A stretch of DNA of 64,000 bases from a candidate division FCPU426 bacterium (GTDB lineage: Bacteria; Oederibacteriota; JAAXVQ01; JAUVAV01), in assembly GCA_040756875.1 (NCBI GenBank), contig JBFLYH010000002.1, positions 446,644 through 510,643 on the forward strand, in the 5' to 3' direction. How positions within the stretch are numbered: position 1 is the stretch's first letter; every line of letters starts with the position of its first letter. Below the pieces are notes generated by a model, which saw nothing but the letters and a program-made list of their open reading frames with translations, was not told the origin of the DNA and searched no databases. The translations under genes and the position numbers were made by a program. Of this stretch, positions 1 to 64,000 are shown piece by piece.

Positions 1-985
1 AAGCAGCCAGCAGCAGGCAGGCCAGCGCCGGGACGCTGAGATAGCGGTTGTCGAACACATTGATCTTCACCTGGGAATAAACCCACACCATGGCCAGGGG
101 CGCCACCAGCAGTGTTCCCAAGAACAACCAGGTGCGAAACGGGAGGGCCCGGAAATTTTCAGTCAGCCGGGGCCAACCAGCGCTCAGCCACACCCCGGCT
201 GCCAGGGCCAGGCCAGCCAGGACCGCGGCCTTGTCGGACCAGGTCCAGCAGGCCGTGCCCACCATGAATGCGTAGAGGGAGTGGAGCGGCTCCCACAAAC
301 CGGCGCCTGTGCCGCGCCACGAGGGCCCACCCAGGCTCAGGTGGTGCCAGGCCGCCGCCATCCAGGGCGCATACGCCAGGGCCAGGGCTGCTTGCATGAT
401 CAGCCATTCGCGCCACAGGGAGCGGCCTTCGCTGTTTTTCCGCGCCGCGAGCGCCAAAAAAATCCATTCCGCAACCAGGGCCAGCCCGCTGAAATAATGG
501 GTGTAAAGCGCGGCCAGGGTGCACAGCCAGTAGCCCAGCGCAAAACGCCGGCCGCGCGTTTCGAACCAGCGCCAGAAAAAATACAAGGACCCGGCGGACA
601 GCAGGGCCAGCAGTCCGGGCATGCGCGCCTGGCGGGAGAGTTCGATGAAATACGGCGAGGCGGCGACCAGCAGCGCGGCCCACCAGGCCGCGGCGCGGCC
701 GGCCAGCAGCCGCCCCAGGCCGAAGGCCACGGGCACCAGCAAGGCGCCGTAAAGCGCGGAAGGAAAACGCAGGCTGAACTCGCTTGTGCCAGCCAGCCGG
801 ATCCACAGCGCCTGCAGGAAATGGAACAGGGGCGGATGGATGTCCAGCGCAGCTCCCTGCCAAATGCCCGGCCAGGAAGCCGAGGCCAGCCGCAGGCTGT
901 AGGCTTCGTCCAGCCACAGGGAGCGGAAGTCGAGGTGGAAGAGCCGCAGGCCCAGGGCCGCCAAGATCAGGAGCAACAGGCCTAG
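1..985 (-). CDS. GT39/ArnT-like (GT-C, PMT_2 family) membrane glycosyltransferase; N-terminal 328 codons only, 3' end lies beyond the window start
   Basis: The reverse-complement translation starts at ATG 985 as MEYSQALGLLLLILAALGLRLFHLDFRSLWLDEAYS..., the typical N-terminus of polyprenyl-phosphate-sugar-dependent GT-C enzymes, and is polytopic. The frame stays open to position 1. The ORF track omits it because it is incomplete. Confidence 0.65.
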
Positions 986-1002
986 CGCTTGTGAATATTC
1001 CA

Positions 1003-1442
1003 TTCCCCTCCCCTGGTGGGAGGGGCTGGCGGAGGGGGTGCCTTCAGTTCGCAAACCCATGCTTAGCCCCCTCACCCTCCCCTCTCCCGCAGAGGGGAGA
1101 GGGATAATACTTTTGTACTCGCCGCTGCATTGTTCCCCTTTTCCGGCGGAAGGGGTCCACCCAATTTTCTCCCCTCCCCTGGCGGAAGGGGATGGGGGAG
1201 GGGGTGGATTCAGTTCTCAAACCCACACTCATCCCCCTCGCCCTCCCCTCTCCCGCAGAGGGGAGAGGGGTAATACTTTTGTACTCGCCGCTGCATTGTT
1301 CCCCTTTTCCGGCGGAAGGGGTCCACCCGATTTTCTCCCCTCCCCTGGCGGAAGGGGCTGGCGGAGGGGGTGCCTTCAGTTCGCAAACCCATGCTTAGCC
1401 CCCTCACCCTCCCCTCTCCCGCAGAGGGGAGAGGGATAATAA
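1003..1442. repeat. Tandem repeat, about 167 bp unit x 2.6 copies (copy 1 ~1003-1168, copy 2 ~1169-1335, partial copy 3 ~1336-1442; copies 1 and 3 near-identical, copy 2 diverged). Each unit carries GC-rich hairpins (CCCTCTCCC-gcagag-GGGAGAGGG and CCCCTT-ttccggcgg-AAGGGG)
   Basis: Direct reading of the 985-1470 intergenic region between two minus-strand genes. The ORFs 1038..1439(+), 1192..1398(+), 1044..1232(-) and 1210..1407(-) are repeat-driven artefacts with near-identical peptides. Confidence 0.8.
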
Positions 1443-1469
1443 AAATGATTCATCGTTGAGGAATTTAAA

Positions 1470-2612
1470 TTACCCCGCCTTTTCCCGCCGCACGTCCGCG
1501 TACACTTGTTCCAGGGCTTCGGTCATGCGCTCCCAGGTGTACTGTCCGGCCGTGCGCCGGCCGGCTTCGCCCAGGCGCTGGCGCAGGCCGGGTTCGTTCA
1601 GCAGGCGCCGCATGGCCGCGGCCACGCTGGCTTCGCTGGCCCAGGTGTGCAGGATCAGTCCTTCCCGTTCGTTCTTCATCAGTTCCACGGCTCCGGCGTT
1701 GCCGGTCACGAGCACCGGCAGCCCGGCGGCCATGGCTTCCAGGATGCTCAGGCCGAAGGATTCGTATTCCGGCAGGGACACATAGGCGTCGCAGGCCGCG
1801 TACGCGGGCCGGGGATCGCGGCCCGCAGCCAGGAAGCGCACCCAGGGGCCCACGCCCAGGCGTTCGGCCAAGCGCTGGAGCCGCGGTTCCAGTCCCAAGG
1901 TTGTGGCGATCACGACCACGGCTTTGGGTTCGGAGAGCGCGCGCAAGGCCCGGATCAGGCGCTCGGCGCCTTTGAGGCGGGGCGCAGTGGCCACCAAAAG
2001 GAAAGCCGTTTGCTCCGGCGCCAATTCGAGCCGGCGCCGCGTCTCGCCGCGCCACTCGTCCAGCGCGGCCGGGGCAAAGGCTTCGGGGTCCACGCCGGGG
2101 TAGATCACGTGAAACGGAAGATGGCGGGTGCCGGGATAGGCCGCGCGCACCTGGCGCCGCACCTGCCGGGACACGGCCACCAGGGCGCGGGCGCTGGCAA
2201 AAGCGTTGCGTTCCATCTGCACCACGGCGCGGTGGTTGAGGCTGAAAAACTTCCGCAGGCGGTTGACCCAACCGGGATGGGCGCGCAGCGAGGCCCGCAT
2301 GCCGGCCAGGTGGCAGGAATGGGCGGTCACCACGTCCCCCCAGCGCCCGTCCGAGCCTTGTGTGTGCACGAGGTCATAGGCCTGCTGGTGGGCCACGAAC
2401 CCCGCCCGGGTGCTGAAGGACAGCACCGAACGCCACAACGGCGCGCGGGCCGAGGGCACGGGCACCAGCGCGGCCGGGCAGGCCGCGTATTCGCCGGGGC
2501 GCGTGATCACCACCACCTCGTGCCGAACGGCCAGGCGCGTGGCCAGCTCGAAAGTGTACCGGGGGATGCCGGCGCCCGGCCGGCAGCCGCGGGCGATCAG
2601 GGCGATCTTCAT
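1470..2612 (-). CDS. Glycosyltransferase family 4 (GT-B, RfaG-like)
   Basis: MKIALIARG... start. GT4 C-terminal motif region (...LPEYESFGLSILEAMAAGLPVLVT...). ATGA overlap with the downstream gene at 2609-2612. The annotated ATG at 2645 is probably an N-terminal over-extension. Confidence 0.75.
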   Translation of the reverse strand: MKIALIARGCRPGAGIPRYTFELATRLAVRHEVVVITRPGEYAACPAALVPVPSARAPLWRSVLSFSTRAGFVAHQQAYDLVHTQGSDGRWGDVVTAHSCHLAGMRASLRAHPGWVNRLRKFFSLNHRAVVQMERNAFASARALVAVSRQVRRQVRAAYPGTRHLPFHVIYPGVDPEAFAPAALDEWRGETRRRLELAPEQTAFLLVATAPRLKGAERLIRALRALSEPKAVVVIATTLGLEPRLQRLAERLGVGPWVRFLAAGRDPRPAYAACDAYVSLPEYESFGLSILEAMAAGLPVLVTGNAGAVELMKNEREGLILHTWASEASVAAAMRRLLNEPGLRQRLGEAGRRTAGQYTWERMTEALEQVYADVRREKAG

Positions 2613-3724
2613 GCGGCCTCCTGATCGCGCAGGCGGCGGTACCATTTGTAGGTCTCGCGCGCCAGACGGTCGGTGGTGAAATGGGCCAGCACCCGCTCCC
2701 GGCCCTTGCGGCTATAGAACGCCGCCAGCGAGGGCTGGGACTGGATTTTCTGCAACTGGCCGGCCAGCATTTCCCACCGGCCCTCGGGGAAGATCATGCC
2801 CGCTTCCCCGATCACGAAGGGGATCTCCCCTGAGTCCGATCCGATCACCGGCACTTCGCAAGCCATGGCCTCGACCAGCACGCGGCCGAACTGCTCCTTC
2901 CAGAACGGCCGGGTTTCGGAGGGCAGCACCAGCACGTCCAGCCGGCCGAGGGCTTCGGGCATGTGGTCATTGGGAATGGCGGGGATGAATTCGACGCGCG
3001 GTTCGAGCCCGAGCTGCTCCACCCGGGCCCGCAGCAGGGGCGCATGCGGCCCGCTGCCCGTGATCTGCAGGCGCCAGTCGCACGGCAGGCTGCGCACCGC
3101 GGCCAGCAGGGTGTCCAGGCCTTTTTCCTCCAGCAGGCGGCCGAAATAACCGATGGTGAACGTCCGTTTCAACCCGGGTTCCCTGGCCTGCGGCCGGAAG
3201 ACTTCGGGATCGACGCCGTACTGGGGCAGCACCAGGCATTCGCCGTGAAACCCGCGGCGGGCCAGCACTTCGCGGGCGGCCTGGTTGCCCGCAATGGCCC
3301 AGCGCGCGCGGCTCACCACCCAGCGGTCGACCCAGGACAGCGGCCACTTGTAGCCGCGGAAAATATTTTCCCACGTGAAAAACACCAGGGGCCGCCGGTG
3401 GCGCCGGGCCAGGCGCAGGGCCTGGCCGCAGACCAGGGAATAGGGTTCTTCCTCCACGTGGATGAGCTCGGGCTCCACCTGGCGCACGAGTTCGGGAAGC
3501 CCTTTCAGCCAGAACCCGCCCACGCGGCCCAGTCCCCAGCCGGGCAGGCGGTGGATCTGGATGCCCTCCTCCCAGCCCGGAGCCGGCGCCTCCACCCAGC
3601 GGCCGCCTTCGGGCCAGGCCTCGGGCAGGACCAGGTGCAGCTCGCAGCCCAGTTTGGCCAGGGCGTGGAATTTGCGGCGGTACAGCCCGACCACCGCGCT
3701 GTGGGAAATCACCAAAACTTTCAC
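2609..3724 (-). CDS. Glycosyltransferase family 4
   Basis: 371 aa beginning MKVLVISHSAVVGLYRRKFHALA and carrying ...VLPSETRPFWKEQFGRVLVEAMACEVPVIGSDSGEIP..., the E-X7-E GT4 signature region. Confidence 0.75.
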   Translation of the reverse strand: MKVLVISHSAVVGLYRRKFHALAKLGCELHLVLPEAWPEGGRWVEAPAPGWEEGIQIHRLPGWGLGRVGGFWLKGLPELVRQVEPELIHVEEEPYSLVCGQALRLARRHRRPLVFFTWENIFRGYKWPLSWVDRWVVSRARWAIAGNQAAREVLARRGFHGECLVLPQYGVDPEVFRPQAREPGLKRTFTIGYFGRLLEEKGLDTLLAAVRSLPCDWRLQITGSGPHAPLLRARVEQLGLEPRVEFIPAIPNDHMPEALGRLDVLVLPSETRPFWKEQFGRVLVEAMACEVPVIGSDSGEIPFVIGEAGMIFPEGRWEMLAGQLQKIQSQPSLAAFYSRKGRERVLAHFTTDRLARETYKWYRRLRDQEAA

Positions 3725-3860
3725 GGCATCCGGTCCCTTCGAAGCGCTCTAAGGATTGTAACCAACCCGGAGGGTTAGGGAAACTGGTATTTCGAAAGAC
3801 GCCGCGGCTGCGAAACGGATTTTCTTGCGTCACGGGCAGCCGGGGCCGGCCGGCAGGGGC

Positions 3861-4976
3861 TCAGCAGGAAGCGAGAATCTGCCGGTACATTCCGCGCGTA
3901 AGGGAAATGATCCGCTCCCAGGAAAAATAAGCGCGGCTTACTTCCAATGCCTCGCGGCGCAGGCTGGCCGTGAGCTCCGGGTGGTCCAAAAGATGCAGGA
4001 TGCCTTGCGCCAGATCCACGGGATCGCGGGGCCGTACGGCCCAAAAATGCCGGTTGGCCGTCAGCTCTTCGAGCGCCAGCGGCGGGTCGGTGGAGATCAC
4101 CGCCAGGCCGTGCGCCAGCACGGCCACCAGGCTGCTGCGGTTCAGGCGCGCGCCCTCGGAATACGGCTGCACGGCAATGCGGCCGGAGCGCAGGGCCGCG
4201 CCGGCTTCAGCCGCGGGCAAATAACCCGTGAACACCACCTCGGCCTCGAGCCCAAGCGCTTGAATGCGCTGTTTGACGATCCGGTGGTAGGCGTAGGCTT
4301 CGGGTTCCAGGGCCGTGACCGCCAGCAGGCGCTGGGGCCGGCCCTGGCCTTTGAGGCGCGCCAGGGCCAGGAGCAAATCTTCCCAGCCTTTGTTCGGCAT
4401 GATGGTGCCGAAGTGGACCAGGTCCGTCGCCGCCGGCCCGGTTGCGGCCTCCGGAGTTTCCGCTTCCAGGGGATTGCCCAGCGGAATGATCTGAATCTTT
4501 TCCCGGCAGGACGGAAAATCGTTTTCCAGGGCTTTTTGATCCAGGCGGTTGGTGCAGATCAGGCGGTGCGCGAAGCGCAGGGTCGGCCACAGCCGGGCTT
4601 TGCCCTTCCAGGTGAACTGGCGGTATTCGTGCAGGGTCGCCACGCGGCGGCCGCGGAACCCCGTCAGTTCCAGCGCCGGAAAAAGCAGGTTGGGCGCCAA
4701 GCCCAGGCCATAGCCCAGGGCCGGATAATGCAGATGAACCACTTCAGGCGCCAGCCGGCGCACATGCGCCGCCAGCTCCAGGGTGCGGGCCGCGTTCCAG
4801 TCCAATTGCAGGGGCAGGAGCTCCACTTGAGCTGCCGGCGGTGCGGCGACCGAAGCGGAAGTCAGCACCTGCACGCTTTCTCCGGCCGCGGACAGCCGTT
4901 CGGCCTGCAGATAAACCTGGTCTCCCACCCCGCAGCGGACCGGGGGGTAGGAGGCGGAGATCAAACAGACTCTCAT
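3861..4976 (-). CDS. Glycosyltransferase family 4
   Basis: Start MRVCLISASYPPVRCGVGDQ... at 4976. ATGA overlap with the upstream Wzy-like gene's stop. The 805-aa ORF 3861..6278 is an antisense/over-extended artefact; only its C-terminal 371 aa look like protein. Confidence 0.7.
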   Translation of the reverse strand: MRVCLISASYPPVRCGVGDQVYLQAERLSAAGESVQVLTSASVAAPPAAQVELLPLQLDWNAARTLELAAHVRRLAPEVVHLHYPALGYGLGLAPNLLFPALELTGFRGRRVATLHEYRQFTWKGKARLWPTLRFAHRLICTNRLDQKALENDFPSCREKIQIIPLGNPLEAETPEAATGPAATDLVHFGTIMPNKGWEDLLLALARLKGQGRPQRLLAVTALEPEAYAYHRIVKQRIQALGLEAEVVFTGYLPAAEAGAALRSGRIAVQPYSEGARLNRSSLVAVLAHGLAVISTDPPLALEELTANRHFWAVRPRDPVDLAQGILHLLDHPELTASLRREALEVSRAYFSWERIISLTRGMYRQILASC

Positions 4977-6394
4977 GGCTGCCGCTCCGGCTGGCGCGAC
5001 CGCGCCCGGCGCAGCCACGCCAGCGCTGCGGCCGCGGCCACGGCCGCGTGCATCCCGCGGTCGTGAACCAGCCCTTGTTCGGTGAAATTGGCGGCAAAGA
5101 ATCCGGCCAGTCCGGCGGCCAAGGCCCAGCCTGCGGCTTGCGGCCAGCCGGCAGGCAGGCGCCGCAAATACCCGGCCATTCTGGCCACGTAGCGCCAAAC
5201 CGCCAGCCCAACGGCCGCCAGGCCCGCGGCCCCGGTTTCCACGAGCACGGTCAGCCACAGGGAATGCGGATGCGTGAGCAGGCCGATGGGATTGACGCTG
5301 CCCGAGCCCCACAGCGGCGCCACATGCCGGTACATGCCCGGCCCGATCCCCAGCCAGGGCGAAGTCGCCAGCATCCGGCCGGACACGAACAGGTAATCCC
5401 AGCGGTCCTGCCAGGAAGACAGCTTGTCCTCCCAAAACGGCCCGCTGAGCAGTTCGGGTTTCAGGCCGATGAACAGGGCCGCGCCGGCCAAAGCGATGAT
5501 CGTTGTCCATAAGCCCCAGCGCGGCTGTTCGCAAGCGGCCCATCCCAGCAACACGGCCGCAGCGCAGGCCACGGCCAGCCAGCCGGTCAGGGAGAAGGTC
5601 ATCAGGAACCCCGCGGTCATGCACGCGCAGGCCAGCAGGCCCGCCAGCCGGCCCCAGGGCCGGGGATGGAACAGGGCCGCGGCCGCGCTGAAGGGCAGCA
5701 GCAGGGCCAGGTACATGGCCAGGGCATTGGCCCCGAATCCGGCGGCCGCGCGCACCGTGTCGCCCGCGGCCAGGGAAATGCGGGTCAGCTCCGGCCGGGC
5801 GCCCGCGCCGGCCGCAACCTCGGCCACGCCTGTCCAGGCGCTGATCACGGCAGCCGCGATCATGGCCCAGAACACGCGTTCCGCGTCGCGGCTGCGGCGC
5901 AGCCAGCCCAGGGTCAGCAGAAACGCCAGCAGAAATTCCCACCAGCGCAACAGGCCGCGCCAGGCGGCCGGCGCCTGAGCCAGCCAGGCGGACAGGGCCA
6001 GCACCAGCACAAACGGCCAAAACCAGCCCAGGGCCGAAAGGATTTGGGCGCGCCAGGACGGCTGGCGGAACCAATGCCAGGCCGCGCCGGGCAGGGCCGC
6101 CAGCAACAGCATTTCGCCGGTGTATACGGTCAGCAGCCCGCCGAATTCCCGCGCGTACTCGAACGGCAGGCAAAACACCCACAAGGCCGGCAGCCAGCAC
6201 GGGGCCATGAACCCCAGCAGCAGCGCGGCCGCGCCGAGGACCATGTCCGCCATGGCCGAGCCGCGGCCGAGAAACCAAACCAGCCCGGCGGCCAGGCTCA
6301 CGGCCAGGGCGGCCCGGTCCTGGCGCCGGGCGAGAAAAAGCGCCCGGCCCGACGCGCCGAAGAAGCCGGCGGAAAAATCGGCGGCCGCGAACAT
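4973..6394 (-). CDS. O-antigen ligase / Wzy-type polymerase family membrane protein (Wzy_C domain)
   Basis: 473 aa, polytopic. Contains ...SPWLGIGPGMYRHV...GSVNPIGLLTHPHSLWLTVLVETGAAGL..., typical of the O-antigen ligase domain. Confidence 0.65.
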   Translation of the reverse strand: MFAAADFSAGFFGASGRALFLARRQDRAALAVSLAAGLVWFLGRGSAMADMVLGAAALLLGFMAPCWLPALWVFCLPFEYAREFGGLLTVYTGEMLLLAALPGAAWHWFRQPSWRAQILSALGWFWPFVLVLALSAWLAQAPAAWRGLLRWWEFLLAFLLTLGWLRRSRDAERVFWAMIAAAVISAWTGVAEVAAGAGARPELTRISLAAGDTVRAAAGFGANALAMYLALLLPFSAAAALFHPRPWGRLAGLLACACMTAGFLMTFSLTGWLAVACAAAVLLGWAACEQPRWGLWTTIIALAGAALFIGLKPELLSGPFWEDKLSSWQDRWDYLFVSGRMLATSPWLGIGPGMYRHVAPLWGSGSVNPIGLLTHPHSLWLTVLVETGAAGLAAVGLAVWRYVARMAGYLRRLPAGWPQAAGWALAAGLAGFFAANFTEQGLVHDRGMHAAVAAAAALAWLRRARSRQPERQP

Positions 6395-6395
6395 G

Positions 6396-6902
6396 TCAGC
6401 GGGAAATGGGTTGCATAAAGGAGAGGTATTGGCGGGCGCCGTCGTCCAGCGGCTTGACGCGTGTGATCAGCCCCGAGCATTCGACTTTCGCGGTCATGAT
6501 CAGGCACCAGACCCCGGCCCGCAGTTGCGCGGGTTCCGAAGGAAAACCCGGATGCAGGCGGACCAGGCGCAGCGGGCCGCTGATCCTCAGCTTGATCAGC
6601 ATGTCCTGCCGGCCGGCCAGGGGCACGGGCGAAGGCAGGGCGTCCAGGGGCTGGACAGGCTGCAGGGAAAGGATCTCGGCCACTTTCCTGCCCTGCGAAT
6701 CCAGCACTGCGTCACCGGGCGCGAGCAGGGCCATCAGTTCCGGCAGGGGTTTGGGCACCCTGACCTCGGCTATGGCCACGCCGTTGAAATCCCCGCCATT
6801 CGCGCCCCGCGACAGGGCGTAGCGCACCACCATGCCGGCGGCAAACACAGCCAGCAACAGCACCAGCAAATCCCACCACCGCAGCGTCCAGTCGGATTTC
6901 AT
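6396..6902 (-). CDS. Small membrane-anchored protein of unknown function (N-terminal TM helix, about 168 aa); paralogue of 25829..26335
   Basis: MKSDWTLRWWDLLVLLLAVFAAGMVV... has a single N-terminal hydrophobic segment followed by a soluble domain. Sits 1 nt upstream of the Wzy-like gene. Confidence 0.5.
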   Translation of the reverse strand: MKSDWTLRWWDLLVLLLAVFAAGMVVRYALSRGANGGDFNGVAIAEVRVPKPLPELMALLAPGDAVLDSQGRKVAEILSLQPVQPLDALPSPVPLAGRQDMLIKLRISGPLRLVRLHPGFPSEPAQLRAGVWCLIMTAKVECSGLITRVKPLDDGARQYLSFMQPISR

Positions 6903-7011
6903 AACCGCTCCTTTCCAAAATCACATCAGCCACAGATGAACATGGAAAAACACCGTTAAATCCGGATCACCAAGAGCACGAAGAACAATCAAGAGCACGG
7001 ATAAAACGGTT

Positions 7012-7034
7012 CGGGGTTAACGGCTTTTACCCCG
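7012..7034 (-). terminator. GC hairpin cggggt-taacggctttt-accccg overlapping the stop of the GT2 gene; possible weak terminator or attenuator
   Basis: Inverted repeat read directly. Only a short T-run follows on the minus strand (aaccgTTTTat). Confidence 0.3.
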
Positions 7035-8069
7035 AATACCTTCGTGCCCTTCGTTTTTCTTCGTGTCCTTCGTGGTCATCCCTGTCTCCGGTTTGATGCT
7101 CCAGTACTTCCATTCGCCGGCCAGCACCCAGAACAGCCGCAGCCAGGGAACGGCCGCGAACTGGGGGATCAGCAGTGCGAGCTCCTGCCAGCGCACGCGG
7201 CGCTTGCGGCAGACCGCGTACACCGACCCTGCCCAGCCCAGGAGCCAGGCCGCCAGGCCCGCGGCCAGCAGGAGCGGCCGGCCCAGCAACGCGCCCAGCG
7301 CAGCGGCCGGTGCGCCGGTATACACGCCCCAGAAAAAAACCGGGAACGCGCGGCCGTCGATCCACTTCAGGTGGCGGCGGTAAAGGGCCGGATGCTTGCG
7401 CCGCAACAAAGCCTCGTGCAGGCCGTAGCGCGCCTCCCGCAGGTAGACCGTGGCCGGCGCCTGAAACAGGGGATGCTCCACGATGCAGGCCGGCTCGAAG
7501 ACAATGCGTCCGCCGTGTTCCAGCACCGAAAAGGCGAAATCCGAATCCTCGCGGTTGGCCCGCAGGAACCTGCGGTCAAATCCCCCCAACGCGGCAAAGA
7601 CAGAACGGCGGTACAACATGTTGCAGGTGATGAAATTGCCGCCGCGGGTGTTGGCCACCAGGTGCGTCAGGGCGGTGGGCCGGCCGGAGTCCAGCGGAGG
7701 CCGGGTCAGCCCCTCCACGCCGGCCACCGCCGGGTCGTCGAAATGCGGGGCCGCGCGTTTCCACCAGGCGGGATCCACCAGCACGTCCGAATCCAGAAAA
7801 CCGAGAATCTCGCCCCGGGCGGCGGCCGCGCCCTGGTTGCGGGCCGCGGCCGGCCCTTGGGACCTTTCCTGGCGCAGAACGACCAGTGAAAACGGATCGC
7901 GGCGCGCGGCCAGGGCCGCGGCCGTATCGTCCGTGGAGCCGTCATCCACGACGATCACCTCGAGGTCCTGCGGCAAAACCTCGACCCGCGCCAGGGTATC
8001 CAGGGTCCGGCCGAGCAGTTCGCGGCGGTTGAAGGTCGGGATCACCACGGACACTCGCGGGGCGCTCAT
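7017..8069 (-). CDS. Glycosyltransferase family 2 with C-terminal transmembrane region
   Basis: Start MSAPRVSVVIPTFNRRELL...VVDDGSTDDT...DSD. Hydrophobic C-terminal third. ATGA overlap with wzx-like stop at 8066-8069. The 711-aa ORF to 9152 is an over-extension. Confidence 0.7.
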   Translation of the reverse strand: MSAPRVSVVIPTFNRRELLGRTLDTLARVEVLPQDLEVIVVDDGSTDDTAAALAARRDPFSLVVLRQERSQGPAAARNQGAAAARGEILGFLDSDVLVDPAWWKRAAPHFDDPAVAGVEGLTRPPLDSGRPTALTHLVANTRGGNFITCNMLYRRSVFAALGGFDRRFLRANREDSDFAFSVLEHGGRIVFEPACIVEHPLFQAPATVYLREARYGLHEALLRRKHPALYRRHLKWIDGRAFPVFFWGVYTGAPAAALGALLGRPLLLAAGLAAWLLGWAGSVYAVCRKRRVRWQELALLIPQFAAVPWLRLFWVLAGEWKYWSIKPETGMTTKDTKKNEGHEGIRGKSR

Positions 8070-9502
8070 CCGCGGCCTCCGGGCAGGGCCCGCTTGAGCA
8101 ATTGCCAGTCTTCGCGCTTCACCGCGCCGAATATCCAGGCCGCAGCCGTGAATACCGCGGCGCCGGCCGCGACCGGAACCAGCAGAGGCAGGGCGCGCAG
8201 CCACCAGACCGCGGGCGCCATGCAGGCCGCGGCCGCAGCCGTGCGCGCCACGGCGGACCCGAGCTGCAGGGGGAACAGATACCGCCGCACGGCCCAGGCA
8301 TAGGCGCACAGCAGCATCAGTTCGGTCGTCGCGGCCGCGGCTGCGGAGCCGGCATGGCCGAAACGCGGAATCAGCGCCAGATTCGCCGCCACGCTGACGA
8401 CCACGGCCATGCCCGAAGCCAGCGCGTTGACGCGCTGGTGTTCGCCCGAAATCAAAAGGAAGGAGAGCGCGTAGTTGACGAAAATGAAACTCAGCGCCAC
8501 GGCCAGCCAGGCCAGGGCCGTGCCGGCCGGCGCGAAGGGCTTGCCGAACAGCCAGACCATGAGCGGCTCGCCCAGCATCACCGCGCCCACGGCCACCGGC
8601 AATCCCAGGAACACCAGCAGGCGCAGCAGCTGCCGGCTGACGCGGGCCAGCTGTTCGCGGTCCGTGCGGAACAGTTGGGAGAACCCGGGAAACGCGGCCA
8701 CCACCAGCACCGCCGGCACGACCATCAGCACTTCGATGCATTTGTGGGCCGCGCCGTACCAGCCGACTTCGGCCGCAGGCCTGAGTTTGGCCAGGAGGGT
8801 CATGTCGATGCGGAAGTAGAGGTTGACGAAGAGCGTGGTCAGGGTGAGCGGCAGAGCCTGGCGCAGCGCATAGCGGAAGATGTCCGCGCTCCAGGAGCCG
8901 GCCGGGCCCAGCATCCGGCTGCGGCCCAACAGCCAGGCCGCGGCCGCCAGCCCCAGGACGCCGGCTGCCGCGTACGCCGCGGCCACGCCCAGAACGCCCA
9001 TCCCCCAGCCTAGGGCCAGGAGGCCGAAAACCAGCAGCGCCACCTTTTGCAGGGTGAACACCAGGGCTTCCCATTGCAGCTGCTGGCGGGCGTTGAACAC
9101 GGCGTTGAAAAACTCGGTGAAGGAATGCAGCAGGACGAACGCCGCCAGCCAATACGCGCAGCGGCGCATGAGGGGCGAAGGCGCGATCAGGTGCAGTCCC
9201 AGCGCCACGGCCGCCAGAAAGACCGCTCCCAGGATCAGTTTGAGCGCCAGCAAATGCCGGAAGAGGACGCCGGTCCGCTCCGGATCCCTGGCCGCGTCCC
9301 GCACCAGCAAGGGATTCAGGCCGAAATCCACGATCACCACGAACAGCAGCGGGAAGGAATAAGCGAAGTTCAGGGCGCCGAAATCGGACTCGCCCAGGGT
9401 GCGGGCCACCAGCACCATGAAGGCGAACGACAGCAGCCGGATCAGAACCTCGCCGGCCCCCTTGAAAAAAGCGTTTTTAGCGAACGCGCGGGTAAACGAC
9501 AT
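8066..9502 (-). CDS. Wzx-like polysaccharide flippase (MOP/polysaccharide biosynthesis protein family)
   Basis: Start MSFTRAFAKNAFFKGAGEVLIRLLSFAFMVLVARTLG..., about 478 aa, roughly 12 TM. The ATG at 9502 lies 8 nt downstream of the upstream gene's stop. The annotated 560-aa form would overlap the upstream gene by about 240 nt. Confidence 0.65.
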   Translation of the reverse strand: MSFTRAFAKNAFFKGAGEVLIRLLSFAFMVLVARTLGESDFGALNFAYSFPLLFVVIVDFGLNPLLVRDAARDPERTGVLFRHLLALKLILGAVFLAAVALGLHLIAPSPLMRRCAYWLAAFVLLHSFTEFFNAVFNARQQLQWEALVFTLQKVALLVFGLLALGWGMGVLGVAAAYAAAGVLGLAAAAWLLGRSRMLGPAGSWSADIFRYALRQALPLTLTTLFVNLYFRIDMTLLAKLRPAAEVGWYGAAHKCIEVLMVVPAVLVVAAFPGFSQLFRTDREQLARVSRQLLRLLVFLGLPVAVGAVMLGEPLMVWLFGKPFAPAGTALAWLAVALSFIFVNYALSFLLISGEHQRVNALASGMAVVVSVAANLALIPRFGHAGSAAAAATTELMLLCAYAWAVRRYLFPLQLGSAVARTAAAAACMAPAVWWLRALPLLVPVAAGAAVFTAAAWIFGAVKREDWQLLKRALPGGRG

Positions 9503-9510
9503 GTGCCCCT

Positions 9511-10236
9511 TCAGCGTTTCCGGTGGCGCCACAGAATCCGGAACAAATCCCCCAGCATCCTCCAGGCGTCCCGCAGGGGCGACACTTTGGAGTGCCGGGA
9601 ATTGCGCCAGGCCACCGGCACCTCGCGGATCTCCAGCCCCTGCCGCCTGGCCAGGTAGAGCACCTCGACGTCGAAGCCGAACCCCGGAACGGTCAGGCGC
9701 GGAAAAAGTGCGCGGGCCGCGTCCCGGCGGAACAATTTGAACCCGCACTGGGTGTCATGAACGCCCGGCAGCACCAACAGCTGCACCAGGCGGTTGAACG
9801 ACTTCCCCATCCACTCGCGGTAAAAGGGCTGGTGCTCTTCGATGCGGCTGCCGGCCACGGCCCGGGAAGCAACGGCCACATCCGCGCCGCCGGCGAGCGC
9901 CTGTTCCAGGCGGAGCAACTCCTCGATCGGCGTGGACAGGTCGGCGTCCGAAAACAACACGACGGCGCCGTTGGCCGCGGCCACACCCCGGCGCACCGAG
10001 GCGCCCTTGCCGCGGTTGCGCCGGTTGCGCAGCACCCGCAGGCGGCCCGAACGGAAGGGATGGGCCAGCGCCAGCTCGGCGGTCCGGTCCCGGCTGCCGT
10101 CATCCACCACCACGACTTCACAGGAGCGCGCCTGGACGCGGAAAAACCGGTCGACGGCCTCCAAGGTCGCACCCAGCCGTTCGGCTTCGTTATAGGCGGG
10201 AATGACGATGCTCACCTCGCAGGCCGGCCGGGTCAC
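9511..10236 (-). CDS. GT2 polyprenyl-phosphate sugar synthase (DPM1/GtrB/ArnC-like)
   Basis: VSIVIPAYNEAERL...VVVVDDGSRDRT...LFSDADLSTP..., a soluble 241-aa GT2 of the DPM1-like type. ATGA overlap at 10233-10236. Confidence 0.7.
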   Translation of the reverse strand: MTRPACEVSIVIPAYNEAERLGATLEAVDRFFRVQARSCEVVVVDDGSRDRTAELALAHPFRSGRLRVLRNRRNRGKGASVRRGVAAANGAVVLFSDADLSTPIEELLRLEQALAGGADVAVASRAVAGSRIEEHQPFYREWMGKSFNRLVQLLVLPGVHDTQCGFKLFRRDAARALFPRLTVPGFGFDVEVLYLARRQGLEIREVPVAWRNSRHSKVSPLRDAWRMLGDLFRILWRHRKR

Positions 10237-11549
10237 GCGGGGCTCCTGGCTGGTTCGGGTTTTCGGTCAACCAAGCGGCGATACCCAAAACCGATTCCGA
10301 TCACCAGGGCCAGATGGATGCCGCGCGCGTAGATGACCAGCACGTCGAACATATTATGGAAGAGAAAGGCCAGGCAGCTGGCGGCCAGGGCGACCAGCAT
10401 GGCCCGGTCCGCGAAGGTCGGAATGGTTTTCAGGTTGCGCAGCAGCCGGACGAAAGTCATGATAATGAAAAAACTGAAAGCCGCCAGGCCCAGCAAGCCG
10501 GTTTCCACGCCGATCTGCGTGTATAAATTATGGATGTGTTTGTCCAGGTAAGGCGTTTCACCTGGATAGGCCTTGAGGCTCGACTGGATGGCAATCAGGT
10601 AATTCCCGCCGCCGTGGCCGAAAACCGGTTTTTGCGCGATCAGCCGCCAGCCGAGTTTCTGGTAGAACACGCGCCCCGTGACCGCCGTGTCTTCCTTGAC
10701 GTTGGTCAGGCTGCCCAGCCGGCTGTTCAACTTGGAGACGTAGAACGGCAGCACCAACAACAGCGCGATGAACACCAGGAAAAGCAGCAACGACCGCAGG
10801 ATGTTTTTGGGAATGTAATACAGGAGCAGGATGCCCACAGCCAGGAAGGTGCTGAGCCAGCCGCCCCGGGAATAGGTCGTGGCCAAGGTCAGGCCCAGGA
10901 TCAGGACCACGACTCCCATCAACACCAGCCCCCTCGGCTGCTGCTGTTCAAAAAACAATTCCAGCGCCAGGGGGATCAGCAGGATCAGAAAGCCCGCAAA
11001 CTGGTTGGCATGCCCGAAGGTGGAATGCGCCCGCATGACCCCTTTGACCTGGTTCATGCCGTCCAAGCCGGCGGAGGAGGAAAACAGGTTCAGCCCGGTG
11101 AAATGCTGGGTCAGCCCCATCAGGCTGGCCAGAAGTCCGGCGCCGATAATCACCCTGAGCAGGAGATTGAACCGCGTGTGGTCCCGGAAACAGGTCCCGG
11201 CCACCAGCATGACCAGCAGGAATTCCCCCCAGCGGATGCACTGCTTTACCACGCCCCAGAAATCAACGGCGTCGAGGGCGGAAAGCGCGACCGCAACCAT
11301 GAACGGCAGGAAAATCCAATACACTTTGCCCAGGTCTTTCCAAAAGGAGCCCTGCTTGAAATGACGGAGGATAAAGCCGAGCCCGACGCCCAGCAAATAG
11401 ACTTCGTTGGTGTAGACGGTGGGCGGCAATTCCAGGGCAAAGTCGAACGGCAGCAGGACCGCCATGCCCACCACCGCCCAGAACGGGTCGCGAACAGCGA
11501 GCAGCCAGCCTGCCAAACAGAGCGCCAGAGCCAGGGTGTAGGTGATCAC
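10233..11549 (-). CDS. O-antigen ligase / Wzy-like polymerase family membrane protein
   Basis: 438 aa, polytopic. Contains ...TYSRGGWL... and ...HNLYTQIGVETGLLG..., typical of Wzy_C. Confidence 0.6.
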   Translation of the reverse strand: MITYTLALALCLAGWLLAVRDPFWAVVGMAVLLPFDFALELPPTVYTNEVYLLGVGLGFILRHFKQGSFWKDLGKVYWIFLPFMVAVALSALDAVDFWGVVKQCIRWGEFLLVMLVAGTCFRDHTRFNLLLRVIIGAGLLASLMGLTQHFTGLNLFSSSAGLDGMNQVKGVMRAHSTFGHANQFAGFLILLIPLALELFFEQQQPRGLVLMGVVVLILGLTLATTYSRGGWLSTFLAVGILLLYYIPKNILRSLLLFLVFIALLLVLPFYVSKLNSRLGSLTNVKEDTAVTGRVFYQKLGWRLIAQKPVFGHGGGNYLIAIQSSLKAYPGETPYLDKHIHNLYTQIGVETGLLGLAAFSFFIIMTFVRLLRNLKTIPTFADRAMLVALAASCLAFLFHNMFDVLVIYARGIHLALVIGIGFGYRRLVDRKPEPARSPA

Positions 11550-11598
11550 AGCCGTTCCTTTTCAGGGATGTGCGGAGGCATGCGCACGGGCTTGCCCT

Positions 11599-12990
11599 TC
11601 AATACGCCCCGCGTTTGGAGAGAACCGTGGGGACGGTTCTCGCCAGAATAACCAGGTCAAACAGCAGCGAGTGGTGCTTGATGTAATAGAGGTCGTACTT
11701 GACGTTCTCTTCCATGGGTTTGTCGCTGCGGCCGGAAACCTGCCACAAACCCGTCAGGCCGGGCAAAACCAGGTGGCGGCGGTGGTAAATCGCGCGGTTG
11801 TATTTTTTCACGAGAAACGGCTGTTCGGGCCGCGGGCCGACCAGGCTCATGTCGCCTTTAATGACATTGATGAACTGGGGAAGCTCGTCCAGGCTGGTCT
11901 GCCGCAGAAACGCGCCGACCCGCGTGATGCGGGGGTCGCTCTTCTGCCTGGGGGTCACGCTGTACTTGGGCGCCGAAGTGTGCATGGTGCGGAATTTGTA
12001 GATCACGAAATGCCGGCCGAACCGGCCCACGCGCTCCTGCTTGAAAAACACCGGCCCCGCCGAGTCCAGTTTGATCGCGATCGCAATGAGCAGCCAGAGC
12101 GGGGACGTGACCAGGACCACGCCCAGGGAGACGATCTCATCCATGAGCCGTTTGAGCAGGCCCTTCCAAAATTGCTGGCTGTCCTGGGTGTTTTCCAGGA
12201 AGACGTTCTCCTGCAGCTCTTCCTGGATGGCCTTGGAGGTCATGATGTCGACCACGCTGGTGATGTAGTGCGCCTCCAGCCCCTTTTCCTCGCACCAGGT
12301 GACGATCCCGATCATTTGTTCGTAATACTTGATGGGAAAGGTGAGGATGATGCCGTCCAGGCGGATTTTCACCATGACTGCCGCGATCTTTTTCGCCAGT
12401 TCGGCGGAGATGGGCTCCTCCTTGGAGGCGCCGAGGTCGCGTTTGGGATCCAGCGCCAGATTGCCCGCGCAACGGTAGCCGAGCTCGGGATGCAGCTGCA
12501 GGATCTTCTCCGCGGCCAGGCGCTTGTTATCCACGCCGAGGATCAGCATGTTGAGCGTGTCCCACCCGCGGCTGCGCCGGACTTTGACGATCTTCCACAA
12601 CAGCCAGCGGAATCCCAGCTCGAAAACCACGGCCGTGGCCCAGAAAATCATCACCAGAAAACGGGAGCGCTCGTAGTACTTGAAGAAAAAGGTCATGGTC
12701 AGGGCCAGGACCAGGGCGAAGGTGACGGCCTTGATCAGCCGGGCGTACTCGTCGATCATGGACAGCTGCCGGCGCAGGTCGTAGAGCCCGTAAAAGACGA
12801 AGATCAGCAGGCACAGGCCGATGGTGATGAGCGCCGCCGGGTTGTAGCCCTGAAGCGTATGCAGGGGCATCAAGGGCGGCGACTGGTTGTGCATGCGGAT
12901 GAAATAGGCGGTAAGGAAGGCCGCGTACAACACGACCGCGTCCCCCAGCATGGCGAAGAGCACGAAACGGTTCGTTTTATTTCTGCGCAT
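11599..12990 (-). CDS. wbaP: Undecaprenyl-phosphate hexose-1-phosphate transferase (WbaP/bacterial sugar transferase, initiating PGT)
   Basis: 463 aa with N-terminal TM helices. The C-terminal PGT domain carries ...DELPQFINVIKGDMSLVGPRPE... Confidence 0.8.
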   Translation of the reverse strand: MRRNKTNRFVLFAMLGDAVVLYAAFLTAYFIRMHNQSPPLMPLHTLQGYNPAALITIGLCLLIFVFYGLYDLRRQLSMIDEYARLIKAVTFALVLALTMTFFFKYYERSRFLVMIFWATAVVFELGFRWLLWKIVKVRRSRGWDTLNMLILGVDNKRLAAEKILQLHPELGYRCAGNLALDPKRDLGASKEEPISAELAKKIAAVMVKIRLDGIILTFPIKYYEQMIGIVTWCEEKGLEAHYITSVVDIMTSKAIQEELQENVFLENTQDSQQFWKGLLKRLMDEIVSLGVVLVTSPLWLLIAIAIKLDSAGPVFFKQERVGRFGRHFVIYKFRTMHTSAPKYSVTPRQKSDPRITRVGAFLRQTSLDELPQFINVIKGDMSLVGPRPEQPFLVKKYNRAIYHRRHLVLPGLTGLWQVSGRSDKPMEENVKYDLYYIKHHSLLFDLVILARTVPTVLSKRGAY

Positions 12991-14104
12991 GGGGCGCCCC
13001 TTCCTTTCGGTTCAGCAGTCGGTTAAACAGCGCTTCATAGCCTGCGGTGACAGCCTCCCAGGAATAATGCCGCTGGGCCCGTTCCTTCGCCCGCGCGCGC
13101 AGATCGCGCACCGTGTCCGGATGGTCCAGGAGATACTGTAGCTCTTGGCGCAACGCTTCGGCCCCGCCCTCCGTGGCATAGGCCCGGCCCGCATCGCCGA
13201 TGGTTTCGCGGTTGGTGGCAATGCCGTTGACGAGCACGGCGTTCCCGGCCGCCATCTGCTCCACCAAGACGGGATGGGTGCCGCCGACTTCGGAGGCCAG
13301 GACAAAAACGTACGCGTGGGCCGACAGCTCCCGGTATCCGTCCCCGAACAAATACCCCGTGAAGACCGCGCCCGCGGGGGCGTTTTGCTTCAGCTCCCGG
13401 ATGTAGTCGCCGGCATAAGGCGCGTCGCCGACGATCACCACCTGCTTGTCGGTCTTGAGCCCGCGATAGGCTTCGAGCAGCTGGTGGGCGCCGTTCTCGG
13501 GCACCAGGCGGCCGACAAAGAGAAAGTAGCCCCGGGGTTGCAGGCCCAGCCGGGCCAGATGAGCCTGCGATGTTATTTCGGGCATGGCGGCGCCATACGG
13601 CAGAAATTCGCTGGACGCGCCGTACTGCCGCTGGTAGTACTCCTGGACCTTGCGCGAATCGGCGATGATCACGTCCGCGAACCAGGTGGCCCAGCGTTCG
13701 CTGGCCTTGAGAAACCAGCGCGCGAAACCGCCCCACTTTTTCCGTTCCCAGTCCGCGCCGTCCACGTTCAGCACCACTTTTTTCCCGGCCAAGCGGGGCA
13801 TCCAGGCCAGCAGGCTGTTGCCCACCCCGCAGATATACACCACGTCGAAGGCCCTGAACAACAAGTGCAGGATCGAGAGAAACGTGTGGACGATCGTATC
13901 AAAATGCTTGCTGGGTAGGGTGGGCAGCTTGACCAGCCGGACGCCCTGGTACACGTCGCCTTCATAGCGAACATGGGTGGAACGGCAATAAACCGTCACG
14001 TCATGACCCCGTTTGACCAGCCTGATGCTGAGGTTCTCCACCGCGGTTTCAAAGCCGCTGTAACTGGCCGGAATGCCGCGGCTCCCGATCATGGCAATGC
14101 GCAT
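12977..14104 (-). CDS. Glycosyltransferase family 4 (DUF1972-type N-terminus)
   Basis: MRIAMIGSRGIPASYSGFETAVENL..., a characteristic DUF1972 GT4 start, with a GT4 C-terminal domain. 14-nt overlap with the wbaP start. Confidence 0.7.
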   Translation of the reverse strand: MRIAMIGSRGIPASYSGFETAVENLSIRLVKRGHDVTVYCRSTHVRYEGDVYQGVRLVKLPTLPSKHFDTIVHTFLSILHLLFRAFDVVYICGVGNSLLAWMPRLAGKKVVLNVDGADWERKKWGGFARWFLKASERWATWFADVIIADSRKVQEYYQRQYGASSEFLPYGAAMPEITSQAHLARLGLQPRGYFLFVGRLVPENGAHQLLEAYRGLKTDKQVVIVGDAPYAGDYIRELKQNAPAGAVFTGYLFGDGYRELSAHAYVFVLASEVGGTHPVLVEQMAAGNAVLVNGIATNRETIGDAGRAYATEGGAEALRQELQYLLDHPDTVRDLRARAKERAQRHYSWEAVTAGYEALFNRLLNRKEGAPHAQK

Positions 14105-14427
14105 ATTACTGTCCTGCCTGGTGGTTAACAGGCTGATGAAAAAGTCCGCAGAGCGGCCTTTTTCGTCTGCACTGCTTAGAATACCCCTTGAAAAATCAGA
14201 GATTTTTCAAGGGGTAACAGGCTGCCAAATGAGCATATAAGAGTTTTTCAGCAGCCTGTTAATAACTGATCGATTGCAAGAAAAGCCAACAGGATGACAG
14301 ACACTGTTGGATTCGAGAAACGACCGCCTTTATAAAATATTCGCTGCGTTCACCGGCTGACATGAACAGCAAATTTGCCTGTTCGAGTCCCAATTATAGG
14401 CCAAGGCTCTTCAATTGAAAAGCCTTT
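14105..14427. promoter_or_regulatory. AT-rich 323-bp internal intergenic region. It holds a perfect 14-bp-stem palindrome (14194-14224, ccccttgaaaaatc-aga-gatttttcaagggg) and three copies of TAACAGGCTG (14126-35 and 14225-34 direct; 14254-63 inverted)
   Basis: Read directly. It is the only sizeable AT-rich gap inside the co-directional cluster. Confidence 0.45.
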
Positions 14428-16239
14428 TCATTTAAGGGGTTTTTCGGGCTCCGGAGCAGGATAAAAGCTCCAGACTTGGATCGGTTCGGCAGGGTTCCAG
14501 GGAGCAAGCGGCTTCAGTTCAGGCAAATCACGTTGCAGGTCGGCCAGCAGGCGGCTCACTTTTTCTTCGCGGCACACCAGATAGCCGATGGAAAGCTCGT
14601 TAAAAACGCGGCGAAGTTCCCGGGGCGATTCGATGGGCTCGGCCCGCATCAATTGCCCCAGGATGGCATACTGCTTTTTATACTGTAGTTGCAGGAAAGA
14701 CTCCCGCGAGGTATTGCCGCCGATCAGGGGGTGTTCGTGATACGTCTGGAACAGAAACGGCCGCGCCTGCTTGACCCAGGGCGAAGTGGGCATGTCGAGC
14801 ACCGCCCGGGTGCGGTCAGGATCCTGGCGTATGGCCCGGTATGCCGGCATTTCCCGGGCGGTTGAGTTGACCGGGTAAGGGACAGTCAGGAACTCGAACA
14901 GCAGCAAACCGAGAATCAGCCAGAAGCGCTGCCGCAGCGCCTGGCAGCTCAGACCGAAAAGGACCGTGGTTGCCAGCAAGGGCAGGAAAACAAACCGGGC
15001 CGGCTCGCGGATCCCGTTCAACAGCGGGAGATAATGGATCAGGGCATACGGCGCAGGCCAGGTCACTTCCCCGAACCCTTTGAGGTCGTAGAAAACGAAA
15101 CCCGGTATGACGTTCAGCGGCAGGCCGAACAGGCGGACAAACGGCCCCAGGGCAAAGAGCCAGAACCCCACGCCCATCCACAACCAGCGCCGGGCCCCGG
15201 CTTCAGGCCACCATCCCCGCCGGCCCAGTATGATCACCGTGAGCGTCGTCCAGCCCAGCGAAGCGACCCGTTCGGCCGCATTGCCGCCCAGGGTGTCGCT
15301 GCCCGTGATGCGCAAGGTTTCGCCCAGTTGGTGGGCCAGCCGGCCCCAGAGCGGGTGCAGTTCCGACGGAAACAAAACGCCGGCCGCATCCAGGGCGAAA
15401 TATTCCGCACCGCCCCAACCGCCGGTGTGCAGGGCCAGCAAATTGAACTGCTTCATTTCCGCCAGCATTTGCCAGATAAAGTAGCCCAGCAGCGCGGCCA
15501 GTCCCAGGGCGCTGGGTGCGAGTTTCAATAGAAAAGGCACGAGTTGCCCGCGGTCTTTCCAGAGCAGATACAGCACATACCCGGCGATCAGCAAACCCAG
15601 AAAAAGAAACCCCTGGTAGTCGCTGAAAAACAGGTACAGGCCCCAGGCTACCAAGCCCGCCTGCCGCCCCCATTCCCAGCGCACGCCGGCCGGCCGGCGC
15701 CACAGATAAATCATCCAGGGAATGGCTTCGTTGCTGATCGAATGAAAATGCCCCATGCCATGGGCCATTTGAAAGGGTGCCAGAGTGTAAAAGAGGCCTC
15801 CCAGAAAGGCTGCGCGGTCGTCGATCCCGAAGGTCTTCAGCATTCTGAAAGCGCCCCAGCCGCGAAGGCCGAAGGTCAGCAGAAAACCCGCGTTGTAGGC
15901 AAAGATGTCGTTCACAGCCAGGGAGAACGGCACGAGCAGCAGGGTCTTGGCCGGCGACCAGGTGTGCATGAGCAAACTGATGCGCAGGGGGTAATAGAGG
16001 TCGTGAGTGAAGAAAGGGTGGCCGCCCGTGGCCAGCACTTTCTTCCAATGCCAGATGCCCCAGATGAACTGCATGGCATCCGGGCCGCGGCCTGGGATCA
16101 GGGTCGCCAGGTCCGTGACAAGGGGGTAAGTATAAATCATCCCCAGCAGAACGTAAACCGCGGCTGCCCACCAGCCCTGGCCAAACCCTTCGGCGCGACG
16201 GGGCGCCTGCACCAATGTTGCGGAGGAAGCGCGGTTCAC
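14428..16239 (-). CDS. Large polytopic membrane protein (603 aa) of unknown family; candidate GT-C-type glycosyltransferase or polymerase
   Basis: Hydrophobic N-terminal two thirds (YTYPLV...), soluble C-terminal domain. ATGA overlap with the upstream GT39-like gene. Confidence 0.4.
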   Translation of the reverse strand: MNRASSATLVQAPRRAEGFGQGWWAAAVYVLLGMIYTYPLVTDLATLIPGRGPDAMQFIWGIWHWKKVLATGGHPFFTHDLYYPLRISLLMHTWSPAKTLLLVPFSLAVNDIFAYNAGFLLTFGLRGWGAFRMLKTFGIDDRAAFLGGLFYTLAPFQMAHGMGHFHSISNEAIPWMIYLWRRPAGVRWEWGRQAGLVAWGLYLFFSDYQGFLFLGLLIAGYVLYLLWKDRGQLVPFLLKLAPSALGLAALLGYFIWQMLAEMKQFNLLALHTGGWGGAEYFALDAAGVLFPSELHPLWGRLAHQLGETLRITGSDTLGGNAAERVASLGWTTLTVIILGRRGWWPEAGARRWLWMGVGFWLFALGPFVRLFGLPLNVIPGFVFYDLKGFGEVTWPAPYALIHYLPLLNGIREPARFVFLPLLATTVLFGLSCQALRQRFWLILGLLLFEFLTVPYPVNSTAREMPAYRAIRQDPDRTRAVLDMPTSPWVKQARPFLFQTYHEHPLIGGNTSRESFLQLQYKKQYAILGQLMRAEPIESPRELRRVFNELSIGYLVCREEKVSRLLADLQRDLPELKPLAPWNPAEPIQVWSFYPAPEPEKPLK

Positions 16240-17819
16240 GGTTGCACCTCATCCGGCGCCGCCCGCAGACGGTAAATCGCAATGGCCGGTCCGGTTTGCC
16301 AGGGGGCGGGTTCAAACAGCCGCAGGAGTTCGGCCTGGCGGCTCAGTTCCCGGCCGAAGCCATCGGTCCCTCCGGCCGGCGCCCCTTCCTTCCACAAGGC
16401 GCCGGAAATCCAATCGCTGACTAAAAAATAAGTGAAGCCTTGCCGGCGGTATTCGTCCAAAGGATGGTTGGCCAGGCGGTTTTCCTCGCGGACCGTGAAT
16501 TGCTTCTCGTCGTTGCGCAGGGGGGCGGTCAGCCATTCCATGGCGATTCTGCTCCCTGCGGGCAGATGCGCAAGAATCCAGTTCCGGCTGGTGATGCGGC
16601 TGCTGTAATGCGCCAGGCGCCACTGGGTATTCACCTGGGCCCAAAGGACCGGGCCGGCGAGCACGAGCAGCAACGCGGCGCCCAGGATCCACCTGCCCGG
16701 AACCGTGTCCGCGCGGGCGCTGCGCACGCACCAGGCCCAGACCGCGGCCGCCAAGTCCGCGCAGCCCAGCGCCAGCAGCGGCAGGACCGGGTTGATCCAG
16801 GCCTGGGCCGGCGCCGCGGCCAGGCCGGCCCAAAACAGCCAGACCAAGCTCCCGACCCGCAGCAGCCAGGCCCGGGGATTTCTGCGCCACCACAGCAGCC
16901 AGACCAAAGCCAGCTGGATTTGCAATCCGCCCATGTTCCAACGCAAGGCGCGGGTCAGGACCCACAGCAGGTTCTCCCACCATCTGGCCAGCGAGCCCGC
17001 GCCATAGGTCTGCCGGGCCTCGGCCAGAAACGCCGACCCGGTTGCGGAAAAATCCCGCAGCCACATGGGCTGCAAGGCGAGATACACCAGGGCGGCGGCC
17101 CCGAGGCCCAGGGCGAGCGCCTGCCAGGAAGTCCTGGGATCCCCGCCTGAACGCCGGTCACGGATTGCAGCCTGGATCCGGGCCGCGATGAAAACCACGA
17201 GAAAAACCCCCAGCGCATAGTGAGTGGCCGCGGCCAGGCCCATGGCCAGGCCGGACAATAACGGCCATCCCCTTCCCGGTTGCTCCTGGCCGCGCTGCAA
17301 GGACCAGAAAAAGGCCAGCGTGAGAAACACCTGGAGGCTGTCGGATTGGACCAATTGGGCGCTGGTCACCGGCAAAACGTAGCCTGTGTAGAGCCCGGCT
17401 GCCAGCAATCCGATACCCGGGGAGAAAGCGCGGGCGCCCAGCCAATAAAGCAGAATCAGGCTGAGCAGGCTGAAAATCACCGACCAGGCGCGGCCTATAT
17501 AATAATAGAAGGCATCCGTATCCAGAAAGCCGAGGGCCAGGCCGGTATGGAACAGTTTGGCCGAAATTTTATAAGCCACGGCCAGCGGGTAAACCACGGT
17601 GGCAGCCGCCGGCTGCGCCAGCGGCGAGTCCAACCCGCGGGTGGCGGCCACGGCCAAAGCCCTGGCCACGTAGGCAGGTTCGTTGATTTCCGGGGTGTAG
17701 GGCAAATCCCGGCGAAAACCAGCCAGGTGCAGCAACAAAAAGCAGGTCCACAGCGCCCAAAAAGCGGCGCCGGGCATTGGTTTTTTTTTCGACGCTGTGG
17801 TTCCGGGAGTCATTGGCAT
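16236..17819 (-). CDS. GT39/ArnT-like (PMT_2) GT-C glycosyltransferase
   Basis: 527 aa, polytopic, with periplasmic-loop motifs typical of PMT_2 (e.g. ...RGLDSPLAQP... and ...YYYIGRAWSVIF...). Confidence 0.6.
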   Translation of the reverse strand: MPMTPGTTASKKKPMPGAAFWALWTCFLLLHLAGFRRDLPYTPEINEPAYVARALAVAATRGLDSPLAQPAAATVVYPLAVAYKISAKLFHTGLALGFLDTDAFYYYIGRAWSVIFSLLSLILLYWLGARAFSPGIGLLAAGLYTGYVLPVTSAQLVQSDSLQVFLTLAFFWSLQRGQEQPGRGWPLLSGLAMGLAAATHYALGVFLVVFIAARIQAAIRDRRSGGDPRTSWQALALGLGAAALVYLALQPMWLRDFSATGSAFLAEARQTYGAGSLARWWENLLWVLTRALRWNMGGLQIQLALVWLLWWRRNPRAWLLRVGSLVWLFWAGLAAAPAQAWINPVLPLLALGCADLAAAVWAWCVRSARADTVPGRWILGAALLLVLAGPVLWAQVNTQWRLAHYSSRITSRNWILAHLPAGSRIAMEWLTAPLRNDEKQFTVREENRLANHPLDEYRRQGFTYFLVSDWISGALWKEGAPAGGTDGFGRELSRQAELLRLFEPAPWQTGPAIAIYRLRAAPDEVQP

Positions 17820-18745
17820 TGATCCGCCCGCTGTTTTTCCCGTCTGCTCCGGGCTGCTTCCAGGCCCCAGGCCAAAGCCGCCAAAGCGATTTCCACGAGC
17901 AGGAACAAAACCCGGTGCGCCCCGGCAATGGCCCAGGCTTGGGCTGGTGGCAGGTTCATGCCCAGGACCAAGACGCTCTCCCTGATGCCCAGGCCGGCCG
18001 GAGCCACTGGCACGATGAACCCCAGGATATAAGCCAGCCCGAACAAGCCCAGGCTGTGGGTGAGCGGGGCCGGATCAAATCCGACGCGCAGGGCATGAAA
18101 CCCGGCTCCCAGGATGAGCCAGATGCCCAGTTGAACCGGCAGCATGGCCAGCGCAAACCGGGGCAGCCCCGAAATCCAGCGCTGCGCCCTGTCCCGCTTG
18201 CCGAGCACCCACCAAACCAGCAACCCCGCGGCTCCCGCAAGGACCGCCAATCCGGCCGAACCGGCTGCCACGGGCAGCTGGCGCGATATCAACGGCAGCC
18301 AGCCGGCGGCGAAAAGGACGGCCACCAGACAGGCGCCGGCCGGCTCGCTGACGGTTTCCAGCACGATGGCGTCGCGGATTTGATCGGGTTTCAGGCCGCG
18401 GAGGGCGTACCACGCCGCTTTGCTGACGAACTGCCAGATACTGCCCGGGGTGTATTTCGCCAGCTGGGAATAATTATAGACGGAAAAAGCGCCGAGCCGG
18501 GGCAGGTTGAACCCCACTTGCCGGACGGAAATTTGCAGGGCGTAAACCAGCAACACTTTGGCGGCTACCAGGCTGAGCACGGCCAGGAGCACCTGCTGCC
18601 AGGACATCCGCCCCAGGGCCAGCCAGACCTCCCCGCCTTTGCGTCCCAGGTAGAGAAACGCGAAAAACAGCACCAGGGCCAGCCACAGCCACTTCCCCCA
18701 AACCAACAGCCGGCTTTGCCAGGCGCGGGACGTGCTCCCGGCCAT
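17810..18745 (-). CDS. Lysylphosphatidylglycerol-synthase-TM-region ('flippase-like') membrane protein
   Basis: 311 aa, about 8 TM, Gly/Ala/Leu-rich. Sits immediately downstream of a DPM1-like GT2. This family often accompanies or is fused to GT2. Confidence 0.5.
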   Translation of the reverse strand: MAGSTSRAWQSRLLVWGKWLWLALVLFFAFLYLGRKGGEVWLALGRMSWQQVLLAVLSLVAAKVLLVYALQISVRQVGFNLPRLGAFSVYNYSQLAKYTPGSIWQFVSKAAWYALRGLKPDQIRDAIVLETVSEPAGACLVAVLFAAGWLPLISRQLPVAAGSAGLAVLAGAAGLLVWWVLGKRDRAQRWISGLPRFALAMLPVQLGIWLILGAGFHALRVGFDPAPLTHSLGLFGLAYILGFIVPVAPAGLGIRESVLVLGMNLPPAQAWAIAGAHRVLFLLVEIALAALAWGLEAARSRREKQRADQCQ

Positions 18746-19789
18746 TTAGTCCCTCCGCAGAGACCGCCGGCCAGCGGTCCCTTTAGGAGCTTTGGCCCGG
18801 GGAGAGGACTTGTGGGATATCCTGTGCGGAGGAACGGCGCTCCCCTCCGAGCCTTGCGACTGCTGTGCGCGCAGCCTGAACTGGATGTCCTCCAGCAGCT
18901 TGCGGTTGACCGCAAACAGGTCGGCCAGAAAGGCGGTCAGCATGGTTTGGAACCCGATGCCCAGCAGCACGGAAGCCAGGATCAGGGACTGCACGTGGCC
19001 CTTGCCTCCGCCCAGTGAGAGATAATAGAGGAACCTCAGGCCCAACAGCAGGCCGGATGAAAACAGCAGCAGGCCGATGGTCATGAAAAATTTAAACGGC
19101 CGGTACACCACGAAGATGCGGAGCATGGTGTTCATGGACCGGGAGATGTAGGTCCAGATGTTCTTGACCAGGCGCGACGGCCGCAAAGGCGCGTTGACGC
19201 CCACGGGGCAGGTGGCGATCAGCAAATTCTTCTGGCCCGCCTGCACGATCGTTTCCAGGGTGTACGTGTAATCGCTGAACACGTTCAAGCGCAGGGCCGT
19301 TTCGCGGCTGATTGCGCGAAACCCGCTGGGCGCATCCTCCACGGGCGTCCGGCTGACCACGCGCACCACCCAGCTGCCCAGGCGCTGCAGCCTTTTTTTC
19401 AGCCAGGAAAAATGGGGGTTGTCCTGGATGGGGCGCGCGCCGATGACCATATCCGCGTTTTTTTCCAGGATCGGCCGGACCAAGCGGGGAATGTCCGCCG
19501 CCGCGTACTGGTTGTCCGCGTCCAGGTTGACGATCACGTCCGCCCCGCGGACCAGGCAGGCTTCCAATCCGGCCATGAACGCCCGGGCCAGGCCCTGGTT
19601 TTTGTTCAGGCGCAGCACGTGATCCGCGCCGAGCGAGCGCGCGGTTTCCGAGGTGCGGTCCGTGCTGCCGTCGTCCACCACCAGCCACTCCACCTGGTCG
19701 AACCCCTCCACCCGGCGCGGCAGGCCGGCCAGGGTGACCGGCAGGGTCTCGGCTTCGTTGAAACAGGGGACCTGGATGATCAGTTTCAT
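18746..19789 (-). CDS. GT2 polyprenyl-phosphate glycosyltransferase (DPM1/GtrB-like) with two C-terminal TM helices
   Basis: MKLIIQVPCFNEAETLP...VVDDGSTDRT...NLDADNQY... plus a C-terminal membrane anchor, as in GtrB/ArnC. Confidence 0.7.
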   Translation of the reverse strand: MKLIIQVPCFNEAETLPVTLAGLPRRVEGFDQVEWLVVDDGSTDRTSETARSLGADHVLRLNKNQGLARAFMAGLEACLVRGADVIVNLDADNQYAAADIPRLVRPILEKNADMVIGARPIQDNPHFSWLKKRLQRLGSWVVRVVSRTPVEDAPSGFRAISRETALRLNVFSDYTYTLETIVQAGQKNLLIATCPVGVNAPLRPSRLVKNIWTYISRSMNTMLRIFVVYRPFKFFMTIGLLLFSSGLLLGLRFLYYLSLGGGKGHVQSLILASVLLGIGFQTMLTAFLADLFAVNRKLLEDIQFRLRAQQSQGSEGSAVPPHRISHKSSPRAKAPKGTAGRRSLRRD

Positions 19790-19790
19790 C

Positions 19791-20996
19791 TCACACCTCC
19801 GCGGCCAAGGACAGGCAGGCTGAAAACAACCGGCGTATGGATTCCTGGAAGCGGGCCAGGCTGTATTCGCGCTCCAGCCGCAGCCGCCCGGCCGTTCCCT
19901 GGCGCGCGCGCAAAGCCGGATCGAGGATCAACGTCCGCAGCGCCGCGGCCAGTCCCGGGACATCGCCCGGTTCGACCAGAAATCCGGTTTCACCGGGTAC
20001 CACCATTTCGGTCGGGCCGCCGTGGTTGGTGGCGACCACCGGCAGGCGGGCGGCCATGGCTTCCAGCAGCACGGTCGGAAACGGATCCGGCCGCAGGGAC
20101 GGCACTGCCATTACGTCCAGGGCGTTCAGCCAGGGCCGCACGTCCGGTGAAAAGGGCTTGAAGACCGTCAGCGGCCCCAGGCCCAACTGCCGGATGCGCG
20201 CTTCCAAATCGGCCCGGGCCTGATCCTGGCCCGGAATGCCTCCGCCGCCCAGCAGGCACTTGAACTTCAACTCCGGATGCCGGGACCGCAGCTGGGCCAG
20301 GGCGTCGAGCAGGAACTCCTGGCCTTTCCAGCTGCCGATGCGGCCCAGGCAGCCTATCAGCACTTCGTCTTTCGCGATCCCCAGGGCTGCACGGTCCGCC
20401 GGCCGGTCGCGGGGCTGGTCGTAAAACGGCAAATCCAGCCCGTTGTGGATGACCACCAGCTTGTTTGCCAAGGCGGGCTGGACGCCTGTCCAGAAATCGC
20501 GGACCGGCCGGCTGACGGCAATGACCCGGTCCGCCCAGCGGTTCAGGGCCGCGGCCAGCAGGCGGGAAAACCAGCGCGGTTTCTGGACGATCTCGTGCAG
20601 GTGCCAGACATGGGGCCGCCCGGCCCTCAGCGCGGCCAGCGCGCCGCACCACACGGCGCTGGTGGCGCTGTACACCAGCTCGATCCCTTCGGTTTTGATC
20701 AGGCGTCTGACCGCGCCCACGGCCCGGAACAGCTGCCAGCTGTATCCGGGCAGCTTCCAGGGTGACAAATACTTGCGCCGTAAAATACCCAGGGGCATGA
20801 CCCGCACCGGGCAGTTCCGTTTTTGCAGTTCCCGCTCGAGTTCGCCCTGATACGGCAGGTCGTTGGGCAGGAGCACGGTGAGCTGCCAGCCCGCGGGTTG
20901 CAGGGTGTCAACCACGCGCAGCAGCACCAAATCCGCCCCGAACAGCTCGTTGGCGGAATGGATGATCAAAACCTTGAATCCGGGCATCCCAAGCAC
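19791..20996 (-). CDS. Glycosyltransferase family 4
   Basis: 401 aa. Carries ...AVPSLRPDPFPTVLLEAMAARLPVVATNHGGPTEMV.... The alternative ATG at 20987 would give MPGFKVLII... Confidence 0.7.
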   Translation of the reverse strand: MLGMPGFKVLIIHSANELFGADLVLLRVVDTLQPAGWQLTVLLPNDLPYQGELERELQKRNCPVRVMPLGILRRKYLSPWKLPGYSWQLFRAVGAVRRLIKTEGIELVYSATSAVWCGALAALRAGRPHVWHLHEIVQKPRWFSRLLAAALNRWADRVIAVSRPVRDFWTGVQPALANKLVVIHNGLDLPFYDQPRDRPADRAALGIAKDEVLIGCLGRIGSWKGQEFLLDALAQLRSRHPELKFKCLLGGGGIPGQDQARADLEARIRQLGLGPLTVFKPFSPDVRPWLNALDVMAVPSLRPDPFPTVLLEAMAARLPVVATNHGGPTEMVVPGETGFLVEPGDVPGLAAALRTLILDPALRARQGTAGRLRLEREYSLARFQESIRRLFSACLSLAAEV

Positions 20997-21095
20997 CTTC
21001 AGAGTGGAGTGACCCCCCGGACTAAAGCTCCCCTGCGGAGGGATTGACGAATAGGGTTCATGTTGAAACTCATGTATCTTTCCGTTTTTCGCAAA

Positions 21096-22079
21096 TCAAG
21101 GCTTCAGAAAATACCCTTGCCGTATCCGGTATTCGTTTAAAATTTCTTTATCCGTCACTGACGTCCGGCGTTTTTGTCCCATAAAATAATATCCGGAAGC
21201 GGCCAAAGCCGAATCACGACGCCCAGCCAAATAGTAGTCAAAGTATTTCAAACCAAATGCCGTAAGATGAACGAAAAGCGTCGCGATTTTCTGCATAATG
21301 CCGGATTGAAAAAAAGCCATAAGAAAATTTTTGATTATTTCCGCCAAGGCTACGCCAGGACCGTTGACAATACCCGATGCCAGTTCGTCAAATTGCCGAA
21401 AAAGCCGGCGGTGACCTATGGGCGTATAACGGGTGAAATCATAGGGCCAGCCATGAATCGGTTGCATAAAAGGCGTTTCGGCGTACACCAACGCTCGTGA
21501 CTTAAGTACGCGCCAAATCTCGGCGACGCATGCCGGTGCATCCGCCACATGCTCCAACACCGCTTGCACGATTACCGCATCGAAGTATCCGTCAGGAAAA
21601 GGTATCTGGTGGGCATCTACAATAACGGCCGTCCTTGGCCCAAAGGATACATCCGTTTCGATCAAGCGCAAGTCCGGAAAGCGCAACAGGACTTTTATGC
21701 CTTCGCCAATTATACTGCCGCCTAAAATCAATACTTTGGGGTGGGGGTGTTGCCGCAACAAACGCCCCGCCAACTTTTGGTAATTTGCCGCCGCGGATAT
21801 ATTGCACGACAGTTTGGGCAGCAAATGAAATACCTTTTTTCCCAACGTGGGTCTCGCGGTGTTTTTGAAAAAGGTGTCTTTGCGCTCCAAGTAGTCTCGT
21901 TGTTGAAATACGCTGCGTCTTTCATCAATCATGACCGGAATACCATCCACAATCGGAAAAGTCAGACGGCATGTTTTTTTATCGCACAGCAATTCGTTTT
22001 TTAGCCTGTGCAACCGGGAACCGCAGGCCGGACACCGTAAATCATTATGGTTGAATGGATCTTCTGGTTTAGACATCAT
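21096..22079 (-). CDS. Class I SAM-dependent methyltransferase with N-terminal Trm112-like zinc ribbon (CPACG...C..C)
   Basis: MMSKPEDPFNHNDLRCPACGSRLHRL...CDKKTCRLTFPIVDGIPVM..., then a methyltransferase fold (...VLILGGSIIGEG...VIVQAVLEHV...). Markedly lower GC than neighbours. The ATG at 22079 has GGAAAG 7 nt upstream; the ATG at 22103 is an alternative. Confidence 0.6.
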   Translation of the reverse strand: MMSKPEDPFNHNDLRCPACGSRLHRLKNELLCDKKTCRLTFPIVDGIPVMIDERRSVFQQRDYLERKDTFFKNTARPTLGKKVFHLLPKLSCNISAAANYQKLAGRLLRQHPHPKVLILGGSIIGEGIKVLLRFPDLRLIETDVSFGPRTAVIVDAHQIPFPDGYFDAVIVQAVLEHVADAPACVAEIWRVLKSRALVYAETPFMQPIHGWPYDFTRYTPIGHRRLFRQFDELASGIVNGPGVALAEIIKNFLMAFFQSGIMQKIATLFVHLTAFGLKYFDYYLAGRRDSALAASGYYFMGQKRRTSVTDKEILNEYRIRQGYFLKP

Positions 22080-22106
22080 TTTCGCTTTCCGGATGTGAAC
22101 CATCGT

Positions 22107-22826
22107 TTATTCCGAAGATGCCACGGACCGGTTTTTAATGACGCGCGCCGGCACACCCGCCACAACGCTGAAGGGCGGGACATCCTTGGTCACCACACTG
22201 CCCGCCGCGACCACGCTGCCCTGGCCGATGCGCACGCCGTCCAGTATGATGCAGCCGGTGCCGAGCCAGCAGTTGTCCTCGACCACGATCCCCTGGCGGG
22301 TGACTCCCTGCTGGCGCATGGGGATGCGCGGGTCGGAAAACACGTGGTTCTCCGCGAACAGCCCCACGCGCGGACCCATCAACACGTCCTCGCCGATCTG
22401 AATGAACCCGGCGCAGCCGACGTAACTGAAGGCCCCTACATTGGAGCGGGCGCCGATGGAAAAGCCCTCCCCGAGTTCGCGGCCGTAGTATCCGGAGGGA
22501 CGGATCATGGCCAGGCGCCCGATGGTCACCTGGTCGCCCAGGGTGACGCCGCGCCGGGACAAGCCCTGGACCTCGCAGCCTGATTCCAGCACGACGTTCC
22601 GGCCCAGGTGCAAACAGCGGGGATTGCGAAGCATGGCGCCCGGATGGATGAACTGCATTCCGCGGGCAGATCCAAACCACGGCCGCCACCATAGTCCCCG
22701 CAGCAGGCTCCATCCCATCCGGCCGACAATCGCGAGCACGTCGCCGCCGGTCAGCGCGGGATCCAAAGCGTAGGCCGGATCCTTCTTCATCCGGCGCAAC
22801 AGCGCGTTAATGGTTTTTTTCAGCAT
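22107..22826 (-). CDS. Hexapeptide-repeat (left-handed beta-helix) acetyltransferase (WbbJ/maltose O-acetyltransferase-like)
   Basis: Start MLKKTINALLRRMKKDPAY... Tandem [LIV]G-x4 hexapeptide repeats (...IGARSNVGAFSYVGCAGFIQIGEDVLMGPRVGLF...). Confidence 0.7.
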   Translation of the reverse strand: MLKKTINALLRRMKKDPAYALDPALTGGDVLAIVGRMGWSLLRGLWWRPWFGSARGMQFIHPGAMLRNPRCLHLGRNVVLESGCEVQGLSRRGVTLGDQVTIGRLAMIRPSGYYGRELGEGFSIGARSNVGAFSYVGCAGFIQIGEDVLMGPRVGLFAENHVFSDPRIPMRQQGVTRQGIVVEDNCWLGTGCIILDGVRIGQGSVVAAGSVVTKDVPPFSVVAGVPARVIKNRSVASSE

Positions 22827-23949
22827 GGCGTTTGCACAACTCCCCGGCCAGTGCTTCCAGCGCACGGGCGGATTTTTCCCACGAAAAACGTTCCAGTTGC
22901 CTTCCGCCGGCCTCGGTCAGCTTCGCCGCCGCGTCGGAATCCAGCAGCGAATTCAAGGCGCCGGCTATGGCTGACTCGGACAGTGGATCGAAATACACCG
23001 CGCCGTCGCCGGCTACTTCCCGCAACACGGGCAAATCCGAACACGCCACCGGCGTGCCGCAGGCGAACGCCTCCAGCACCGGAATGCCGAAACCTTCATA
23101 CAGCGTCGGAAACACCAAGGCCGTGGCGCCCTGATACAGGCCGGGCAATTCGGCCAGCGGCAGATGTCCGGTCAGCAGCACCCGTTCGGACAAGCCCAGT
23201 TTCTCAATCTCAGCCCGGACGGTCTCTGAATCGTCCAGATCCTGTTTGGGGCCTGGTTGGCCGACCAAAACCAGGGATATCCCCGAATGGGCCCTGGCCA
23301 CTTCGGCGAACGCCCGGATCAGCCGCGGCAAATTTTTTCTTTTTTCCATGACCCCGACGTGCAGAAAATATCTCTTCGGCCGCAGTCCCCGGCCAGCCAG
23401 CGCCGGGGCGATCTGCCCGGGCAGGGCAGGCCGGTACACCTCGCGGTTGCAGGCCGGCGGCACCACCGCGATCTTGTCCGCCGGCACCTTAAACAGTTCC
23501 GCGATTTGCCGCTTGGCCGTTTCGGTAATCGTGACGATCCGGCCGGCCGAACGGATCGCCGGTTTATAGATCCATTGAAACAGCATCAGCCAAAAACGGT
23601 TGTACTCCGCCGGGCGCAGAATGAACGCCGCATCATAGACGACCACCAGGCGCGGCAGCGGGCAAAAGCGGGGCGACAGGTATTCCGGGGAGAGCAGAAC
23701 GTCGCATCCCTTCCGCCAGGCCAGAAACGGCAGCTGGATTTGAATCCACCCCCACAGGCGCGCGTGGTTCCATATGGTGCCCCACTTGCCGCCGGATTTC
23801 ACCGGATACTCTTCGGGAATGAATTCCCGGATCTCCGTCGGGCTGCCGCCGCGCCGCCAGACGCCCAGCAATTCCCGGATATACACGCCCGCCCCGGTCC
23901 GGGCAGTGGCCAGACAGGCCAGATCCATCCCTATCCGCAAGGGGTTCAC
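22807..23949 (-). CDS. Glycosyltransferase family 4
   Basis: 380 aa. Carries ...LVFPTLYEGFGIPVLEAFACGTPVACSDLPVLREVAGD... Confidence 0.7.
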   Translation of the reverse strand: MNPLRIGMDLACLATARTGAGVYIRELLGVWRRGGSPTEIREFIPEEYPVKSGGKWGTIWNHARLWGWIQIQLPFLAWRKGCDVLLSPEYLSPRFCPLPRLVVVYDAAFILRPAEYNRFWLMLFQWIYKPAIRSAGRIVTITETAKRQIAELFKVPADKIAVVPPACNREVYRPALPGQIAPALAGRGLRPKRYFLHVGVMEKRKNLPRLIRAFAEVARAHSGISLVLVGQPGPKQDLDDSETVRAEIEKLGLSERVLLTGHLPLAELPGLYQGATALVFPTLYEGFGIPVLEAFACGTPVACSDLPVLREVAGDGAVYFDPLSESAIAGALNSLLDSDAAAKLTEAGGRQLERFSWEKSARALEALAGELCKRHAEKNH

Positions 23950-25832
23950 AGCGCCTGAAACTCCTTCGTTTCAGACGGCGCCCGAAGATCGGCGTTATTC
24001 TGGAAAACCCAGCCAATCAGCCACCAGGTAATGAAAACCAGGAAGTAATTAATGTAAACCTGCGACGTCATTCCCAGAATCACAATACTGGAAAGCGCGG
24101 CTAAAGCAATTACAGCAACCCACTGAACAATTTCATTCTTGTTCTGCATGATTACCCTTGCTAGAGCGGCCAGAACGATGCCATGTAAAAAGATGAAAAG
24201 CCCCATGCCCATCAAGCCGATTTCCCTTCCCAAAATGAGATATTGATTCTCGCCGCCGACAGTGCCCTGAAATCGTTTCCCAATAAATCCCGCGCTGCCA
24301 AGTCCGGTACCCGTCATTTGTTGTTGGATGATATCCACGCTTTTCTTCCATTCTCCCAAGTGCCCCTGCGCTGAAGCTTCCTGGAAGGTTGCTGTACCAA
24401 ATATCCATTGGCTTAACTCATTGGTGGCAAAAATAATCAGCGCCAAGGCTGCCGTTAGCCATATTAACCGCCACCCCAAGTGGAGATGTCGGTGGTGTAA
24501 AAACCAGGTCAGCAGCAACAGTTCGACACCCGCGCCGAAAATCGCCGCCCGGGTAAAGGCGAGTAAAAATACCGACATTAAAAAGGAAAAAACCAAAATA
24601 CGGAGCGTCGATTGTTTGGCATTCCTGGCCTGCGCGCACCAATAAACAGTCACAGGTATGATTAGTATCATGGCATAGGCAAAATCGATAGGGCCTAGGA
24701 AAAAACTGCCCAGACGCCGGACAATGTACCCTTCCAGCCAAAAAGTGAATGGCAAACCATTCGGCGTAGGGAAAACACTATTAAATGAGTGTTTAATATA
24801 ATCCGTATATCCCAAATGAAGCCAGATATCGGTAAGCACGAAGCCCTTTTCCAGCGCGCCGGCCAGACAGGCCGCGATACCCAAGGCCAGCATGGCCAGG
24901 AAAAACCGCTTGATTTGATCAGAAGACAGGCTGAACATCCGCCCCAGGTAAAAACAAACGATAAAATACACATTGTAGCGGAGGCTGTACAGCGCGGCAT
25001 GGGGCACCGCCGAACCCCGGGCCTGGTAAAAGGCGGCGAAATTGAAAACCACGAAAACCGCCAACAGGAAATCCGTCCACCCCAACCGCGGTTTGGCCTG
25101 CCCGCTGAACCAAAGCCAGCCGGCTTTGGCCGCCAATACCACCAGCAGGATGTCCTTCCAGGCCCGAATCAATTTATCGGCCATGGGACTCAGGCCGACT
25201 TGTTCGGTTAAAAAAGTCATCATTAAATGGTGCACGGGCAGCAGCAGCAGGAACAGCCACAATCCCAGTTGCGGTTTGTGCCAGGTTAAAACCACCAGCC
25301 AACCCAATACCGCCAGGGCGGCCAGGGAATTGTACCTTCCGCTGAACATCAACATGCCGATAAAGCCCGCGAACAACGCCAAGACAACCGCGGCCGAGCG
25401 ATCGTCAACAGCGCCTTCCCGGCGTTGTTCAAACCAGGCCAGCCAGAGCCCGAATCCACTCAAGATTGTTTTCAGTTCCCAAAACGGGATCCAGCCTCTC
25501 AGCCAGAGATTGCATAGCGTATTAATTATCATGGCAGCTGACATTCCCAAGCCAAAAACGAAAAGCGGACGGCCAAGGGCCAGCGCAAAGATGCTGCTGC
25601 GGCGGAGGCGGTCAAGCAGATAGGTCGAGGTCAAGCCGGCGGACCAGCTTGCCAGCAAGCCCGTCAATCCCAGGCCGCCGGCCCACCACTTCAACAGGAG
25701 GGAACGGCCGGCTGCCGAACGCACTTTCTCAATCCAGGTGGAGATCAGGGAAGTTGAAAACGCGGCTGTGATTTTATCCCACATGTCGGAAAACGCCCGC
25801 GGCTTCCATGCCGATGCAGAAGAGGATTTCAC
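23946..25832 (-). CDS. O-antigen ligase / Wzy-like polymerase family membrane protein (large, 628 aa); low-GC gene
   Basis: Polytopic. Carries ...FTRAAIFGAGVELLLLTWFLHHRH... and ...ILGREIGLMGMGLFIF..., typical of Wzy_C. Roughly 50% GC versus about 68% for the surroundings. Confidence 0.6.
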   Translation of the reverse strand: MKSSSASAWKPRAFSDMWDKITAAFSTSLISTWIEKVRSAAGRSLLLKWWAGGLGLTGLLASWSAGLTSTYLLDRLRRSSIFALALGRPLFVFGLGMSAAMIINTLCNLWLRGWIPFWELKTILSGFGLWLAWFEQRREGAVDDRSAAVVLALFAGFIGMLMFSGRYNSLAALAVLGWLVVLTWHKPQLGLWLFLLLLPVHHLMMTFLTEQVGLSPMADKLIRAWKDILLVVLAAKAGWLWFSGQAKPRLGWTDFLLAVFVVFNFAAFYQARGSAVPHAALYSLRYNVYFIVCFYLGRMFSLSSDQIKRFFLAMLALGIAACLAGALEKGFVLTDIWLHLGYTDYIKHSFNSVFPTPNGLPFTFWLEGYIVRRLGSFFLGPIDFAYAMILIIPVTVYWCAQARNAKQSTLRILVFSFLMSVFLLAFTRAAIFGAGVELLLLTWFLHHRHLHLGWRLIWLTAALALIIFATNELSQWIFGTATFQEASAQGHLGEWKKSVDIIQQQMTGTGLGSAGFIGKRFQGTVGGENQYLILGREIGLMGMGLFIFLHGIVLAALARVIMQNKNEIVQWVAVIALAALSSIVILGMTSQVYINYFLVFITWWLIGWVFQNNADLRAPSETKEFQAL

Positions 25833-26335
25833 GGTTTCGCGAAAGGTTGGTAATCCTGACTGATGATTTCGCCCAGCTGGTTGACCCGGGAGTTGTTCAG
25901 CTCAAACTCCTGGCCGATTTGGAGTTTCAAAACGAACGAGGAATGGCTATAGATCATTTTCGAGGGATAAACCAGCACCGGCCGGTTGAAAAGCACATGC
26001 AATTTGACTTCATTTTTAAAGGGGTGGTTTTCGACGACCAACCGCCCGTTGACGTCGTTGTTGACGATCTTTTCCGGCGTGACCGAAAGGATGTTGTCGA
26101 TCGAGCCATACGACCGCACGCCGCTTTTAAAGCGCAGGCTGTACAACTTGTCGCCCGCTTGCAACGAATCAATGACCGCCTGCGGCTGGTTCTTCAGCAT
26201 CACGCCGACTCCGGTGATTTGCCCGATCGGTTTCGCTCCTCCAATTACTTTGGTTCCAAAGAAAATCGCGGCACCGAAAAACAGAATCAAGACCGACCAA
26301 TCAATAAAATTGAATCTCTTTATAGGATTTTCCAC
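25829..26335 (-). CDS. Small membrane-anchored protein (about 168 aa), paralogue of 6396..6902; likely GTG start
   Basis: GTG at 26335 is preceded by GGGAGGG 8 nt upstream, giving VENPIKRFNFIDWSVLILFFGAAIFFG... with a single N-terminal TM. ATGA-type overlap with the downstream Wzy-like gene. The annotated ATG at 26491 adds an implausible low-complexity N-terminus. Confidence 0.5.
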   Translation of the reverse strand: MENPIKRFNFIDWSVLILFFGAAIFFGTKVIGGAKPIGQITGVGVMLKNQPQAVIDSLQAGDKLYSLRFKSGVRSYGSIDNILSVTPEKIVNNDVNGRLVVENHPFKNEVKLHVLFNRPVLVYPSKMIYSHSSFVLKLQIGQEFELNNSRVNQLGEIISQDYQPFAKP

Positions 26336-26481
26336 CTTGGAACCCTCCCGGAAAGGCGGTATGTTACGGCAACTATACCTGAAAGTCAAATTAAAACGGC
26401 CCTCAAACCGGGGGCCGAACCAGCAGCATTGTACCTCGATTGCACTTTTCGCGATACTTAAAAAATATGGCCGGAAAAGGC

Positions 26482-26510
26482 TTGAAAACACAGCCTGACC
26501 ACTATATTCT
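26482..26510 (+). promoter_or_regulatory. Sigma70-like promoter TTGAAA-N17-TATTCT upstream of the only plus-strand gene
   Basis: Read directly; about 65 nt upstream of the ATG at 26578. Confidence 0.4.
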
Positions 26511-26577
26511 GGCTGCTGATTGCGGGCATGGTAATAGCCCTGAATGCCTTACTCTTTTCCGGGAAAGCACGGTTTTC

Positions 26578-28116
26578 ATGATTCCTGGCAATGCTCAGCG
26601 TTCCATCCGAATACTCCAAGCCGCCCTGATGGCTGTCGCTGCCTGCTATATCGGTCTGTACATCTGGGTGGCGCTCCAGCGCCTGGGATATCCCTTTGAA
26701 TTGGAATGGATCGAAGGCGCGATGGTGGATACAGTCCAAAGGATCCTGGACGGAAAGCCGTTGTTTGTCCAACCTTCCTTGGATTACGGCTATTTCATGT
26801 ACACCCCGTTGTATTTCTGGATTTCAGCCGCCGTGGCTAAATGGATCGGCATCGGGTTTCTTCCCTTGCGATTGGTTTCCTTTGCCTCCTCGCTGGGGTG
26901 TCTGGCCCTGATTTACGCCCTGGTTTTCCATGAAAACCGCAGCCACTGGGCCGGGATGGTCGCTGCCGGCTTGTTTGCGGCTACTTTCAAAATAAGCGGA
27001 GCCTGGTTCGACATTGCGAGGCTCGACTCCCTGTTCCTGCTTTTCACCCTGGCGGCGCTGTATAGCCTGCGCCGCTCCCGGCTGGCCTGGACGTGGCAAC
27101 TACTGACCGGGGTCATGCTTTTTCTGGCATTGCTTGCCAAGCAGGCGGCGCTGATCATCTTTGCGCCGGTGTTGCTGGCCGGGCTGTGGTTTGAGCCCCG
27201 AAAAACGGCGCCGGCCGTCCTGATTGCCGCGGTAATGAGCGCGGCCGCCTACGGCTGGGGCAATTGGGTTTCCCACGGCTGGGTCCATTATTACCTGTTC
27301 GAACTGCCCAGGCACCATCCGTTGCTGCCGAATATCTTCCTGGATTATTGGACCTTGGATTTGTTGAAACCCATGCCCATCGCCCTGGGTTTGTCCTTGT
27401 GGGCAGCCGTTCTTTTTTTAAGGAACCAACAGCCTGGCAATTATTTTTACGGATTAGCCGGTCTGGGCATGGTGGGCGCTTCTTATCTGTTCCGCCTGCA
27501 TTTCGGCGGCTACAACAACGTGCTTTTCCCCGTGTACGCCTGGCTGGCCATGGGTTTCGGCTTGGCGTTGCCCGAGATCCTGCGTCGGCTGCAATCGCCG
27601 GCCTCGGAACCGCGCCCATGGACTGTCGGGACGGCTGTCCTGGTCCTGGGCCTGTGCCTGCTCCAGTTCGGAATGCTGTTTTACGATCCTTCCAAGCAGA
27701 TCCCCACCCCGGCTGACCGTCAAGCCGGCCTGGCTTTCATTGAAAAAATGAAGTCCTTCCCCGGCGATGTCTATGTCCCTTTCACCGGTTATTTGCCGAC
27801 TTTGGCCGGCAAAAAGACCTTTCTCCACCAAGGCACACTGGCCGACATTCTGATCAAAGGCCGGGCGGACAGGACCAGCAAACAATTGTCGGAAGAAATC
27901 CGGCAGGCCATCCGCGAACAAAAGTTTGCGGCCCTGATTACAATCAATGGCGATCTGGCGGACAACCGGTCGCGGTTTCTGGAGCTTTTCGGTGAGGATA
28001 TGCGTGGTTATTACCGGCTCGAGGAACAACTCGCCTGGGGGGACTGCTTCATGCCGGTTACCGGCGCGCCCCGCCGGCCGGAAAACGTGTGGGTGCCGGT
28101 AAAGACCCAGCAATGA
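26578..28116 (+). CDS. GT39/ArnT-like (PMT_2) GT-C glycosyltransferase
   Basis: MIPGNAQRSIRILQAALMAVAACYIGLYIWVALQRLGYPFELEWIEGAM..., polytopic, about 512 aa. The annotated upstream ATG at 26440 is probably an over-extension. Confidence 0.6.
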   Translation: MIPGNAQRSIRILQAALMAVAACYIGLYIWVALQRLGYPFELEWIEGAMVDTVQRILDGKPLFVQPSLDYGYFMYTPLYFWISAAVAKWIGIGFLPLRLVSFASSLGCLALIYALVFHENRSHWAGMVAAGLFAATFKISGAWFDIARLDSLFLLFTLAALYSLRRSRLAWTWQLLTGVMLFLALLAKQAALIIFAPVLLAGLWFEPRKTAPAVLIAAVMSAAAYGWGNWVSHGWVHYYLFELPRHHPLLPNIFLDYWTLDLLKPMPIALGLSLWAAVLFLRNQQPGNYFYGLAGLGMVGASYLFRLHFGGYNNVLFPVYAWLAMGFGLALPEILRRLQSPASEPRPWTVGTAVLVLGLCLLQFGMLFYDPSKQIPTPADRQAGLAFIEKMKSFPGDVYVPFTGYLPTLAGKKTFLHQGTLADILIKGRADRTSKQLSEEIRQAIREQKFAALITINGDLADNRSRFLELFGEDMRGYYRLEEQLAWGDCFMPVTGAPRRPENVWVPVKTQQ

Positions 28117-28212
28117 TCGAATTGACCTGGGCGATCAATATAAAAAGAACGCTGAAAACAATTTAAAGCACTCAGTCGAACGGGTGCTTGGCGCATGATT
28201 GAGAACGCGTTT

Positions 28213-28250
28213 GCGAAAAGGACTGGTAGGCCTACCTTTTCGCAAGCCGA
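28213..28250. terminator. Palindromic hairpin tttgcgaaaagg-actggtaggcctac-cttttcgcaa between convergent genes; candidate bidirectional terminator
   Basis: Inverted repeat read directly in the 215-bp convergent intergenic region. A second copy with the same arms is at 38849-38885. Confidence 0.4.
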
Positions 28251-28331
28251 GGCTGCCCTCCCTATGGCAGCCGTCGTTCGAAATCATGTGTCAAGCACCT
28301 TAAACCGGCACTCTCTAAACGCTCTTTAAAT

Positions 28332-29975
28332 TTATTCAACAGGATTTGCAGGCGAGAGTTTAAAGAGGTACCAGCCGGCTCCCTGGTCGTTCAGCGGACG
28401 GAAAGCGGCCACTTCCCACGTTCCTTGAAAATCCCGCAGCCGCTGCAACCCTAAATGGCTCCAATTTTCCAGAACCAGCGGTTTTTCGGCCATAAGGCGC
28501 GTCGGTTCTTCCGGCAAGTACAAAGCCAGATAGCGGCCGTTTTTTGCCGTCAAATAGTCGAGCTCCCTGCCGGTCTGTACAAACTGCCGGAAGTACTGGT
28601 CCGAACCGGCGACCCCGTCCAAGGGAATCACCCGGCGCTGCGAAAACTGCGCAAAGCATCCCGGCCAAAAAGCGCCGACAGGCTCGGAGGCCGGAACGAT
28701 CCTTTCGATGTCCCGGGCGAGATTCAGCCGTTCGACCCAGTAGGGCAGCGGTTCCACGCGGCGGCCGGAGGCGTTCCAGATGACCGCCCCGGACAGTGCC
28801 GCGCAGACGGCCGCGGCCGCCCACAGCCGGACCTTGCCGGCAGCTCGGTTTCGATTCGAATCCAGCCAGGCCCAAAGCGCGCTGCCGGCTGTAACCAGCA
28901 CCCATAAAATTTCAGGCAGAAAATAATAGGCCGTGTAAACGCGCAATTCCCGGTAAAACACGTGCATGTACAGGGCGTGCAGGATAATGGCCAGGCTGAA
29001 CACGCGGAATCCCGCGGTAACTTCCCGGCGCTTCCAGATCCACCAGCAGGCTCCGGCCGCAACCGCGAGCGTCACCCCTGCCTTGACAGCCGTGCTAGCC
29101 CGCTCCAGCCAGGGCAAGGGGGCTGCAAACGCATGGAACCAGCCCTGCCATTCATCCGACCTGAAATAGCCGGCCCAGGTTGGGTAGAAAGCATTCAGAT
29201 AATGCAACTTGACCCGCCCGCTGATGGGCATGACCGAGCCTTGCGTCAGGATATTGGCTGTCAGATAAGGGGCCACGGCCAGGGTCAGGACCGCTCCAAA
29301 AACCAAAGCAGAGGCGCGCGGTGCTTTCCAGGCCAGCCACAACCCAACCACCAGCCCCACCCAGAACAAATCCGTGCGGCAGAAAAAGCAGACGGCCGCC
29401 AAAACGCCCAGCCCGCCCGCCCGCAAGGGTGAAAGCCGCCTTACGGCTTCCCCCTCCAACCGAGACAGCGAAAGCAGGGTAAGCATAACAGCCCCCAAAG
29501 CCAGCGGCACTTCCAGACCCTTGACCGCGATGCTTTGAAAACCCGGATTTAATATATAGGCGGCTAACACCGCGGCCAAAGCCGCTTGGGCAGGTAAGGA
29601 TCCCTTTTTTCCGCCGATGAACCACCCGGCCAGAAAGGCAAACACAACGTAGCAGCCCCAGGATAGAACCGCTAACAGTTTCAGGGAATCCGCGCCTGGG
29701 AATGAACGCTGCAGCAGGATTTGCAGCAGCATCCACAAAGGCTGGACACCGTTGGTGGGCATTTCCCCGTCCAGGGTCAGGATGCCATGTTGCAGAAACT
29801 GCTTGGCCAACACCGAATAGAAGAAGGCGTCATCCGTCAACAAGCCGCAACGAACCAGATCCAGCGGGTTCCACAACAGGAAACGGCTGAGTTGGATACC
29901 CGCCGCCACGGCAAACGCGGCGCCCCAAGCCAGGCGCAGCCAAACATCCCTGCGGGCATTCGATGAGTCATTCAT
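28332..29975 (-). CDS. Large polytopic membrane protein (about 547 aa) of unknown family; candidate GT-C glycosyltransferase (DUF2029/GT87-like topology)
   Basis: Start MNDSSNARRDVWLRLAWGAAFAV... Many TM segments followed by a C-terminal soluble domain. Confidence 0.4.
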   Translation of the reverse strand: MNDSSNARRDVWLRLAWGAAFAVAAGIQLSRFLLWNPLDLVRCGLLTDDAFFYSVLAKQFLQHGILTLDGEMPTNGVQPLWMLLQILLQRSFPGADSLKLLAVLSWGCYVVFAFLAGWFIGGKKGSLPAQAALAAVLAAYILNPGFQSIAVKGLEVPLALGAVMLTLLSLSRLEGEAVRRLSPLRAGGLGVLAAVCFFCRTDLFWVGLVVGLWLAWKAPRASALVFGAVLTLAVAPYLTANILTQGSVMPISGRVKLHYLNAFYPTWAGYFRSDEWQGWFHAFAAPLPWLERASTAVKAGVTLAVAAGACWWIWKRREVTAGFRVFSLAIILHALYMHVFYRELRVYTAYYFLPEILWVLVTAGSALWAWLDSNRNRAAGKVRLWAAAAVCAALSGAVIWNASGRRVEPLPYWVERLNLARDIERIVPASEPVGAFWPGCFAQFSQRRVIPLDGVAGSDQYFRQFVQTGRELDYLTAKNGRYLALYLPEEPTRLMAEKPLVLENWSHLGLQRLRDFQGTWEVAAFRPLNDQGAGWYLFKLSPANPVE

Positions 29976-30025
29976 GCGTTCGAGCGCGCTCCTGATATTA
30001 TGAACAGATACAGCGACTAAGCTGG

Positions 30026-30958
30026 TTAACGTATGCGCGAGGGAATGTGTCCCATGAGTCCGCTCCACAATCCCTTAATAATTCCCAGCGCTTTATTGGG
30101 CCTTCCCAAAATAACTTGCGTGAATATAATTGCGATCCGGGTAACCACAATGGTTAAATAACCCAGCATTATTTGCCACCATCGTCCGTGTTTACGCAAC
30201 AGCCAGAAACGATTGCGGGTAGCGATGAACCATTTATAGCGGCTGACCGTTCCCTGCAAAGCCGGGCCGGCGTTTTTCTTGAACGACACGGCATGATGAT
30301 GAATAACCACCGCCTGGGGGGCGAGCAGGAGCGTCCAGCCGTCTTTCAGCAGGCGCAGGGACAGGTCGGCGTCCTCGAAGTACGCGTGAAAAGCCTCGTC
30401 AAACAAACCGGTCTGTTTCAGGGCTGCGGCGCGGAACAGCGGGCAGCAACCGTTCAGGAACCCGATTTCCCTTGCGGCGCGCTCTTGCGGGTTCGGATCA
30501 GGCTTGAGTTCGCCCGGGTGACAGGGTCTCAGCGTGGCGCGAGTGAAATAACCGCCGTTAAAATATAGGGTGCCCGCAGGTTCGTAATAGAATATTTTCG
30601 GGGCCACGGCGCCGGCTTGAGGATGGCCGCGCAGGGCGTCTAGCATTTTTTCCAGGCAGTCGGGCTTCAACAAGGTGTCATTGCTGGGCGTCACGACATA
30701 ATCCGCACCGGCCTCCAGGGCCCGGCGCAAGCCGATATTCATGCCGCCCGCGAAGCCGACGTTGACTGGCTGGAAAACGTATTCCACGCGCGGATAGGCG
30801 GCGCGCAACGGCGCTTCCAAGCCGTCCGTGCTGCCGTTGTCCACGACGATGATCCGGTCCGGCGGACGCGTCTGGCTCTCGAGCGTGGCCAGGCAAGCCA
30901 GGGTGTCCTCCCGGCCGTTCCAGCTCAGCACCACGGCCCAGACGGAATCAGGGTTCAT
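30026..30958 (-). CDS. Glycosyltransferase family 2 (WbbL/rhamnosyltransferase-like)
   Basis: VWAVVLSWNGREDTLACL...IIVVDNGSTDG...NVGFAGGMN..., a soluble 310-aa GT2. Confidence 0.7.
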   Translation of the reverse strand: MNPDSVWAVVLSWNGREDTLACLATLESQTRPPDRIIVVDNGSTDGLEAPLRAAYPRVEYVFQPVNVGFAGGMNIGLRRALEAGADYVVTPSNDTLLKPDCLEKMLDALRGHPQAGAVAPKIFYYEPAGTLYFNGGYFTRATLRPCHPGELKPDPNPQERAAREIGFLNGCCPLFRAAALKQTGLFDEAFHAYFEDADLSLRLLKDGWTLLLAPQAVVIHHHAVSFKKNAGPALQGTVSRYKWFIATRNRFWLLRKHGRWWQIMLGYLTIVVTRIAIIFTQVILGRPNKALGIIKGLWSGLMGHIPSRIR

Positions 30959-32415
30959 GTTTCCTCGCGCATGGCCAGATTAACCGGCCACCAGCCTGCC
31001 CCGGCCCAGCGTTCCAAAACCCACAATCCGCCCAGGTAGATCCCGGCGCCCAGGGCGATTTTGACCGCCAGTCCGGTCCAGCCCAGCCAGGGGGAGAAAC
31101 GCACGGCCACGGCCATGACAGCGGCCAACCCGACATATCCGGCCACATGTTTTAAGCTGGGCCACAATTGCAGCCTGATCCGGATCAAGCCCCAGGACAA
31201 GACCAGGCTCAGGAACGTGGCCAGGCATAAAGACCAGGCCGCGCCCCGGATGCCCAGTGCGGGAATCAGCAGTAAATTCCCCAGCAGGTTCGCGCCCAAC
31301 GTGCACCCGACAATGACCACGATCAAGTGGGGCTGATCCTTGGCCATGAACAGTCCCCCGGAATTCAAATGGCAGCCCAGGATGAGGGTATAAAGGGCCA
31401 AAATCGGGAAAACCGGGATCGCAGCCTGATACTGGCTGCCCAGGATCAGATGGACCAGGTCCGGTCCCACGGCCCACAAGCCCAGGGACAGCGGCGCGGA
31501 AACCAAGGTCATCACATTGGTTGAAAGCCGGTAATCAAGCGCCAGGGCCGCTTCGTCCTCCCGCCCTACGGCCGCAACGAAACGCGGATAGATCAGCACC
31601 GCCAGGAACGAAGGCAGCATGTACACCACCCCGAAAAAAGCCAGGGCGCCGGAGTAGTACCCCGCTTGCTGCGCGTCGGTCATCCCTCTGACCAGGATCA
31701 CGTCCAGACGCTGGTGCAAAGTCTCCAGGATGGAAAGCAGTATCATCCATTTGCCGAAGGCGAAGATTTTGGAATAAAAACGCTCCTCAGCCACGGGCTT
31801 GGCCTGCAGCAGATCCCGGCCCAGGCGGATACCCGGCAGCACGGACAGCAACAGCGGGGCCGCCAGAAAAATGGCGTAGAGCGAACCCGAGGTCAGCCAA
31901 CCTGTAACCGCCGCCCCCAGGATCAGGGCCAGGCGCAGGGTGTTGAAGGATTGCACGAGATTGTAGGAAGCGTAATCTTCCTCGGTCTGGGCCACTCCGG
32001 AAAGGAACTGGCCGAAACTGACCAGGAAGCCGGTGACCAGTCCCAGCGCCAGTTCCCAGCGCAGGGTTCCTCCCCAGATCAGGCTGGCAGCCACGCTGGC
32101 GGCCAGGACCAAAACGCCGAGCAGGGTTTTCAGTTTCAAAATGGCCGAATAATACCCGAGTTTGCGGTCCAACTCGCCCCGCGACTGGTGAAAAGCCCCG
32201 TAGCGCAGGAGGGTCCTCGTCAGGCCGAAATCGAAAAGGATCGTGGCCACGACCGCGGTGGAGACAAAGAAGAAAAAGTCGCCGAACACGCGGGGGCCGA
32301 CCCAGCGCGCTACCAGCAGATTGATGACAAAAGCGCTGGCCGAATTAAGCAGCAGAAAAAGGGAAACCCTGATGAATTGGGCGAGAAACTGTTTGGAACT
32401 CGAGGCGGGGTTCAT
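30955..32415 (-). CDS. Wzx-like flippase / polysaccharide biosynthesis protein (MOP superfamily)
   Basis: 486 aa, about 12-14 TM, Wzx-like topology. ATGA overlap with the downstream GT2. Confidence 0.6.
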   Translation of the reverse strand: MNPASSSKQFLAQFIRVSLFLLLNSASAFVINLLVARWVGPRVFGDFFFFVSTAVVATILFDFGLTRTLLRYGAFHQSRGELDRKLGYYSAILKLKTLLGVLVLAASVAASLIWGGTLRWELALGLVTGFLVSFGQFLSGVAQTEEDYASYNLVQSFNTLRLALILGAAVTGWLTSGSLYAIFLAAPLLLSVLPGIRLGRDLLQAKPVAEERFYSKIFAFGKWMILLSILETLHQRLDVILVRGMTDAQQAGYYSGALAFFGVVYMLPSFLAVLIYPRFVAAVGREDEAALALDYRLSTNVMTLVSAPLSLGLWAVGPDLVHLILGSQYQAAIPVFPILALYTLILGCHLNSGGLFMAKDQPHLIVVIVGCTLGANLLGNLLLIPALGIRGAAWSLCLATFLSLVLSWGLIRIRLQLWPSLKHVAGYVGLAAVMAVAVRFSPWLGWTGLAVKIALGAGIYLGGLWVLERWAGAGWWPVNLAMREET

Positions 32416-32418
32416 GTT

Positions 32419-33366
32419 TCAACCCAGGCGCTGGCGCCAGTCGTCCATGACCGCCCGCAGGGTCTCTGCCAGGGGGATGCGGGGCTTCCAGCCGGTGTGC
32501 CGGCCCAGTTTGGCGATCGAGGCCACTTTGCGCAGTTTTTCCTTCCGCGCTTTGGTGGGCAGCGTGTGCACCTGCACGCGCACCGAAGTCAGCCGCAGCA
32601 GTCCGTCCAGCAGGTCCCGCACGCGGATGCCGCGGCCTGAACCGATGTTGTACACTTCCCCCGGCCGGCCGCGTTCCATCAGCAGCCAATAGGCGCGGAC
32701 GACGTCGCGCACGTCCGAAAAATCGCGGACCACGTCCAAATTTCCCACTTCCATCAGGGGCACGCGCCGGCCCTTTTCGATGGAAACGATTTGTGAGGCG
32801 AAATCCGTGGCTACGAACCCCAGCGCCTGCCTGGGGCCGATGTGGTTGAAAGGGCGGACGCGGATGACCGGGAGCCCGTATTCGCGGAAATACGTCAGCC
32901 CCGTCAAATCCTGGCAAACCTTGGAGACCGCGTAGGGGCTGTCGGGATTCAGCGGGTGCCCTTCGGTGATGGCGCGCAAGTGCAGGTCCACGGCGCCGTA
33001 TTCATCCGCGCTGCCCACCACCAGCACCCGGGGCGGAGGCTGCAGGCGGCGGGCCGCTTCCAGAAGGTTCACATTGCCCAGGACATTGACCCGGAGCGCG
33101 GCCTCGGGATCGCGGCGCGACAGCGTGGGGCTGCTCCAGCCGGCCAGATGGAATATCCACCGGGGTTTCAGGCGGCGCACGAGATGCTCCACGGCGTCCG
33201 CCCGGGTAAGGTCCAGGCGGTGGACGCGCGCCCGCCGGGCGCGGGCCAGATTCTGCAGCGTCGCTCCGGGAAAGGCGGTTCCGTGGACTTCGCACTTTTT
33301 TTCCAGGCAGTATTCGGCCAGGTGGCTGCCCACGAATCCTTCCATGCCCGTGATCAACAGTTTCAT
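32419..33366 (-). CDS. NAD-dependent epimerase/dehydratase (short-chain; GDP-6-deoxy-4-keto-mannose reductase Rmd-like or related NDP-sugar reductase)
   Basis: MKLLITGMEGFVGSHLAEY... Rossmann GxxGxxG. Contains ...YAVSK... (YxxxK catalytic dyad). Confidence 0.6.
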   Translation of the reverse strand: MKLLITGMEGFVGSHLAEYCLEKKCEVHGTAFPGATLQNLARARRARVHRLDLTRADAVEHLVRRLKPRWIFHLAGWSSPTLSRRDPEAALRVNVLGNVNLLEAARRLQPPPRVLVVGSADEYGAVDLHLRAITEGHPLNPDSPYAVSKVCQDLTGLTYFREYGLPVIRVRPFNHIGPRQALGFVATDFASQIVSIEKGRRVPLMEVGNLDVVRDFSDVRDVVRAYWLLMERGRPGEVYNIGSGRGIRVRDLLDGLLRLTSVRVQVHTLPTKARKEKLRKVASIAKLGRHTGWKPRIPLAETLRAVMDDWRQRLG

Positions 33367-34709
33367 GTGCGTTTTCGGTTCTTGAAGAACTCACCGAATA
33401 CGGAAGCAATGTAGCGGAGATGGGACGAGCGCAGCCCCGGATAAACGCCGATGAAAAAAGTGCGGCGCATGATCATATCCGCGTTCTTCAGGCCTCCGTA
33501 CACCCGGTATTTCGTGGAACGGAACGCCGGCTGCCGCACAATGTTTCCGGCAAACAGCAGCCGGGTTTCGATCCGCCGTTCCTCCAGAAAGCTCTGCAGC
33601 GTTTGCCGCGAAAAGCCCGCGTCCTCCCGCACCGTGATCGGAAAGGCGAACCAGGCCGGCTCGGAGTGGGGGGCGGGTTGGGGCAGGATCAGCCAGCGCT
33701 CGAACGGGGCCAGCCGGCGGCTGAGCTCGGTGAAGTTGCGGCGCCGCGCCTTGATGAACCCCGGCACTTTTTTCAGCTGCGCCAGCCCCAGGGCGGCCTG
33801 GAGGTCCGTGGGCTTGAGGTTGTAGCCGATGTGGGTATAGACATAGCGGTGGTCATAGGCTTCGCCCAGACCTTCGATTTTATACTGCAGCCGCTTCCCG
33901 CAGGCTCCGTGCGGGCCGGCGTCATGGCCGCACCAGCAATCCCGCCCCCAATCCCGCAGGCTGCGGACGATGCGGGCCAGGCGCGGATCGTTCGTGATCA
34001 CCGCCCCGCCTTCGCCCATGGTCATGTGGTGCGCCGGATAAAAGCTCAGGGTCGCCAGCTCGCCGAACGTCCCGGTCAGGCGGCCCTGGTACTTCGAGCC
34101 CAGGGCGTCGCAATTGTCCTCGATGAGAAACAGCCGGTAGCGGCGGGCCAGCTGGACGAGCCGCTCGAGGTGGCAGGGGTTTCCCAGTGTATGCGGCACC
34201 ATGATGGCGCGGGTTTTGGCGGTCAGGGCGCGCTCCAGCAGGCTGATGTCGATGTTGTAATCTTCCAGGCGCGAGTCCACGAAGACCGGCACCAACTGGT
34301 GTTGCAGCAGCGGCGCCACGGTGGTGGGGAAAGTGACCGCCGGCGTGATGACTTCGTCCCCGGCCTTGAGGCGGTTCGGCAGCTTGGGATCGCAGAGGGC
34401 GGCCACGGCCAGCAAATTCGCCGAGGAGCCCGAGTTGACCAAAATGACGTTGCGGACGCCCAGCCAGCGGGACAACGCCCGTTCCAATTCCTCGCCGTAG
34501 GGGCCGACGGTCACCCAGCTGTCCAGGCTGGCCTTGACCATGGCCGTGATTTCCTGGTGGTCAAAAACCCTCCCGGCATAGTGCACCCGGTCCTGGCCCG
34601 GCCGGAAGGTTCCTGCCTGCCGGTCCAACCGGGCGTAAGCCTTGACCGCCGCCAGGATTTTTTTGCTTTGCTGGAGCCTTTTTTGTTTGGCAGTGGTGGT
34701 TTTTTTCAT
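33363..34709 (-). CDS. DegT/DnrJ/EryC1 family PLP/PMP-dependent NDP-4-keto-6-deoxyhexose 3-dehydratase (RfbH/DdhC E1-like, or ColD-like)
   Basis: Start MKKTTTAKQKR with GAGAGGGA SD. Carries ...VILVNSGSSANLLA... The CWC-X9-C cysteine cluster (DCWCGHDAGPHGAC) is reminiscent of the E1 [2Fe-2S] motif. Confidence 0.65.
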   Translation of the reverse strand: MKKTTTAKQKRLQQSKKILAAVKAYARLDRQAGTFRPGQDRVHYAGRVFDHQEITAMVKASLDSWVTVGPYGEELERALSRWLGVRNVILVNSGSSANLLAVAALCDPKLPNRLKAGDEVITPAVTFPTTVAPLLQHQLVPVFVDSRLEDYNIDISLLERALTAKTRAIMVPHTLGNPCHLERLVQLARRYRLFLIEDNCDALGSKYQGRLTGTFGELATLSFYPAHHMTMGEGGAVITNDPRLARIVRSLRDWGRDCWCGHDAGPHGACGKRLQYKIEGLGEAYDHRYVYTHIGYNLKPTDLQAALGLAQLKKVPGFIKARRRNFTELSRRLAPFERWLILPQPAPHSEPAWFAFPITVREDAGFSRQTLQSFLEERRIETRLLFAGNIVRQPAFRSTKYRVYGGLKNADMIMRRTFFIGVYPGLRSSHLRYIASVFGEFFKNRKRT

Positions 34710-34753
34710 GCGCTTCCCTCTCGTTGGTATTGTGAAGTGTTGCACGTCATCGT

Positions 34754-35776
34754 TCAGCTCGACGATTCCAGACCCGCATCTCCGCCCGATTGGCGGTAGA
34801 GCTTGAACATGGACACGTTCAATTGCAGGGCGAAAATCCAGCCCACGATCAATGTCAGGATGTATTGGAGCATGTGAAACGTGAATCCCAGCCCCAGGGC
34901 GGCTTCCTTGGATATGCCGTACGGACCCAGGCCCAGAATGATCATGAACTCAAAAATTCCCAATCCGCCCGGCGAGGAGGGCAGCATGAGTCCGAAATTG
35001 AGCACCACGATCAGGAACATGGCCGCCATGAAATTCAGCGGCAGTCCCAGAGCCAGAAAACAAACATAAACCACGCTGGTCCACGCGAGCCAGCCGGCCA
35101 AGGCGAACCCCAGCACCTGCAGCAACTGGCCCGGGCTCTCCAGCAATTTCAGTCCCTGCAGGAATTTGTCGAGCTGCGCGTGCAGCCAGGATCCCCATTT
35201 TCCCGGCAACCGTTGCAGCGGCTTTTCGATCCAGTCCATCAAGTGGCCGCCGTAGCGGTAGTTGAGCCCCAGCGCCAGGAACAGCACCAGGCCAAAACCC
35301 GCCAAAATCAGGCCTGACAACTTGAGCCAAGGCTGGAAGGGAACGAAAAACATCATGAACAGAAAAAAAACAAACAGGGACACCAGGTCCATGCCCCGCT
35401 CGATCACCACCGTGCCCAGAGCCAGGCTGGTCGGCAGATTTTCCTTGCGGCTCAGCAGCCAGGCGCGGATCACTTCCCCCAGGCGCAGGGGCAAAATGCC
35501 GTTGGCCAGGTAGCCGACGGTGATGATGCGGAACAGATTCCACAGCCGCACCGGATAACGCCGCAACAGGCCGCGCCATAACAAGGCCCGAAAAAAGTAG
35601 GCCAGCAGCACCAGTCCGCCGCCCAGCACCAGCCAGCCGGGCTGCACGCGGCCGAAGGTGCGCAGCAGTTTGGCGAAGTCAACGTTGCGCAGCGCCAGCC
35701 AGATGAAGAACAGGCTGAGCAGGATCCCTGCGGCAATCTGCAGGAATTGTTTGGTGGTTTGGCGCGGTGCCGTCAC
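34754..35776 (-). CDS. Lysylphosphatidylglycerol-synthase-TM-region ('flippase-like') membrane protein
   Basis: About 340 aa, polytopic. The GTG at 35776 gives a GTGA overlap with the rmlD stop (VTAPRQTTKQFLQIAAGILL...). The alternative ATG at 35839 would overlap rmlD by 67 nt. Confidence 0.45.
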   Translation of the reverse strand: MTAPRQTTKQFLQIAAGILLSLFFIWLALRNVDFAKLLRTFGRVQPGWLVLGGGLVLLAYFFRALLWRGLLRRYPVRLWNLFRIITVGYLANGILPLRLGEVIRAWLLSRKENLPTSLALGTVVIERGMDLVSLFVFFLFMMFFVPFQPWLKLSGLILAGFGLVLFLALGLNYRYGGHLMDWIEKPLQRLPGKWGSWLHAQLDKFLQGLKLLESPGQLLQVLGFALAGWLAWTSVVYVCFLALGLPLNFMAAMFLIVVLNFGLMLPSSPGGLGIFEFMIILGLGPYGISKEAALGLGFTFHMLQYILTLIVGWIFALQLNVSMFKLYRQSGGDAGLESSS

Positions 35777-36657
35777 GGCAGAAGTTCCGGGTCCCGCATC
35801 TGCGCCAGGGTGAAGTCCAGGGCGCGCTCCACGTCCCACAGCGGATGGCGCTTCAAAACCGACTGGGCTTTGTCCGTCACCAGGCCGGCCGCGAGCGGGC
35901 GCAGCGCTTTTTGTTTGAGCGAGGCCGTGGGCACGGCCGTCACCTGCCCGGGGTCAAAACCAAGCTTCTCCAAAATCCGGCGCGCGAACGCGTCGCGTCC
36001 CACGCGCGAAGTGCCCACCAGGTTATAGACGCCGGTGCGGCCGTCCTCGATCAGCTCGCCCAAGGCCTGCGCCAAATTGACGGCCTGCGTGGGGTTCCCG
36101 ATCTGATCAGAGGGCACGGTGATGGGCTCCCGGTTTTGGGCCCTTTGCAATACTTGCATGAAAAAATTGACCGACCCCGGCAAATAAGAATACACCACGG
36201 TGGTGCGCACGATCAGGTGGTTGGGCACCAGCGCGGCCACGACCTGTTCGCCCGCGAGTTTGGTGCGCCCATAGACCGACTCGGGCTGGGTGGGATCGGT
36301 TTCGCGGTAGGGGCCGGAGCGGCCGTTGAAAACGTACTCCGAAGAGAAAAACGCCAGTCCGGCGTCCAGGCGCCGGCAGGCTTGCGCCACGTGTTCCGCG
36401 CCGCGGACATTGATCCGTTCCGCCTCGTCGGGGATGTCCTCGCATTTGTCCACGTGCGTGAGGGCCGCGGTCAGAATCACGTACTCAGGCCGGCGGCTTT
36501 CCAAATAGCGGTCCACGGCGCCGGGATCGCGGATATCAAGCGCCGGCAGGCCCTTGAGCCCTTGCAGGGACGTGCCGCTGATTTCGTGGCCGCGGCCCAG
36601 GACGCGGAGCAGAAAGTGCCCCACCTGGCCATCGGCGCCAATGACGAGAATCTTCAC
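35773..36657 (-). CDS. rmlD: dTDP-4-dehydrorhamnose reductase
   Basis: GTG at 36657 is preceded by AAGGAG at a 6-nt spacer, giving VKILVIGADGQVG.... Carries ...YGRTKLAGEQ... (RmlD YxxxK). About 294 aa. The annotated 328-aa form starts inside a low-complexity stretch. Confidence 0.7.
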   Translation of the reverse strand: MKILVIGADGQVGHFLLRVLGRGHEISGTSLQGLKGLPALDIRDPGAVDRYLESRRPEYVILTAALTHVDKCEDIPDEAERINVRGAEHVAQACRRLDAGLAFFSSEYVFNGRSGPYRETDPTQPESVYGRTKLAGEQVVAALVPNHLIVRTTVVYSYLPGSVNFFMQVLQRAQNREPITVPSDQIGNPTQAVNLAQALGELIEDGRTGVYNLVGTSRVGRDAFARRILEKLGFDPGQVTAVPTASLKQKALRPLAAGLVTDKAQSVLKRHPLWDVERALDFTLAQMRDPELLP

Positions 36658-36786
36658 AACCTGCTCCTTTTGTCCCCTCTCCCCCGAAGGAGGAGGGGCA
36701 GGGAGAGGGTGGGATGCAAATTTAAAACCATCACCCTCCCCTTCATCCCCTCCCCTCAAGGGAGGGGAAAATACTGTTGGTATCCG
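36658..36786. repeat. REP-like intergenic GC-rich palindromic elements (CCCCTCTCCC...GGGAGAGGG and CCCCTCCCC-tcaa-GGGAGGGG), same family as the tandem repeat at 1003-1442
   Basis: Read directly. Confidence 0.6.
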
Positions 36787-37791
36787 TTAAAAATATTCCG
36801 CACGGCGCTCCCGGTAGAAGGCCACCGTGCGCGCCAAGCCGTCGTCCAGCGTGACCGTCGGCTCCCATCCCAGCAGACGCCGGGCCTTGTCGATGGACAC
36901 CACATAATCGCCGATCTCGATGGCCTTGCGCTCTTCGTCCCAAGGAAGATGGCGGATCGGCGGGCGCAGGCCGGTGGCCTGCCGGATCTTCTCCACCATC
37001 TCCACAAAGGGCGTCGCCTGCCCCGAACCGAGCATGAAGGCTTCGCCCACGGCCTCGGGCCGGACGGCGGCCAGCAGAAAGGCGCGGTTCACGTCGTCCA
37101 CGTAGTTGTAATCGCGCGTCTGTTTGCCTTCGCCGTAGATCGCGATTTCCCGGCCTTCCAGTCCCAGGCGGATGAACCAGTTGACGATGCCGTAATCCCC
37201 GTGCCGCATCTGACTGCGCGGCCCGAAGGTGTTGGCGATGCGCAGGGACGTGGTCTTCAAGCCGTGCACGCGGTGGTAGAACTGGTAGTATTTTTCAGCG
37301 GCCAGTTTGTCGATGCCGTTGATGTCCGTGGGATGGGTGGGATGCAGCTCGTCGACCGGCGAGGCGTGCATGCGTCCGATCACGCCGCGCGTGCTGGCAT
37401 AGACGATGCGGGCCTTGGGCGCCACGCGCCGCAGGGCCTCGAGCACGGTCAGGGCGCCCCGGCAGTTGATGTCCGCGTCCAGGAGCGGATCGCGCACGGA
37501 CAGGGTGTGGGACACCTGCGCCGCGCAGTCGTAAACCACGTCCGCGCCAGCCAGGGCCTGCTCCACGATCCGGGGATCGCGCACATCACCGACCACCACC
37601 TCGGGCGCCGGGCGCAGGTCCCGGATATTGGCTTCGTTCCAGCCGTAGGGGTCCAGCTTCGCGTCCAGAATCCGGACCTTGGCGCCCGCGTTCGTCGCGG
37701 CCACAGCCAGGTTGGACCCGATAAACCCCAGGCCGCCGGTGATCACCACCCGTTTATCCTTGAAAGCGCCCGCCAGCGCGTCCGACGTCAT
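36787..37791 (-). CDS. NAD-dependent epimerase/dehydratase family protein (NDP-sugar epimerase/reductase; plausible CDP-sugar epimerase)
   Basis: KDKRVVITGGLGFIGSNLA.... 334 aa. Sits immediately downstream of rfbG. Confidence 0.6.
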   Translation of the reverse strand: MTSDALAGAFKDKRVVITGGLGFIGSNLAVAATNAGAKVRILDAKLDPYGWNEANIRDLRPAPEVVVGDVRDPRIVEQALAGADVVYDCAAQVSHTLSVRDPLLDADINCRGALTVLEALRRVAPKARIVYASTRGVIGRMHASPVDELHPTHPTDINGIDKLAAEKYYQFYHRVHGLKTTSLRIANTFGPRSQMRHGDYGIVNWFIRLGLEGREIAIYGEGKQTRDYNYVDDVNRAFLLAAVRPEAVGEAFMLGSGQATPFVEMVEKIRQATGLRPPIRHLPWDEERKAIEIGDYVVSIDKARRLLGWEPTVTLDDGLARTVAFYRERRAEYF

Positions 37792-37807
37792 GGTCGTTCC
37801 TGCCTCC

Positions 37808-38782
37808 TCACTTGCCCTTCAGAAAGTCGCGGTACCAGGCGATGGTTTCCTTGAGCCCCTGCTCCAGGGTGTAGGCCGGTTTCCATCCCAGCACGCGTTT
37901 GGCTTTGGAGGAATCCAGGTATTGATGATGGATCTCTCCCTGCCAGGTGTTTTGAATCTCGGGTTGAAGCTGGACGTTCATCAGGCGGCGCAGTTCCTCG
38001 ATGATCTGCAAAGGCGTCAGCGGTTCGTTGGTGCCGAAGTTGAAGGCCTGTCCCTGAACTTCGGGACGGTCCAGGTTTTCCGCCAGCAACAGGTACGCGG
38101 AAGCCGCGTCCCGCACGAAGAAATAATCCCGCTTGGGCGACCCGTCGCTGCGGATGATCGGCCGCTCGCCGGCCAGAAAGGAGCGGATCGTCCCCGGAAT
38201 GAGGCGGTTGAAATTCAAATCCCCGCCGCCGAACAGGTTGCCGCAGCGCGCGATGGCCAGCGGCAACCGGTAGGTCTGCACATAGGCCTGGGCGAGAAGG
38301 TCCGCGCAGGTCTTGGAAACATCGTACGGATGACGCCCGGCCAGGGGCACGTCCTCCGTATAGGGCAGCTGGGGCTGGTCGCCGTAGGCCTTGTCCGAGG
38401 AGGCGACCAGGAGCTTGGGCTTGAGCGGCGAGGTCCGAACGGCCTCCAGCAGGTTCCACGTGCCGCGGATGTTGGCTTCAAACGTCGCGAGCGGCGAACG
38501 GTTGGCCGTGCCTACGATGGTCTGCGCGGCCAGGTGGAACACCACCTGGGTTTCGTACTCGTTCAGGGTGCGTTCGATCAGCGCATAATCTTCCAGCGGG
38601 CCGCGGACCGCGGTCACGCGCTGGTCCAGGCCGGCCAGATAGAACCGGGAACGGGGCACGTGGTCCCGGATCAGCACCACGACCTCGGCCTTTTGCGCCG
38701 CCAGTTCCTCGGTCAGCCACGAGCCCAGCAGCCCGGTCGCGCCGGTCACCAGCACCCGCTTCCCCTGCCAAAAGTTGCTCAT
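37808..38782 (-). CDS. rfbG: CDP-glucose 4,6-dehydratase
   Basis: Start [23 protein letters not shown]..., the typical DdhB N-terminus, with SD AAGGGAGTGGG. The 361-aa annotated form carries an N-terminal over-extension. Confidence 0.75.
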   Translation of the reverse strand: MSNFWQGKRVLVTGATGLLGSWLTEELAAQKAEVVVLIRDHVPRSRFYLAGLDQRVTAVRGPLEDYALIERTLNEYETQVVFHLAAQTIVGTANRSPLATFEANIRGTWNLLEAVRTSPLKPKLLVASSDKAYGDQPQLPYTEDVPLAGRHPYDVSKTCADLLAQAYVQTYRLPLAIARCGNLFGGGDLNFNRLIPGTIRSFLAGERPIIRSDGSPKRDYFFVRDAASAYLLLAENLDRPEVQGQAFNFGTNEPLTPLQIIEELRRLMNVQLQPEIQNTWQGEIHHQYLDSSKAKRVLGWKPAYTLEQGLKETIAWYRDFLKGK

Positions 38783-38848
38783 GTTCCCACTCCCTTTTTC
38801 TTCTTTTTCAAAGCCGGAAACGCATAGGCGAGCAAGCCTTTGCGAAAA

Positions 38849-38885
38849 AGACTCATTCTCCCACTTTTTCGCAACGGAGACCGCC
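38849..38885. other. Palindrome ttgcgaaaaag-actcattctccca-ctttttcgcaa inside the rfbF-rfbG intergenic spacer; second copy of the 28213 element
   Basis: Read directly. Confidence 0.4.
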
Positions 38886-38929
38886 CACCCCATGGCGGTC
38901 GTCTTGCGTGTCTATGCGTTCCCGGCTAA

Positions 38930-42716
<3,787 letters not shown>

Positions 42717-42718
42717 GC

Positions 42719-43474
42719 TTAAACCGTCCTGTTTTTCTTGTTTTGGTGGGTTTCGCGGGCCAGCAGGTTGGCCGCGAACCAGGAATCGATGGATTCGCCG
42801 GCGTCGGCCCAGTGCCCCTTGAGAATGCCGTAGGCCATCTGCTTGCGGCGCAGGTAACTGTTGTTCACGTCCGTGATCTCGAGTTCGCCCCGGCCCGAGG
42901 GGCTGAGGGTTTTGATGATCTTGAAAACCGCATTGTCGTAGAAATAGACGCCGATCACCGCGTAGGGCGAAGGCGCCTTTTTGGGTTTTTCGATGATGCG
43001 CTCAATGCGCTCCCCCTTGAATTGGGGCACGCCGTAGGCCGAGAGGTTTTCCACGGCCTTGAGCAGGATCATCGCGCCGTGCGGATGCTGCTTGAACTGC
43101 TGCGCGTAAGGCAGCAGCGAATCATGGACGATGTTGTCCCCCAAAAAAACCAGGATCGGGTGCCCCTCGGCGAAATCTTCGGCCAGCCCCAGCGCTTCGG
43201 CGATCCCGCCTTCGCCGCGCTGGTAGGCGTACTGCAGGCGGCGCAACCCGAACTGGCGGCCGTCGCCCAGGAGCCGCAGAAACTCGCCGGCATGGTGGCC
43301 GCCCGTGACCAGCATGACTTCTTCGATCCCGGCCTCGGCCATCTTCTGCAGGGGATGGAAAATCATCGGCTGGTTGTAGACCGGGAGCAGGTGCTTGTTG
43401 GTGATGTCGGTCAGGGGTTTCAGCCGCGTGCCCAGGCCGCCGGCCAGAATGACGCCACGCAGGGTGGTGGTCAC
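42719..43474 (-). CDS. rmlA: Glucose-1-phosphate thymidylyltransferase (short form)
   Basis: GTG at 43474 with AAGGAG 7 nt upstream gives VTTTLRGVILAGGLGTRLKPLT.... The annotated ATG at 43555 would overlap ugd by 59 nt. Confidence 0.7.
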   Translation of the reverse strand: MTTTLRGVILAGGLGTRLKPLTDITNKHLLPVYNQPMIFHPLQKMAEAGIEEVMLVTGGHHAGEFLRLLGDGRQFGLRRLQYAYQRGEGGIAEALGLAEDFAEGHPILVFLGDNIVHDSLLPYAQQFKQHPHGAMILLKAVENLSAYGVPQFKGERIERIIEKPKKAPSPYAVIGVYFYDNAVFKIIKTLSPSGRGELEITDVNNSYLRRKQMAYGILKGHWADAGESIDSWFAANLLARETHQNKKNRTV

Positions 43475-43496
43475 GGTGGGATCTCCTTTATGGATG

Positions 43497-44786
43497 TTAA
43501 CGCCGGCCGATGCCCCGGTAGGTGAAGCCCAGGGCCTTGACTTTGGCCGGATCATAGATATTGCGGCCGTCCACGATCAGGGGCGAACGCATCAACTCCT
43601 TCACGCGCGCGAGATCCATTTCCTTGAATTCGTTCCACTCGGTCAGGATGACGAGGCAATGCGCCCCCTCCACCGCGGCATAGGCGGTGTCGGTCAGCTT
43701 GACGCCCGGCAGCAGCCGGCTGGCGTGCTCCATGGCGGCCGGATCATAGGCCCGGACGCGGGCGCCGTTTTCCTGCAGCAGCGGAATCACGGCCGTGGAC
43801 ACCGCTTCGCGCAGGTCGTCGGTGTTGGGCTTGAAGGAAAGCCCCCATATGGCGATTTGTTTGCCTTCGAGCGGACCCAGGATCTCCTTGACCTTGGCCA
43901 GCACGGATTGCTTTTGGTGCTCGTTCGCCGCGATGACCGCCTTCAGGGTTTTGAATTCATACCCTTCCTTGGCGGCTTTCTGCACCAGGGCGGAGACGTC
44001 CTTGGGAAAACAGGAGCCGCCATACCCGGCGCCGGCGCTTAAAAACGCCGGGCCGATGCGGCGGTCCAGGCCCATGCCGTGCGCCACTTTGGCCACGTCC
44101 GCGCCCACGCGATCGCACAGGTTCGCGATTTCGTTGATGAACGTGATTTTGGTCGCCAAAAAGGCGTTGCTGGCGTATTTGATCATTTCCGCCGAACGCA
44201 GGTCCGTCACCATGATCTCCGCGTCCAGGGGTTTGTAGAGCTCGCTGACCTTTTCCGCGGCCGCCGGATGGTTGGTGCCGATCAGAATCCGGTCCGGGTT
44301 CATGAAATCGTGCACGGCCGAACCCTCGCGCAGGAACTCCGGATTGGCCACCACTTCCACCGAATGCCGGTGACGGTCGTGCTCCTCGATGATGCTGGCT
44401 ACGAGATCGCCCATTCCGACCGGCACCGTGCTTTTATCCACGACGATTTTCGGTCCGTTGAGGTGCCGGCCGATATCCGCGGCCACGGCTTTCACGGCCG
44501 CGAGGTCCGCCTCGCCGCTCTCCAGGGGCGGAGTGCCGACGGCGATGAAAATGAACTCGGAGGTTTGGACCCCCTTGGCCAAATCCGTGGTAAAGGTCAG
44601 GCGCTTGCCCCGGTGCCGCTCGACAAGTTCCTGCAATCCCGGTTCGAAAATCGGGATATGCCCCTGTTCCAGGGCGCGGATTTTGTCCGCATCCTGGTCA
44701 ACGCCGACCACCTCGTTGCCCAGATCGGCGAAACAGGCGCAGGTCACCAAACCGACATAACCGGTCCCCACCACGCAGATTTTCAT
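43497..44786 (-). CDS. ugd: UDP-glucose 6-dehydrogenase
   Basis: MKICVVGTGYVGLV... Carries ...GGSCFPKD.... 429 aa. Confidence 0.8.
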   Translation of the reverse strand: MKICVVGTGYVGLVTCACFADLGNEVVGVDQDADKIRALEQGHIPIFEPGLQELVERHRGKRLTFTTDLAKGVQTSEFIFIAVGTPPLESGEADLAAVKAVAADIGRHLNGPKIVVDKSTVPVGMGDLVASIIEEHDRHRHSVEVVANPEFLREGSAVHDFMNPDRILIGTNHPAAAEKVSELYKPLDAEIMVTDLRSAEMIKYASNAFLATKITFINEIANLCDRVGADVAKVAHGMGLDRRIGPAFLSAGAGYGGSCFPKDVSALVQKAAKEGYEFKTLKAVIAANEHQKQSVLAKVKEILGPLEGKQIAIWGLSFKPNTDDLREAVSTAVIPLLQENGARVRAYDPAAMEHASRLLPGVKLTDTAYAAVEGAHCLVILTEWNEFKEMDLARVKELMRSPLIVDGRNIYDPAKVKALGFTYRGIGRR

Positions 44787-44821
44787 GCTCGCATTTCCTC
44801 CTCGGCTGCAAAAAGGATGGA

Positions 44822-44850
44822 ATTATAGCATCGTTCCCATTATCCCTCAA
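44822..44850 (-). promoter_or_regulatory. Sigma70-like promoter (minus strand: TTGAGG-N17-TATAAT) about 35 nt upstream of ugd; candidate promoter for the polysaccharide operon
   Basis: The reverse complement of 44822-44850 reads ttgagggataatgggaacgatgcTATAAT. It is followed by the GAGGAGGA SD before the ugd ATG. Confidence 0.45.
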
Positions 44851-44905
44851 GCGCAAACCCGGTGGAGCCATCCCCGGCCAAAAGGCCTTGGGCCTGAATC
44901 AGGGA

Positions 44906-47044
44906 TCATTCCCCGAAAGAGCTGCCTTCTGGTCCCGACCCCACGTGGAATTCCGGGAAAGCCTTTAAATTAAGGCCGAAACCGACGTCATAATGCCCGT
45001 CGGCATACACTTTCAGCCCGGTTTGCATCTCCCAGCAATGCAGGTCGTGCGAAAGGGTCAGGGAATAATTGGTGAATTTTTTTTGCAGCACTTCGAATTG
45101 CAGGCCGGTTTGCAGCGAGATTCCCACCCCGGGCCGCACGCCGGCGGTCAGCATGGCAAACCAGGAATGTTCGCGGCCGGTTTGGCCGATATACGAATAG
45201 GAATTGTTCAAAGCCACATTCCACGCGCTCTGGGCCATGCTGGCGGAAACATACCCCGAGGTGATGCGCTCCTTGAGCCAGTCATGGGTCCCCTGCCAGT
45301 TCAGGGAAACGCCGGAGCCCAGACTGGCATTGCCGCTGAAATTGAGGGCTTCCAGGTGGTCCCGCCAATCCGGCGATTCCTCAAACAGGAAGAATTTATA
45401 GCCCGTACTGCCGCGCAGCACGAAAAAAGTGCCCATAAAATAATCCAGACTCAGGCCCATGCGGTTGGACGTGACGCCGGCGGCTGCCAGCGAGCGGTTG
45501 CCCTCCAGGGAGAACTGCCGGCTGAAGTCGTGGGACAGGCGGCTTTCGACCAGGTGCGTGGGTTTGGTGTAGCGGTAATTCACCCATTTGTTGGTCAGGG
45601 TCAGGTTGGTCGTGTACCCGCCGTCGATCTGGGTTTGGGGCGAGGTTTGATCGCTGGTGTGGTCGGAAAAGACGATTTCCTTGTACGTGCCGGTCAGGGG
45701 CAGGGAGAGCGAGCCCGACAGGCTGGGCTGCGTGGGAACACGCACGGGGAAAGTGTAGGTTTCGGTCAGTCCGGGCGTCAGCCTGAAGCTGTCCACATAA
45801 CGGTCGCGGATGTCGCCGCTGGGAATCACGGTCACGCGCTGGTAGGTGCGGTTCAGCCCGGCGCTCAGGTTCAAATAGAGCGGCTGCACCAGGCTGAACA
45901 GTTTTTGCGGCGTAAGGGAAACAGAAGCGGTCGGCAGTTCACGGCTTTGGGTGTAATAAGTTCCCAGCAGCGGATCCCAATACTCCACGTCGCTGGCATT
46001 CAGGCTCCAATAGAAAATGTCGCCCCGGTGCGAATAGGCCAGGTAGGATTTCTGCTGGAACGAGTCCACCACGTCCGCCGAAAATTCCCGGTTGAACGCC
46101 TGGTCCGAAAGGTAATCCAGGTTGAGCTGCATCTGGTCCCGCTCGCTGAATTCATGGCGGTTGTCCACGTGGGCGGTCCAGCGTTCGGTCCCGAGCTCCT
46201 TGTCCCGCACGTAATAGACCGACAGATCCCCCGCCCCCTTGCCCAGGGCCTCGTAGCCGAGGTGGTGCTCCACGCCCCAGCCCAGGCCTTTGCGCTCCAT
46301 AAGGTCGAGCAGCAGGCCGCCGTAGTTTTCCTTGCCCAGATAATAATTGAAGCGCAGGCGCGCGTACCAGCCTTCAAAATCGTTGTACCCCACGCGGATG
46401 GAAAAAGGCGGCCGGCTGTCCTTGAGCGAGCGCTGGATCCAGGGCAGGTAAAAGACCGGGGTGGTGCCCACGTACAAAACCGCGTGGTGGGCCGTGAGGG
46501 ATTCGCCCAGCACCACGTCGATCCGGCTGGCCGTGAGATGATAATGGGGATGGCGGGCGTCGCAGGTGGTGAACAGGGCGTGGTTGATGGCCACTTCCTT
46601 CTCGCCGTGTTTTTCGACGGACTCGCCCTGGTAATACCAGGGCCGGGTGGCGAAGCGGATGCCCCGCGCGGCGGCCGACTGGCTCTGCAAATCGTAGTCG
46701 AGTTCTGCACAGTGGATGGTCCGGTCGGTTTCAGTCAGCGTGACATTGCCGCGAGCTTCGATCCGGCGGGTGGCGAGGTCCGCCTGCGCCGCGTCGGCGG
46801 TGAGCGTCAGGTTGGAATACCAGATGCGGACCGAGCCGCGCGCTTCCATGCGTCCCGTGTCCTCGGCATAGCTGAGCCAATCCGCGGCCACGCTCACCCG
46901 CTGGCCGGCCGTGGTATTGGGCGCGGCCTCGGGCACAGGCGCAGCCGCCCGGGCGGAAGCGCCCAGGAGCCAGAATGCCGTAACAAAAAAAAGCAGGGGC
47001 GCGCCGTATGCTTGCACGCCCCTGCCGATGGTCTGCATTCTCAT
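44906..47044 (-). CDS. lptD: LPS-assembly outer-membrane protein LptD (OstA-like N-domain plus beta-barrel)
   Basis: Signal-peptide-like start MRMQTIGRGVQAYGAPLLFFVTAFWLLGASARAAAP, then OstA-like beta-jellyroll repeats, then a large barrel with a C-terminal aromatic residue (...FGE, not terminal F). Confidence 0.65.
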   Translation of the reverse strand: MRMQTIGRGVQAYGAPLLFFVTAFWLLGASARAAAPVPEAAPNTTAGQRVSVAADWLSYAEDTGRMEARGSVRIWYSNLTLTADAAQADLATRRIEARGNVTLTETDRTIHCAELDYDLQSQSAAARGIRFATRPWYYQGESVEKHGEKEVAINHALFTTCDARHPHYHLTASRIDVVLGESLTAHHAVLYVGTTPVFYLPWIQRSLKDSRPPFSIRVGYNDFEGWYARLRFNYYLGKENYGGLLLDLMERKGLGWGVEHHLGYEALGKGAGDLSVYYVRDKELGTERWTAHVDNRHEFSERDQMQLNLDYLSDQAFNREFSADVVDSFQQKSYLAYSHRGDIFYWSLNASDVEYWDPLLGTYYTQSRELPTASVSLTPQKLFSLVQPLYLNLSAGLNRTYQRVTVIPSGDIRDRYVDSFRLTPGLTETYTFPVRVPTQPSLSGSLSLPLTGTYKEIVFSDHTSDQTSPQTQIDGGYTTNLTLTNKWVNYRYTKPTHLVESRLSHDFSRQFSLEGNRSLAAAGVTSNRMGLSLDYFMGTFFVLRGSTGYKFFLFEESPDWRDHLEALNFSGNASLGSGVSLNWQGTHDWLKERITSGYVSASMAQSAWNVALNNSYSYIGQTGREHSWFAMLTAGVRPGVGISLQTGLQFEVLQKKFTNYSLTLSHDLHCWEMQTGLKVYADGHYDVGFGLNLKAFPEFHVGSGPEGSSFGE

Positions 47045-47066
47045 CACCCTGCCTTGCGGGCGGGAC

Positions 47067-48170
47067 TCACACAATCGTTTGTTCGGTTTCTTTGTCGAAG
47101 AAATGGGCTTTGCTCATGTCAAGGACGAGATCCATGTCCTGATTGACTTCCAACTGCTCGTACGTGTCCATGCGCGCGATAAAGGGCGTTTTGCCGGTCG
47201 TGAGATAGATGAAGGCGTCCCAGCCCATGGGTTCCACCACTTCCACGGTGGCGGTGATCGTGTTTTCCGGCGACGCGGGATAATACACCTTGTCGTAGAT
47301 GTTTTCCGGCCGGATGCCCATGACCAGTTCCTTGCCCACCAAGTCCTCCAGGGCAGCCGCATGGTCGTCGTGAATCTTGACCGTGAAATTTTCCTCCGAA
47401 AAATACAACACGTCCTTTTTCTTGATGATCGTGCCTTCCATGAAATTCATGGGCGGCGACCCGATGAAACTGGCTACGAACTTGTTGCTGGGCTGGTCGT
47501 ACAGGGTGATGGGGTCGGCGATTTGCTGGATCAGGCCGTCCCGCATGACCACGATCCGGTCGCCCATGGTCATGGCTTCCACCTGGTCGTGCGTCACGTA
47601 GATCATGGTCGCCTGCAGGCGGGTGTGCAGCTTGCCGATCTCGCCGCGCATCTGCACGCGCAGTTTGGCGTCGAGGTTGGAGAGCGGTTCGTCGAAGAGA
47701 AACACCTTGGGATTGCGCACGATCGCGCGCCCCAGGGCCACGCGCTGGCGCTCGCCGCCGGCCAGGGACTTGGGCCGGGAGTCCAGCAGCCGCGTAATGC
47801 TCAGCGTTTCAGCGGCCTCCAAGACGCGGCGTTTGATCTCGTCCTTGGGGAGCTTCTTCAATTTGAGCCCGAAGGCCATGTTCTCATATACGGTCATGTG
47901 CGGATACAGGGCATAGTTCTGGAAAACCATGGCAATATCGCGGTCTTTGGGCGGAAGGTCGTTGACGACTTTGTCGTCGATCAGAATATCGCCGCTGGTG
48001 GCTTCCTCCAGCCCGGCGATCAGGCGCAGGGTGGTGGACTTGCCGCAGCCCGAAGGCCCGACCAGAACGATGAATTCCTTGTCTTCGCAGGTTAAATTGA
48101 CGTTTTGAACGGCATCCCGGTCTTTGCCGGGGAAATGCTTGCGGACATTTTTAAGGACAACCCGTGCCAA
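47067..48170 (-). CDS. ABC transporter ATP-binding protein, MalK/UgpC/MsmK-like (carbohydrate importer ATPase with C-terminal TOBE domain)
   Basis: Walker [10 protein letters not shown], signature [11 protein letters not shown], Walker [13 protein letters not shown]. No permease or SBP genes are adjacent. Confidence 0.75.
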
Positions 48171-48286
48171 AACACGACCTCCTCATGCACAATACGACTG
48201 GCAGGAATTTATGGGCAGGCCCAGAAAGAGAACAAGAAACACAGCAGGTCGAGGCTATTGTAGCGGCTGAATCCCGGCCCTGTCAA

Positions 48287-49711
48287 TCATATTTTTCCAA
48301 GCCTTTTCCGCTCCCTTTGCAGGGCGGCAGCGACCCGGTTGGGCGCGGTCCCGCCCCAGGAACGCTTGGCCGCCACGGAGCGCCGGAGCCCGACTTCCCC
48401 GAGCACGCCAGGCTGAAAAGCCGGGTGAAAGGCCCGCCAACGCTCCAGGGGGATGGATTCCAGGGGAATGTCGGCCTCGCTGGCCCAGGTGACCAGGCGT
48501 CCGACCGCTTCATGGGCCTGCCGGAACGGCACGCCCTGGCGGACCAAATGGTCGGCCGCTTCGGTGGCGGTCGGGAATCCCAGGCTGCAGGCCTGTTCGA
48601 GGCGCTCGCGGTTGAAACGCAGAGTGTCCAGCATGGGGCAAAGAACCAGCAGGGTTTCATCCAGAATGTCCGCGGCCTCAAACACCACCACTTTGTCTTC
48701 CTGCAAATCCCGGTTGTACGTCAGCGGCAGGCCCTTCAGCACGGTCAGCAATGTGACCAGGCAGCCGTTTAAGCGGCTGCTGCGGCCGCGGATCAGTTCA
48801 GCCACGTCCGGGTTGCGCTTCTGGGGCATGATGGAAGACCCGGTGGCGAACCGCTGGGACAGGGTGATAAAGCGGAACTCGTGGCTGGAAAACAGCACCA
48901 GCTCCTCGGCCAGGCGCGAGAGATGCACCCCGCAGATCGCGGCCGCAGACAAAAATTCCAGGGCGAAATCGCGGTCCGCGACCGTGTCCAGCGAATTGTC
49001 CGTCACGCGGGCGAAACCCAGCAGGCGCGCCGTGAACTGCCGGTCAATGGGATGGCTGGTGCCGGCCAGGGCCGCCGCGCCCAGAGGCAAATCCTCCAGG
49101 CTGCCCTGCCGCAACTCCCACAGCCGGCGCTCATCCCGGGCAAACGCCTCGAGATGGGCCAGCAGCCAGTGCGCCACCAGCACCGGCTGGGCGGTCTGCA
49201 GGTGCGTGTATCCGGGCATGATCCAGTCCCGGTGCTTTTCCGCCAGGCGCAGGAGCGAACGCTGCAGGAGCCGCAGGGCGCCGGCGAGGTGCTCGGTTTC
49301 CCCTCGCAGGTACAGTTTGAAATCCAGGGCCACCTGGTCGTTGCGCGAACGCGCGGTGTGGACCTTGCCAGCCACGGGGCCGATCAATTCATGCAAGCGC
49401 CTCTCCACCAGCATGTGCACGTCCTCGTCCGAAGGCTTGTGCGCCAGTTTGCCCTGCTCCCATTCGTGCAGCACGGCGCGCAGGCCGCCCTGGATTTTCC
49501 GCGCTTCGGCCAGGGACAGGATTTTGCATTTGGCCAGCATCTCCACGTGCGCCAGACTTCCCGCAATGTCCGCGGGCAGCAGCCGCCAATCCACCTCCAG
49601 CGAGGCGGTGTACGCTTCGGCGCGCGGGTCCGGCGCTTCGGTGAAACGTCCGGCCCAGGCTTTATGCGGGGCCTTTGCGGCAGATGGCTTGCGGCGTTTG
49701 CGTGCGGGCAT
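48287..49711 (-). CDS. argH: Argininosuccinate lyase
   Basis: ...GSSIMPQKRNPD... fumarate-lyase signature. 474 aa. Confidence 0.85.
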   Translation of the reverse strand: MPARKRRKPSAAKAPHKAWAGRFTEAPDPRAEAYTASLEVDWRLLPADIAGSLAHVEMLAKCKILSLAEARKIQGGLRAVLHEWEQGKLAHKPSDEDVHMLVERRLHELIGPVAGKVHTARSRNDQVALDFKLYLRGETEHLAGALRLLQRSLLRLAEKHRDWIMPGYTHLQTAQPVLVAHWLLAHLEAFARDERRLWELRQGSLEDLPLGAAALAGTSHPIDRQFTARLLGFARVTDNSLDTVADRDFALEFLSAAAICGVHLSRLAEELVLFSSHEFRFITLSQRFATGSSIMPQKRNPDVAELIRGRSSRLNGCLVTLLTVLKGLPLTYNRDLQEDKVVVFEAADILDETLLVLCPMLDTLRFNRERLEQACSLGFPTATEAADHLVRQGVPFRQAHEAVGRLVTWASEADIPLESIPLERWRAFHPAFQPGVLGEVGLRRSVAAKRSWGGTAPNRVAAALQRERKRLGKI

Positions 49712-49737
49712 GGTGGTCGCTCCCCGTAGTTTCGGTT

Positions 49738-50967
49738 TCAGGCTTTTTTGCGCTGCTTGCCCGATTTGCTTCTCAGCTGCGCCTGCACCTTCAGGGGCAG
49801 GCCGTAGAGGTTGATGAAACCCGTGGCGTCTGATTGGCGGTAAACGTCATCCCGGCTGAAGGTGGCCAGTGCCTCCGAGAACAAGGAGTTGGGCGAACGC
49901 CGGCCCAGAGCCGCGGTTTGCCCGCGGTAAAGCTGCATGCGCACTTCGCCCGTGGCCGCGGACATCACCTGGTTCATGAAAGCATCCAGGGCTTCGCGCA
50001 GAGGCGTGAACCACTGGCCATAGTAGACCATTTCCGCGTATTTCAACGCCAACTGGCTGCGGAAATGCATGGTTTCCCGGTCCAGCACCAGGCTGGCCAG
50101 TTCGTGCAGGGCCGCCACCAGTACCGTGCCAGCCGGCGTTTCGTACGCCCCGCGCGATTTCATGCCCACCAGGCGGTTCTCCACCAGGTCCGTGCGGCCC
50201 ACGCCATGGCGGCCGGCTTGGATGTTGAGGGTCTGGATCAGCTTGACCAGGTCCAGTTTGCGGCCGTTCAGGCTGACGGGCACGCCGGCGTCGAAACCAA
50301 TAGTCACTTCCTCGGGTTCGGCCGGCGCTTGTTTGGGGTCCTGGGTCAGCATCCACACTTCGGAACTCGGGGCCTGCCAGGGATCTTCCAACTCGCCGCC
50401 CTCGTGCGAAATGTGCCAAAGATTGCGGTCGCGCGAATAGATCTTCTTCAAAGACTGGGAGACCGGCACGTGATGGGCCTCGGCGTAAGCCAGGGCGTCC
50501 TCGCGCGAACGCAGGGTCCACTTCGGGTCTCGCCAGGGCGCGATGACCGTCAACTGAGGGGCCAAGGCCTGGTAGGTCAGCTCGAAACGCACCTGGTCAT
50601 TGCCCTTGCCTGTGCAGCCGTGCGCCACGGCGTCGGCTTTTTCCTTAAGCGCGATTTCCACCTGGTGCCTGGCGATCAAAGGCCGGGCGATGGACGTTCC
50701 CAGCAGGTATTTGTTTTCGTACACCGCTCCGGACTTCAACAGCGGGGCGAGATAGTCTTCGGCGAACTCCTTTTTCAAATCCAAAACATAGCACTTGGAA
50801 GCGCCGGTCTGTTTGGCCTTGGCCGGCAAACCGTCCAGTTCCTCCTCCTGGCCGATATCCGCCGCGAACGCAATCACTTCGCAATTGTAATTCTCTTTAA
50901 GCCAGGGAATGATCACCGAGGTGTCCAAACCCCCGGAATACGCCAGAACGACTTTCTTGATGGCCAT
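49738..50967 (-). CDS. argG: Argininosuccinate synthase
   Basis: Start [20 protein letters not shown]... with the ...[15 protein letters not shown]... motif. Confidence 0.85.
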
Positions 50968-51231
50968 GGAAGTAGGCTCCATATAAGATTTGATATTAAA
51001 ACATCTTGATTCAAGACTTATTTTCTATATCTGATTAATGATAGCGGAAGCTATGTGGGAATGCTACTTCATTTTTAAACTGCTTTTCCCGAAGAACTCT
51101 GGTGGCTTCGGTTCTTTACAAAACGCCTTAATTCTGCCAGGGGGCTGAAAAACACTCATGACAACAGCTAGTTATACACATCTTTTCATAATCAGAACAT
51201 ATCATTGCCTATTATAACTTTTCGGATATTT

Positions 51232-52689
51232 TCATTTATCAGCAGATTCCGCCGCAAGAGAATAAACCATTAAGGCTTTATCACCCGAACCGACTTCCAG
51301 AACGCAGGTAGACACAATACCTGGAATCGTCCGAAAGGTTTTATCTTGAGCATTCGTAAGTACTAACCATGCCTTCAAAAGATCTTGCCTTGCCCGGGTT
51401 TTAACCACATCATTCAATACCCAGACCGAATCGCCGTCTCGATTTCGTTGGTCGAAGTAACCTGACCGAACATAAACATGGTCGCTCGATGGTTCTAAAT
51501 AATAAGCCAAACAACCTCGTTCAATCAAATCAACAACTAATACTTTGGATGATTCCTCCATGTGCTCGCGTAAATAATTCGCCACCGTTTTATAATCTTG
51601 TTTGGAATATTGGCTCGGCTGCAAATGATATTGATAAACCGGGAATAGCAGTATTCCAACCACCATGACATTTTTTAACCACTTTGGCCCCGGTATCAAT
51701 TCCAATAAAATTGAAGTCCCATATCCCACTACCAAGAGATATATCGGCAATAAAAATATAGTATTACGCGTGGTTACAATCTGAGCATGCGAAGTTATTA
51801 AAAACAGAGATACAAGCATGATCACAAATGCGCTTGCCAGAACCACAAGTTTGTGGTTCTTATGTATTATTGCCATGATTGTACCCAGCAAAAACAAAAG
51901 CGCAAACCCGTAATACCACCCATTAAAAAAACCTATGGAACTATATTGGGAAAGTAGCACAGAAAAAAACAGCGGCAAGAAAGGCATTCCGTATCCCGGG
52001 GTATGCTCCGCGTGGCGAAATTGGTTTAGAAGCAATGGTACCCAAGGGCTAAATATCAGCAGAGAAATGCCCGCATTAACTACCGCTTGAGGTATTTTCC
52101 AGGAAGTGATTTTAACGTTTTTATATCTCCATAGCCAATAGAGGCCTTCGATAACCATAACAAACATTCCAAAATAATGCGTAAGCAGGAGGAGTCCATT
52201 AACTGCTCCCAACCCTATTGCCCAGGGCCAGCTTTGTTCTTCACACCATCGGACAGTCAAATATAAACTAACCAATGACAACAAAAGAAACAGCGAATAC
52301 ATTCTGGCTTCTTGTGAGTAAGCTATGGCCATCGGGGATAAGGTAAAATACATCGTGGGCACCCAAGCCTGTGTTTTGCCAATAAAATAGCGCGCCAATA
52401 AATAAAACACAGGGATGGATAGAATCCCATAAATGGCCGCTGGCAGGCGGACAATCCAGTCCGCTTTCCCAAACACAAGAAAAAATTTCAGCAGGATATA
52501 ATCCAACGGCGGCGAAAGGTGGGTTCCAACGATGCGAAACAGATCATGCCAAGAGGAAGAAGCAGTAATAACCTGGCCAATCTCATCCAGCCAGAGGGAT
52601 TGATGACCTAAATGGTACAAACGGACAATACTTCCTAAAATGACTATAATTAGAAGCGGATTATTTTCTCTGATGTTATTTAGTGTCAT
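51232..52689 (-). CDS. GT39/ArnT-like (PMT_2) GT-C glycosyltransferase, low-GC
   Basis: ...SLWLDEIGQV..., polytopic, 485 aa. The local region is about 42-45% GC. Confidence 0.6.
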   Translation of the reverse strand: MTLNNIRENNPLLIIVILGSIVRLYHLGHQSLWLDEIGQVITASSSWHDLFRIVGTHLSPPLDYILLKFFLVFGKADWIVRLPAAIYGILSIPVFYLLARYFIGKTQAWVPTMYFTLSPMAIAYSQEARMYSLFLLLSLVSLYLTVRWCEEQSWPWAIGLGAVNGLLLLTHYFGMFVMVIEGLYWLWRYKNVKITSWKIPQAVVNAGISLLIFSPWVPLLLNQFRHAEHTPGYGMPFLPLFFSVLLSQYSSIGFFNGWYYGFALLFLLGTIMAIIHKNHKLVVLASAFVIMLVSLFLITSHAQIVTTRNTIFLLPIYLLVVGYGTSILLELIPGPKWLKNVMVVGILLFPVYQYHLQPSQYSKQDYKTVANYLREHMEESSKVLVVDLIERGCLAYYLEPSSDHVYVRSGYFDQRNRDGDSVWVLNDVVKTRARQDLLKAWLVLTNAQDKTFRTIPGIVSTCVLEVGSGDKALMVYSLAAESADK

Positions 52690-52707
52690 TATTAATCAGT
52701 ATTATGT

Positions 52708-53496
52708 TTATTTTATTTTCATAATCCAAATAATCGTCATATTTTTAGGTCTAGTTTCAGTACCTCCCGTTGTTCCAATTATATACGAATTCCAAGTTAT
52801 TGTATGATCAGTAAGAGTATTTGAGATAGGATACTGCCCGCCTCCCGAACCAGCGTCTAACGCTATTGCATGGTTATGAGCTTTAAGGTCATCTGCTTGC
52901 AATACACCCGAAGAAGAACCGCCACGCAAAAATCTTCCTTGATTGTTGAGGTCCGGAATTATTTGTCCATCAAAAACACTTTCCGGATCACTCAGTGTCT
53001 GGCCATTGCATTCCACCCACTGCGAAGAGAGGGTCGGGGCGCCAGGGGGCATGTTTTTATGCCAGGCGATGATACTGCCAATCGGCACATCATAATTCAA
53101 AACAAACGGCACACCGTTGAGCGGCTGGCGGGGTAACATTTCATTATCCGATCCCACCTGCACTCCCAACCAGTACTGATTGCTGAAATCCACATTTTTA
53201 GATAAAAGTGGAGTAGTTACGCCCAGTCGCACGTTGAAATATCCGTTCTTCACTTCCACATTGGTTAAGCTTTCGCTCCATTTGGCCGAGCCAACCAAGG
53301 CATTTGGATCGTCATACAGCCTGAAAGTAATGACATAATTGCCATCTGTCACCGGATTGCCTAGACTGTTGGTCAATCTTCCCTGATAATTAATCGTTCT
53401 TGATGCGGGCGTGGCAAAAACTGTCGAGCAGATCAAGAATAATGAAAGCAACCCCAGTAGTGCTTGCTTTTTCATTTTATTCCTCCCTCTTTTCAT
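52708..53496 (-). CDS. Secreted phage-tail-collar-domain protein (MdpB-like)
   Basis: Signal peptide MKKQALLGLLSLFLICSTVFA. C-terminal region ...IIAWHKNMPPGAP...WVECNGQTL...FDGQIIPDLNNQGRFLRGG...ETRPKNMTIIWIMKIK matches the tail-collar fold consensus. ATGA overlap with the upstream gene. Confidence 0.6.
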   Translation of the reverse strand: MKRGRNKMKKQALLGLLSLFLICSTVFATPASRTINYQGRLTNSLGNPVTDGNYVITFRLYDDPNALVGSAKWSESLTNVEVKNGYFNVRLGVTTPLLSKNVDFSNQYWLGVQVGSDNEMLPRQPLNGVPFVLNYDVPIGSIIAWHKNMPPGAPTLSSQWVECNGQTLSDPESVFDGQIIPDLNNQGRFLRGGSSSGVLQADDLKAHNHAIALDAGSGGGQYPISNTLTDHTITWNSYIIGTTGGTETRPKNMTIIWIMKIK

Positions 53497-54071
53497 TTCA
53501 CCAACGCTATTTTTTTAGACAGCGTGGTTGTTTTTCCTGCTTCAGACTTGGCCTTTATCCATAATAAATAAACGCCATTGGCAATATTGGACGTATCCCA
53601 GGTCCAGCTATTTGAACCCAAGGGTAAACTAGCCCAATGCTGAGAAATCACCAGATCCCCATTGACTGTAAATACTTTCAATTCCACCTCAGCCCGCATG
53701 GCCAAATCAAAATGGATGGTGCCGCGTTTGCCCCGGATAGGGTTAGGTGCGGCATAGACATAGTCCGCGCATATCACTTCTCCTCCGAATGAGCGGATGG
53801 GAGTTGGGGTTACAGTTGGAGTCGGCGCGGGTAAAAAATAGTCATTAAAATATCCGGCCTGAACTGAATAGCGCCCACTCCAGCTTTGGCCTACCAATGA
53901 TTCCCCGCTAGAATCGAACAGATAGATTCCTGAAGATTCCTGGGTATTGCCTGTACTACTGACTTGCATTTGATTGAGCTGGTAATTGGCCGATGATTGA
54001 GCTGCCTCGAGCGGACTGCTGGCAAAGATTATTAAAATAACCGCCAGCCACATTTTCGCAAGCGTCTTCAT
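53493..54071 (-). CDS. Secreted protein with C-terminal T9SS-type (Por_Secre_tail / FlgD-Ig-like) sorting domain
   Basis: Signal peptide MKTLAKMWLAVILIIFASSPLEA. C-terminus ...PNPIRGKRGTIHFDLAMRAEVELKVFTVNGDLVIS...ANGVYLLWIKAKSEAGKTTTLSKKIALVK. Confidence 0.5.
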   Translation of the reverse strand: MKTLAKMWLAVILIIFASSPLEAAQSSANYQLNQMQVSSTGNTQESSGIYLFDSSGESLVGQSWSGRYSVQAGYFNDYFLPAPTPTVTPTPIRSFGGEVICADYVYAAPNPIRGKRGTIHFDLAMRAEVELKVFTVNGDLVISQHWASLPLGSNSWTWDTSNIANGVYLLWIKAKSEAGKTTTLSKKIALVK

Positions 54072-54107
54072 TTTATATCCCCCTTAAACCGGGTGATTTT
54101 ATCATTA

Positions 54108-55877
54108 CTAGAAAGCAATACCTACATTAACACCGACGCCGGGATAAGTAAGCGATACCGATAGCGACGATTTAATATCCATATCAGGGCCTTTTATACT
54201 GCCATTGGTTGCGGTTAGATTGTACAAACCCAGATATGGGGACAACACAAACCAATCATTTTTGCCTAATAATATTTTATATCCCACTTCTGCTCCAATG
54301 GTCAGAACGGTAGCTTTCATCGTCGCTAGTTCTTCATTGAATAGGCTCCCACCTAGCTCCCCTAACTGGTATTTGATTATTGGTCCCATCCAAAAGCCAG
54401 AATACTTCTTACCATCATGCGGTAAATAATATCTCCCCGAAAGACCGGCACCATATATTAAATTACTATATGAAGAAACACCGTTGCTTCCGCTCCTAAT
54501 AGTCAACAGACCTTTTACTGCCGCCGAGAATTCAGAAGTTAATGCTCTTTCATATTCCAATTCCAAGGAAATACCCGACCAATTACTGAAAGAGAATAAT
54601 CCAAGCGGATTTATTGTCAGGGCATTGGGTTTTTCCAAAGATTCCATATGTGATTTTAAAACAGGCCCGGATTTCAGCTCGGTTTCTGTTTTTACCTCTG
54701 GTTTGGCAGGTGTCGCTTTTTCGGATGTAATCTGCGCCATGATCACAGGCGTCGCGTCTGCGGTTTTTTGCGTTGGCTCTGGAGTCGGCGTCTGGGTCGG
54801 CTCTGGGGTTGCAGGAGTTGGCTGGGGAGTGGGTGCGGGCGTGGCCGGAGTTGGAATAGGTGTAGGTGCCGGAGTCATTGGTTCTTCTGACGTCGAGGCT
54901 ATTTCCGTCGGCACAAGCTGACGCAGCGTCCCGCTTCCTTCTCCGGGAATGCGCAGCATCAGGGAAACGCGATGCTGATGCGCCTGCAGTTCGCCGGGAT
55001 CGTAGCGGAAAGCGTAATCCACTTCGTAATATTCCGAACTATAGGAGGCGCCGGCAGTGATGCCCTGGCCGTCATACCCCAGTCTGGCAGCCAAGTTCTG
55101 TATAAACCAATACTCGGCTCCCAACCGAAAATTAAACCGGGAGTATTCGGAAAATTCGATATCCAGGGCTGTAACCAAGTGGTTAAAGTACATCCTGTCC
55201 TGGGATGGAAAGAATTTCAGCGACGTACCGAGTTTGACATTGAGCGGAGTGAAATCCATGCTGTTTTCCGCCACATTCCAATACAACCGCTGAAAGACAT
55301 TTTGCACGTTCAGACCAATAGTATGGTCCAAGTACAATACCGGCTGCCATAAAGCGCCGATATCCAAACCATGGCCAACCGCTGTAAATCCGTCCATTCC
55401 TTGGTGGAGATATTTTAAACTGGCACCCAGCGAAAGGCCCTTGACCCACTCGAAGGTTTTACGTCCATAACTGAGAAAAATGGCATTTTCCGCATTGATA
55501 AAAGTCCCGGCTACTAGGCCGTTTTCATCGCGTTTTTCGATCTCGCCGCTATTGAAATTGATCCAACCTAATTCCAAGTTGCCCACTTCAGGCCATTGAA
55601 ATGCATACGAGAGATAACTGGAACTCATTTGATTAGACAATACGGCATACTGCGATCCGACTTCATACATATATAAATCCATTTGCGCTAAACCTGCCGG
55701 GTTCCAATAACCAGCAGTTGCGTCATCAGCCAAAGCCACGAACGCACCGCCCATTCCTAATGCCCTGGCGCCTACGCCTTGCCGCAAGTAAACGCTACTG
55801 CCGTAATTATTGCCATCCGACCACGCTGAAATCGGAAGTAAAACCAAGGCTATTGCCAACCATGGCATTCTTTTCAT
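54108..55877 (-). CDS. Outer-membrane beta-barrel protein of the FadL/TodX/PorV-like family, with a Pro/Thr-rich insertion
   Basis: Start MKRMPWLAIALVLLPISAWS with GGAGGGGAAGG SD. The N-terminal ...GARALGMGGAFVALADDATAGYWNPAGLA... matches the FadL/PorV N-terminal signature. Central PTPIPTPATPAPTPQPTPATPEPTQTPTPEPTQ linker. Terminal aromatic ...VGIAF. Confidence 0.5.
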   Translation of the reverse strand: MKRMPWLAIALVLLPISAWSDGNNYGSSVYLRQGVGARALGMGGAFVALADDATAGYWNPAGLAQMDLYMYEVGSQYAVLSNQMSSSYLSYAFQWPEVGNLELGWINFNSGEIEKRDENGLVAGTFINAENAIFLSYGRKTFEWVKGLSLGASLKYLHQGMDGFTAVGHGLDIGALWQPVLYLDHTIGLNVQNVFQRLYWNVAENSMDFTPLNVKLGTSLKFFPSQDRMYFNHLVTALDIEFSEYSRFNFRLGAEYWFIQNLAARLGYDGQGITAGASYSSEYYEVDYAFRYDPGELQAHQHRVSLMLRIPGEGSGTLRQLVPTEIASTSEEPMTPAPTPIPTPATPAPTPQPTPATPEPTQTPTPEPTQKTADATPVIMAQITSEKATPAKPEVKTETELKSGPVLKSHMESLEKPNALTINPLGLFSFSNWSGISLELEYERALTSEFSAAVKGLLTIRSGSNGVSSYSNLIYGAGLSGRYYLPHDGKKYSGFWMGPIIKYQLGELGGSLFNEELATMKATVLTIGAEVGYKILLGKNDWFVLSPYLGLYNLTATNGSIKGPDMDIKSSLSVSLTYPGVGVNVGIAF

Positions 55878-55958
55878 CTTGCCTTCCCCTCCGGGATATT
55901 TGTTCTTTTTATATTTAGACTGACAAGACAAAATTTCATTGCACCTTTTATTTATAAA

Positions 55959-56669
55959 TTAGTCCCACAACCCATAGCGCAGGATGCAGTAGAGGGCGCG
56001 GAAGGCGTCCTTGGCCCCGATCTTTTTGCCTTCCTGGTAGGTGCGGCCGTGGTAGGTGATGCCCACCTCGTAGAAGCGCAGGCCCCGGCGGGCGAACTTC
56101 AAGGTGATCTCGGGTTCAAAGCCGAAGCGGTTTTCCTTGAGGGTCACGCCCGTCAGGGCGTCCCGGCGGAAAGCCTTGTAGCACACTTCCATGTCCGTCA
56201 GATTGAGGTTGGAAAAAAGGTTGCACAGGGTGGTGAGAAAGCGGTTGACCAGCGCGTGCCAGAAAAACAGCACGCGGCGCGGCTTAGTGGTGAGCAGACG
56301 GCTGCCGTAAACCACGTCCGCCACCCCGCGCACCAGCGGTTCGAGCAATTCGGGGTAATCGGCCGGATCGTATTCCAGATCGGCATCCTGGACCAAAATC
56401 ACTTCCTGCCGCGCCTGCTTGAAGCCCTCCCGCAAGGCCGCACCCTTGCCTTGATTCCGCGGCTGCCTGAAAACGCGCAGATCCCGGCCCTTCAGCTTGG
56501 CCAGGATGGCGGGCGTGCGGTCCGTGGAGGCGTCGTCCACCACGATGATTTCTTTGGCCAGGGGCACGGCCCGAACGCGGCGGATCAGCTCGGCCACTGT
56601 CTGTTCTTCGTTATAGACGGGAATGACGACGGAAATCGCCGGAAAACGCAGGCGGCCGGAGGCGGGCAT
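55959..56669 (-). CDS. GT2 polyprenyl-phosphate glycosyltransferase (DPM1-like)
   Basis: ...ISVVIPVYNEEQTV...IIVVDDASTDRT...VQDADLEYDP... 236 aa, high GC. Confidence 0.7.
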   Translation of the reverse strand: MPASGRLRFPAISVVIPVYNEEQTVAELIRRVRAVPLAKEIIVVDDASTDRTPAILAKLKGRDLRVFRQPRNQGKGAALREGFKQARQEVILVQDADLEYDPADYPELLEPLVRGVADVVYGSRLLTTKPRRVLFFWHALVNRFLTTLCNLFSNLNLTDMEVCYKAFRRDALTGVTLKENRFGFEPEITLKFARRGLRFYEVGITYHGRTYQEGKKIGAKDAFRALYCILRYGLWD

Positions 56670-56671
56670 GC

Positions 56672-57637
56672 CTAGCCTTTCCGCTCCATGAGGAGCTTGA
56701 GAATAGCCTTTTGCACGTGCAGGCGGTTTTCGGCCTGGTCAAAGACAATGGACTGCCGCCCCTCGATGACTTCCTCGGTCACTTCCTGGCCGCGATGGGC
56801 GGGCAGGCAGTGCAGAAACACCGCGCCCGGCGCGGTGTGGGCCATGAGCTTCTCGTTGACCTGGTACTTTCTCAACGCCTTGAGCCGCTGCGCCTGTTCT
56901 TTTTCCTGGCCCATGGACACCCATACGTCGGTGTATACGGCGTCCACCTGCGTGGCCGCCTGCACCGGGTCCTGGGTTAGGCGCAAGGTGCCGCCGCTGC
57001 GCTTGCGGTCTGCTTCGCTCAGCTCGACCGTGTGCCGGTCGATTTCAAACCCCATGGGCGAGGCCAGGGTCAGGTCCATGCCGGTTTTGGCCGCACCGTA
57101 AATGAGGGAACGGGCCACGTTGTTGCCGTCGCCGATGTAGGCCAGGCGCAGATGCTTGAGCCGCCCGAAGCGTTCCCGCAGGGTGAGCAGGTCGCTGAGG
57201 ATCTGGCAGGGATGGGAATAATCGGTCAGGGCGTTGATCACCGGCACCGCGGCGTGTTTGGCCATTTCCACCACTTTTTCGTGGGCGTCGGTGCGGATCA
57301 TGATGCCGTTCACGTAGCGCGAAAGCACGCGGGCCGTGTCCGCGATGGTCTCGCCGCGGCCGAGCTGCAAATCGCGCCCGGCCAGGTAAAACATGGCGCC
57401 GCCCAGCTGGTACATGGCCGCCTCGAAGGAGACGCGGGTCCGGGTTGAGCTTTTTTCGAAGATGCCGGCCAGGATCTGCCCCTGCAGGCTGCGGTCGCTC
57501 CGGCCCCGGCGGAAGGCCGCCTTGAGCTGCTCGGCCGTGGCCAGGATCAATTCGATGTCCCGGGGCGTGAGCTGCGCCATGGTCAGCAGGTTTTCCACGG
57601 ATAGTTTTGAAGTTTTGTTTTTTTTCTTCGCGGTCAT
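56672..57637 (-). CDS. argF: Ornithine carbamoyltransferase
   Basis: ...STRTRVSFE...HCLPAHRG... 321 aa. Confidence 0.85.
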   Translation of the reverse strand: MTAKKKNKTSKLSVENLLTMAQLTPRDIELILATAEQLKAAFRRGRSDRSLQGQILAGIFEKSSTRTRVSFEAAMYQLGGAMFYLAGRDLQLGRGETIADTARVLSRYVNGIMIRTDAHEKVVEMAKHAAVPVINALTDYSHPCQILSDLLTLRERFGRLKHLRLAYIGDGNNVARSLIYGAAKTGMDLTLASPMGFEIDRHTVELSEADRKRSGGTLRLTQDPVQAATQVDAVYTDVWVSMGQEKEQAQRLKALRKYQVNEKLMAHTAPGAVFLHCLPAHRGQEVTEEVIEGRQSIVFDQAENRLHVQKAILKLLMERKG

Positions 57638-57654
57638 ATCGTCCTCTCTTCCCT

Positions 57655-58863
57655 TTAACCCAGCTGCGCCAGCACGCGGCGCAAAATGGATACAGCTTCC
57701 TCGATTTCAGCCTGGCTGACGATCAAGGCCGGCAGAAAACGCAGAACGTTGACGGCCGTGCAATTGACGACCAACCCGGCTGCGAGCGCCAGGCGGACCG
57801 CCTCGGCGCCCGGCTTTTTCAGCTCCAGGCCATGCATCAACCCCGCGCCCCGGTGCGCAGCCACCAGCGCCGGAAACTCCCTGGCCACCTGGTCCAGCTG
57901 TTCGCCGAGGTATTGCCCGGCCTGCCGCACATTTACCAGCCAGCCGGGCTTGGCCAGCTGTTCCAGCAGCACGCAGCCGCCGGCCGCGGCCACAGGGTTG
58001 CCGCCAAAGGTGGTGCCGTGGTCGCCGGTTTTCATGGCCGCGGCCACGTCCGTCCGGGTCACGAGCGCGGACAACGGCAGCCCGCCGCCCAGGGGTTTGC
58101 CCAGAAGCAGCACGTCCGGCGTCACGCCGAAATGCTCGTAGGCGTGGAAATGCCCGATGCGGCCCAGTCCGCACTGGATCTCGTCAAAGATCAGCAGCAG
58201 CTTGCGTTCGTCGCACCAGGCCCTGAGCCCCCGCAGGTATTCCATATCCAGGGGCCGGATGCCGCCTTCGCCCTGGATGGGTTCCACCAGCACTGCGCTG
58301 GTCGCCGCGGAAGTGGCGGCCTTGATTTTTTCCAGGTCATTGGCCGGCACGTGTTTGAAGCCGGGCAGCATAGGCTCCAGGCCTTCGTGGTACTTGGGCT
58401 GGCCCGTGGCGGTCAGGGCCGCAAAGGTCCGGCCGTGAAAAGAGCCTTCCAGGCAGATGATTTCATATTTCTGCGCTCCGTTTTTCCGGCCCCATTTGCG
58501 CGCCAGCTTGACGGCCAGCTCCACGATTTCAGCGCCGCTGTTGGCGAAAAACACCCGCTCGCCGAAGCTATGCCGGACCAGCAGGTTGGCCAGCCGGATC
58601 TGCGGTTCCAAATAATACAGGTTGCCGCTGTGCGCCAGCCGTTCCAGCTGCGCTCGCATGGCTGCCAGCTGTTCCGGATGGCCGTACCCCAGGTTCATTA
58701 CCGCGTGCCCCGAGAAAAAATCCAGGTACGTTTTGCCTTCGCGGTCAACCAAACGGCACCCCTGGCCCTGTTCCCAGACCACGGGCTGGCGCTGGAAAGT
58801 CTGAGCCAGTACTCTTGACTCAAGCTGCATGATGGCGGCGGTGTCGGGCTGAAGCGGGTTCAT
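57655..58863 (-). CDS. argD: Acetylornithine aminotransferase (class III PLP aminotransferase)
   Basis: Start MNPLQPDTAAIMQ with GGAGGA SD. Carries ...LIFDEIQCGLGRIG... The annotated ATG at 58995 adds a low-complexity extension that overlaps argB. Confidence 0.8.
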   Translation of the reverse strand: MNPLQPDTAAIMQLESRVLAQTFQRQPVVWEQGQGCRLVDREGKTYLDFFSGHAVMNLGYGHPEQLAAMRAQLERLAHSGNLYYLEPQIRLANLLVRHSFGERVFFANSGAEIVELAVKLARKWGRKNGAQKYEIICLEGSFHGRTFAALTATGQPKYHEGLEPMLPGFKHVPANDLEKIKAATSAATSAVLVEPIQGEGGIRPLDMEYLRGLRAWCDERKLLLIFDEIQCGLGRIGHFHAYEHFGVTPDVLLLGKPLGGGLPLSALVTRTDVAAAMKTGDHGTTFGGNPVAAAGGCVLLEQLAKPGWLVNVRQAGQYLGEQLDQVAREFPALVAAHRGAGLMHGLELKKPGAEAVRLALAAGLVVNCTAVNVLRFLPALIVSQAEIEEAVSILRRVLAQLG

Positions 58864-59735
58864 GCCGGTTCCTCCGACCGGCGCAGCTCCGTGCCAATGC
58901 CCCGGTCCGTGAAAAGTTCCAACAGCAGGGCGTGGGACACCTTGCCGTTGATGATGTGCGCCTTGTGCACGCCGCCTTGCAGCGCCCGAGTGCAAGCCTG
59001 GACCTTGGGCAGCATGCCGCCCTTGATCACGCCGCTCTTGACGAGCCCCTCCACCTCGGCCAGGGGCAGGCTGGAGATCAGCGAGGCCGGATCCGCCGGG
59101 TCGCGCAGAATGCCCGGCACGTCCGTGAGCAGGATGAACTTGTCGGCCGACAGCGACCCGGCGATGGCTGCAGCCACGTCGTCGGCGTTGATGTTGTAGG
59201 TCTGCCCCGCGTCATCCACGCCCACCGGGGCGATGACGGGGATGAATTTTTCCCGGTCCAGCGCGTGGATCACGTCCGGCCGCACCTGCTTGATTTCGCC
59301 CACGAACCCCAGGTCCACCTGCTGGTGCGCCAGCTTGCGCACCTTGAGCAGGCCGCCGTCCTTGCCCGAGAGGCCCACGGCCAGGCCGCCGTGCCGGTTG
59401 ATCGCCGCCACGATTTCCTGGTTGAGCTTGCCGACCAGGACCATTTCGATCACTTCCATGCTGGCGGCGTCGGTGACGCGGCGGCCGTCCACGAATTCCG
59501 ACTTGCGGCCCATCTGCTCCAGCACCCGCGTGATCTCCGGGCCGCCGCCGTGCACCACCACGGGCTTCATGCCCACGTATTTCATGAGCACCAGGTCCTG
59601 CATGACCTCGTCCTTCAGGTGGTCGTCCACCATGGCGGCGCCCCCGTACTTTACCACCACGGTCTGGCCGTAGAAGGCCTTGATGTACGGCAGGGCCTCG
59701 ATCAGGATCTTGGCTTTGGCAATCAGGGTTTCCAT
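58860..59735 (-). CDS. argB: Acetylglutamate kinase
   Basis: ...VVKYGGAAM...VVVHGGGPEI... 291 aa. ATGA overlap with argD. Confidence 0.85.
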   Translation of the reverse strand: METLIAKAKILIEALPYIKAFYGQTVVVKYGGAAMVDDHLKDEVMQDLVLMKYVGMKPVVVHGGGPEITRVLEQMGRKSEFVDGRRVTDAASMEVIEMVLVGKLNQEIVAAINRHGGLAVGLSGKDGGLLKVRKLAHQQVDLGFVGEIKQVRPDVIHALDREKFIPVIAPVGVDDAGQTYNINADDVAAAIAGSLSADKFILLTDVPGILRDPADPASLISSLPLAEVEGLVKSGVIKGGMLPKVQACTRALQGGVHKAHIINGKVSHALLLELFTDRGIGTELRRSEEPA

Positions 59736-59757
59736 GGGTATGCTCCCGGCGTTTCCC

Positions 59758-61146
59758 TTACAGAATGTAGCGGTTGAAATCCTGCTCTTTCAGCAGGTCA
59801 CCGATGCGCTCGCGCACGTATTCGGGCGTGACCACCACTTTATTGCCCGGCATTTCCGGGGCGCTGAAGCTCACTTCCTCCAGCACGCGCTCCATGACGG
59901 TGTGCAGGCGCCGCGCGCCGATGTCCTCGCCCAGCTGGTTGGCGCGGTAGGCCAGCGACGCCATCTCCGCAACGGCTTCGGGCGTAAACTCCAGGGTCAC
60001 CCCGTCCGTGGCCAGCAAGGCCTGGTACTGCTTGGTCAGGGCCTGGCGCGGCTCCTGCAAAATACGCTGAAAGTCCTCGGCGCTCAGCGACGAGAGCTCG
60101 GCGCGCAGCGGAAAACGCCCCTGCAGCTCCGGGATCAAATCCGAAGGCTTGGAGACGTGAAACGCGCCCGCCGCGATGAACAGGATGTGGTGCGTGCGGA
60201 TTTCGCCGTGGCGGGTGTTTACGGTCGTGCCTTCCACGATGGGCAGCAAATCCCGCTGCACGCCCTCGCGGGACACGTCCGGCCCGCGCCCCTGTTCCCG
60301 GCCGGCGATTTTATCCAGTTCGTCGATGAAGACGATGCCCATCTCCTCCACGCGGCGGACCGCCTCGGACTTGATCTCGCCCATGTCCACCAGCCGCCCC
60401 AGTTCCTCCTGCACGAGCAGGCGCCGGGCCTCCGACACCTTGACCCGCCGGCGGCGCGACTGGCCCATGCCCCCGGGCATCGCGTTCTGCAGCATGTCCT
60501 GGAGGTTCATGCCGATTTCTTCCATGTTGGTGCCGGAGAAAATCTCAACCATGGGCATGGGCGTCTCCTTGGCCTCCCATTCCACGGTTTCCTCTTCGAG
60601 CAGCCCGTCCCGAAGCTCGGTCCGGACTTTTTCGCGCGCCTCGCGGTGGCGCAGCACGCGCGCCTCCCCCTCCTCGGGCGTGCCTTCGCGGCGCTTGGCC
60701 AGGGGCGGCACCAGCAGGTCGAGCAGCCGCTCCGCGGCCAGCTCCTCGGCGCGCGGCCGGAGTTTGGCGTAGCGCTCCTCCCGCACCAGGTTGACCGCCT
60801 GGTGCGCCAGGTCGCGGATCATGGACTCCACGTCGCGCCCCACGTACCCGACTTCCGTGTATTTGGAGGCCTCCACCTTCACGAAGGGCGCCTGCTCAAG
60901 GGCCGCCAGCCGGCGGGCGATTTCGGTCTTGCCCACGCCCGTGGGCCCGATGAGCAGGATGTTCTTGGGCGTCACTTCGTCGCGCATGTCATCGCCCAGC
61001 CGGCGCCGCCGCAGGCGGTTGCGCAGGGCAATGGCCACGATGCGCTTGGCCTGGTGCTGTCCGACGATGTACTTGTCCAGTTCCGCCACAATTTGCCGCG
61101 GCGTGAGGTCCGGTTCCGCGGTTTCGGCCGGAAGCGGCTTGCTCAT
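59758..61146 (-). CDS. hslU: ATP-dependent protease ATPase subunit HslU
   Basis: ...[31 protein letters not shown]...[18 protein letters not shown]... 462 aa. Confidence 0.9.
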
Positions 61147-61682
61147 AGTTCCTCCACCGTGATCTCGCGATTGGTGAAAATGCAGATGTCCGAGGCGATC
61201 TGCAGGGACGCCAGCGCGATTTCGCGCGCCGACAACTGGGTGTGGTCCAGCAGGGCCTTGGCCGCGGCCAGCGCATACGCGCCGCCGGAGCCGATGGCCG
61301 CCGCGGGCTCGTCCGGCTCGATGACTTCGCCGGACCCGCTGACCACCAGCGTCCGTTCGCGGTCAGCCAGCAGCAGCAGGGCTTCCAGGCGGCGCAGATA
61401 CTTGTCCGTGCGCCACTCCTTGGCCAGCTCCACGGCCGCCCGGGTCAGGTTCGCTTGGAACTGTTTGAGTTTCTCCTCGAACCGTTCAAACAGCGTGAAA
61501 GCGTCCGCCGCCGCGCCGGCAAAGCCCGCCAGGATCTTGCCGTCGCCCAGGCGCCGCAGCTTGACCGCGCGGCGTTTCATTTTAATGTTGCCCACGGTCA
61601 CCTGGCCGTCTCCGGCCATGGCCACCTGGCTGCCGCGCCGAACGACCGCGATGGTGGTGGCGTGCATGGTAGTGGGTTCCAT
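61143..61682 (-). CDS. hslV: ATP-dependent protease subunit HslV
   Basis: ...[24 protein letters not shown]...[14 protein letters not shown]...GSGG... The ATG at 61682 has GAAAGAGGTG SD; the internal ATG at 61667 has none. ATGA overlap with hslU. Confidence 0.85.
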
Positions 61683-61779
61683 TTGACAGCACCTCTTTCG
61701 AATGAAAACCGATGAGCAGTTGATCAGGCCAGGAGGAAACCGCAGGTCCGCTGTTGCCGTCTGTCCCCGGCTCTCCGGC

Positions 61780-62643
61780 TCAAGCTCTGGGATGGGCCCG
61801 TCGGTATGCGCTTTTAAGCTTTTCCGCGGTCACGTGCGTATAAATCTGGGTGGTGCTTAAATTGGCATGGCCCAGAAGTTCCTGCACCGCGCGCAGGTCC
61901 GCGCCGTTGTCGAGCAAGTGGGTGGCGAAAGAATGGCGCAGACTGTGCGGCGACAGCCCCCGTTGGGCCCCGACCCGCAGGATGTAGGCGGCCACAATGC
62001 GCTCCACGCTCCGGGGCGTGATGGCCGCGCCCCGGAGGCTGCGGAACAGCCTGCCTCCCGGCGGCGGTGGATCCGCGCGCAGATAAGCGCGCAAGGCTGC
62101 CAGCGCCGGCCCGCCGACCGGAAGCAGCCGCTCTTTCCGGCGTTTGCCCAGCACGCGGACCAGCCCTTCCGCAAAATCCACGTCCGAGGGGGTCAGCGCG
62201 GTCAATTCGGAAAGGCGCATCCCGGTCGAGTAAAAAGTCTCCAATAACGCCCGGTCCCGCAGCCCGGAGCGGCTGGCCGGATCCGGCGCCGCCAGCAAGG
62301 CGGCGACGGCCGCTTGGTCCATAAAGCGCGGCAGACGATGTTCGGCTTTGGGCGTCTTGGCCCGGCCCACGGGATTGTCCGTCACCATGCCCTGACGCCG
62401 CAGCCAGCGGTACAAGGCGCGCAGGCTCGCGAGCTTTCGGGCCAGGGTGGCCGGAGCCAAGGCGCGCTGCTTGAGTTCGGCCAGGTGGGCCCGTACCGTG
62501 CGCAGGGTGACACCCGCGGGAAAGTCCTTGCCCGCGAAGGCGCGAAACTCCAGCAAATCCCGCCGGTAGGCGGCGCAGGTGTGCGGCGAAGCGTTGCGGG
62601 CTTGGGCCAGGTAGTCCAGAAACGCCTGCAAGGCGTCCTTCAC
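61780..62643 (-). CDS. xerC: Tyrosine recombinase XerC
   Basis: ...[39 protein letters not shown]... (RHRY tyrosine recombinase). Classic xerC-hslV-hslU synteny. Confidence 0.8.
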
Positions 62644-63791
62644 GCAGCCGCCTCTCCCTGGGCTTTTTCCAACAGACGCGAGAGCTCGTAAAGGAATTTG
62701 ATGATCGTAAAATTGCCCTGGTAGTTCTTACGGCTGGCCGCCAGTTTGTCGTTGAGCTCGGCCAGGCCCTGCGTGAACAAAGGGCCGGGCAGTTTCTTCT
62801 TCATCGCCGTCAGGCGGAACCACACCAGGTCATTCATGCCTTTGACCAGTTCGACCTCCCGCTCCTTGTAAGGGAAGGCGTTTTTGGCCTTGAGCAGGTG
62901 CTCGAAATTGACCAGGCCGCCGGAGAGCAGCGAGCCGTCGTCCCGCTTGTCCACGTTGCGGAACAGGGCGGAATGCTTGTAGCGCGCCTGCTCGAAACAC
63001 TCGGTGAACATGACGTCCACCTCGGCCGACGTCAGGTGCCGGGTGCTGACCTCGGCCATGATCCGGAAAAACTCTTCGTAGATGGCCACCAGGCACAGGT
63101 CGAGGATCTCGGCGGTGAACTGGTCCCGTTCCTCCTCGCCGACCGGCGCTTCCTCGGCCTGCGGTTTGGGCGCCCGCTGGCCGGCGTCAGCGTGCAGTTC
63201 GTTCTCACCCACGGATTCGTACACATTGATCTCGCTGCGTTCGTCCGAATTCTCCACCATCTGGGTGATCAGCTTGACCGGAAACTCCATTTCCTCGGGC
63301 GTGGCATCGTGCGCGAAGTATCCTTCGCGCGGCGTCCCTTCGAAGAAGGTCAGGTAATTCAGGCGGCTCTGGTCGAGCAACTCCAGGTAGCCGGTGAAGC
63401 GCTTGCGGGTAAAAAGGTTCAGCAGGCTCTGAAAGTTGATGAGCTTGGCTTTCAAGCCCGCGTGGGTCGGTTCGAACATGAATGTCCCCATGATCACGAT
63501 CATCAGGAGTTTGGATATCTCGTAAAATCCGATGGAACCCTGCTTGGCCGTGCGCAGTTTCTGCATGGCCTCGTTGACGGTCAGGATTTCCCGTCCCTGG
63601 GCGTGGAAACGCCCGGCCTTGACCGCCTTGCCGCCCAAAAGGAAGATGACGTCCTGCGAATCCGCATAGCGGATGTCCAGATAGCTGGCCACCCGGCTCT
63701 GGCTCTCGGCCAGGATTTTATCCACCTTGGCGCGCTCCAGGGGCACGTCGGCCACGATGGTGCGCATGGAGGGCAGGAGCCGGTAGTTCAT
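62640..63791 (-). CDS. Hypothetical cytoplasmic protein (about 383 aa); possibly DUF4388-like N-terminal domain
   Basis: Start MNYRLLPSMRTIVADV with GGAAGGGGAGGTGG SD. No recognisable catalytic motif. 4-bp overlaps with both topA (upstream) and xerC (downstream). The 440-aa annotated form is an over-extension into topA. Confidence 0.5.
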   Translation of the reverse strand: MNYRLLPSMRTIVADVPLERAKVDKILAESQSRVASYLDIRYADSQDVIFLLGGKAVKAGRFHAQGREILTVNEAMQKLRTAKQGSIGFYEISKLLMIVIMGTFMFEPTHAGLKAKLINFQSLLNLFTRKRFTGYLELLDQSRLNYLTFFEGTPREGYFAHDATPEEMEFPVKLITQMVENSDERSEINVYESVGENELHADAGQRAPKPQAEEAPVGEEERDQFTAEILDLCLVAIYEEFFRIMAEVSTRHLTSAEVDVMFTECFEQARYKHSALFRNVDKRDDGSLLSGGLVNFEHLLKAKNAFPYKEREVELVKGMNDLVWFRLTAMKKKLPGPLFTQGLAELNDKLAASRKNYQGNFTIIKFLYELSRLLEKAQGEAAA

Positions 63792-64000
63792 GCCACCTCC
63801 CCTTCCGCGCGGGGCGGGGCGACCACTTGCTGATATCCGCAGTTTTCCTGCGGACAGATCCATAGGGTCCCGGTCTTTTTGCCGTGCTTCTCGACCAGAT
63901 ACGGGTGCCCGCATTGCGGGCAGGCCTGGGCCACCGGCCGGTTCCACGACACGAACTGGCACTCCGGATACCGGCTGCAGCCGTAGAACATCCGGCCGCG
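63788..64000 (-). CDS. topA: DNA topoisomerase I, C-terminal zinc-ribbon end (gene continues past the window end)
   Basis: ...FYGCSRYPECQFVSWNRPVAQACPQCGHPYLVEKHGKKTGTLWICPQENCGYQ... shows two C4 zinc-ribbon motifs typical of the TopA C-terminus. Confidence 0.6.
   Translation of the reverse strand, partial: RGRMFYGCSRYPECQFVSWNRPVAQACPQCGHPYLVEKHGKKTGTLWICPQENCGYQQVVAPPRAEGEVA

Follow-up and report, generated by a model that had tools for sequence, protein, structure and literature searches.

A predicted polyprenyl-phosphate-sugar-dependent glycosylation module in a surface-polysaccharide supercluster of a candidate division FCPU426 bacterium

Polysaccharide genes and the four-gene module

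The window, the whole 64,000-nucleotide stretch of DNA that was analysed, came from a candidate division FCPU426 MAG. Judged by its predicted genes, it is a supercluster for a surface polysaccharide (O-antigen or EPS) of the Wzx/Wzy type, with one phosphoglycosyltransferase (PGT), two Wzx, three Wzy_C-like and six GT4 genes, together with nucleotide-sugar genes for dTDP-Rha, GDP-Fuc, CDP-dideoxyhexose and UDP-GlcA. Genes described here were on the minus strand unless stated otherwise. A repeat-unit block (1470-14104), assigned by Pfam, contained four GT4 genes (1470-2645, 2609-3724, 3861-4970 and 12977-14104), two Wzy_C genes (4973-6394 and 10233-11549), a GT2 gene (7017-8072), a Wzx-like gene (8066 to approximately 9500) and a WbaP-type PGT gene (11599-12990), and its gene order was also found in the relative L001. 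Nucleotide-sugar genes identified with Pfam and NCBIfam within 30026-44786 encoded RfbH (625 bits, cut-off 423), a CDP-Glc dehydratase-like protein, two nucleotidyltransferases, RmlB (435.6 bits, cut-off 365), RmlD-like, Gmd and Fcl-like proteins and Ugd. The same interval contained an ordinary GT2 gene (30026-30958) and the second Wzx-like gene (30955-32415), both assigned by Pfam. This GT2 resembled MftF, GlfT1 and rhamnosyltransferase models, unlike the three DPMS-type GT2s that were also scanned. A divergent Wzy_C/O-antigen-ligase-like polytopic protein with approximately 14 TM helices was encoded at 23946-25832. It had no Pfam match itself and was assigned from its homologues (n = 434), as PF04932 Wzy_C was matched by 51 of the 55 sampled. 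This third Wzy_C-like protein was absent from the original prediction.

From 19789 to 14428, four genes followed one another in the order GT2, UPF0104, PMT_2-type GT-C and DUF6311-like GT-C. The stop of the GT2 gene and the start of the UPF0104 gene abutted (0 nt), and the PMT_2 gene overlapped its upstream neighbour by 10 nt and its downstream neighbour by 4 nt. Repeated, matching modules had been proposed for this locus, which was an overstatement: 14428-19789 was the only contiguous block in the window that coupled GT2, flippase-like and GT-C genes.

The GT2 (18746-19789, 347 aa) was a membrane-anchored protein of the polyprenyl-phosphate glycosyltransferase type (Glycos_transf_2, 85.6 bits), with an intact DAD motif and C-terminal TM helices predicted at approximately residues 225-284. 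Its best PDB match was P. furiosus DPMS (E 2e-15), followed by ArnC, and it scored 91 bits with AglJ and 69 bits with PpgS in NCBIfam. The second gene (17810-18745) encoded a standalone UPF0104/LPG_synthase_TM protein of 311 aa with approximately 8 TM helices. Its PF03706 score of 31.0 bits was slightly below the cut-off of 33.4, but a precomputed PF03706 assignment was recorded for the protein and its homologues, and the family profile aligned over its full length with the flippase domain of MprF (6lvf/7duw, residues 9-304, E 2.5e-5). The protein is a candidate Und-P-sugar flippase. The third gene (16236-17819) encoded a PMT_2-type GT-C glycosyltransferase of 527 aa (32.1 bits, cut-off 26.1), and its ortholog in L001 also bore PMT_2. 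The final gene (14428-16239) encoded a GT-C-fold membrane protein of 603 aa from a DUF6311-like family. No Pfam or NCBIfam match was obtained for the protein itself, while PF19830 was found in its homologues. Its AlphaFold2 model (pLDDT 76, pTM 0.81) matched GT-C enzymes in all of the top 27 Foldseek PDB matches, and D54, shortly after TM1, was invariant.

The order was kept in L001 (82% identity), where Hexapep, GT4, GT2, UPF0104, PMT_2, a 602-aa protein, GT4, PGT, Wzy, GT2 and Wzx followed one another. UPF0104 genes adjoined orthologues (>400 bits) of the module GT2 in approximately 20 other genomes. Relatives of the 17810-18745 protein were examined at 65 genome loci: a DPMS/GtrB-like GT2 lay within 4 kb in 46, and a GT-C was detectable by the seeds used in at least 19. 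GT2/UPF0104/GT-C neighbourhoods recurred in Gemmatimonadota, with approximately 17 loci of the order GT2, UPF0104, YfhO, GT2, and in other phyla with differing GT-C families. In proteobacterial loci, 24 large polytopic proteins were encoded nearby, and about half of them matched YfhO, DUF7657, PMT_2, DUF2142, DUF6020 or DUF6077, families that we take to be GT-C or GT-C-like. The GT-C partner of UPF0104 was non-orthologous across lineages. The closest relatives of the GT2/UPF0104 pair, in other phyla, adjoined FrhB-like and pyruvyl-transferase genes. As neither occurred in the window, the ancestral role of the pair may differ.

Further GT-C, GT2 and UPF0104 genes

The original prediction had named five GT-C enzymes. 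All of the named genes existed and their families held, but the count of GT-C-fold genes in the window was six. Four exceeded Pfam thresholds for PMT_2/PMT; 14428-16239 and 28332-29975 had no such match, and the GT-C fold of these two, which had been grouped with the GT-Cs merely as further polytopic proteins, was confirmed by AlphaFold2 and Foldseek. Their PDB matches included STT3, AftA/B/D, ArnT, PglB, AglB, DPY19 and Pmt4, with moderate TM-scores (0.4-0.56). The 28332-29975 protein (547 aa) belonged to a family without a Pfam model and had no Pfam or NCBIfam match. More than 70 homologues, nearly all without a Pfam match, were found in TA06, Eisenbacteria and Myxococcota. Its model was of high confidence (pLDDT 94.7, pTM 0.93), and the top 22 Foldseek matches were all GT-C, including AftA, AftB, ArnT and STT3. 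A DDAFFY motif was conserved after TM1 in this family, with D49 invariant and D48 nearly so.

The GT-C gene predicted at 1-985 proved to be a real PMT_2 gene on the opposite strand. The plus-strand frame had no match in the Pfam scan and the GC3 coding pattern was that of the minus strand, where ORF 2-1075 (PMT_2 51.3 bits, PMT 33.6 bits) encoded a protein with an LDE motif after TM1, whose C-terminus continued past the window start. A 166-nt tandem repeat (1004-1441) covered the first 24 codons of this ORF, so its true start is probably the Met at approximately 1003. The gene at 26578-28116 (alternative start 26440; PMT 40.4 bits, cut-off 22.7; PMT_2 23.7 bits) was the sole plus-strand gene of the region and lay in a segment of lower GC (0.52-0.55). 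The last GT-C (51232-52689, 485 aa, PMT_2 56.2 bits) had an LDE motif. Its gene closes an island of low GC (0.44-0.50, compared with approximately 0.64 in the flanks) that interrupts the arg operon. Of the six GT-Cs, four had no adjoining GT2 or flippase-like gene. The Pfam scan found no PMT_4TMC domain in the window's GT-Cs, and none of them matched an ArnT-named or bacterial-Pmt-named NCBIfam model, which left the proposed GT39/ArnT assignment unsupported.

The three DPM1/GtrB-like GT2s were upheld, with DPMS as the best match followed by ArnC (E 1e-10 to 1e-15) and GtrB. Besides the module GT2, they comprised two soluble proteins of the polyprenyl-phosphate glycosyltransferase type. The one at 9511-10236 (241 aa, Glycos_transf_2 112.8 bits) had a DAD motif, lacked TM helices and was flanked by Wzx-like and Wzy_C genes. 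It matched P. furiosus DPMS (5mlz, E 5e-24), ArnC and GtrB best in the PDB, and ArnC, Dol-P-hexose transferase and PpgS in NCBIfam, all under the equivalog cut-offs. The other (55959-56669, 236 aa, 130.8 bits), also with a DAD motif, lay between argF and the low-GC island, matched P. furiosus DPMS (3e-20), ArnC and GtrB, and scored 124 bits with the NCBIfam model AglJ. The two predicted LPG-synthase-TM proteins were likewise real. The second, also standalone (34754-35839), had RmlD-like and RfbH genes as neighbours and scored 181.7 bits with PF03706 and 94.9 bits (cut-off 43.2) with TIGR00374, 'flippase-like domain-containing protein'.

Predicted function and alternatives

These genes indicate that a periplasmic glycosylation layer dependent on polyprenyl-phosphate sugars, with six GT-C-fold genes, donor-making GT2s and two probable flippases, is probably built into the supercluster. 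On sequence grounds we favour, with some reserve, a function in which undecaprenyl-P-sugar donors serve to decorate or extend the glycan of the locus itself in the periplasm. The homology of the module GT2 to DPMS, ArnC and GtrB and its intact DAD motif suggest that it would load one sugar onto undecaprenyl phosphate at the cytoplasmic face. The UPF0104 protein would then carry the Und-P-sugar across to the periplasmic leaflet, as suggested by its homology to the MprF flippase domain and by gene linkage. This is the weakest step; we know of no standalone UPF0104 protein for which flippase activity has been demonstrated. The two tandem GT-Cs would pass the sugar to periplasmic acceptors, most likely the Und-PP-linked repeat-unit polymer made by the PGT, GT4, Wzx and Wzy proteins encoded alongside, an acceptor proposed solely from genomic context. 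The other GT-Cs (2-1075, 26578-28116, 28332-29975 and 51232-52689) probably use the same or parallel lipid-sugar pools, which the soluble DPMS-like GT2s and the second UPF0104 protein could supply. The flippases of bacterial three-component systems belong to several different families (PMC11127046). For UPF0104/COG0392 proteins, a role as flippases in glycosylation was predicted in 2015 on the basis of archaeal gene neighbourhoods with AglD-like GT2 and PMT/STT3-like genes (PMC5898192), and the flippase role of GpgF is a prediction only (PMC12713373).

Protein O-glycosylation was already raised as an alternative in the original prediction. In this reading, Ser/Thr residues of envelope or secreted proteins would receive the sugar that one or more GT-Cs take from Und-P-sugar, much as with actinobacterial Pmt and with GtrB/PgtC2 of streptococci. 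The PMT/PMT_2 matches and the LDE motifs that follow TM1 in 2-1075 and 51232-52689 are compatible with such a role, and the best candidate is the island running from 56669 to 51232, where a DPMS-like GT2, three secreted proteins and a PMT_2 GT-C were encoded by co-oriented genes with gaps of 27, 36, -4 and 18 nt. Two of the three secreted proteins had Pro/Thr-rich linkers: 54108-55931 contained TPAPTPIPTPATPAPTPQPTPATPEPTQTPTPEPTQ, and 53493-54071 contained PAPTPTVTPTP and a Por_Secre_tail-like C-terminal domain. Streptococcal GtrB and a GT-C glycosylate Ser/Thr-rich disordered regions (PMC12041528). However, such linkers are common and alone give no evidence of glycosylation, the island had just two matches at approximately 30% identity whose neighbours were not shared, and the GT-Cs lacked the domain and named-model matches considered above. 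The main module is embedded in a Wzx/Wzy polysaccharide cluster, a context that favours a glycan acceptor. We regard protein O-glycosylation as unlikely.

A second alternative, which we regard as improbable, is that the GT2/UPF0104 pair synthesises a glycosylated membrane lipid and flips it, as in GpgS/D/F GlcN-phosphatidylglycerol or HexSDF, and does not serve as a donor source for the GT-Cs, whose adjacency would be incidental. UPF0104 corresponds to the phospholipid flippase domain of MprF, the gpgSDF operon (GT4, deacetylase, UPF0104) yields GlcN-PG (PMC12713373), and PplT/UPF0104 domains have been proposed as general phospholipid translocators (bioRxiv 10.1101/2022.03.11.483950). The module GT2, however, is of the polyprenyl-phosphate-acting DPMS/ArnC/GtrB type and not a GT4, the genes overlap with two GT-C genes in an order that is conserved, and a GT-C directly follows UPF0104 in many unrelated lineages. 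Some PMT_2 enzymes might instead act in the manner of ArnT, with core sugars or the phosphates of lipid A as targets for an Und-P-carried sugar, which we consider very improbable. ArnT belongs to the Pfam family PMT_2, the GT2s matched ArnC, and Ugd and a DegT-family enzyme were encoded in the window. The DegT-family protein, however, was the RfbH equivalog and not ArnB (145 bits, cut-off 631), the window showed no formyltransferase, deformylase or ArnE/F-type protein, no ArnT-named model was matched, and the sugar genes suit dTDP-Rha, GDP-Fuc and CDP-dideoxyhexose.

Relation to known systems

Periplasmic decoration or extension of the glycan would make the locus a new variation on an established scheme and no new kind of system. 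The same logic of GT2, flipping and periplasmic GT-C acting on a Wzx/Wzy polymer is found in GtrA/GtrB/GtrC of Shigella and Salmonella phages and in three-component O-antigen side-chain systems (PMC11127046), and GtrB is homologous to the window's GT2s. The proposed GtrA/B/C-like module holds in its three-step logic but not in its membership. No GtrA-family protein (PF04138) was found in the window, and UPF0104 takes the position of a GtrA, SMR or dedicated MATE flippase in the block. Neither of the two tandem GT-Cs is GtrC-type or GT136, one being of the PMT_2 type and the other DUF6311-like, and the module is chromosomal, within a polysaccharide locus, not prophage-borne. Archaeal AglD, a GT2-UPF0104 fusion, and neighbourhoods of the MJ_1079/MJ_1080 type (PMC5898192) share the same families, namely AglD/AglJ-like GT2, predicted-flippase UPF0104 and PMT/STT3-like GT-C; the best NCBIfam score of the window's GT2s was with AglJ. 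The module differs in being bacterial and unfused, with an extra DUF6311-like GT-C, and in lying in a Wzx/Wzy cluster instead of an N-glycosylation pathway.

The ArnC, ArnE-F and ArnT aminoarabinose pathway likewise links an ArnC-like GT2 to a PMT_2-type GT-C through an Und-P-sugar, whereas equivalents of ArnA, ArnB, ArnD and ArnE/F and an ArnT-named equivalog match were absent here and the aminotransferase was RfbH. Many GT-Cs in one envelope-glycan locus and a polyprenyl-P-monosaccharide donor are also features of mycobacterial Emb/Aft and PpgS/Rv3779. AftA and AftB were structural matches of 28332-29975, and PpgS resembled the window's GT2s, but sequence identity was just 13-15%, DPPR synthase and DprE genes were absent, and the window's enzymes may either polymerise or merely add decorations. 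MprF and GpgF have a membrane domain homologous to the UPF0104 proteins described here; both copies in the window, however, were standalone, without an aminoacyl-PG synthase domain, and the partner was a polyprenyl-P-type GT2 and not a lysyl-PG synthase or GT4. Multi-component transmembrane glycosylation of a surface polymer is also performed by CsbB/GtcA/YfhO and GacI/GacL on Firmicutes teichoic acid and rhamnan (PMC8035078, PMC7389260). The module differs from these in having UPF0104 in place of GtcA/GtrA, another GT-C family, a diderm host and an O-antigen-like context, whereas the Gemmatimonadota relatives resemble CsbB/GtcA/YfhO in having YfhO-type GT-Cs after their UPF0104 genes.

A large surface-polysaccharide locus

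The G+C content was ~64% across the window, and GC by codon position placed nearly every real gene on the minus strand. About 54 candidate proteins were scanned against Pfam, and key ones also against NCBIfam. By these matches, positions 1-44786 form a single very large surface-polysaccharide locus. On its minus strand were a WbaP-type phosphoglycosyltransferase (11599-12990; Bac_transf, 232 bits), two ordinary GT2 genes (7017-8072 and 30026-30958), two Wzx-like flippases (8066 to about 9500-9748, and 30955-32415; Polysacc_synt) and two clear Wzy_C proteins (4973-6394 and 10233-11549); six GT4 enzymes, a methyltransferase and a hexapeptide acyltransferase were also present. The window therefore holds a complete set for a Wzx/Wzy-dependent pathway, namely an initiating phosphoglycosyltransferase, Wzx and Wzy. 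Between Wzy and GT2 genes lay a 168-aa single-TM protein (6396-6902) with good coding signal and no Pfam match.

The nucleotide-sugar block contained an RfbH equivalog (625 bits vs a cut-off of 423 in NCBIfam), an RmlB equivalog (435.6 bits vs 365), RmlD-like, Gmd, Fcl-like and CDP-glucose-dehydratase-like proteins, two nucleotidyltransferases and Ugd. These genes fit pathways to dTDP-rhamnose, GDP-fucose, a CDP-3,6-dideoxyhexose and UDP-glucuronate, a repertoire of the classical O-antigen type and not of the Arn type for aminoarabinose.

A seventh large polytopic protein, on which the original prediction was silent, was encoded at 23946-25832 and was divergent Wzy_C/O-antigen-ligase-like. PF04932 was matched by 51 of the 55 homologues sampled from 434, and pairwise BLASTP of the window protein against a Wzy_C protein gave no significant match. 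The segment 23946-28116 had lower GC (0.52-0.55) and comprised this gene, one for a small membrane protein weakly similar to DUF4330, and one for a PMT-type GT-C, the last being the only + strand gene. The segment may be a separately acquired sub-cluster.

GT-C enzymes and GT2 donor synthases

The original prediction counted five GT39/ArnT-like GT-C enzymes. The GT-C family assignment was borne out and the number was not, as six GT-C-fold genes were found by Pfam and Foldseek. Four of them were assigned through PMT_2 or PMT domains scoring above curated Pfam thresholds: 2-1075 on the minus strand (PMT_2 51.3 bits, PMT (PF02366) 33.6 bits), 16236-17819 on the minus strand (PMT_2 32.1 bits), 51232-52689 on the minus strand (PMT_2 56.2 bits) and 26440/26578-28116 on the + strand (PMT (PF02366) 40.4 bits vs a gathering score of 22.7). 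Neither 16236-17819 nor 51232-52689 had a PMT match above threshold.

The first of these genes had been placed at 1-985. It is real, but it lies on the minus strand with its C-terminus beyond the window start; a + strand reading was ruled out, as that frame had no Pfam match. The gap between this PMT_2 gene and the GT4 gene at 1470-2645 was filled by a tandem repeat (1004-1441) of a 166-nt G+C-rich unit, present in 2.6 copies of ~90% identity with strong predicted hairpins, which gave rise to spurious small ORFs. There was no other full copy of the unit within the window. Because the repeat covers the first 24 codons of 2-1075, translation probably begins at the Met at ~1003.

The narrower labels fared less well. 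A PMT N-terminal domain was present in two proteins, but no PMT_4TMC domain (PF16192) was found at E <= 0.01 in the four PMT_2/PMT proteins (truncated 2-1075 being uninformative in this respect), so the GT39 assignment was not supported. The ArnT (GT83) assignment was likewise unsupported, since no ArnT-named NCBIfam model matched at E <= 0.01 and the locus held no Arn genes; neither a formyltransferase nor a deformylase was found among the ~54 proteins scanned. An Arn-like aminoarabinose pathway drawn from Ugd, SDR, DegT, GT2 and GT-C genes was also considered and was ruled out by NCBIfam identities: the DegT-family protein was the RfbH equivalog and not ArnB, and the identities that suited the SDRs were Rml, Gmd, Fcl and CDP-glucose dehydratase.

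The other two polytopic proteins, 14428-16239 (603 aa, identical to hypothetical protein AB1439_08275) and 28332-29975 (547 aa, identical to hypothetical protein AB1439_08330), had no match in Pfam, NCBIfam or PDB sequence searches, and PDB sequence-only searches with the PMT_2 proteins and with the profiles of the two families also gave nothing useful. Their assignment therefore came only through structure prediction and Foldseek. Homologues were collected and aligned, structures were predicted, and the models were compared with the PDB. For 14428-16239 (pLDDT 76, pTM 0.81) the first 27 PDB matches were all GT-C (best E 6e-8), with STT3, AftD, DPY19, AglB, ArnT, PglB, AftA, Pmt4 and ALG12 among them; for 28332-29975 (pLDDT 94.7, pTM 0.93) the first 22 were all GT-C (best E 2.6e-6, TM-score <=0.56). 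Both are thus GT-C-fold proteins as judged from the predicted models.

Catalytic residues of GT-C enzymes lie just after TM1. At this place D54 was invariant in the alignment of the 14428-16239 family, and the 28332-29975 family had a DDAFFY motif in which D49 was invariant and D48 at least 90% conserved. LDE motifs were visible in 2-1075 and 51232-52689, and 16236-17819 had NEP at the corresponding position. Homologues of 14428-16239 carried PF19830 (DUF6311). The 28332-29975 family had >70 members in TA06, Eisenbacteria and Myxococcota, with essentially no Pfam coverage and variable neighbourhoods in which a GT2 was often nearby and no partner was fixed. These proteins add two GT-C-fold families without a functional description, one of them without a Pfam model.

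The prediction that 9511-10236, 18746-19789 and 55959-56669 encode DPM1/GtrB-like GT2 enzymes was upheld. Pyrococcus dolichol-phosphate-mannose synthase (DPMS; 5mlz) was the best solved-structure match for all three (E 5e-24, 2e-15 and 3e-20, respectively), and all three had a DAD motif. ArnC came next for each, together with a cyanobacterial GtrB homologue for 9511-10236 and 55959-56669. These two were soluble, and 18746-19789 had C-terminal TM helices like GtrB, ArnC and DPMS. NCBIfam matches of the three were to AglJ, PpgS, ArnC and Dol-P-hexose transferase, whereas a control GT2 (30026-30958) matched MftF, GlfT1 and rhamnosyltransferase models instead. All scores of the three were far below equivalog cut-offs (e.g. 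AglJ 124 vs 325, ArnC 67 vs 529), so the sugar cannot be named.

The UPF0104 proteins and a recurrent GT2/UPF0104/GT-C module

Two LPG-synthase-TM proteins had been proposed. The one given as 34754-35776, here 34754-35839, was unambiguously UPF0104/LPG_synthase_TM (COG0392), far above the cut-offs of PF03706 (181.7 bits vs 33.4) and TIGR00374 (94.9 vs 43.2). The case of 17810-18745 was less simple: it scored 31.0 bits against the PF03706 cut-off of 33.4 and had no TIGR00374 match, but its family profile aligned with the Rhizobium MprF flippase domain (6lvf/7duw; residues 9-304, E 2.5e-5). A precomputed PF03706 assignment was on record, and the motif P-x-x-P-x-G-L-G-x-x-E was common to both proteins. 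Both were standalone proteins of 311-361 aa consisting of the TM domain only, with no aminoacyl-PG synthase or other second Pfam domain.

The original prediction also saw a complete GtrA/B/C-like module in 16236-19789, and repeated modules with matching GT2 and flippase-like genes for the GT-C enzymes. One contiguous co-oriented block, 14428-19789, was confirmed; GtrA membership and the plural modules were not. Along the minus strand, GT2 18746-19789 ended directly where 17810-18745 began (0-nt spacer), the latter overlapped GT-C 16236-17819 by 10 nt, this gene overlapped GT-C 14428-16239 by 4 nt, and a gap of 324 nt followed. This packing leaves no room for an extra GtrA gene; the largest nearby gap (1076-1469) was occupied by the tandem repeat, and no GtrA-family protein (PF04138) was found among the ~54 proteins scanned. 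The four other GT-C genes were not directly flanked by a GT2 or flippase-like gene, so that "matching modules" is too strong. A scan of 13800-23200 for promoters and terminators gave signal not clearly above shuffled background.

The gene order was kept in a relative locus (L001) at 74-82% protein identity: Hexapep, GT4, GT2, UPF0104, PMT_2, a 602-aa protein, GT4/DUF1972, PGT, Wzy, GT2, Wzx and GT2. A methyltransferase gene with an N-terminal Trm112p-like zinc-ribbon (21096-22103), in a lower-GC stretch of the window, was missing from the otherwise syntenic L001 and therefore appears to have been inserted recently.

To survey the arrangement more widely, 67 genome loci with relatives of 17810-18745 were fetched and their neighbours were classified by the window's own proteins. 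A DPMS/GtrB-like GT2 lay within 4 kb in 46 of the 65 loci in which the relative was callable. In about 17 loci of Gemmatimonadota the order was GT2 (324 aa), UPF0104, a YfhO-type protein (~800 aa) and then another, small GT2 similar to 55959-56669; this conserved four-gene block was carried by L044-L046, L048, L050, L051, L053, L055-L057, L062, L064-L066 and L070 (e.g. L045:719-5782). A second arrangement was seen in the Gamma-, Delta- and Alphaproteobacteria, in Synergistaceae and in an acidobacterium. Here the GT2 reached 370-466 bits against 18746-19789 and was accompanied by genes for FrhB-like, polysaccharide pyruvyl-transferase and UPF0104 proteins, often with a large polytopic protein directly after. 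The 24 polytopic neighbours included YfhO (five, which we take to be GT-C), DUF7657 (three), PMT_2 (two) and DUF2142, DUF6020 and DUF6077 (one each) by Pfam. The results indicate that the GT2/UPF0104 pair is a conserved unit joined to different GT-C families by lineage, as would be expected were the lipid-linked donor handled by UPF0104.

The pyruvyl-transferase cassette, with a GT2 ortholog above 400 bits, occurred in L010, L012, L014, L016, L023, L031, L035, L036, L040 and others (e.g. L016:3649-10098), its polytopic partner often being of YfhO, PMT_2 or DUF2142 type. By analogy, it suggests that a lipid-linked monosaccharide may be pyruvylated before flipping. A parallel is ArnD, which acts on Und-P-Ara4FN. 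We found no literature on the cassette combining FrhB-like, pyruvyl-transferase and UPF0104 genes, and our search likewise returned no functional studies on PF03706, DUF6311 or the pyruvyl/F420/flippase combination.

Proposed role of the module and alternative acceptors

Three-component periplasmic glycosylation is well established in the Gtr, Arn, CsbB/GtcA/YfhO and GacI/L systems. Pentofuranose systems are a further case; the flippases proposed span families (GtrA/SMR-type, MATE), none having been demonstrated directly (PMC11127046). Makarova et al. in 2015 predicted that all UPF0104/COG0392 proteins are glycosylation flippases, based on AglD fusions and an archaeal neighbourhood with an AglD-like GT2 and a PMT/STT3-like protein (PMC5898192). 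The arrangement in the window resembles this predicted one, in a bacterium and inside a polysaccharide locus. GpgF of the GlcN-PG operon is also a UPF0104 protein and a predicted flippase (PMC12713373), and a preprint proposed UPF0104 as a general phospholipid translocator (10.1101/2022.03.11.483950). Given the 2015 prediction and the known three-component systems, the window represents a variant and not a new category.

The components of the module could be assigned to families and folds, kept their catalytic motifs and had predicted membrane anchors, and their genes were packed as in an operon and conserved in arrangement. We suggest that GT2 18746-19789 would form an Und-P-sugar, that UPF0104 17810-18745 would flip it and that the GT-C enzymes would use it in the periplasm. 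The acceptor would be the glycan from the surrounding Wzx/Wzy genes, as judged solely from the genomic embedding of the module. The tandem GT-C enzymes might serve two attachment sites for one and the same sugar, or they might first attach a side chain and then lengthen it. A glycolipid as end product of the GT2/UPF0104 pair is less likely, as is modification of lipid A by the PMT_2 enzymes. On the whole, the original observation was largely correct and its interpretation was supported in part only.

Protein O-glycosylation by a GT-C enzyme of the window would have its most plausible place in a low-GC island, 51232-55931 together with 55959-56669 (GC 0.44-0.50 vs ~0.64), inserted between argF and argG. 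From 56669 to 51232 its genes, all co-oriented with short gaps, encoded the DPMS-like GT2, a PorV/UPF0164-like protein (weak match) whose long linker is rich in Pro/Thr, a small secreted protein combining a PT stretch with a weak match to Por_Secre_tail (the T9SS C-terminal domain), a further secreted protein weakly matching phage-tail-collar, and the PMT_2 GT-C. The arrangement resembles that by which GtrB/PgtC2 glycosylate Ser/Thr-rich regions in streptococci (PMC12041528). Against it, a metagenome scan did not find conserved relatives of the island, giving only two matches of ~30% identity without common neighbours. No direct or inverted repeats of a mobile element were found flanking the island.

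A wider proposal, which we consider unlikely as it stands, is that standalone UPF0104 would be a fourth widespread bacterial class of polyprenyl-phosphate-sugar flippase beside GtrA, SMR and MATE. The GT2/UPF0104 pair would be a portable cassette plugged into PMT_2, DUF6311-like, YfhO, DUF2142 and other GT-C enzymes, here feeding six GT-Cs (two families without functional description, one without a Pfam model) whose periplasmic activity would build much of the surface glycan, like mycobacterial arabinan assembly and beyond mere decoration. Surface antigens owe much of their diversity, and phage receptors much of their variation, to periplasmic glycosylation from lipid-linked monosaccharides. 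The locus and the recurrent GT2/UPF0104/GT-C neighbourhoods in many phyla offer a concrete candidate for the flippase step, and the locus shows a complex diderm-type envelope glycan apparatus in the little-known FCPU426 lineage; how such systems are understood to work is unchanged.

Outside the polysaccharide locus the window carried housekeeping genes (ABC ATPase, argH, argG, argF, argD, argB, hslUV and a XerC-like recombinase), and no tRNA or Rfam matches were found across it. Beside xerC lay a 440-aa soluble protein (62640-63962) with good coding signal and no Pfam match. Adjoining the MalK-like ABC ATPase was a 722-aa protein (44906-47074) with an N-terminal signal/anchor and no Pfam match, which by eye could be an outer-membrane beta-barrel, possibly LptD/OstA-like.

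Follow-up and report, generated by a model that had tools for sequence, protein, structure and literature searches.

Do some of the membrane enzymes that build bacterial surface glycans work with a small membrane protein as a dedicated partner? The question is raised by a candidate division FCPU426 MAG, in which two small proteins, here called A and B, are each encoded immediately upstream of a gene for a Wzy-like polytopic enzyme. Enzymes of this Wzy_C type make O-antigens, capsules, S-layer glycans and cell-wall polymers, or attach them. Their superfamily corresponds to the WaaL/Wzy/PglL fold class, whose substrates are undecaprenyl-PP-linked glycans. To our knowledge, the control of these enzymes outside proteobacteria is largely unknown, and many lineages are without Wzz. 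The window, by which we mean the whole 64,000-nucleotide stretch of DNA analysed here, is part of a 1.13-Mb contig of the FCPU426 MAG.

The first-pass annotation of this DNA took A and B for paralogues, each coupled to a Wzy_C gene, and suggested that they represent an accessory factor of Wzy-like polymerases or ligases. Whether this reading holds depends on what the two proteins are, what their partners are, and how far the pairing is kept in other genomes.

Results

A and B are built alike (Table 1). Both have the size (about 168 aa) and the layout (one N-terminal TM helix and a soluble domain) that had been read from the letters at first pass, and their coordinates were confirmed. In the AF2 models of A (pLDDT 72.6) and of B (pLDDT 84.1) the single N-terminal helix is followed by a beta-rich, barrel-like domain of ~120 aa, and the order of the secondary-structure elements is common to the two: TM helix, b1, short helix, b2, b3, b4, b5, b6. 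A has 11 homologues at 43-88% identity. The ATG start and the residues MKSDWT are kept in 11/11 of them, and the N-terminus MKSDW..RWWD is invariant in the family.

For B, the public record proved to be truncated. The NCBI annotation (AB1439_08320, P0013) is a protein of 123 aa that begins at an internal Met and is without the TM helix. A Shine-Dalgarno sequence, a promoter-like site and a full-length homologue (P0012, 80% identity) support the 168-aa form with its GTG start at 26335, and we have corrected the gene call in this sense. The promoter-like site, which falls within the longer mechanical ORF of B (up to 26491), comes from a consensus scan that gave 2 sites against 0.7 expected and is weak evidence. 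B heads its operon and is divergent from a PMT-like gene on the forward strand (26440-28116).

Table 1. Features of the two gene pairs and of related loci. Positions are those of the window unless a locus handle precedes them.
Feature	Position	Strand	Details
Protein A	6396..6902	-	168 aa, ATG start; divergent DUF4330-like single-pass membrane protein; NCBI AB1439_08240
N-terminal TM helix of A	6801..6878	-	residues 9-34, AF2 model; hydrophobic stretch WWDLLVLLLAVFAAGMVV
Junction of A with Wzy_C gene	6392..6398	-	TGA, 1 nt, ATG of 473-aa gene; sequence read cgcTGAcATGttc
Partner of A	4973..6394	-	473 aa, polytopic, Wzy_C (O-antigen ligase/polymerase superfamily); Pfam PF04932, 48.1 bits, E 1.4e-12
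Protein B	25829..26335	-	168 aa, GTG start; divergent DUF4330 single-pass membrane protein
N-terminal TM helix of B	26243..26308	-	residues 10-31, AF2 model
Shine-Dalgarno sequence of B	26343..26349	-	GGGAGGG, 7 nt 5' of the GTG start; sequence read
Promoter-like site upstream of B	26361..26389	-	TTGACT-17-TAACAT; consensus scan, weak evidence
Junction of B with partner gene	25829..25832	-	4-nt overlap GTGA with GTG of 628-aa gene; sequence read
Partner of B	23946..25832	-	628 aa, polytopic, divergent putative Wzy_C-superfamily member; hhalign
Third Wzy_C gene	10233-11549	-	more canonical, 92 bits; also similar to IctB/PEP_O_lig models
Wzy_C-methyltransferase fusions, orthologues of A's partner	L001:6518-8632; L087:1449-3626; L091:2001-4121; L093:4483-6648; L094:4440-6551		
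Protein X, examples	L012:6693-7265; L070:6522-7052		

Are A and B related? BLASTP finds no similarity between them (E 0.54), and aligning the two small families directly by hhalign yields a probability of 5%. Because these direct comparisons gave nothing, the link was traced through a third party, the family DUF4330 (PF14221), which had been guessed for both proteins at first pass. From the side of B the guess is borne out: B matches the Pfam model at E 2.9e-5 over profile positions 13-164 of 167, and its 24.7 bits fall just short of the gathering score of 27.6 bits. Protein A is without a match in Pfam and NCBIfam, and the PF14221 model matches none of 11 A-family members even at E<=10. The A-family profile was therefore the way in. 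An exhaustive HMMER search of 1.84 billion (1.84e9) representative sequences with this profile returned 12 close clusters and then six proteins at E 1e-6 to 8e-4, and these six distant matches are, by Pfam, multi-repeat DUF4330 proteins (55-135 bits). Two other long, weak matches, P0028 and P0030, were rejected as A-family members; they are low-complexity repeat proteins.

Profile-profile comparison closes the circle. By hhalign, the A family aligns with 14 canonical single-domain DUF4330 proteins (78.5%, E 1.7e-5, 138 columns) and with a 27-sequence, B-anchored DUF4330 alignment (93.6%, E 2e-7, 140 columns), and B aligns with the same 14 canonical proteins (86%, E 5e-6). Among the window ORFs, the B-anchored DUF4330 HMM matches A at E 0.0024 and finds no further DUF4330-like ORF besides A and B. 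The two models also return the same top PDB matches in Foldseek, namely domain 2 of EF-Tu/eRF3 and the C-terminal barrels of GcvT, all of them weak and none at E<=1e-3; a profile search of PDB sequences gave no match.

What is kept in the family is mostly at its front end. The residues invariant in canonical DUF4330 are D5, G8, L10, F11, G12, K13, I14, N15, I17 and D18, and conservation is strongest in the N-terminal peptide and the start of the TM helix, not in the beta domain. The entry motif G-K-I-N-x-I-D reads KRFNFID in B, which retains FNFID, and RWWD in A, where the Asp alone is left. A and B thus share with DUF4330 the N-terminal TM helix with its (I/F)-N-x-I-D signature (the Asp only, in A), the beta domain of ~120 residues, a length of about 165 aa and a location in glycan gene clusters. 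They differ from it in that A, with an invariant N-terminus of its own, is unseen by the Pfam model and B stays below the gathering score, and in that canonical members from Omnitrophota often have 2-4 tandem domains and are followed by a protein that we call X instead of by Wzy_C.

We conclude, at the level of profiles, that the DUF4330 superfamily includes both A and B, as remote homologues that diverged anciently and are no recent paralogues. The term 'paralogous' can therefore be kept in the sense of a remote common origin, but not in that of pairwise similarity. Both are, in our classification, new and very divergent additions to a family that is known but uncharacterised, in which the A family is a subfamily that Pfam misses. 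Our literature search found no published mention of DUF4330 or PF14221.

The two pairs also differ in composition, in agreement with the first-pass view of one high-GC and one low-GC copy of old divergence. A and its partner have 65.9% and 71.6% GC, B and its partner 49.5% and 52.6%, for a window mean of 61.2%. Because the pairs are so far apart in GC as well as in sequence, the pairing has been kept across a very old divergence.

With a gap of 1 nt at one junction and an overlap of 4 nt at the other, A and B are each firmly predicted to be co-transcribed and translationally coupled with a Wzy_C-superfamily membrane enzyme of their own. That both partners are Wzy_C enzymes had been claimed without distinction. 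The claim stands as made for the partner of A, a Pfam Wzy_C protein well above the PF04932 gathering score of 31.7 bits, but has to be weakened for the partner of B, a putative member that is Wzy_C-like at the profile-profile level only. The 628-aa protein has no Pfam Wzy_C match at E<=1 and belongs to no Pfam or NCBIfam family. By hhalign it aligns over 384 columns with 21 Wzy_C proteins that adjoin DUF4330 genes in other genomes (98.8%, E 7e-17), and the profile of such DUF4330-adjacent Wzy_C proteins matches the WaaL structure 7TPG (E 2e-8).

Pfam places the 473-aa protein, and hhalign the 628-aa protein, with WaaL, Wzy and PglL (Pfam Wzy_C, clan CL0499), and both partners deviate from the Arg/Arg/His pattern of periplasmic-loop residues in this class. 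In the partner of A, the first Arg and the His motif (HPHS) are intact and the second conserved Arg is changed to Leu, TFSLTG replacing TxSRG here and in its orthologues. The partner of B keeps both conserved Arg residues and reads GGENQYL where most members have HxHNxYL, that is, Glu for His; about half of the Firmicutes DUF4330-adjacent Wzy_C partners have Asp in place of the His of HN-x-YL. Judged by sequence, either partner could be a polymerase, a ligase or a protein O-glycosylase (O-oligosaccharyltransferase), and we cannot tell these apart. The orthologues of A's partner are usually fusions of Wzy_C with a C-terminal SAM-methyltransferase (661-737 aa; Table 1), a domain that the 473-aa copy of the window is without.

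Both pairs lie inside a glycan-assembly region of ~44 kb (positions 1-44 kb), which contains an initiating Bac_transf transferase, two Wzx-type flippases, many GT2 and GT4 genes, nucleotide-sugar enzymes, four PMT/GT-C-like genes and a third Wzy_C gene. The latter adjoins the gene for the Bac_transf initiating transferase and is without an upstream DUF4330 gene. An HMM of DUF4330-adjacent Wzy_C proteins gives this third enzyme 135.7 bits, versus 75.6 and 66.5 for the two partners. Because the unpaired enzyme scores highest, no dedicated 'DUF4330-type' clade of Wzy_C is evident, and we rejected the idea of one. The genes scanned between 1 and 56 kb of the window turned up no Wzz/PCP domain, in keeping with the first-pass placement of the two small proteins outside the canonical Wzx/Wzy/Wzz scheme, and the co-polymerase niche is therefore open there. 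With 3 Wzy-like genes among about 28, we estimate at roughly 1% the chance that both small genes would stand directly upstream of a Wzy-like gene; chance is an unlikely explanation of the pairing.

Other features of the window deserve mention in their own right. Low-GC islands at 51232-55931 and 21096-22103 (42-48% against the window mean of 61%) hold genes for a PMT_2-type GT-C protein (51232-52689), a Trm112-methyltransferase, a 262-aa protein and a 607-aa protein that weakly resembles PorV/UPF0164 (E 0.001-0.002); these genes may have been horizontally acquired. Large proteins of 603, 578 and 722 aa (14428-16239, 28332-30068 and 44906-47074, respectively) are without a Pfam or NCBIfam family. 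The 722-aa protein is encoded beside a MalK-like ABC ATPase, and its OstA/LptD_N-like similarity is non-significant (E 0.1-0.2).

How far is the pairing kept in other genomes? In the A family, the order GT2 - A - Wzy_C - GT4 is found in 6/6 distinct related loci, counting those with sequence that extends past the A gene (n=6), and this down to 42% identity; a metagenome scan for more A-family loci returned only 3. In the B family, B is followed by the 628-aa protein in 2/2 loci (L002/L003). A genome scan for canonical DUF4330 yielded 239 confirmed loci, and we examined the best 80 of them (L007-L086).

In the Firmicutes-type loci among these best 80 of 239, a polytopic protein is encoded directly after DUF4330 (14 loci) or with one small gene between (9 loci), and 23/23 of these polytopic proteins at +1/+2 are Pfam Wzy_C. 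Expressed per locus, Wzy_C stands at +1/+2 in 23/34 Firmicutes loci of the best 80 (P 4e-7) under a conservative null model (p0 = 0.26) that places genes at random within these same loci. With the distance relaxed to <=6 kb, a Wzy_C-type gene is present in 36/42 Firmicutes loci, again among the best 80 of 239. GT4 genes (20/34) and CsaB-like pyruvyl transferases (7/34) are the main neighbours in the same set of best loci. Many Firmicutes loci have two DUF4330 paralogues near one Wzy_C.

The picture is different in Omnitrophota, Planctomycetia and Nitrospinota, where DUF4330 never adjoins Wzy_C in the loci among the best 80 of 239. The order of the Omnitrophota type is a GT1-DUF218 fusion, DUF4330 with 1 to 4+ tandem domains, and protein X. 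In about a quarter of these loci, Wzy_C follows 4-6 genes downstream in the same operon; over the three lineages it lies <=6 kb away in 13/34 loci and was not found within that distance in most (both counts within the best 80 of 239). The enrichment next to Wzy_C that the first-pass annotation would lead one to expect is thus present in the A family, the B family and Firmicutes, but not in these other lineages. In the Omnitrophota-type loci, the gene directly 5' of DUF4330 almost always encodes the ~620-aa fusion of GT1 with a SanA/ElyC-like DUF218 domain (L004, L006 and L007-L042; e.g. L007:4099-5991).

The number of DUF4330 domains tracks lineage. Among the best 80 of the 239 loci, Firmicutes have single-domain proteins of 154-185 aa, and multi-domain proteins occur only in the non-Firmicutes group, mostly in Omnitrophota, Planctomycetia and Nitrospinota. 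Proteins of these three lineages have 1 to 4+ domains and 163-423 aa, and reach 714 aa in an Anammoxibacter MAG.

Protein X emerges from these loci as a second unannotated component of what may be a common module. It is a protein of ~185 aa with a Lys-rich N-terminal region, 2 C-terminal TM helices and no Pfam family. Its 27 members form one BLAST cluster and come from Omnitrophota, Planctomycetia, a Woesearchaeote and Clostridia. X is encoded directly 3' of DUF4330 in 27 loci, so that the X family accounts for 27/40 loci with a small +1 gene among the best 80 of 239. In two loci X is fused to the N-terminus of Wzy_C (L037:600-2507 and L080:3013-4899), a Rosetta-stone link that ties DUF4330, X and Wzy_C together as a module. 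In the window, the X HMM matches none of the ORFs. An N-terminal extension of 180 residues in the 628-aa partner of B was considered as a fused X and rejected, hhalign finding no similarity between them.

Discussion

To explain these results, we lean towards the view that the DUF4330 protein is a membrane-anchored functional partner of the Wzy_C enzyme. This reading draws together membership of the family at the profile level, gene coupling, conserved synteny and the conservation of the N-terminal peptide and TM helix. To credit DUF4330 with any specific activity, be it in chain length, specificity or assembly, would be far more conjectural than the partnership itself.

We envision the DUF4330 protein as a subunit that would pair stoichiometrically with its cognate Wzy_C enzyme and would dock on it by way of the conserved peptide at its N-terminus and its TM helix. 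That this peptide and the start of the helix are the most conserved part of the family fits a docking surface embedded in the membrane. The beta domain, or domains, would lie on the outer face of the membrane and handle the glycan, as it grows or is transferred, or else the acceptor. The flanks of the helix are balanced with respect to the positive-inside rule (K+R counts of 3.9 on the N side versus 3.1 on the C side) and favour neither orientation. From the outer face, DUF4330 could tune polymerisation or ligation, which would make it a functional analogue, not a homologue, of the Wzz co-polymerase. The finding of multi-domain forms only in the non-Firmicutes group fits, without proving it, an extracytoplasmic role that depends on the type of envelope.

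The alternative that survives best, which we regard as possible though unlikely, is that DUF4330 is a general membrane protein of glycan clusters and that its real partner is X or the GT1-DUF218 protein. It could then serve in lipid-carrier handling, flipping or export, and its adjacency to Wzy_C in FCPU426 and in Firmicutes would be a product of compact operons. The packing of operons would by itself account for some of the adjacency seen within glycan clusters, the X family fills 27/40 of the small +1 positions in the best 80 of 239 loci, and the order GT1-DUF218 - DUF4330 - X is kept in Omnitrophota-type loci, where Wzy_C is far off or missing from the nearest 6 kb. Yet A and B, which have no X homologue in the window, are always joined to a Wzy_C-like gene; the X-Wzy_C fusions (L037, L080) pull X, DUF4330 and Wzy_C into one module; and the adjacency in Firmicutes is above the within-locus null.

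The partnership of DUF4330 with Wzy_C can also be extended, in a form that we find rather doubtful and offer as speculation, to a polymerase/ligase module of DUF4330, X and Wzy_C that would have gone unrecognised in several phyla. In such a module a single-pass beta-barrel protein would take the role of Wzz, and the number of tandem barrels (1 in monoderms, up to 4+ in diderms) would set the reach or the length of the product.

It seems improbable to us that DUF4330 forms an oligomeric, envelope-spanning scaffold or conduit like the MCE proteins MlaD, PqiB and LetB, by which lipid-linked or ligated glycan would be carried off the Wzy_C enzyme. Its architecture would suit such a task, one TM helix being followed by 1 to 4+ tandem barrels in proteins of 163-714 aa in the non-Firmicutes group, and Foldseek weakly matches the model of A to Mce1 (8fed_A, E 0.13). 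But this match (rmsd 13.7 A) is non-significant, the better model, that of B, does not show it, there is no Pfam MlaD signal, the profile search of PDB sequences came back empty, and the single-domain forms occur in monoderm Firmicutes, which have no periplasm to span. With a 7-stranded MCE barrel undetected by sequence or fold, we rejected A and B as MCE/MlaD members.

Least probable, and largely refuted, is a reading of A and B as small membrane proteins without a common origin, alike in architecture by convergence and next to Wzy-like genes by coincidence: the failure of direct comparison (BLASTP E 0.54; hhalign 5%), the missing Pfam match of A and the sub-threshold score of B would allow it, but several independent lines tie both to DUF4330, among them the HMM match to A at E 0.0024, and the two have the same predicted secondary-structure order and a synteny that is kept in every related locus.

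If DUF4330 does act as a partner of Wzy_C, it would have a conceptual counterpart in cell-wall synthesis. There, the polytopic polymerase RodA-PBP2, working on undecaprenyl-PP-linked glycan, is regulated by MreC, which crosses the membrane once and carries beta-barrel domains outside the cytoplasm. The comparison is a conceptual analogy only and implies no homology.

Closer at hand is Wzz, which contacts Wzy via a TM helix and regulates polymerisation (PMC10030265, PMC12004945). Like the Wzz/PCP proteins (PMC10030265, PMC12004945), A and B are small inner-membrane proteins of Wzy-dependent clusters. They differ from them in having one TM helix and a beta-rich domain, where Wzz has a long alpha-helical, coiled-coil periplasmic domain between two TM helices and assembles into octameric bells. 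The Wzz family PF02706 has no Pfam match in A or B and we see no sequence relation; on these grounds we rejected A and B as Wzz/PCP members, and the resemblance is at most a functional analogy. In the 2025 Wzy review, the partners given for Wzy are Wzz and the phage peptide Iap only.

In Firmicutes, Wzy/WaaL-clan proteins are proposed polymerases or ligases of SCWP loci (PMC6030368). The WpaA/WpaB proteins of pyruvylated SCWP loci (PMC6030368) recall the Firmicutes DUF4330 - Wzy_C pairs, which are likewise found amid GT4 and CsaB-like genes. The two cases differ in that WpaA/B belong to PF13425, not PF04932, and that a DUF4330 partner is not described for them; the window organism, moreover, is no Firmicute.

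What does the link between DUF4330 and Wzy_C mean? It is a useful and testable lead that holds no surprise of principle. The gene context provides DUF4330 with its first functional context and makes it a candidate regulator or subunit of Wzy_C enzymes. Thus, DUF4330 is likely to be an unstudied family of helpers of the enzymes with which bacteria build or attach their surface glycans.

Follow-up and report, generated by a model that had tools for sequence, protein, structure and literature searches.

In two described systems, PorU–PorV and PorZ–PorQ, docking occurs via retained C-terminal domains (PMC5562754), and the N-domain of MAT proteins is proposed to attach to some element of the surface, as yet unidentified (PMC10769870). 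Relatives of these parts were found together in about 5 kb of DNA lying between the arginine-biosynthesis genes argF and argG of a candidate division FCPU426 bacterium, within the stretch of 64,000 nucleotides analyzed here (the window). Taking history and function jointly, we consider the following account reasonably probable: the segment is an old insertion, inherited vertically and diversified since, which part is well supported, and it most likely serves to build a surface fibre.

A sequence-only reading had described this segment as low-GC DNA, and the GC and GC3 profiles confirm it. Between positions 50983 and 55958 the GC content is 0.443 vs. 0.626 over the remaining window, where the lowest 5-kb value is 0.543. 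In the four island genes GC3 lies at 0.42–0.48, the bottom four values among ~52 ORFs of the window, vs. 0.77–0.91 for argH, argG, the GT2 gene, argF, argD, argB, hslU and hslV. The island is an outlier in tetranucleotide signature as well: normalised for base composition, its usage deviation correlates with that of the rest at 0.61, vs. 0.93 ± 0.03 for other 5-kb windows (z ~ −12). Both edges are sharp (≤ ~100 nt each) and fall at the argG start and the GT2 stop. All island genes, GT2 and the arg genes are co-directional on the minus strand, where the remaining features given below also lie. As had been noted, the island contains no integrase or transposase; the boundary search for direct repeats or tRNA fragments found no flanking repeats around the island and no tRNA in the whole 64 kb, and no insertion scar is present either here or at the corresponding locus of a sister genome (L083). 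An assembly chimera is excluded for the island because the sister genome shows the same junctions both in an NCBI assembly and in contigs of three other sequencing runs; a Logan contig matching the window is 100% identical across 15,130 nt, so that it is probably derived from the same sample and lends no independent support.

The flanks are native. On one side lie argH (48287..49711; Pfam Lyase_1 and ASL_C2; GC3 0.81; 86% identity to the sister copy) and, directly downstream of the island, argG (49738..50967; Arginosuc_synth and Arginosuc_syn_C; 93%), whose start at 50967 is the Logan-contig gene call, aligns with the sister argG start and gives the recorded 409-aa product. The AT-rich gap previously noticed beside argG is present and measures 249 nt with a start at 50982, or 264 nt (50968..51231; GC 0.31–0.44) with the start at 50967. 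This spacer aligns partly with that of the sister, a ~45-nt block at about 51033–51079 being conserved; it matched no Rfam family and yielded no significant RNA fold (z = −1.1). It is probably a promoter or regulatory region of argGH, and expression of these two genes would probably proceed from it and/or by read-through. The opposite junction is an AT-rich spacer of 81 nt between GT2 and the PorV-like gene (55878..55958), which carries a Shine-Dalgarno sequence and is alignable with the sister (83% column identity, GT2 end included). Upstream follow argF (56672..57637; OTCace and OTCace_N), argD and argB (57655..59735; Aminotran_3 and AA_kinase; 81% and 90% identity to the sister copies) and, in conserved housekeeping synteny, hslU, hslV and an xerC-like recombinase gene (59758..62643; gene calls and Pfam, Logan contig).

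That the arg genes normally form one block, as had been assumed, was borne out by comparative synteny. Among 66 species-representative loci, each with 2.5 kb or more of sequence past argF, argG follows argF directly (12–588 nt) in 23 and lies 1.0–1.7 kb off in 2. The full hslU-argB-argD-argF-argG-argH order occurs in three loci of other lineages, two of them also with upstream xerC and hslV (the xerC-hslVU-arg order is common to L038 and L076, and hslU-arg is found in L067), and the xerC-hslVU-argBDFGH block is contiguous in other phyla. The GT2 gene (55959..56669; PF00535, 130.8 bits; GC3 0.82; 89% identity to the sister copy) begins 2 nt past the argF stop and has native GC. Its product is of the polyprenyl-phosphate-sugar synthase type, the best NCBIfam and PHROG likenesses being AglJ, dolichyl-P-hexose transferase, ArnC, PpgS and GtrB-like proteins, all under the equivalog cutoffs. 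In 80 other loci GT2 is absent between argF and argG, and its homologs elsewhere lie away from arg genes, except at a single locus, where a class-III aminotransferase, matched distantly, lies ~2.3 kb off. This gene is also an interruption of the ancestral arg block, and the older one; it is probably the functional partner of the GT-C enzyme encoded in the island.

Family models returned the gene content that the sequence-only reading had listed: a GT39-like glycosyltransferase, a tail-collar protein, a T9SS-CTD protein and a FadL/PorV-like barrel. The last, next to GT2, is a PorV/PorQ-family outer-membrane protein (54108..55877; NF033709, 131.8 bits vs. a cutoff of 90) composed of a 14-strand barrel (about 54933–55790), a Pro/Thr-rich linker (about 54588–54932) and a hypervariable C-terminal part, putatively a small beta-barrel (about 54111–54587). 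In the AF2 model the 14-strand barrel has pLDDT above 90, and Foldseek matches it best in the PDB to the PorV chains 8gl6_F (E 3.5e-11) and 6h3i_F (E 6e-10); over the C-terminal part pLDDT is low, and similarity to OMP_b-brl is no more than weak (E 0.013). The next gene encodes a small adaptor-like secreted protein (53493..54071) with a signal peptide, an N-domain of ~50 aa, a Thr/Pro linker and a T9SS type A C-terminal sorting domain (TIGR04183, Por_Secre_tail; 27.3 bits vs. a cutoff of 23). All seven adaptor family members match this model, and the architecture, Thr/Pro linker included, is conserved in the family alignment. Among solved structures the family profile matches best the C-terminal domain of PorU (6za2, E 0.0011), and a resemblance to PamT falls under the curated cutoff.

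The gene that had been read as coding for a secreted tail-collar protein (52708..53475) does specify a phage-type collar tip, but the whole is a chimera in which a signal peptide and a widespread cellular, MAT-like N-domain (residues 22–126; 53098–53412) precede that tip (residues 127–255; 52711–53097). The N-domain has AF2 pLDDT of 96–98, and its family, with 24,238 cluster representatives, occurs almost always directly after a signal peptide in proteins of 120–1,730 aa; the NCBIfam model Bdello_MAT_N is matched by 45 of 50 family members (best E 1.9e-10). The protein matches PHROG tail collar fibres at 3e-9; identity of its tip reaches 46% against C-termini of viral ORFs and is 30–34% against annotated phage tail fibres. 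For export it carries a Sec signal peptide only, with no sorting domain. The fourth gene codes for a PMT_2/GT39-type GT-C membrane glycosyltransferase (51232..52689; PF13231, 56.2 bits vs. a cutoff of 26.1; GC3 0.42) and occupies a variable slot. Its nearest homologs are ~40% identical; one of them belongs to a second adaptor-fibre-PMT_2 cassette of the sister genome. PMT_2 genes of different cassettes are non-orthologous and the sister arg locus carries a 60-aa gene and an AbiEii-like gene in this place, which argues that glycosylation is not obligatory. Other GT-C genes of the window were considered as paralogs of PMT_2 and rejected on comparison.

The coherence of this gene set, claimed from the window alone, is seen again at unrelated genomic sites, where a cassette of PorV/PorQ-family barrel, T9SS type A CTD protein, chimeric fibre and often a GT-C glycosyltransferase recurs. 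In loci that were all found by homology to the window's own proteins, and hence are no unbiased sample, adaptor and fibre genes are neighbours in all 8 independent cases, with the PorV-like gene adjacent in 4/8 and a GT-C-type membrane protein in 4/8 (PMT_2 in the window, L172 and L175; in L257 a membrane protein of 594 aa that is unclassified). Two other genomes have the module within O-antigen-like clusters, and in the window it lies beside a 47-kb glycan region, where parts of the neighbouring envelope-glycan cluster are also low in GC. Depressed GC and GC3 accompany the cassette gene family in every genome examined, so composition alone cannot date the insertion. Surface modules after argF were found in the window, the sister, L173 and L257, which represent three clades of the phylum, the last two more distant from the window; the site is thus a hotspot or variable locus of long standing and was not struck just once as part of a housekeeping operon. 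At L257 the insertion is still framed by a direct repeat, 91 nt long, of the 3' end of argF, with a 41-aa ArgF remnant; this is indicative of Campbell-type or site-specific insertion in which the end of the target gene is rebuilt. In L175 a GT-C gene is bracketed by 117 nt duplicated from the 3' end of the PilZ gene. Since the window and sister bear no scar, the mechanism deduced for L257 is extrapolated to both.

Comparison with the sister genome bears most directly on the proposal of horizontal acquisition in the sequence-only reading, of which the insertion and its atypical composition stood but recency did not: in the sister the three core genes stand at the same junctions, which can still be aligned, and flank proteins are 81–93% identical, although the codon usage of the core genes is atypical. 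A recent, lineage-private arrival of a foreign island would fit the strongly deviating composition and the behaviour of PMT_2, which has the lowest GC in the island, no homolog above ~41% identity and no counterpart at the sister arg locus, and may therefore by itself be a later arrival. For the three core genes, however, such an event is largely refuted by the sister, and with the conserved parts of barrel and fibre 77–81% identical between the two genomes and no mobility genes, repeats or tRNA in evidence in the window, we regard it as improbable. The exposed C-terminal segments are, nonetheless, hypervariable. Whole island proteins are 63–73% identical and their C-terminal segments only 15–42%, with the lowest GC3 there, a mosaic divergence seen in the PorV-like protein (81% over residues 1–360, 35% over 361–589) and in residues 181–255 of the fibre (25–40%; GC3 0.28). 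Repeated allelic replacement via homologous recombination within conserved flanks, as likened to O-antigen and capsule loci, with alleles older than the species split and the composition of a donor pool, would explain this pattern, the exchanged fourth slot, the lowered GC of the family in every host and the position beside or within glycan clusters. It would also explain why composition-corrected four-fold-site divergence is 1.1–1.7 in the island vs. 0.3–0.7 in the flanks, 2–4x higher even in ~80%-identical protein segments, and why cassette GC3 differs between the two copies (0.45–0.48 vs. 0.54–0.59). Yet the junction spacers are alignable and the conserved protein parts approach flank identity, as expected from vertical descent, while a flank GC3 of ~0.9 may constrain synonymous change and so inflate the contrast; alternatively, a looser constraint on codons could account for the raised synonymous divergence. 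Replacement of this kind, which overlaps the preferred reading of an inherited cassette and does not exclude it, appears unlikely as an explanation.

Two further alternatives have very little probability in our judgement. A tail-collar gene left behind by a phage integrated after argF, i.e., a degraded prophage or tailocin remnant, would agree with the phage-like tip, with a 3'-end duplication of the kind found at L257, which is typical of phage integration, and with the toxin-antitoxin genes that adjoin the module in the sister and L172. The phage-like part, however, is confined to the last ~125 residues of one protein, neither the fibre N-domain nor the adaptor occurs in IMG/VR, in 50,697 phage genomes or in plasmids, no further PHROG match of structural or replicative type was obtained, and the gene set recurs as a compact unit across several genomes and contexts. 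It is similarly doubtful that we are dealing with ordinary T9SS housekeeping genes, a true PorV or PorQ plus cargo, of odd composition and with the fibre and GT-C genes as unrelated neighbours. The barrel and the small protein do pass the PorV/PorQ-family and type A sorting-domain models, and related genomes hold other proteins with the same sorting domain; but the barrel is far from the PorV and PorQ equivalogs (see below), its subfamily is tight (47–58% identity, then a drop to ~33%) and its members co-occur with fibre and adaptor genes, the adaptor–fibre adjacency is constant, and the locus differs between sister species.

The preferred reading of an inherited and diversified cassette, well supported as to history, may be put as follows. 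In an FCPU426/Goldbacteria-related ancestor the contiguous xerC-hslVU-argBDFGH block was broken just after argF, where the compositionally native GT2 and then the low-GC surface-protein cassette now stand. The cassette has been passed down vertically from before the split of the window and sister species. The fourth slot has been exchanged, the exposed C-terminal segments have undergone diversification or swapping, and at synonymous sites the cassette has diverged further than the flanks. Throughout the phylum, cassettes of this type have the region after argF as their hotspot. As to function, a model built on homology and gene linkage suggests that the product is most likely a glycosylated fibre on the cell surface, anchored by the barrel, docked through the CTD and fitted with an exchangeable tip. 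The 14-strand PorV/PorQ-family barrel would reside in the outer membrane, the type A CTD of the adaptor would dock on it and stay there, and the adaptor N-domain, or the barrel itself, would hold the MAT-like N-domain of the short fibre, leaving the phage-derived tip to bind an external ligand, e.g., a glycan or the surface of another cell. GT2 would make a polyprenyl-phosphate sugar, which PMT_2 may move, on the periplasmic side, onto the conserved Thr/Pro linkers that adaptor and barrel protein both carry.

Set against the known systems, the island barrel differs from PorV and PorQ by its extra linker and C-terminal domain and scores far under the cutoffs of the true equivalogs (57 vs. 250 and 71 vs. 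220, respectively). The fibre resembles Bdellovibrio MAT in its N-domain, with a score of 34 bits under the curated Bdello_MAT_N cutoff of 60. Finally, by analogy with PorU and PorZ, whose C-terminal domains PorV and PorQ retain, we propose that the CTD of the adaptor may be retained on the island barrel.

The low-GC island at 50983-55958, between argF and its neighbouring GT2 glycosyltransferase gene on one side and argG-argH on the other, is an ancient, position-conserved and fast-evolving cassette, most probably for a surface fibre, residing at a hotspot downstream of argF. Its GC content is 0.443 vs. 0.626 in the remainder of the window, where the lowest value of any 5-kb segment outside the island is 0.543. 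The contrast is greatest at third codon positions, with a GC3 of 0.42-0.48 in the island's four genes vs. 0.77-0.91 in argH, argG, GT2, argF, argD, argB, hslU and hslV, and these four values are the lowest among the ~52 ORFs of the window. Both edges are sharp in composition. After normalization for base composition, tetranucleotide usage of the island correlates with the rest at 0.61, compared with 0.93 +/- 0.03 for other 5-kb windows (z ~ -12), and so the compositional signal is more than GC alone. The low-GC island that the sequence-only reading had placed inside the arg operon is therefore genuine on both windowed GC and tetranucleotide signature, and it shows the atypical composition and codon usage expected of a genomic island.

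On the minus strand the genes follow the order xerC-like, hslV, hslU, argB, argD, argF, GT2 (55959..56669), a PorV-like barrel (54108..55877), a small sorting-domain protein that we call the adaptor (53493..54071), a tail-collar protein that we call the fibre (52708..53475) and a membrane glycosyltransferase of the GT-C class, PMT_2 (51232..52689), succeeded by an AT-rich 264-nt spacer and then by argG and argH; domain models support every domain call of the earlier reading. That reading had also seen no integrase or transposase, and indeed the window holds none of the further hallmarks of an island, neither mobility genes nor tRNA nor direct repeats of at least ~25 nt flanking the insert; the xerC-like gene (61780-62643) is part of a conserved xerC-hslVU synteny. 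With no remnants of ArgF, GT2 or ArgG found within the island either, a tRNA- or repeat-flanked integrative element was rejected.

The premise that the arg genes normally form a single block was borne out in a comparison set of 66 loci from species representatives, each reaching 2.5 kb or more past argF on its downstream side. Here argG directly follows argF in 23 loci (12-588 nt between matches), lies 1.0-1.7 kb away in two and is not found downstream in 41; the 5.7-kb interruption of the window exceeds every gap in the set. The complete order hslU-argB-argD-argF-argG-argH was found in three loci of other lineages (Syntrophobacteraceae, a deltaproteobacterium and Binatia), two of them also with xerC and hslV upstream, and corresponds exactly to the two flanks of the window joined. 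A GT2 gene between argF and argG occurs in none of the 66 loci, and GT2 homologs elsewhere are at most 60% identical and have no adjoining arg operon, the lone exception being one locus with a distant class-III aminotransferase match ~2.3 kb off. Since the block is contiguous elsewhere and free of GT2 at this position, both the native-GC GT2 and the low-GC island interrupt an ancestral arg block. GT2 failed as an empty-site marker, as the metagenome scan returned 52-60% identical homologs of which none lies beside an arg operon. In one metagenome contig (Ga0256835_1001418; L125 6165-6422), an unrelated GT2 homolog (53% identical) lies ~500 nt from a sequence on the opposite strand with weak similarity to PorV-like proteins (34% identity across ~85 residues, E 3e-8), which may be a second instance of GT2-PorV-like linkage. 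At the other end of the block, hslU and argB are 22 nt apart (59736-59757), and loci of distant phyla (L038, L076, L067) show the same xerC-hslV-hslU-argB order; this conserved synteny suggests that hslVU may be co-transcribed with the arg genes. The best ArgF match among species representatives (69% identity) belongs to a Candidatus Goldiibacteriota MAG, and according to PMC7031533 the FCPU426 cluster of 16S rRNA sequences corresponds to the phylum Goldbacteria.

Comparison with a sister genome (GCA_964630235.1; arg locus L083) allowed the age of the insertion to be assessed. In this locus xerC-hslVU-argBDF-GT2 is followed by the genes for barrel (590 aa), sorting-domain protein (190 aa) and collar protein (265 aa) and then by argG-argH. 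The same junctions are present in contigs of three other sequencing runs as well as in the NCBI assembly, and an assembly chimera was thus rejected; a Logan contig 100% identical to the window across 15,130 nt probably stems from the same sample and so provides no independent support. The 81-nt spacer between GT2 and barrel, including the Shine-Dalgarno sequence, and a ~45-nt block upstream of argG can both be aligned between the two genomes, and these alignable junction spacers indicate a single ancestral insertion event for both. In the fourth slot, which in the window is taken by PMT_2, the sister carries a 60-aa gene and a gene for a 183-aa AbiEii-like nucleotidyltransferase on the opposite strand (10845-11571 of L083), probably a toxin-antitoxin pair. 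An MNT/HEPN-like pair adjoins a related module described below (L172), and taken together the two pairs suggest that toxin-antitoxin genes accompany such cassettes.

Divergence between the two genomes is concentrated in the island and is mosaic within it. Flank proteins are 81-93% identical and GT2 89%, vs. 63-73% for the three common island proteins, and the sister's island is atypical as well (GC3 0.54-0.59, with 0.46 in the AbiEii-like gene, vs. 0.86-0.91 in its flanks). Residues 1-360 of the barrel are 81% identical and the last ~230, comprising the linker and C-terminal domain, 35%. In the fibre, alignment columns 1-170 are 77% identical and sliding windows over columns 21-160 give 72-95%, while those over the tip give 25-40%. 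The variable segments have the lowest GC3 (0.28-0.40 in the window). Composition-corrected divergence at four-fold sites amounts to 0.29-0.71 in nine flank genes vs. 1.1-1.7 in the island genes, and is raised even inside conserved protein segments; this may reflect a composition that is still drifting under weaker codon constraint, or else alleles predating the species split. Raw dN/dS is low and, because dS is saturated, shows only that the genes are under purifying selection. No donor lineage could be named, as the closest PMT_2 homologs are ~40% identical and the closest full-length barrel homolog in a wide search 48%; for the collar protein the closest homologs are ~50% identical, apart from that of the sister (65%).

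In the AT-rich gap upstream of argG, an RNA element, riboswitch or terminator was rejected: Rfam gave no match even at E <= 1, the fold was no better than that of shuffled sequences (z = -1.1) and a scan for consensus promoters and terminators returned nothing compelling. The conserved ~45-nt block in this gap (~51033-51079, minus strand, 66-112 nt upstream of argG) carries TGAAgtagcATTC, with TGAActggaATTa as its sister counterpart, which we take to resemble an ArgR ARG-box half-palindrome. On this likeness, the block may be an argGH operator or promoter.

More distant relatives fall by ArgF identity (69-75% between clades) into the window with L083, L173 with L003, and L257, and insertions at the same position are found in each clade. 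In L173 the first gene after argF encodes 204 aa and the second a GT4; next come a PorV-like barrel that is 48% identical and belongs to the same subfamily, a sorting-domain protein of 625 aa, three proteins with Collar domains and finally a beta-helix protein with a sorting domain. Its close relative L003 (ArgF 86% identical) has the first of these genes, here of 205 aa, and lacks the module. In L257 (GCA_964593065.1), the genes after argF encode a homolog of the adaptor (54% identical), a fibre that shares the N-terminal domain (52%) and a low-GC membrane protein of 594 aa, and beyond them a 41-aa ORF duplicates the ArgF C-terminus. The 3.65-kb insert with these three genes is bracketed by a 91-nt direct repeat, 94.5% identical, formed by the argF 3' end (5145-5235) and the remnant (8887-8976). 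This is the kind of scar left by an incoming circle bearing a copy of the target gene's 3' end. Beyond the remnant lie further very low-GC genes, including one of 368 aa with a GC3 of 0.23 and a weak SIR2_2 match. A second cassette of the sister genome (L175) has a 117-nt repeat (9496-9612 / 11297-11413) that duplicates the 3' end of a neighbouring PilZ gene and brackets a GT-C gene, nested as the inner pair within another of 100 nt (6892-6991 / 12716-12815). The two nested pairs suggest that insertions which duplicate ~100 nt at the 3' end of their target gene may be recurrent in the lineage. No such scar was found in the window or L083, and no integrase in any cassette copy examined. Cumulatively, the site downstream of argF is a hotspot across the phylum: the argF 3' end has served as a long-lived landing pad throughout this candidate phylum, with the duplication scar kept in one member, which gives a means of studying the spread of cassettes that lack an integrase across uncultured lineages.

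The module itself recurs at other positions. Barrel, 182-aa adaptor and 284-aa fibre occur in the order of the window in L170, inside an O-antigen-like cluster with Wzm/Wzt; L172 carries adaptor, fibre, a 621-aa PMT_2 and barrel; L175 carries an adaptor homolog of 47% identity, a fibre that combines the same N-domain with an unrelated tip, a PMT_2 40% identical to that of the window and a second GT-C; and L087 and L088 have an adaptor with one or two fibres, one of these loci within a glycan cluster. Adaptor and fibre are adjacent in all eight independent loci, a PorV-like gene adjoins them in four of the eight, and so does a GT-C-type membrane protein in four, namely PMT_2 in the window, L172 and L175 and, in L257, the 594-aa protein, which has no Pfam match and is unclassified. 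In every genome compared, the GC3 of the module genes is below that of their neighbours. These loci were found by homology, and in 2.9 Mb of fetched loci the N-domain was detected only in the homology-retrieved ones, so that the linkage estimate is not unbiased.

The barrel belongs to the PorV/PorQ family (NF033709, 131.8 bits vs. a cutoff of 90, residues 31-308) and falls short of the equivalog models for PorV (NF033710, 57.1 vs. 250 bits) and PorQ (NF033711, 71.3 vs. 220 bits), and we therefore class it at family level only. The AF2 model has 14 long strands within residues 70-311 at pLDDT > 90, as expected of the FadL-like 14-strand fold. Its top Foldseek matches in the PDB are 8gl6_F (E 3.5e-11) and 6h3i_F (6.3e-10), both PorV chains of solved T9SS translocon complexes, with TM of 0.63-0.64, and TbuX, FadL and TodX rank below them. 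It falls into a tight subfamily with 47-58% identity; members of the wider family are ~33% identical. Beyond the barrel, the chain continues into a Pro/Thr-rich linker and then a C-terminal domain that is poorly modelled; this domain may form a second barrel, of 8 strands and with Phe as last residue, and its similarity to OMP_b-brl is sub-threshold. In the adaptor, the signal peptide is followed by an N-domain of ~50 aa and a Thr/Pro linker, both of them conserved, and by a type A sorting domain, which is above cutoff in TIGR04183 (27.3 vs. 23 bits) and PF18962 (30.3 vs. 27; residues 108-177 of 192) and is recognized in all seven adaptor homologs. The best solved-structure match of the family profile is the PorU C-terminal domain, and four of the seven members match PorU and PorZ C-termini, a hint that the sorting domain may be kept for docking and not cleaved off. 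The ORFs scanned in the window, which covers 64 kb of the genome, revealed no T9SS core domains. Identification of the adaptor N-terminus as PamT, the tip protein of a CPR pilus, was rejected, as the match scores 31 bits vs. a cutoff of 240, is seen in three of seven members and in part covers the signal peptide. A preprint (bioRxiv 10.64898/2026.03.03.709456) notes that the pam operon is consistently accompanied by a tail-fibre-like protein, and on sequence the adaptor-PamT parallel is suggestive as a lead only.

The fibre is a chimera of an N-domain (residues ~22-126; 53098-53412) and a phage-type tip of ~125 C-terminal residues, and leaves at 255 aa no room for a long shaft; it was modelled as a monomer. 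Against NF053851 (Bdello_MAT_N), the N-terminal domain of the mosaic adhesive trimers (MAT) of Bdellovibrio, the N-domain scores 34.3 bits (E 1.8e-8), below the curated cutoff of 60, and 45 of 50 family members match the model at E <= 1e-3 (best E 1.9e-10). By profile similarity the N-domain thus appears homologous to the MAT N-domain at superfamily level and not a member of that family. Its own family comprises 24,238 cluster representatives at E <= 1e-3; in the best 150 of these, the domain almost always occupies residues ~22-125, directly after the signal peptide, in proteins of 120-1,730 aa. The ~105-aa domain has no match in the copy of Pfam searched and is absent from IMG/VR, 50,697 phage genomes and 72,556 plasmids, and the family appears to have no general domain model beyond the Bdellovibrio-specific NCBIfam entry. 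The tip scores below the gathering threshold of Pfam Collar PF07484 (17.3 vs. 24 bits), and evidence for its homology comes from a match to the PHROG tail collar fibre (3e-9), from 30-46% identity to C-termini of viral fibres and ORFs with the same terminal motif, and from 67 phage genomes whose annotated tail or tail-collar fibres it matches. No solved structure was significantly similar by sequence or Foldseek (best E 0.013). Tips differ among the window, L083, L175 and L257, and this arrangement, a conserved domain after the signal peptide with variable C-terminal tips, is that which marks MAT-type proteins. MAT proteins show 'tip swapping', and their N-domain presumably binds an unidentified surface element (PMC10769870). 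The fibre is a clear case of a cellular protein with a phage tail-fibre tip, and its mosaic divergence, with a conserved mount and a hypervariable tip, suggests that cells may use the tip-swapping strategy of phages.

PMT_2 is a polytopic membrane protein of the GT-C class (PF13231, 56.2 vs. 26.1 bits) and carries the NCBI name 'glycosyltransferase family 39 protein'. Two further PMT/PMT_2-type GT-Cs are encoded in the window (16236-17819 and 26440-28116), neither a close paralog; that PMT_2 is a duplicate of either, or an ortholog of the L172 PMT_2, was rejected for lack of significant pairwise similarity. For GT2, family membership (PF00535, 130.8 bits) is all that is established. It resembles polyprenyl-phosphate-sugar synthases of the AglJ, ArnC, GtrB and PpgS types and is below all equivalog cutoffs (AglJ best, 124 vs. 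325 bits; 61-68 bits for ArnC, PpgS and dolichyl-P-hexose transferase), with 1e-27 to the GtrB-like PHROG. The surroundings are rich in such functions, as positions 1-47000 are almost wholly an envelope-glycan biosynthesis region that the arg operon directly borders. It includes Wzx-type flippases (8066-9748, 30955-32415), a Wzy/O-antigen-ligase-like gene (10233-11549), an initiating sugar transferase (11599-12990), UDP-glucose dehydrogenase (43497-44786), many GT4 and GT2 genes, NDP-sugar epimerases and dehydratases. Between the UDP-glucose dehydrogenase gene and that of a MalK-like ABC ATPase (47067-48170) lies a gene (44906-47074) for a 722-aa protein without a Pfam family, with a 701-aa counterpart in the sister. 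Low-GC patches in the glycan cluster (21096-22103 and 23946-26491; GC 0.44-0.54, GC3 0.51-0.64) encode a methyltransferase, a 628-aa protein without a Pfam match and a DUF4330 protein, and so low GC tracks surface-related genes more generally in this genome.

Several explanations of the island were weighed against this evidence. The horizontal acquisition proposed in the sequence-only reading stands in so far as an ancestral block was interrupted, and the core genes are missing at this site from L003, a more distant relative, and from other phyla. A recent, private event is nevertheless contradicted, except possibly for PMT_2, by the sister genome, which carries the three core genes at the same junctions. 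Allelic replacement at a hypervariable surface locus is a live refinement of the preferred reading, an ancient cassette at a fixed site. A prophage or tailocin remnant would account for the collar homology of the fibre, but phage likeness is limited to the tip, making such an origin unlikely. Ordinary T9SS housekeeping genes would likewise explain a PorV/PorQ-family barrel next to a sorting-domain protein, but are unlikely, since the barrel falls into a tight subfamily and has extra domains, and the locus varies between sister species. A defence system was rejected and has no support, as PADLOC matches are absent for all island proteins and a weak AbiEii likeness is confined to the sister's replacement gene.

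In P. gingivalis, retained T9SS sorting domains tether surface proteins non-covalently to PorV/PorQ-type barrels (PMC5562754). By analogy with PorU-PorV and PorZ-PorQ described there, we infer that the barrel would anchor the adaptor through its sorting domain, that the constant N-domain of the fibre would be held by adaptor or barrel and that the variable phage-type tip would bind an external ligand. GT2 and the GT-C could glycosylate the Thr/Pro linkers by a two-step polyprenyl-phosphate-sugar route. The weak points of this mechanism are that the fibre has no sorting domain of its own and that the linkage sample was selected by homology. The linked barrel and adaptor are a candidate for the surface element of the MAT N-domain, an anchor which the MAT paper leaves explicitly open, and the linkage makes this candidate concrete and testable. 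Extending this, we advance a speculative proposal, more probably wrong than right by a wide distance: that barrel and adaptor form a cell-surface socket for MAT-like N-domain fibres at large (the 24,238 representatives), T9SS-style docking having been co-opted as a plug-in mount, and that mount and fibre pass from genome to genome together, as an integrase-less low-GC cassette inserting at gene 3' ends and duplicating ~100 nt of the target. If true, the docking of a C-terminal domain on a barrel in T9SS fashion serves to mount short fibres whose phage-derived receptor-binding tips can be exchanged. Islands within operons are frequent in genomes, and this one as such is ordinary. Its interest comes from its make-up, a PorV-family barrel, a sorting-domain adaptor, a MAT-like phage-tipped chimeric fibre and a GT-C enzyme, by which a PorV-type barrel and a sorting-domain protein are tied to a fibre of a very large, largely uncharacterised N-domain family, and from the 3'-end-duplication scars of its relatives.

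As in PorU-PorV and PorZ-PorQ, the gene of a 14-strand PorV/PorQ-family barrel adjoins that of a type A sorting-domain protein. Unlike in those pairs, the barrel is not an equivalog and has an additional Pro/Thr linker and C-terminal barrel-like domain, the partner is a 192-aa protein without an enzymatic domain, and the two genes belong to a variable low-GC cassette that also encodes a phage-like fibre and a GT-C, in a host outside Bacteroidota. The glycosylation step is modelled on ArnC/ArnT and Ppm1/Pmt, which together with GtrB/GtrC and AglJ-type enzymes represent two-step polyprenyl-phosphate-sugar systems in which the GT-C uses the polyprenyl-phosphate-sugar donor on the outer face of the inner membrane. 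Similar to the three named pairs, GT2 is encoded in the same interruption as a GT-C, a putative partner by analogy, and the Thr/Pro-rich linkers of the neighbouring secreted proteins are like targets of Pmt-type O-glycosylation; unlike them, GT2 is native in composition and the GT-C foreign-looking, and the sister's arg locus has GT2 without a GT-C.

Low-GC hypervariable surface-antigen loci between housekeeping genes are exemplified by O-antigen rfb clusters, and elements that integrate at, and duplicate, 3' ends of protein genes by e14 and phage 21 at icd of E. coli. The island shares with the former its fixed position, atypical low GC, content varying between close relatives and surface function, and differs in being a protein-fibre display module instead of a set of sugar-pathway genes. 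As with e14 and phage 21, the 3' end of the target gene is duplicated in L257, here over 91 nt; unlike them, the cassette copies examined have no integrase, and the window no scar. The C-terminal ~125 residues of the fibre resemble phage tail-collar and tail-fibre tips (PF07484, PHROG) down to the terminal motif, but unlike phage fibres they are encoded by a chromosomal cellular gene with no other phage genes nearby and are fused to a non-viral N-domain. In contrast to MAT, the 255-aa fibre, as known here from its sequence and monomer model, has neither a long shaft nor an S74 chaperone domain, and its gene occurs together with those of a PorV-like barrel and a sorting-domain adaptor, an association that PMC10769870 does not report for MATs. 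With MAT of Bdellovibrio bacteriovorus it has in common the signal peptide, the conserved beta-rich N-domain and the variable phage-like tip.

Follow-up and report, generated by a model that had tools for sequence, protein, structure and literature searches.

Bacteria are increasingly seen to use fibres of phage tail-fibre design for recognition, the main example being the mosaic adhesive trimers (MATs), the chimeric fibres of Bdellovibrio bacteriovorus (Caulton et al. 2024, PMC10769870). The attachment of these fibres to the cell is not yet understood, as has been stated for the MATs, whose N-domain presumably binds a surface element that is still unidentified (PMC10769870). Recently, a tail-fibre-like gene was found co-located with the pam operon of CPR bacteria, for which PamT is the proposed tip pilin (NF058579; bioRxiv 10.64898/2026.03.03.709456). 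T4 gp12, a phage short tail fibre, is a trimer and has been described as the baseplate zinc protein. The T9SS, whose type-A cargo carries a C-terminal sorting domain (CTD), is confined to Bacteroidetes according to reviews of the system, and FCPU426 lies outside that phylum. The cassette described here, from the genome of a candidate division FCPU426 bacterium, is a concrete candidate for the fixing of a fibre, with a logic in which the N-motif of a small adaptor protein would travel with the fibre base and the other end of the adaptor would fit the anchoring system of the lineage.

The cassette lies on the minus strand of the window (the whole 64-kb stretch of DNA that was analysed), where, as in the original prediction, an ORF of 192 aa (54071..53493; adaptor) is followed by one whose longest form encodes 262 aa (53496..52708; fibre) (Table 1). 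The four bases 53496..53493 read ATGA and are shared by the two longest ORFs, which had been taken as a sign of translational coupling; both ORFs and the ATGA are present as described, and it is the coupling that is unlikely. The second ATG of the fibre gene, at 53475, is preceded by a strong Shine-Dalgarno (AGGGAGG, 6-nt spacer), compared with a weak GGTG 2 nt away from the first ATG at 53496, and the GenBank form of the fibre has 255 aa and begins at the second ATG (P0001 = AB1439_08430). In related loci, an intergenic gap of at least 21 nt is seen in all cases and an overlap in none. The start of the fibre gene is most likely the ATG at 53475, and the ATGA overlap probably arises only from choosing the longest ORF. 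Because the Shine-Dalgarno belongs to this second ATG, classic ATGA coupling appears unlikely; the GenBank form and the gaps in the homologous loci therefore suggest two tightly linked genes, 18 nt apart. The adaptor ATG at 54071 has a Shine-Dalgarno of its own (AGGGGGA, 6 nt upstream). By eye, both proteins appear to start with signal peptides of the SPase-I type, with cleavage between MKTLAKMWLAVILIIFASSPLEA and A and between MKKQALLGLLSLFLICSTVFA and T, the adaptor N-terminus being read, likewise by eye, as a typical n-h-c pattern with cleavage between LEA and A. Lipoprotein anchoring of the fibre was considered and rejected, FLIC-S not being a lipobox on inspection by eye.

Table 1. Features of the adaptor-fibre cassette and its surroundings, in window coordinates.
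Feature	Position	Strand	Description or basis
Adaptor gene	53493..54071	-	192 aa, AB1439_08435, identical to P0121
N-motif, aa 24-79	53835..54002	-	family conservation; proposed docking module for fibN
Pro/Thr-rich linker LPAPTPTVTPTP	53799..53834	-	alignment of homologues
T9SS type-A CTD, aa 92-192	53496..53798	-	PF18962, TIGR04183, AlphaFold2
Mini-fibre gene	52708..53475	-	255 aa from second ATG, AB1439_08430; longest ORF from 53496
fibN beta-sandwich, aa 25-127	53095..53403	-	NF053851, AlphaFold2
Collar/receptor-binding tip, aa 128-255	52711..53094	-	gp12-like profile matches, PHROG
PorV/PorQ-family outer-membrane barrel	54108..55877	-	589 aa from ATG 55877; NF033709
PMT_2 (GT-C fold) membrane glycosyltransferase	51232..52689	-	PF13231 56.2 bits; last island gene
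Low-GC island	50983..55958	.	39-52% GC, GC3 0.42-0.48

From N- to C-terminus, the adaptor is composed of a putative signal peptide, a 56-aa N-motif, a Pro/Thr linker and a T9SS type-A CTD. The N-motif consists of three pseudo-repeats of the form S-x-N/G-Y-x-L/V, closed by a conserved QAGYFNDYF, and its self-similarity peaks at offsets of 15, 19 and 38, a modest periodicity (z = 2.4-3.0). A total of 1.84 billion proteins contained only 45 representatives matching the motif, and a homologue search with a broadened N-motif alignment gave 6 matches only, all short. Since AlphaFold2 assigns it a pLDDT of only 44-54 in the adaptor, the N-motif is predicted to be unfolded when alone. The linker has T/P columns that are invariant among homologues and a variable length, and is a possible site of O-glycosylation. 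The CTD is modelled by AlphaFold2 as a seven-strand sandwich (pLDDT 93-97) and exceeds the curated cut-offs over aa 108-177 of 192 (PF18962, 30.3 bits vs 27; TIGR04183, 27.3 vs 23), while among PDB structures it comes closest to the PorU CTD of P. gingivalis (6za2; rmsd 2.5 Å, 100 columns, 24% identity). This confirms that the upstream protein of the pair ends in a genuine T9SS type-A sorting domain, as had been originally predicted.

The fibre has no shaft, its N-terminal domain (fibN, aa 25-127) directly abutting the tip (aa 128-255), whereas relatives of 310-1058 aa possess shafts. The match of fibN to NF053851, the model of the Bdellovibrio MAT N-domain (E = 2e-8, 34 bits), falls below the NCBI cut-off of 60, and the same model is matched by 69 of 120 fibre relatives, with a best E of 3.7e-13. 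With a pLDDT of about 97 in the AlphaFold2 monomer, fibN is predicted to fold by itself. Searches of the PDB returned no relative for the sequence of fibN alone, generic sandwiches only for its fold, and nothing under E = 1e-3 for the fold of the whole fibre. The tip carries the motifs WVECNG, FLRG and HNH (52870-52878; aa 200-202) and the C-terminal ETRPKNMTIIWIMKIK. Its original assignment to the tail-collar domain holds at the level of the family: the window fibre alone reaches 17.3 bits against Collar PF07484, below the gathering score of 24, but Collar is matched at E < 0.01 by 71 of the 120 relatives (best E = 3.7e-28), PHROG tail-collar-fibre families match the fibre at E = 3e-9, exclusively within aa 112-255, and the family profile finds a short tail fibre (9cuy, E = 2.6e-9) and T4 gp12 (E = 4e-6 to 7e-5) in the PDB. 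The HxH motif is present in 100 of 109 relatives; in gp12, the histidines of this motif bind zinc, and tips of the gp12 type are expected to bind LPS-type sugars. The low pLDDT of aa 200-245 in the monomer model would fit a part that folds only as a trimer. No sorting domain was detected by family-model search of the fibre sequence, and the data favour a fibre with its adaptor over the original picture of two parallel secreted cargoes.

The main result comes from the comparison of related loci. A gene for the N-motif adjoins one for fibN, on the same strand, in 19 of 20 assessable distinct loci, and the adaptor-fibre pair is a conserved two-gene unit of cellular genomes. The only part common to all fibres encoded beside adaptor genes is fibN, the tips of these partner fibres including collar domains, Gly_rich_2, S74-terminated long fibres and several forms that belong to no Pfam family (one weakly gp53-like). 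Likewise, the N-motif is the only constant part of the small partner proteins, whose C-terminal modules are either T9SS type-A CTDs of two sequence types, namely the window family and a FlgD_ig-like type that also passes TIGR04183 (P0163 in L059), or dockerin-like repeats (L024, L060). In L012, the closest counterparts of the N-motif and of fibN come from another genome, and that of the CTD comes from a paralogue in the same genome. The divergence of the N-motif correlates with that of fibN (Mantel r = 0.53, p = 2e-4, on 16 pairs only and confounded by shared ancestry) and with that of its own CTD at r = 0.43. The domain identities, the near-obligate adjacency, the module swapping at both ends and the correlated N-motif/fibN divergence can be taken as shown. 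Gene contexts were examined for four fibN fibres from other phyla, and two of them (L023, L025) lack an N-motif gene in the surrounding 8 kb or so; the adaptor is therefore not universal. This exception would suit a different reading, namely that the two are envelope proteins with separate functions that share no more than their regulation, for instance a small T9SS cargo and a periplasmic or exported lectin-like protein of a glycan locus involved in polysaccharide handling, as would the signal peptide (by eye) and ribosome-binding site that each protein has for itself and the richness of the loci in glycan biosynthesis genes. Such independence is considered quite unlikely, since the adjacency is kept where gene order, the adaptor C-terminal module or the fibre tip has changed, the divergence of the N-motif follows that of fibN more closely than that of its own CTD, and the passenger of the adaptor would be of only some 56 residues and unfolded alone according to the AlphaFold2 model.

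The cassette is a fast-evolving low-GC island, set inside an arginine operon of 60-68% GC and adjoined by a glycan biosynthesis cluster. A sister genome carries the cassette in synteny at this same site, with island proteins far more diverged than the flanking proteins. Surface-glycan clusters surround or adjoin the pair in the window and in L004, L006 and L007. The PMT_2 gene is an accessory and variable member of the island: GT-C genes are also found downstream of the pair in L007, L015 and L022, and L001 has an AbiEii pair in this place. A promoter and terminator scan was uninformative in the AT-rich island, and PADLOC gave no match to a defence system, which was rejected as a candidate. 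The homology of the tip to phage short tail fibres and the foreign base composition of the island could suggest that a prophage, tailocin or contractile injection system has decayed here and left the fibre behind as one of its tail fibres. This reading was rejected as very improbable. Matches to phage families are limited to aa 112-255 of the fibre and its neighbours match none, so that, as originally noted, the four island genes include no further phage gene by phage-family search. Neither an integrase nor a tRNA was found at the island, and a repeat search around it revealed neither direct repeats at its flanks nor any other sign of mobility. Scans of 2.9 million viral contigs with a single fibre N-domain and with the N-motif yielded no relative of the N-motif and no close relative of fibN, which disfavours a phage origin, as do the putative Sec signal peptide of the fibre and the synteny of the cassette in the sister genome. 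The conservation of the pair in cellular genomes, the logic of constant base and variable tip that its fibre has in common with bacterial MAT fibres and the lack of phage neighbours agree with the original view of a surface-display or adhesin module and not of phage debris.

Upstream of the adaptor gene, the outer-membrane barrel that had been called PorV-like matches NF033709 at 131.7 bits (cut-off 90) over aa 49-326 of the long ORF, which bears out its PorV/PorQ-family membership. Because it misses the equivalog cut-offs of both PorV (56.9 bits vs 250) and PorQ (71.2 vs 220), it is assigned to the family only and not to either type. It contains in addition a long Pro/Thr linker and a further beta-rich C-terminal domain, for which a PDB sequence search gave no match. 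The barrel is a possible docking or shuttle partner of the adaptor CTD, and PorV/PorQ-family barrels accompany the pair in only some loci (window, L001, L004, L028). No core T9SS gene (SprA, PorK/L/M/N, PorU) was found within the 64-kb window, which otherwise contains glycan and arginine genes. Related genomes (L014, L018-L021, L035) do contain large CTD proteins as well as additional PorV-like genes.

Together, these data lead us to favour, with moderate confidence, the interpretation that the pair encodes a two-part cell-surface fibre, made of a fibre protein and an adaptor that bears the CTD, with a gene for a PorV/PorQ-family barrel beside it. The fibre would be a very short chimeric fibre of the MAT type, with the constant fibN near the cell and an exchangeable tip attached directly to it, the latter being a T4 gp12-like collar/receptor-binding domain with a putative HxH metal site. 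It would most likely be trimeric and its ligand may be a carbohydrate or of the LPS type. The N-motif may dock on the base formed by fibN, with one pseudo-repeat for each subunit of the trimer, and the Pro/Thr linker would act as a spacer. The adaptor CTD would direct the complex into a sorting pathway of the T9SS kind and/or keep it on the outer membrane, probably via the neighbouring PorV/PorQ-family barrel. Since the fibre has a putative Sec signal peptide only, its arrival at the surface would depend on the adaptor, which would either carry it along or capture it. The adjacency and co-variation data would also fit with the small CTD protein being a transient secretion carrier or assembly chaperone, which would escort the fibre through a T9SS-like translocon or nucleate its trimer and then be removed, e.g. 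by CTD cleavage, the fibre being retained by something else, e.g. through binding of its tip to a glycan of the cell itself. The absence of any sorting signal from the fibre, the position of the pair in or beside surface-glycan clusters and the binding of LPS-type sugars expected of its gp12-type tip would all be compatible with such a carrier, which is nevertheless judged unlikely, the dockerin-like and CTD modules resembling anchoring or sorting devices and not chaperone domains, and the long Pro/Thr spacer suiting a tether better than a chaperone.

A broader and more tentative proposal, on which we place less weight than on the two-part fibre itself, is that the N-motif is a general single-chain dock for the bases of MAT-type trimers, to which lineages would have fused different anchors, namely the T9SS CTD in the present case, dockerin-like repeats in other phyla and a PamT pilus-tip domain in CPR bacteria. 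One pseudo-repeat per subunit would then reconcile a threefold fibre with a single anchor. If true, this would reveal the missing surface element of MAT-like fibres, and the adaptor would provide the first T9SS sorting domain acting in trans, a protein devoid of a CTD being exported or displayed by piggy-backing. We know of no established T9SS mechanism in which a CTD is supplied in trans to a second protein, and an adaptor CTD that carries or holds a separate protein would widen the known roles of T9SS sorting domains, also beyond Bacteroidota. With little more than a motif of 56 residues and a domain of 100 residues as its parts, the cassette would lend itself to structural studies and to the engineering of surface display. 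Should the two proteins not bind each other, they would merely be ordinary envelope proteins of a variable glycan island.

Compared to known systems, the window fibre shares exchangeable C-terminal tips with the MATs (NF053851) and appears to share a signal peptide immediately followed by a conserved beta-rich N-domain, and its relatives in L060 even bear long shafts and Peptidase_S74 chaperone ends. The MATs differ in having a shaft, whereas the window protein comprises 255 aa and scores 34 bits against a cut-off of 60; in their host, a predator, which FCPU426 is not; and in having no described partner protein of their own, whereas the window fibre has an adjacent partner gene. The profile match to T4 gp12 (1ocy, 1pdi, 5iv5; PF07484) spans the collar, the HxH and the C-terminal ETRPxN...I(I/M)K(V/I)K, but the window fibre lacks the phage shaft and the baseplate-binding N-terminus and has instead a putative Sec signal peptide and a bacterial fibN, encoded in a cellular locus devoid of phage genes. 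The same collar-type C-terminal domain is found in MdpB-type microcystin-dependent/phage tail collar proteins; collar-only relatives of 150-250 aa are numerous in the fibre homologue list, yet they lack fibN and a link to an adaptor was seen for none. With the T9SS type-A cargo of Bacteroidota, the adaptor has in common the C-terminal sandwich scoring above the TIGR04183 and PF18962 cut-offs, the PNP, GxY and K-rich end motifs, the PorU-like structure of its CTD and an adjoining PorV/PorQ-family barrel, which recalls the PorV shuttle and the PorU/PorZ-PorV/PorQ attachment complex. In contrast to such cargo, its passenger of about 56 unfolded residues is neither an enzyme nor an adhesin, and its organism is outside Bacteroidota. 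Type-B CTD cargo is known to work with a cognate PorP/SprF-like barrel, as for SprB-SprF in Flavobacterium, which is likewise a surface adhesin system encoded beside its own outer-membrane barrel; in the window, however, the CTD is of type A and not B, the barrel belongs to PorV/PorQ and not PorP/SprF, and the adhesin and the CTD belong to two different polypeptides. The PamT model (NF058579) matches, with roughly its first 75 positions, the N-motif of the window protein and of all adaptor variants (E 2.5e-5 to 4.5e-15, about 24-56 bits, cut-off 240), the window adaptor scoring 31 bits over aa 4-74 only. With the N-terminal module alone matching, far under 240 bits, PamT family membership of the adaptor was rejected. 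The remainder of PamT is a truncated Ig domain where the adaptor has its CTD, and the chaperone-usher-like Pam genes are absent from the window locus, so that what PamT and the adaptor share is the N-motif module.

The adaptor (AB1439_08435) and the fibre (P0001, AB1439_08430) are encoded by the middle two of four co-directional, closely spaced genes on a 1,134,623-bp contig; the genome, assembled from a metagenome, belongs to candidate division FCPU426. The original prediction described the pair as two overlapping, translationally coupled ORFs; both ORFs are present on the minus strand, and ATGA is the four bases common to the adaptor ORF and the longest fibre ORF. However, a second fibre ATG at 53475 is preceded by AGGGAGG with a 6-nt spacer, whereas the first has merely a poor GGTG two bases upstream. 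Since the GenBank form of the fibre is 255 aa long and adaptor and fibre are at least 21 nt apart in related loci, the fibre start was taken as 53475. This leaves an adaptor-fibre gap of 18 nt, still a tight linkage, and the overlap most likely arises from choosing the longest ORF. Coupling excepted, the earlier observation is real.

Positions of the features discussed, in the window and in the loci compared
Feature	Sequence	Position	Strand	Remark
Adaptor ORF	window	54071..53493	minus	192 aa
N-motif of adaptor, PamT-like	window	53835-54002		
Fibre, longest ORF	window	53496..52708	minus	262 aa
PorV/PorQ-family barrel	window	55877..54108	minus	start codon read from sequence
Pro/Thr-rich linker and C-terminal domain of barrel	window	54108-54914		
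PMT_2 membrane glycosyltransferase (GT-C)	window	52689..51232	minus	last of the four genes
Low-GC island	window	50983-55958		four-gene cassette
Ppm1-like GT2	window	55959-56669		
Surface-glycan cluster	window	1-47100		
Block of lower GC3	window	21096-28116		inside glycan region
722-aa protein	window	44906-47074		no Pfam match
ABC ATPase	window	47067-48170		
Barrel, adaptor, fibre	L001	8182-12168		sister genome
GT-C gene	L007	12414-15079		downstream of pair
PDDEXK_3 nuclease-like gene	L007	10691-11068		between adaptor and fibre genes
GT-C gene	L015	11862-15137		downstream of pair
DUF2079 gene	L022	9654-11576		downstream of pair
Barrel and CTD protein cassettes, second fibN fibre	L014	358-4941		FCPU426 genome
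MAT-type fibres and N-motif proteins	L060	928-10977		
Fibre beside RHS/YD-repeat toxin gene	L025	8001-13800		Acidobacteria MAG
Fibre beside RHS/YD-repeat toxin gene	L023	156-6522		metagenome contig

With 39-52% GC (GC3 0.42-0.48) between flanks of 60-68% GC (GC3 0.75-0.87), the four genes of the cassette make up a low-GC island within an arginine biosynthesis operon, bordered by a GT2 gene plus argF/argD at one end and by argG/argH at the opposite end. In the sister genome GCA_964630235.1 (L001) the barrel, adaptor and fibre genes lie at the same site, an AbiEii toxin-antitoxin pair takes the place of PMT_2, and island GC is again below that of the flanks; identity between the two genomes is 55-74% for island proteins and 82-95% for flanking proteins. 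Given the shared site, lower GC and lower identity, this is a surface cassette that keeps its place in the chromosome and either evolves fast or has been exchanged repeatedly; the search around the island showed no integrase, no tRNA and no flanking repeats. The large surface-glycan cluster elsewhere in the window encodes two Wzx-type flippases, two Wzy_C proteins, sugar-nucleotide enzymes and at least two further PMT_2-like proteins, and its block of lower GC3 (0.51-0.69) may, on that ground, be a second exchanged block. The 722-aa protein adjoining the ABC ATPase has a homologue of 76% identity at the same position in the sister genome. In one lineage (L007, L032) the adaptor gene is separated from the fibre gene by a PDDEXK_3 nuclease-like gene, and the pair is flanked by toxin-antitoxin pairs (HepT/MNT, AbiEii), a sign that genes in such islands turn over frequently.

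The T9SS sorting domain (CTD) predicted for the adaptor was borne out, with Por_Secre_tail (30.3 bits, cut-off 27) and TIGR04183 (27.3 bits, cut-off 23) both matching aa 108-177. AlphaFold2 (34 homologues) models aa 93-192 as a seven-strand sandwich at pLDDT 93-97 and aa 24-88 at only 44-54, and the closest solved structure to the CTD is that of P. gingivalis PorU (6za2; rmsd 2.5 Å over 100 columns, 24% identity). By sequence and predicted fold the adaptor is thus assigned as a true type-A CTD protein, with an unusual passenger and an unusual proposed role. Its family is small and shows little variation, with 35 matches of 182-244 aa among 5.8 billion clusters, 34 of them of 182-209 aa; P0155 (244 aa) was left out of the alignment, all 34 members of which have the order signal peptide, N-motif (about 56 aa), PTPTVTPT linker of varying length and CTD. 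The N-motif, which in this family ends in S-I-Q-A-G-F-F-N-D-Y-F and as a profile of its own retrieved only 45 representatives at E ≤1e-3 among 1.84 billion proteins, can be read as three pseudo-repeats of S-x-N-Y-x-L (SANYQL, SGIYLF and SGRYSV in the window protein); self-similarity peaks of the profile at offsets 15, 19 and 38 (z 2.4-3.0) make this repeat structure suggestive rather than strong. Adaptor paralogues number at least three in the host genome (AB1439_07970, AB1439_08435 and AB1439_10840), and the sister genome has three full adaptor-fibre pairs. Core T9SS genes were not seen within the 64-kb window, and according to T9SS reviews the system occurs in Bacteroidetes alone; in related genomes (L014, L018-L021, L035), however, there are large CTD proteins as well as several PorV-like genes, and the two are often neighbours.

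AlphaFold2 (120 homologues) models the fibre with confidence as a β-sandwich (aa 25-120, pLDDT about 97) and a collar region (aa 135-200), whereas aa 200-245 are poorly defined. The tail-collar domain originally predicted falls below the Pfam threshold in the single protein (Collar, 17.3 bits against 24) but holds at family level: Collar is matched in 71 of 120 relatives (best E = 3.7e-28), PHROG tail-collar-fibre families match aa 112-255 (up to E = 3e-9), and the family profile aligns with the solved short tail fibres 9cuy (E = 2.6e-9) and T4 gp12 (1ocy, 1pdi, 5iv5; E = 4e-6 to 7e-5). This alignment spans the collar, the HxH motif (LKAHNH in the fibre, SYHKH in gp12; present in 100 of 109 relatives) and the extreme C-terminus (ETRPKNMTIIWIMKIK in the fibre, GNETRPWNISLNYIIKVK in gp12). 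The HxH histidines of gp12 bind metal on the trimer axis. In T4, gp12 is cited as the baseplate zinc protein. Fold searches gave weak matches only, to tail fibres and tail-collar proteins. The N-terminal half matches NF053851, the N-domain of the Bdellovibrio mosaic adhesive trimer (MAT) fibres, at E = 2e-8, below the family cut-off, and 69 of 120 relatives match it as well (best E = 3.7e-13). This constant N-terminal β-sandwich (fibN) has no sequence relative among solved structures, and the MAT N-domain is itself described as lacking a structural homologue in the PDB (PMC10769870). A phage or tailocin remnant, which the tail-fibre likeness might bring to mind, is unlikely, because the tip alone matches phage families, the fibre has a signal peptide, and the cassette is syntenic between genomes; neither the N-motif nor a close fibN relative was found in 2.9 million viral contigs. 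The proposal of a surface module rather than phage debris was broadly right. A defence system was considered and gave no PADLOC match.

Loci were gathered via the adaptor family in reference genomes and metagenomes and by exact-protein look-ups, and all ORFs were scanned with local HMMs. An N-motif gene adjoins a fibN gene on the same strand in 19 distinct loci, as counted with a broadened N-motif model into which the L024 and L060 motifs were built and excluding two further loci that stop at a contig edge; a narrow model built solely from the window's family missed L024 but matched L059 and both L060 genes (E 1e-11 to 1e-21). The exception is L029, which is probably a chimeric contig, since its adaptor has changed final codons and is followed by unrelated DNA. 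The N-domain is the sole constant part of the partner fibres, the tips being of collar type (window, L004, L006, L010, L011, L017, L022, L059), Gly_rich_2 (L012), His-rich (L016), weakly gp53-like (L013; E = 0.011, below cut-off) or without a Pfam family (L007, L014, L015). In L060, four MAT-type fibres of 483-1058 aa with shaft repeats, two ending in Peptidase_S74 as in the classic MAT architecture, are interleaved with two 190-aa N-motif proteins. Likewise, the N-motif is the sole constant part of the adaptors. The window's family continues with the type-A CTD, and P0163 of L059 (gene order fibre-fibre-adaptor) with a FlgD_ig-like CTD that likewise passes TIGR04183. The adaptor of L024 (Zixibacteria) and the two of L060 have dockerin-like repeats instead, judged by eye and matching no Pfam family. 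Among other N-motif proteins, P0178 has a membrane-helix end, and some are large proteins that end with the motif. In Mantel tests on 16 pairs, a small sample with phylogeny ignored, fibN divergence correlated with that of the N-motif (r 0.53, p 2e-4) and of the CTD (r 0.42, p 0.015), and the N-motif with its own CTD (r 0.43, p 0.016). In L012 the N-motif and fibN are both nearest to L013, from another genome, and the CTD to L015, a same-genome paralogue, a pattern that would be expected from co-adaptation of the N-motif with the fibre and of the CTD with the host machinery. The view that the two proteins are independent and merely co-regulated is weakened, since adjacency survives changes of gene order, tip and anchor module, and the adaptor passenger is a predicted unfolded stretch of 56 residues. 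Separately, the fibN and collar-tip fibres of L023 and L025, with no N-motif partner nearby, directly adjoin RHS/YD-repeat toxin genes and may be tied to contact-dependent antagonism.

Domain identities, adjacency, modular swapping and correlated divergence are shown here and fit a two-part surface fibre, a reading we consider somewhat more probable than not. The fibre would probably be a trimer, like gp12 and the MATs, presenting a gp12-like tip to a ligand that is likely sugar or LPS. We infer that the adaptor binds the fibre with 3:1 stoichiometry, its three-repeat motif folding solely on binding the fibN base, with the Pro/Thr linker as a spacer. For export, the adaptor CTD would engage a sorting route of T9SS type and/or a barrel of the PorV/PorQ kind, in the way that PorV and PorQ hold PorU and PorZ in P. 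gingivalis; as the fibre has a Sec signal only, the adaptor would supply its sorting or anchoring signal in trans. The same data would also fit an adaptor that is instead a transient carrier or chaperone for the fibre, a less probable alternative. The barrel protein of the cassette continues into a Pro/Thr-rich linker of about 60 residues and an extra β-rich domain of about 180 aa ending in Phe, which has no Pfam, NCBIfam or PDB match and may itself be another small barrel; with 441 aa, the homologue in L004 is shorter. In L014, two tandem copies of a PorV-like barrel and CTD protein cassette precede a second fibN fibre, a gene order suggesting that barrels in this phylum are paired with particular CTD cargoes. 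Downstream of the pair, GT-C genes (PMT_2, PMT) are found repeatedly (window, L007, L015), with DUF2079 in L022, and a Ppm1-like GT2 recurs nearby (window, L001, L007, L013), which, with Pro/Thr linkers in both adaptor and barrel, hints at O-glycosylation of these linkers.

No paper describing the N-motif/fibN pairing was found within the literature search made. The window fibre would work in the manner of MAT fibres and has their N-domain at family level; it differs in having no shaft and falls below the NF053851 cut-off, and is therefore called a MAT-like mini-fibre and not placed in the family. PamT, the recently proposed tip protein of a CPR pilus, has the N-motif as its N-terminal module too (NF058579; E = 2.5e-5 to 4.5e-15, all far below cut-off), PamT-like copies occurring in P0175, P0178, P0179, P0184, P0187, P0189, P0191 and P0198 besides the window. 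The Pam preprint mentions a tail-fibre-like gene beside the pam operon (bioRxiv 10.64898/2026.03.03.709456), and this possible connection is taken as a lead rather than as a test. The adaptor-fibre pair is a variant on MAT-like fibres and T9SS CTD cargo, both already known, and its new content is a conserved partnership with modular ends.
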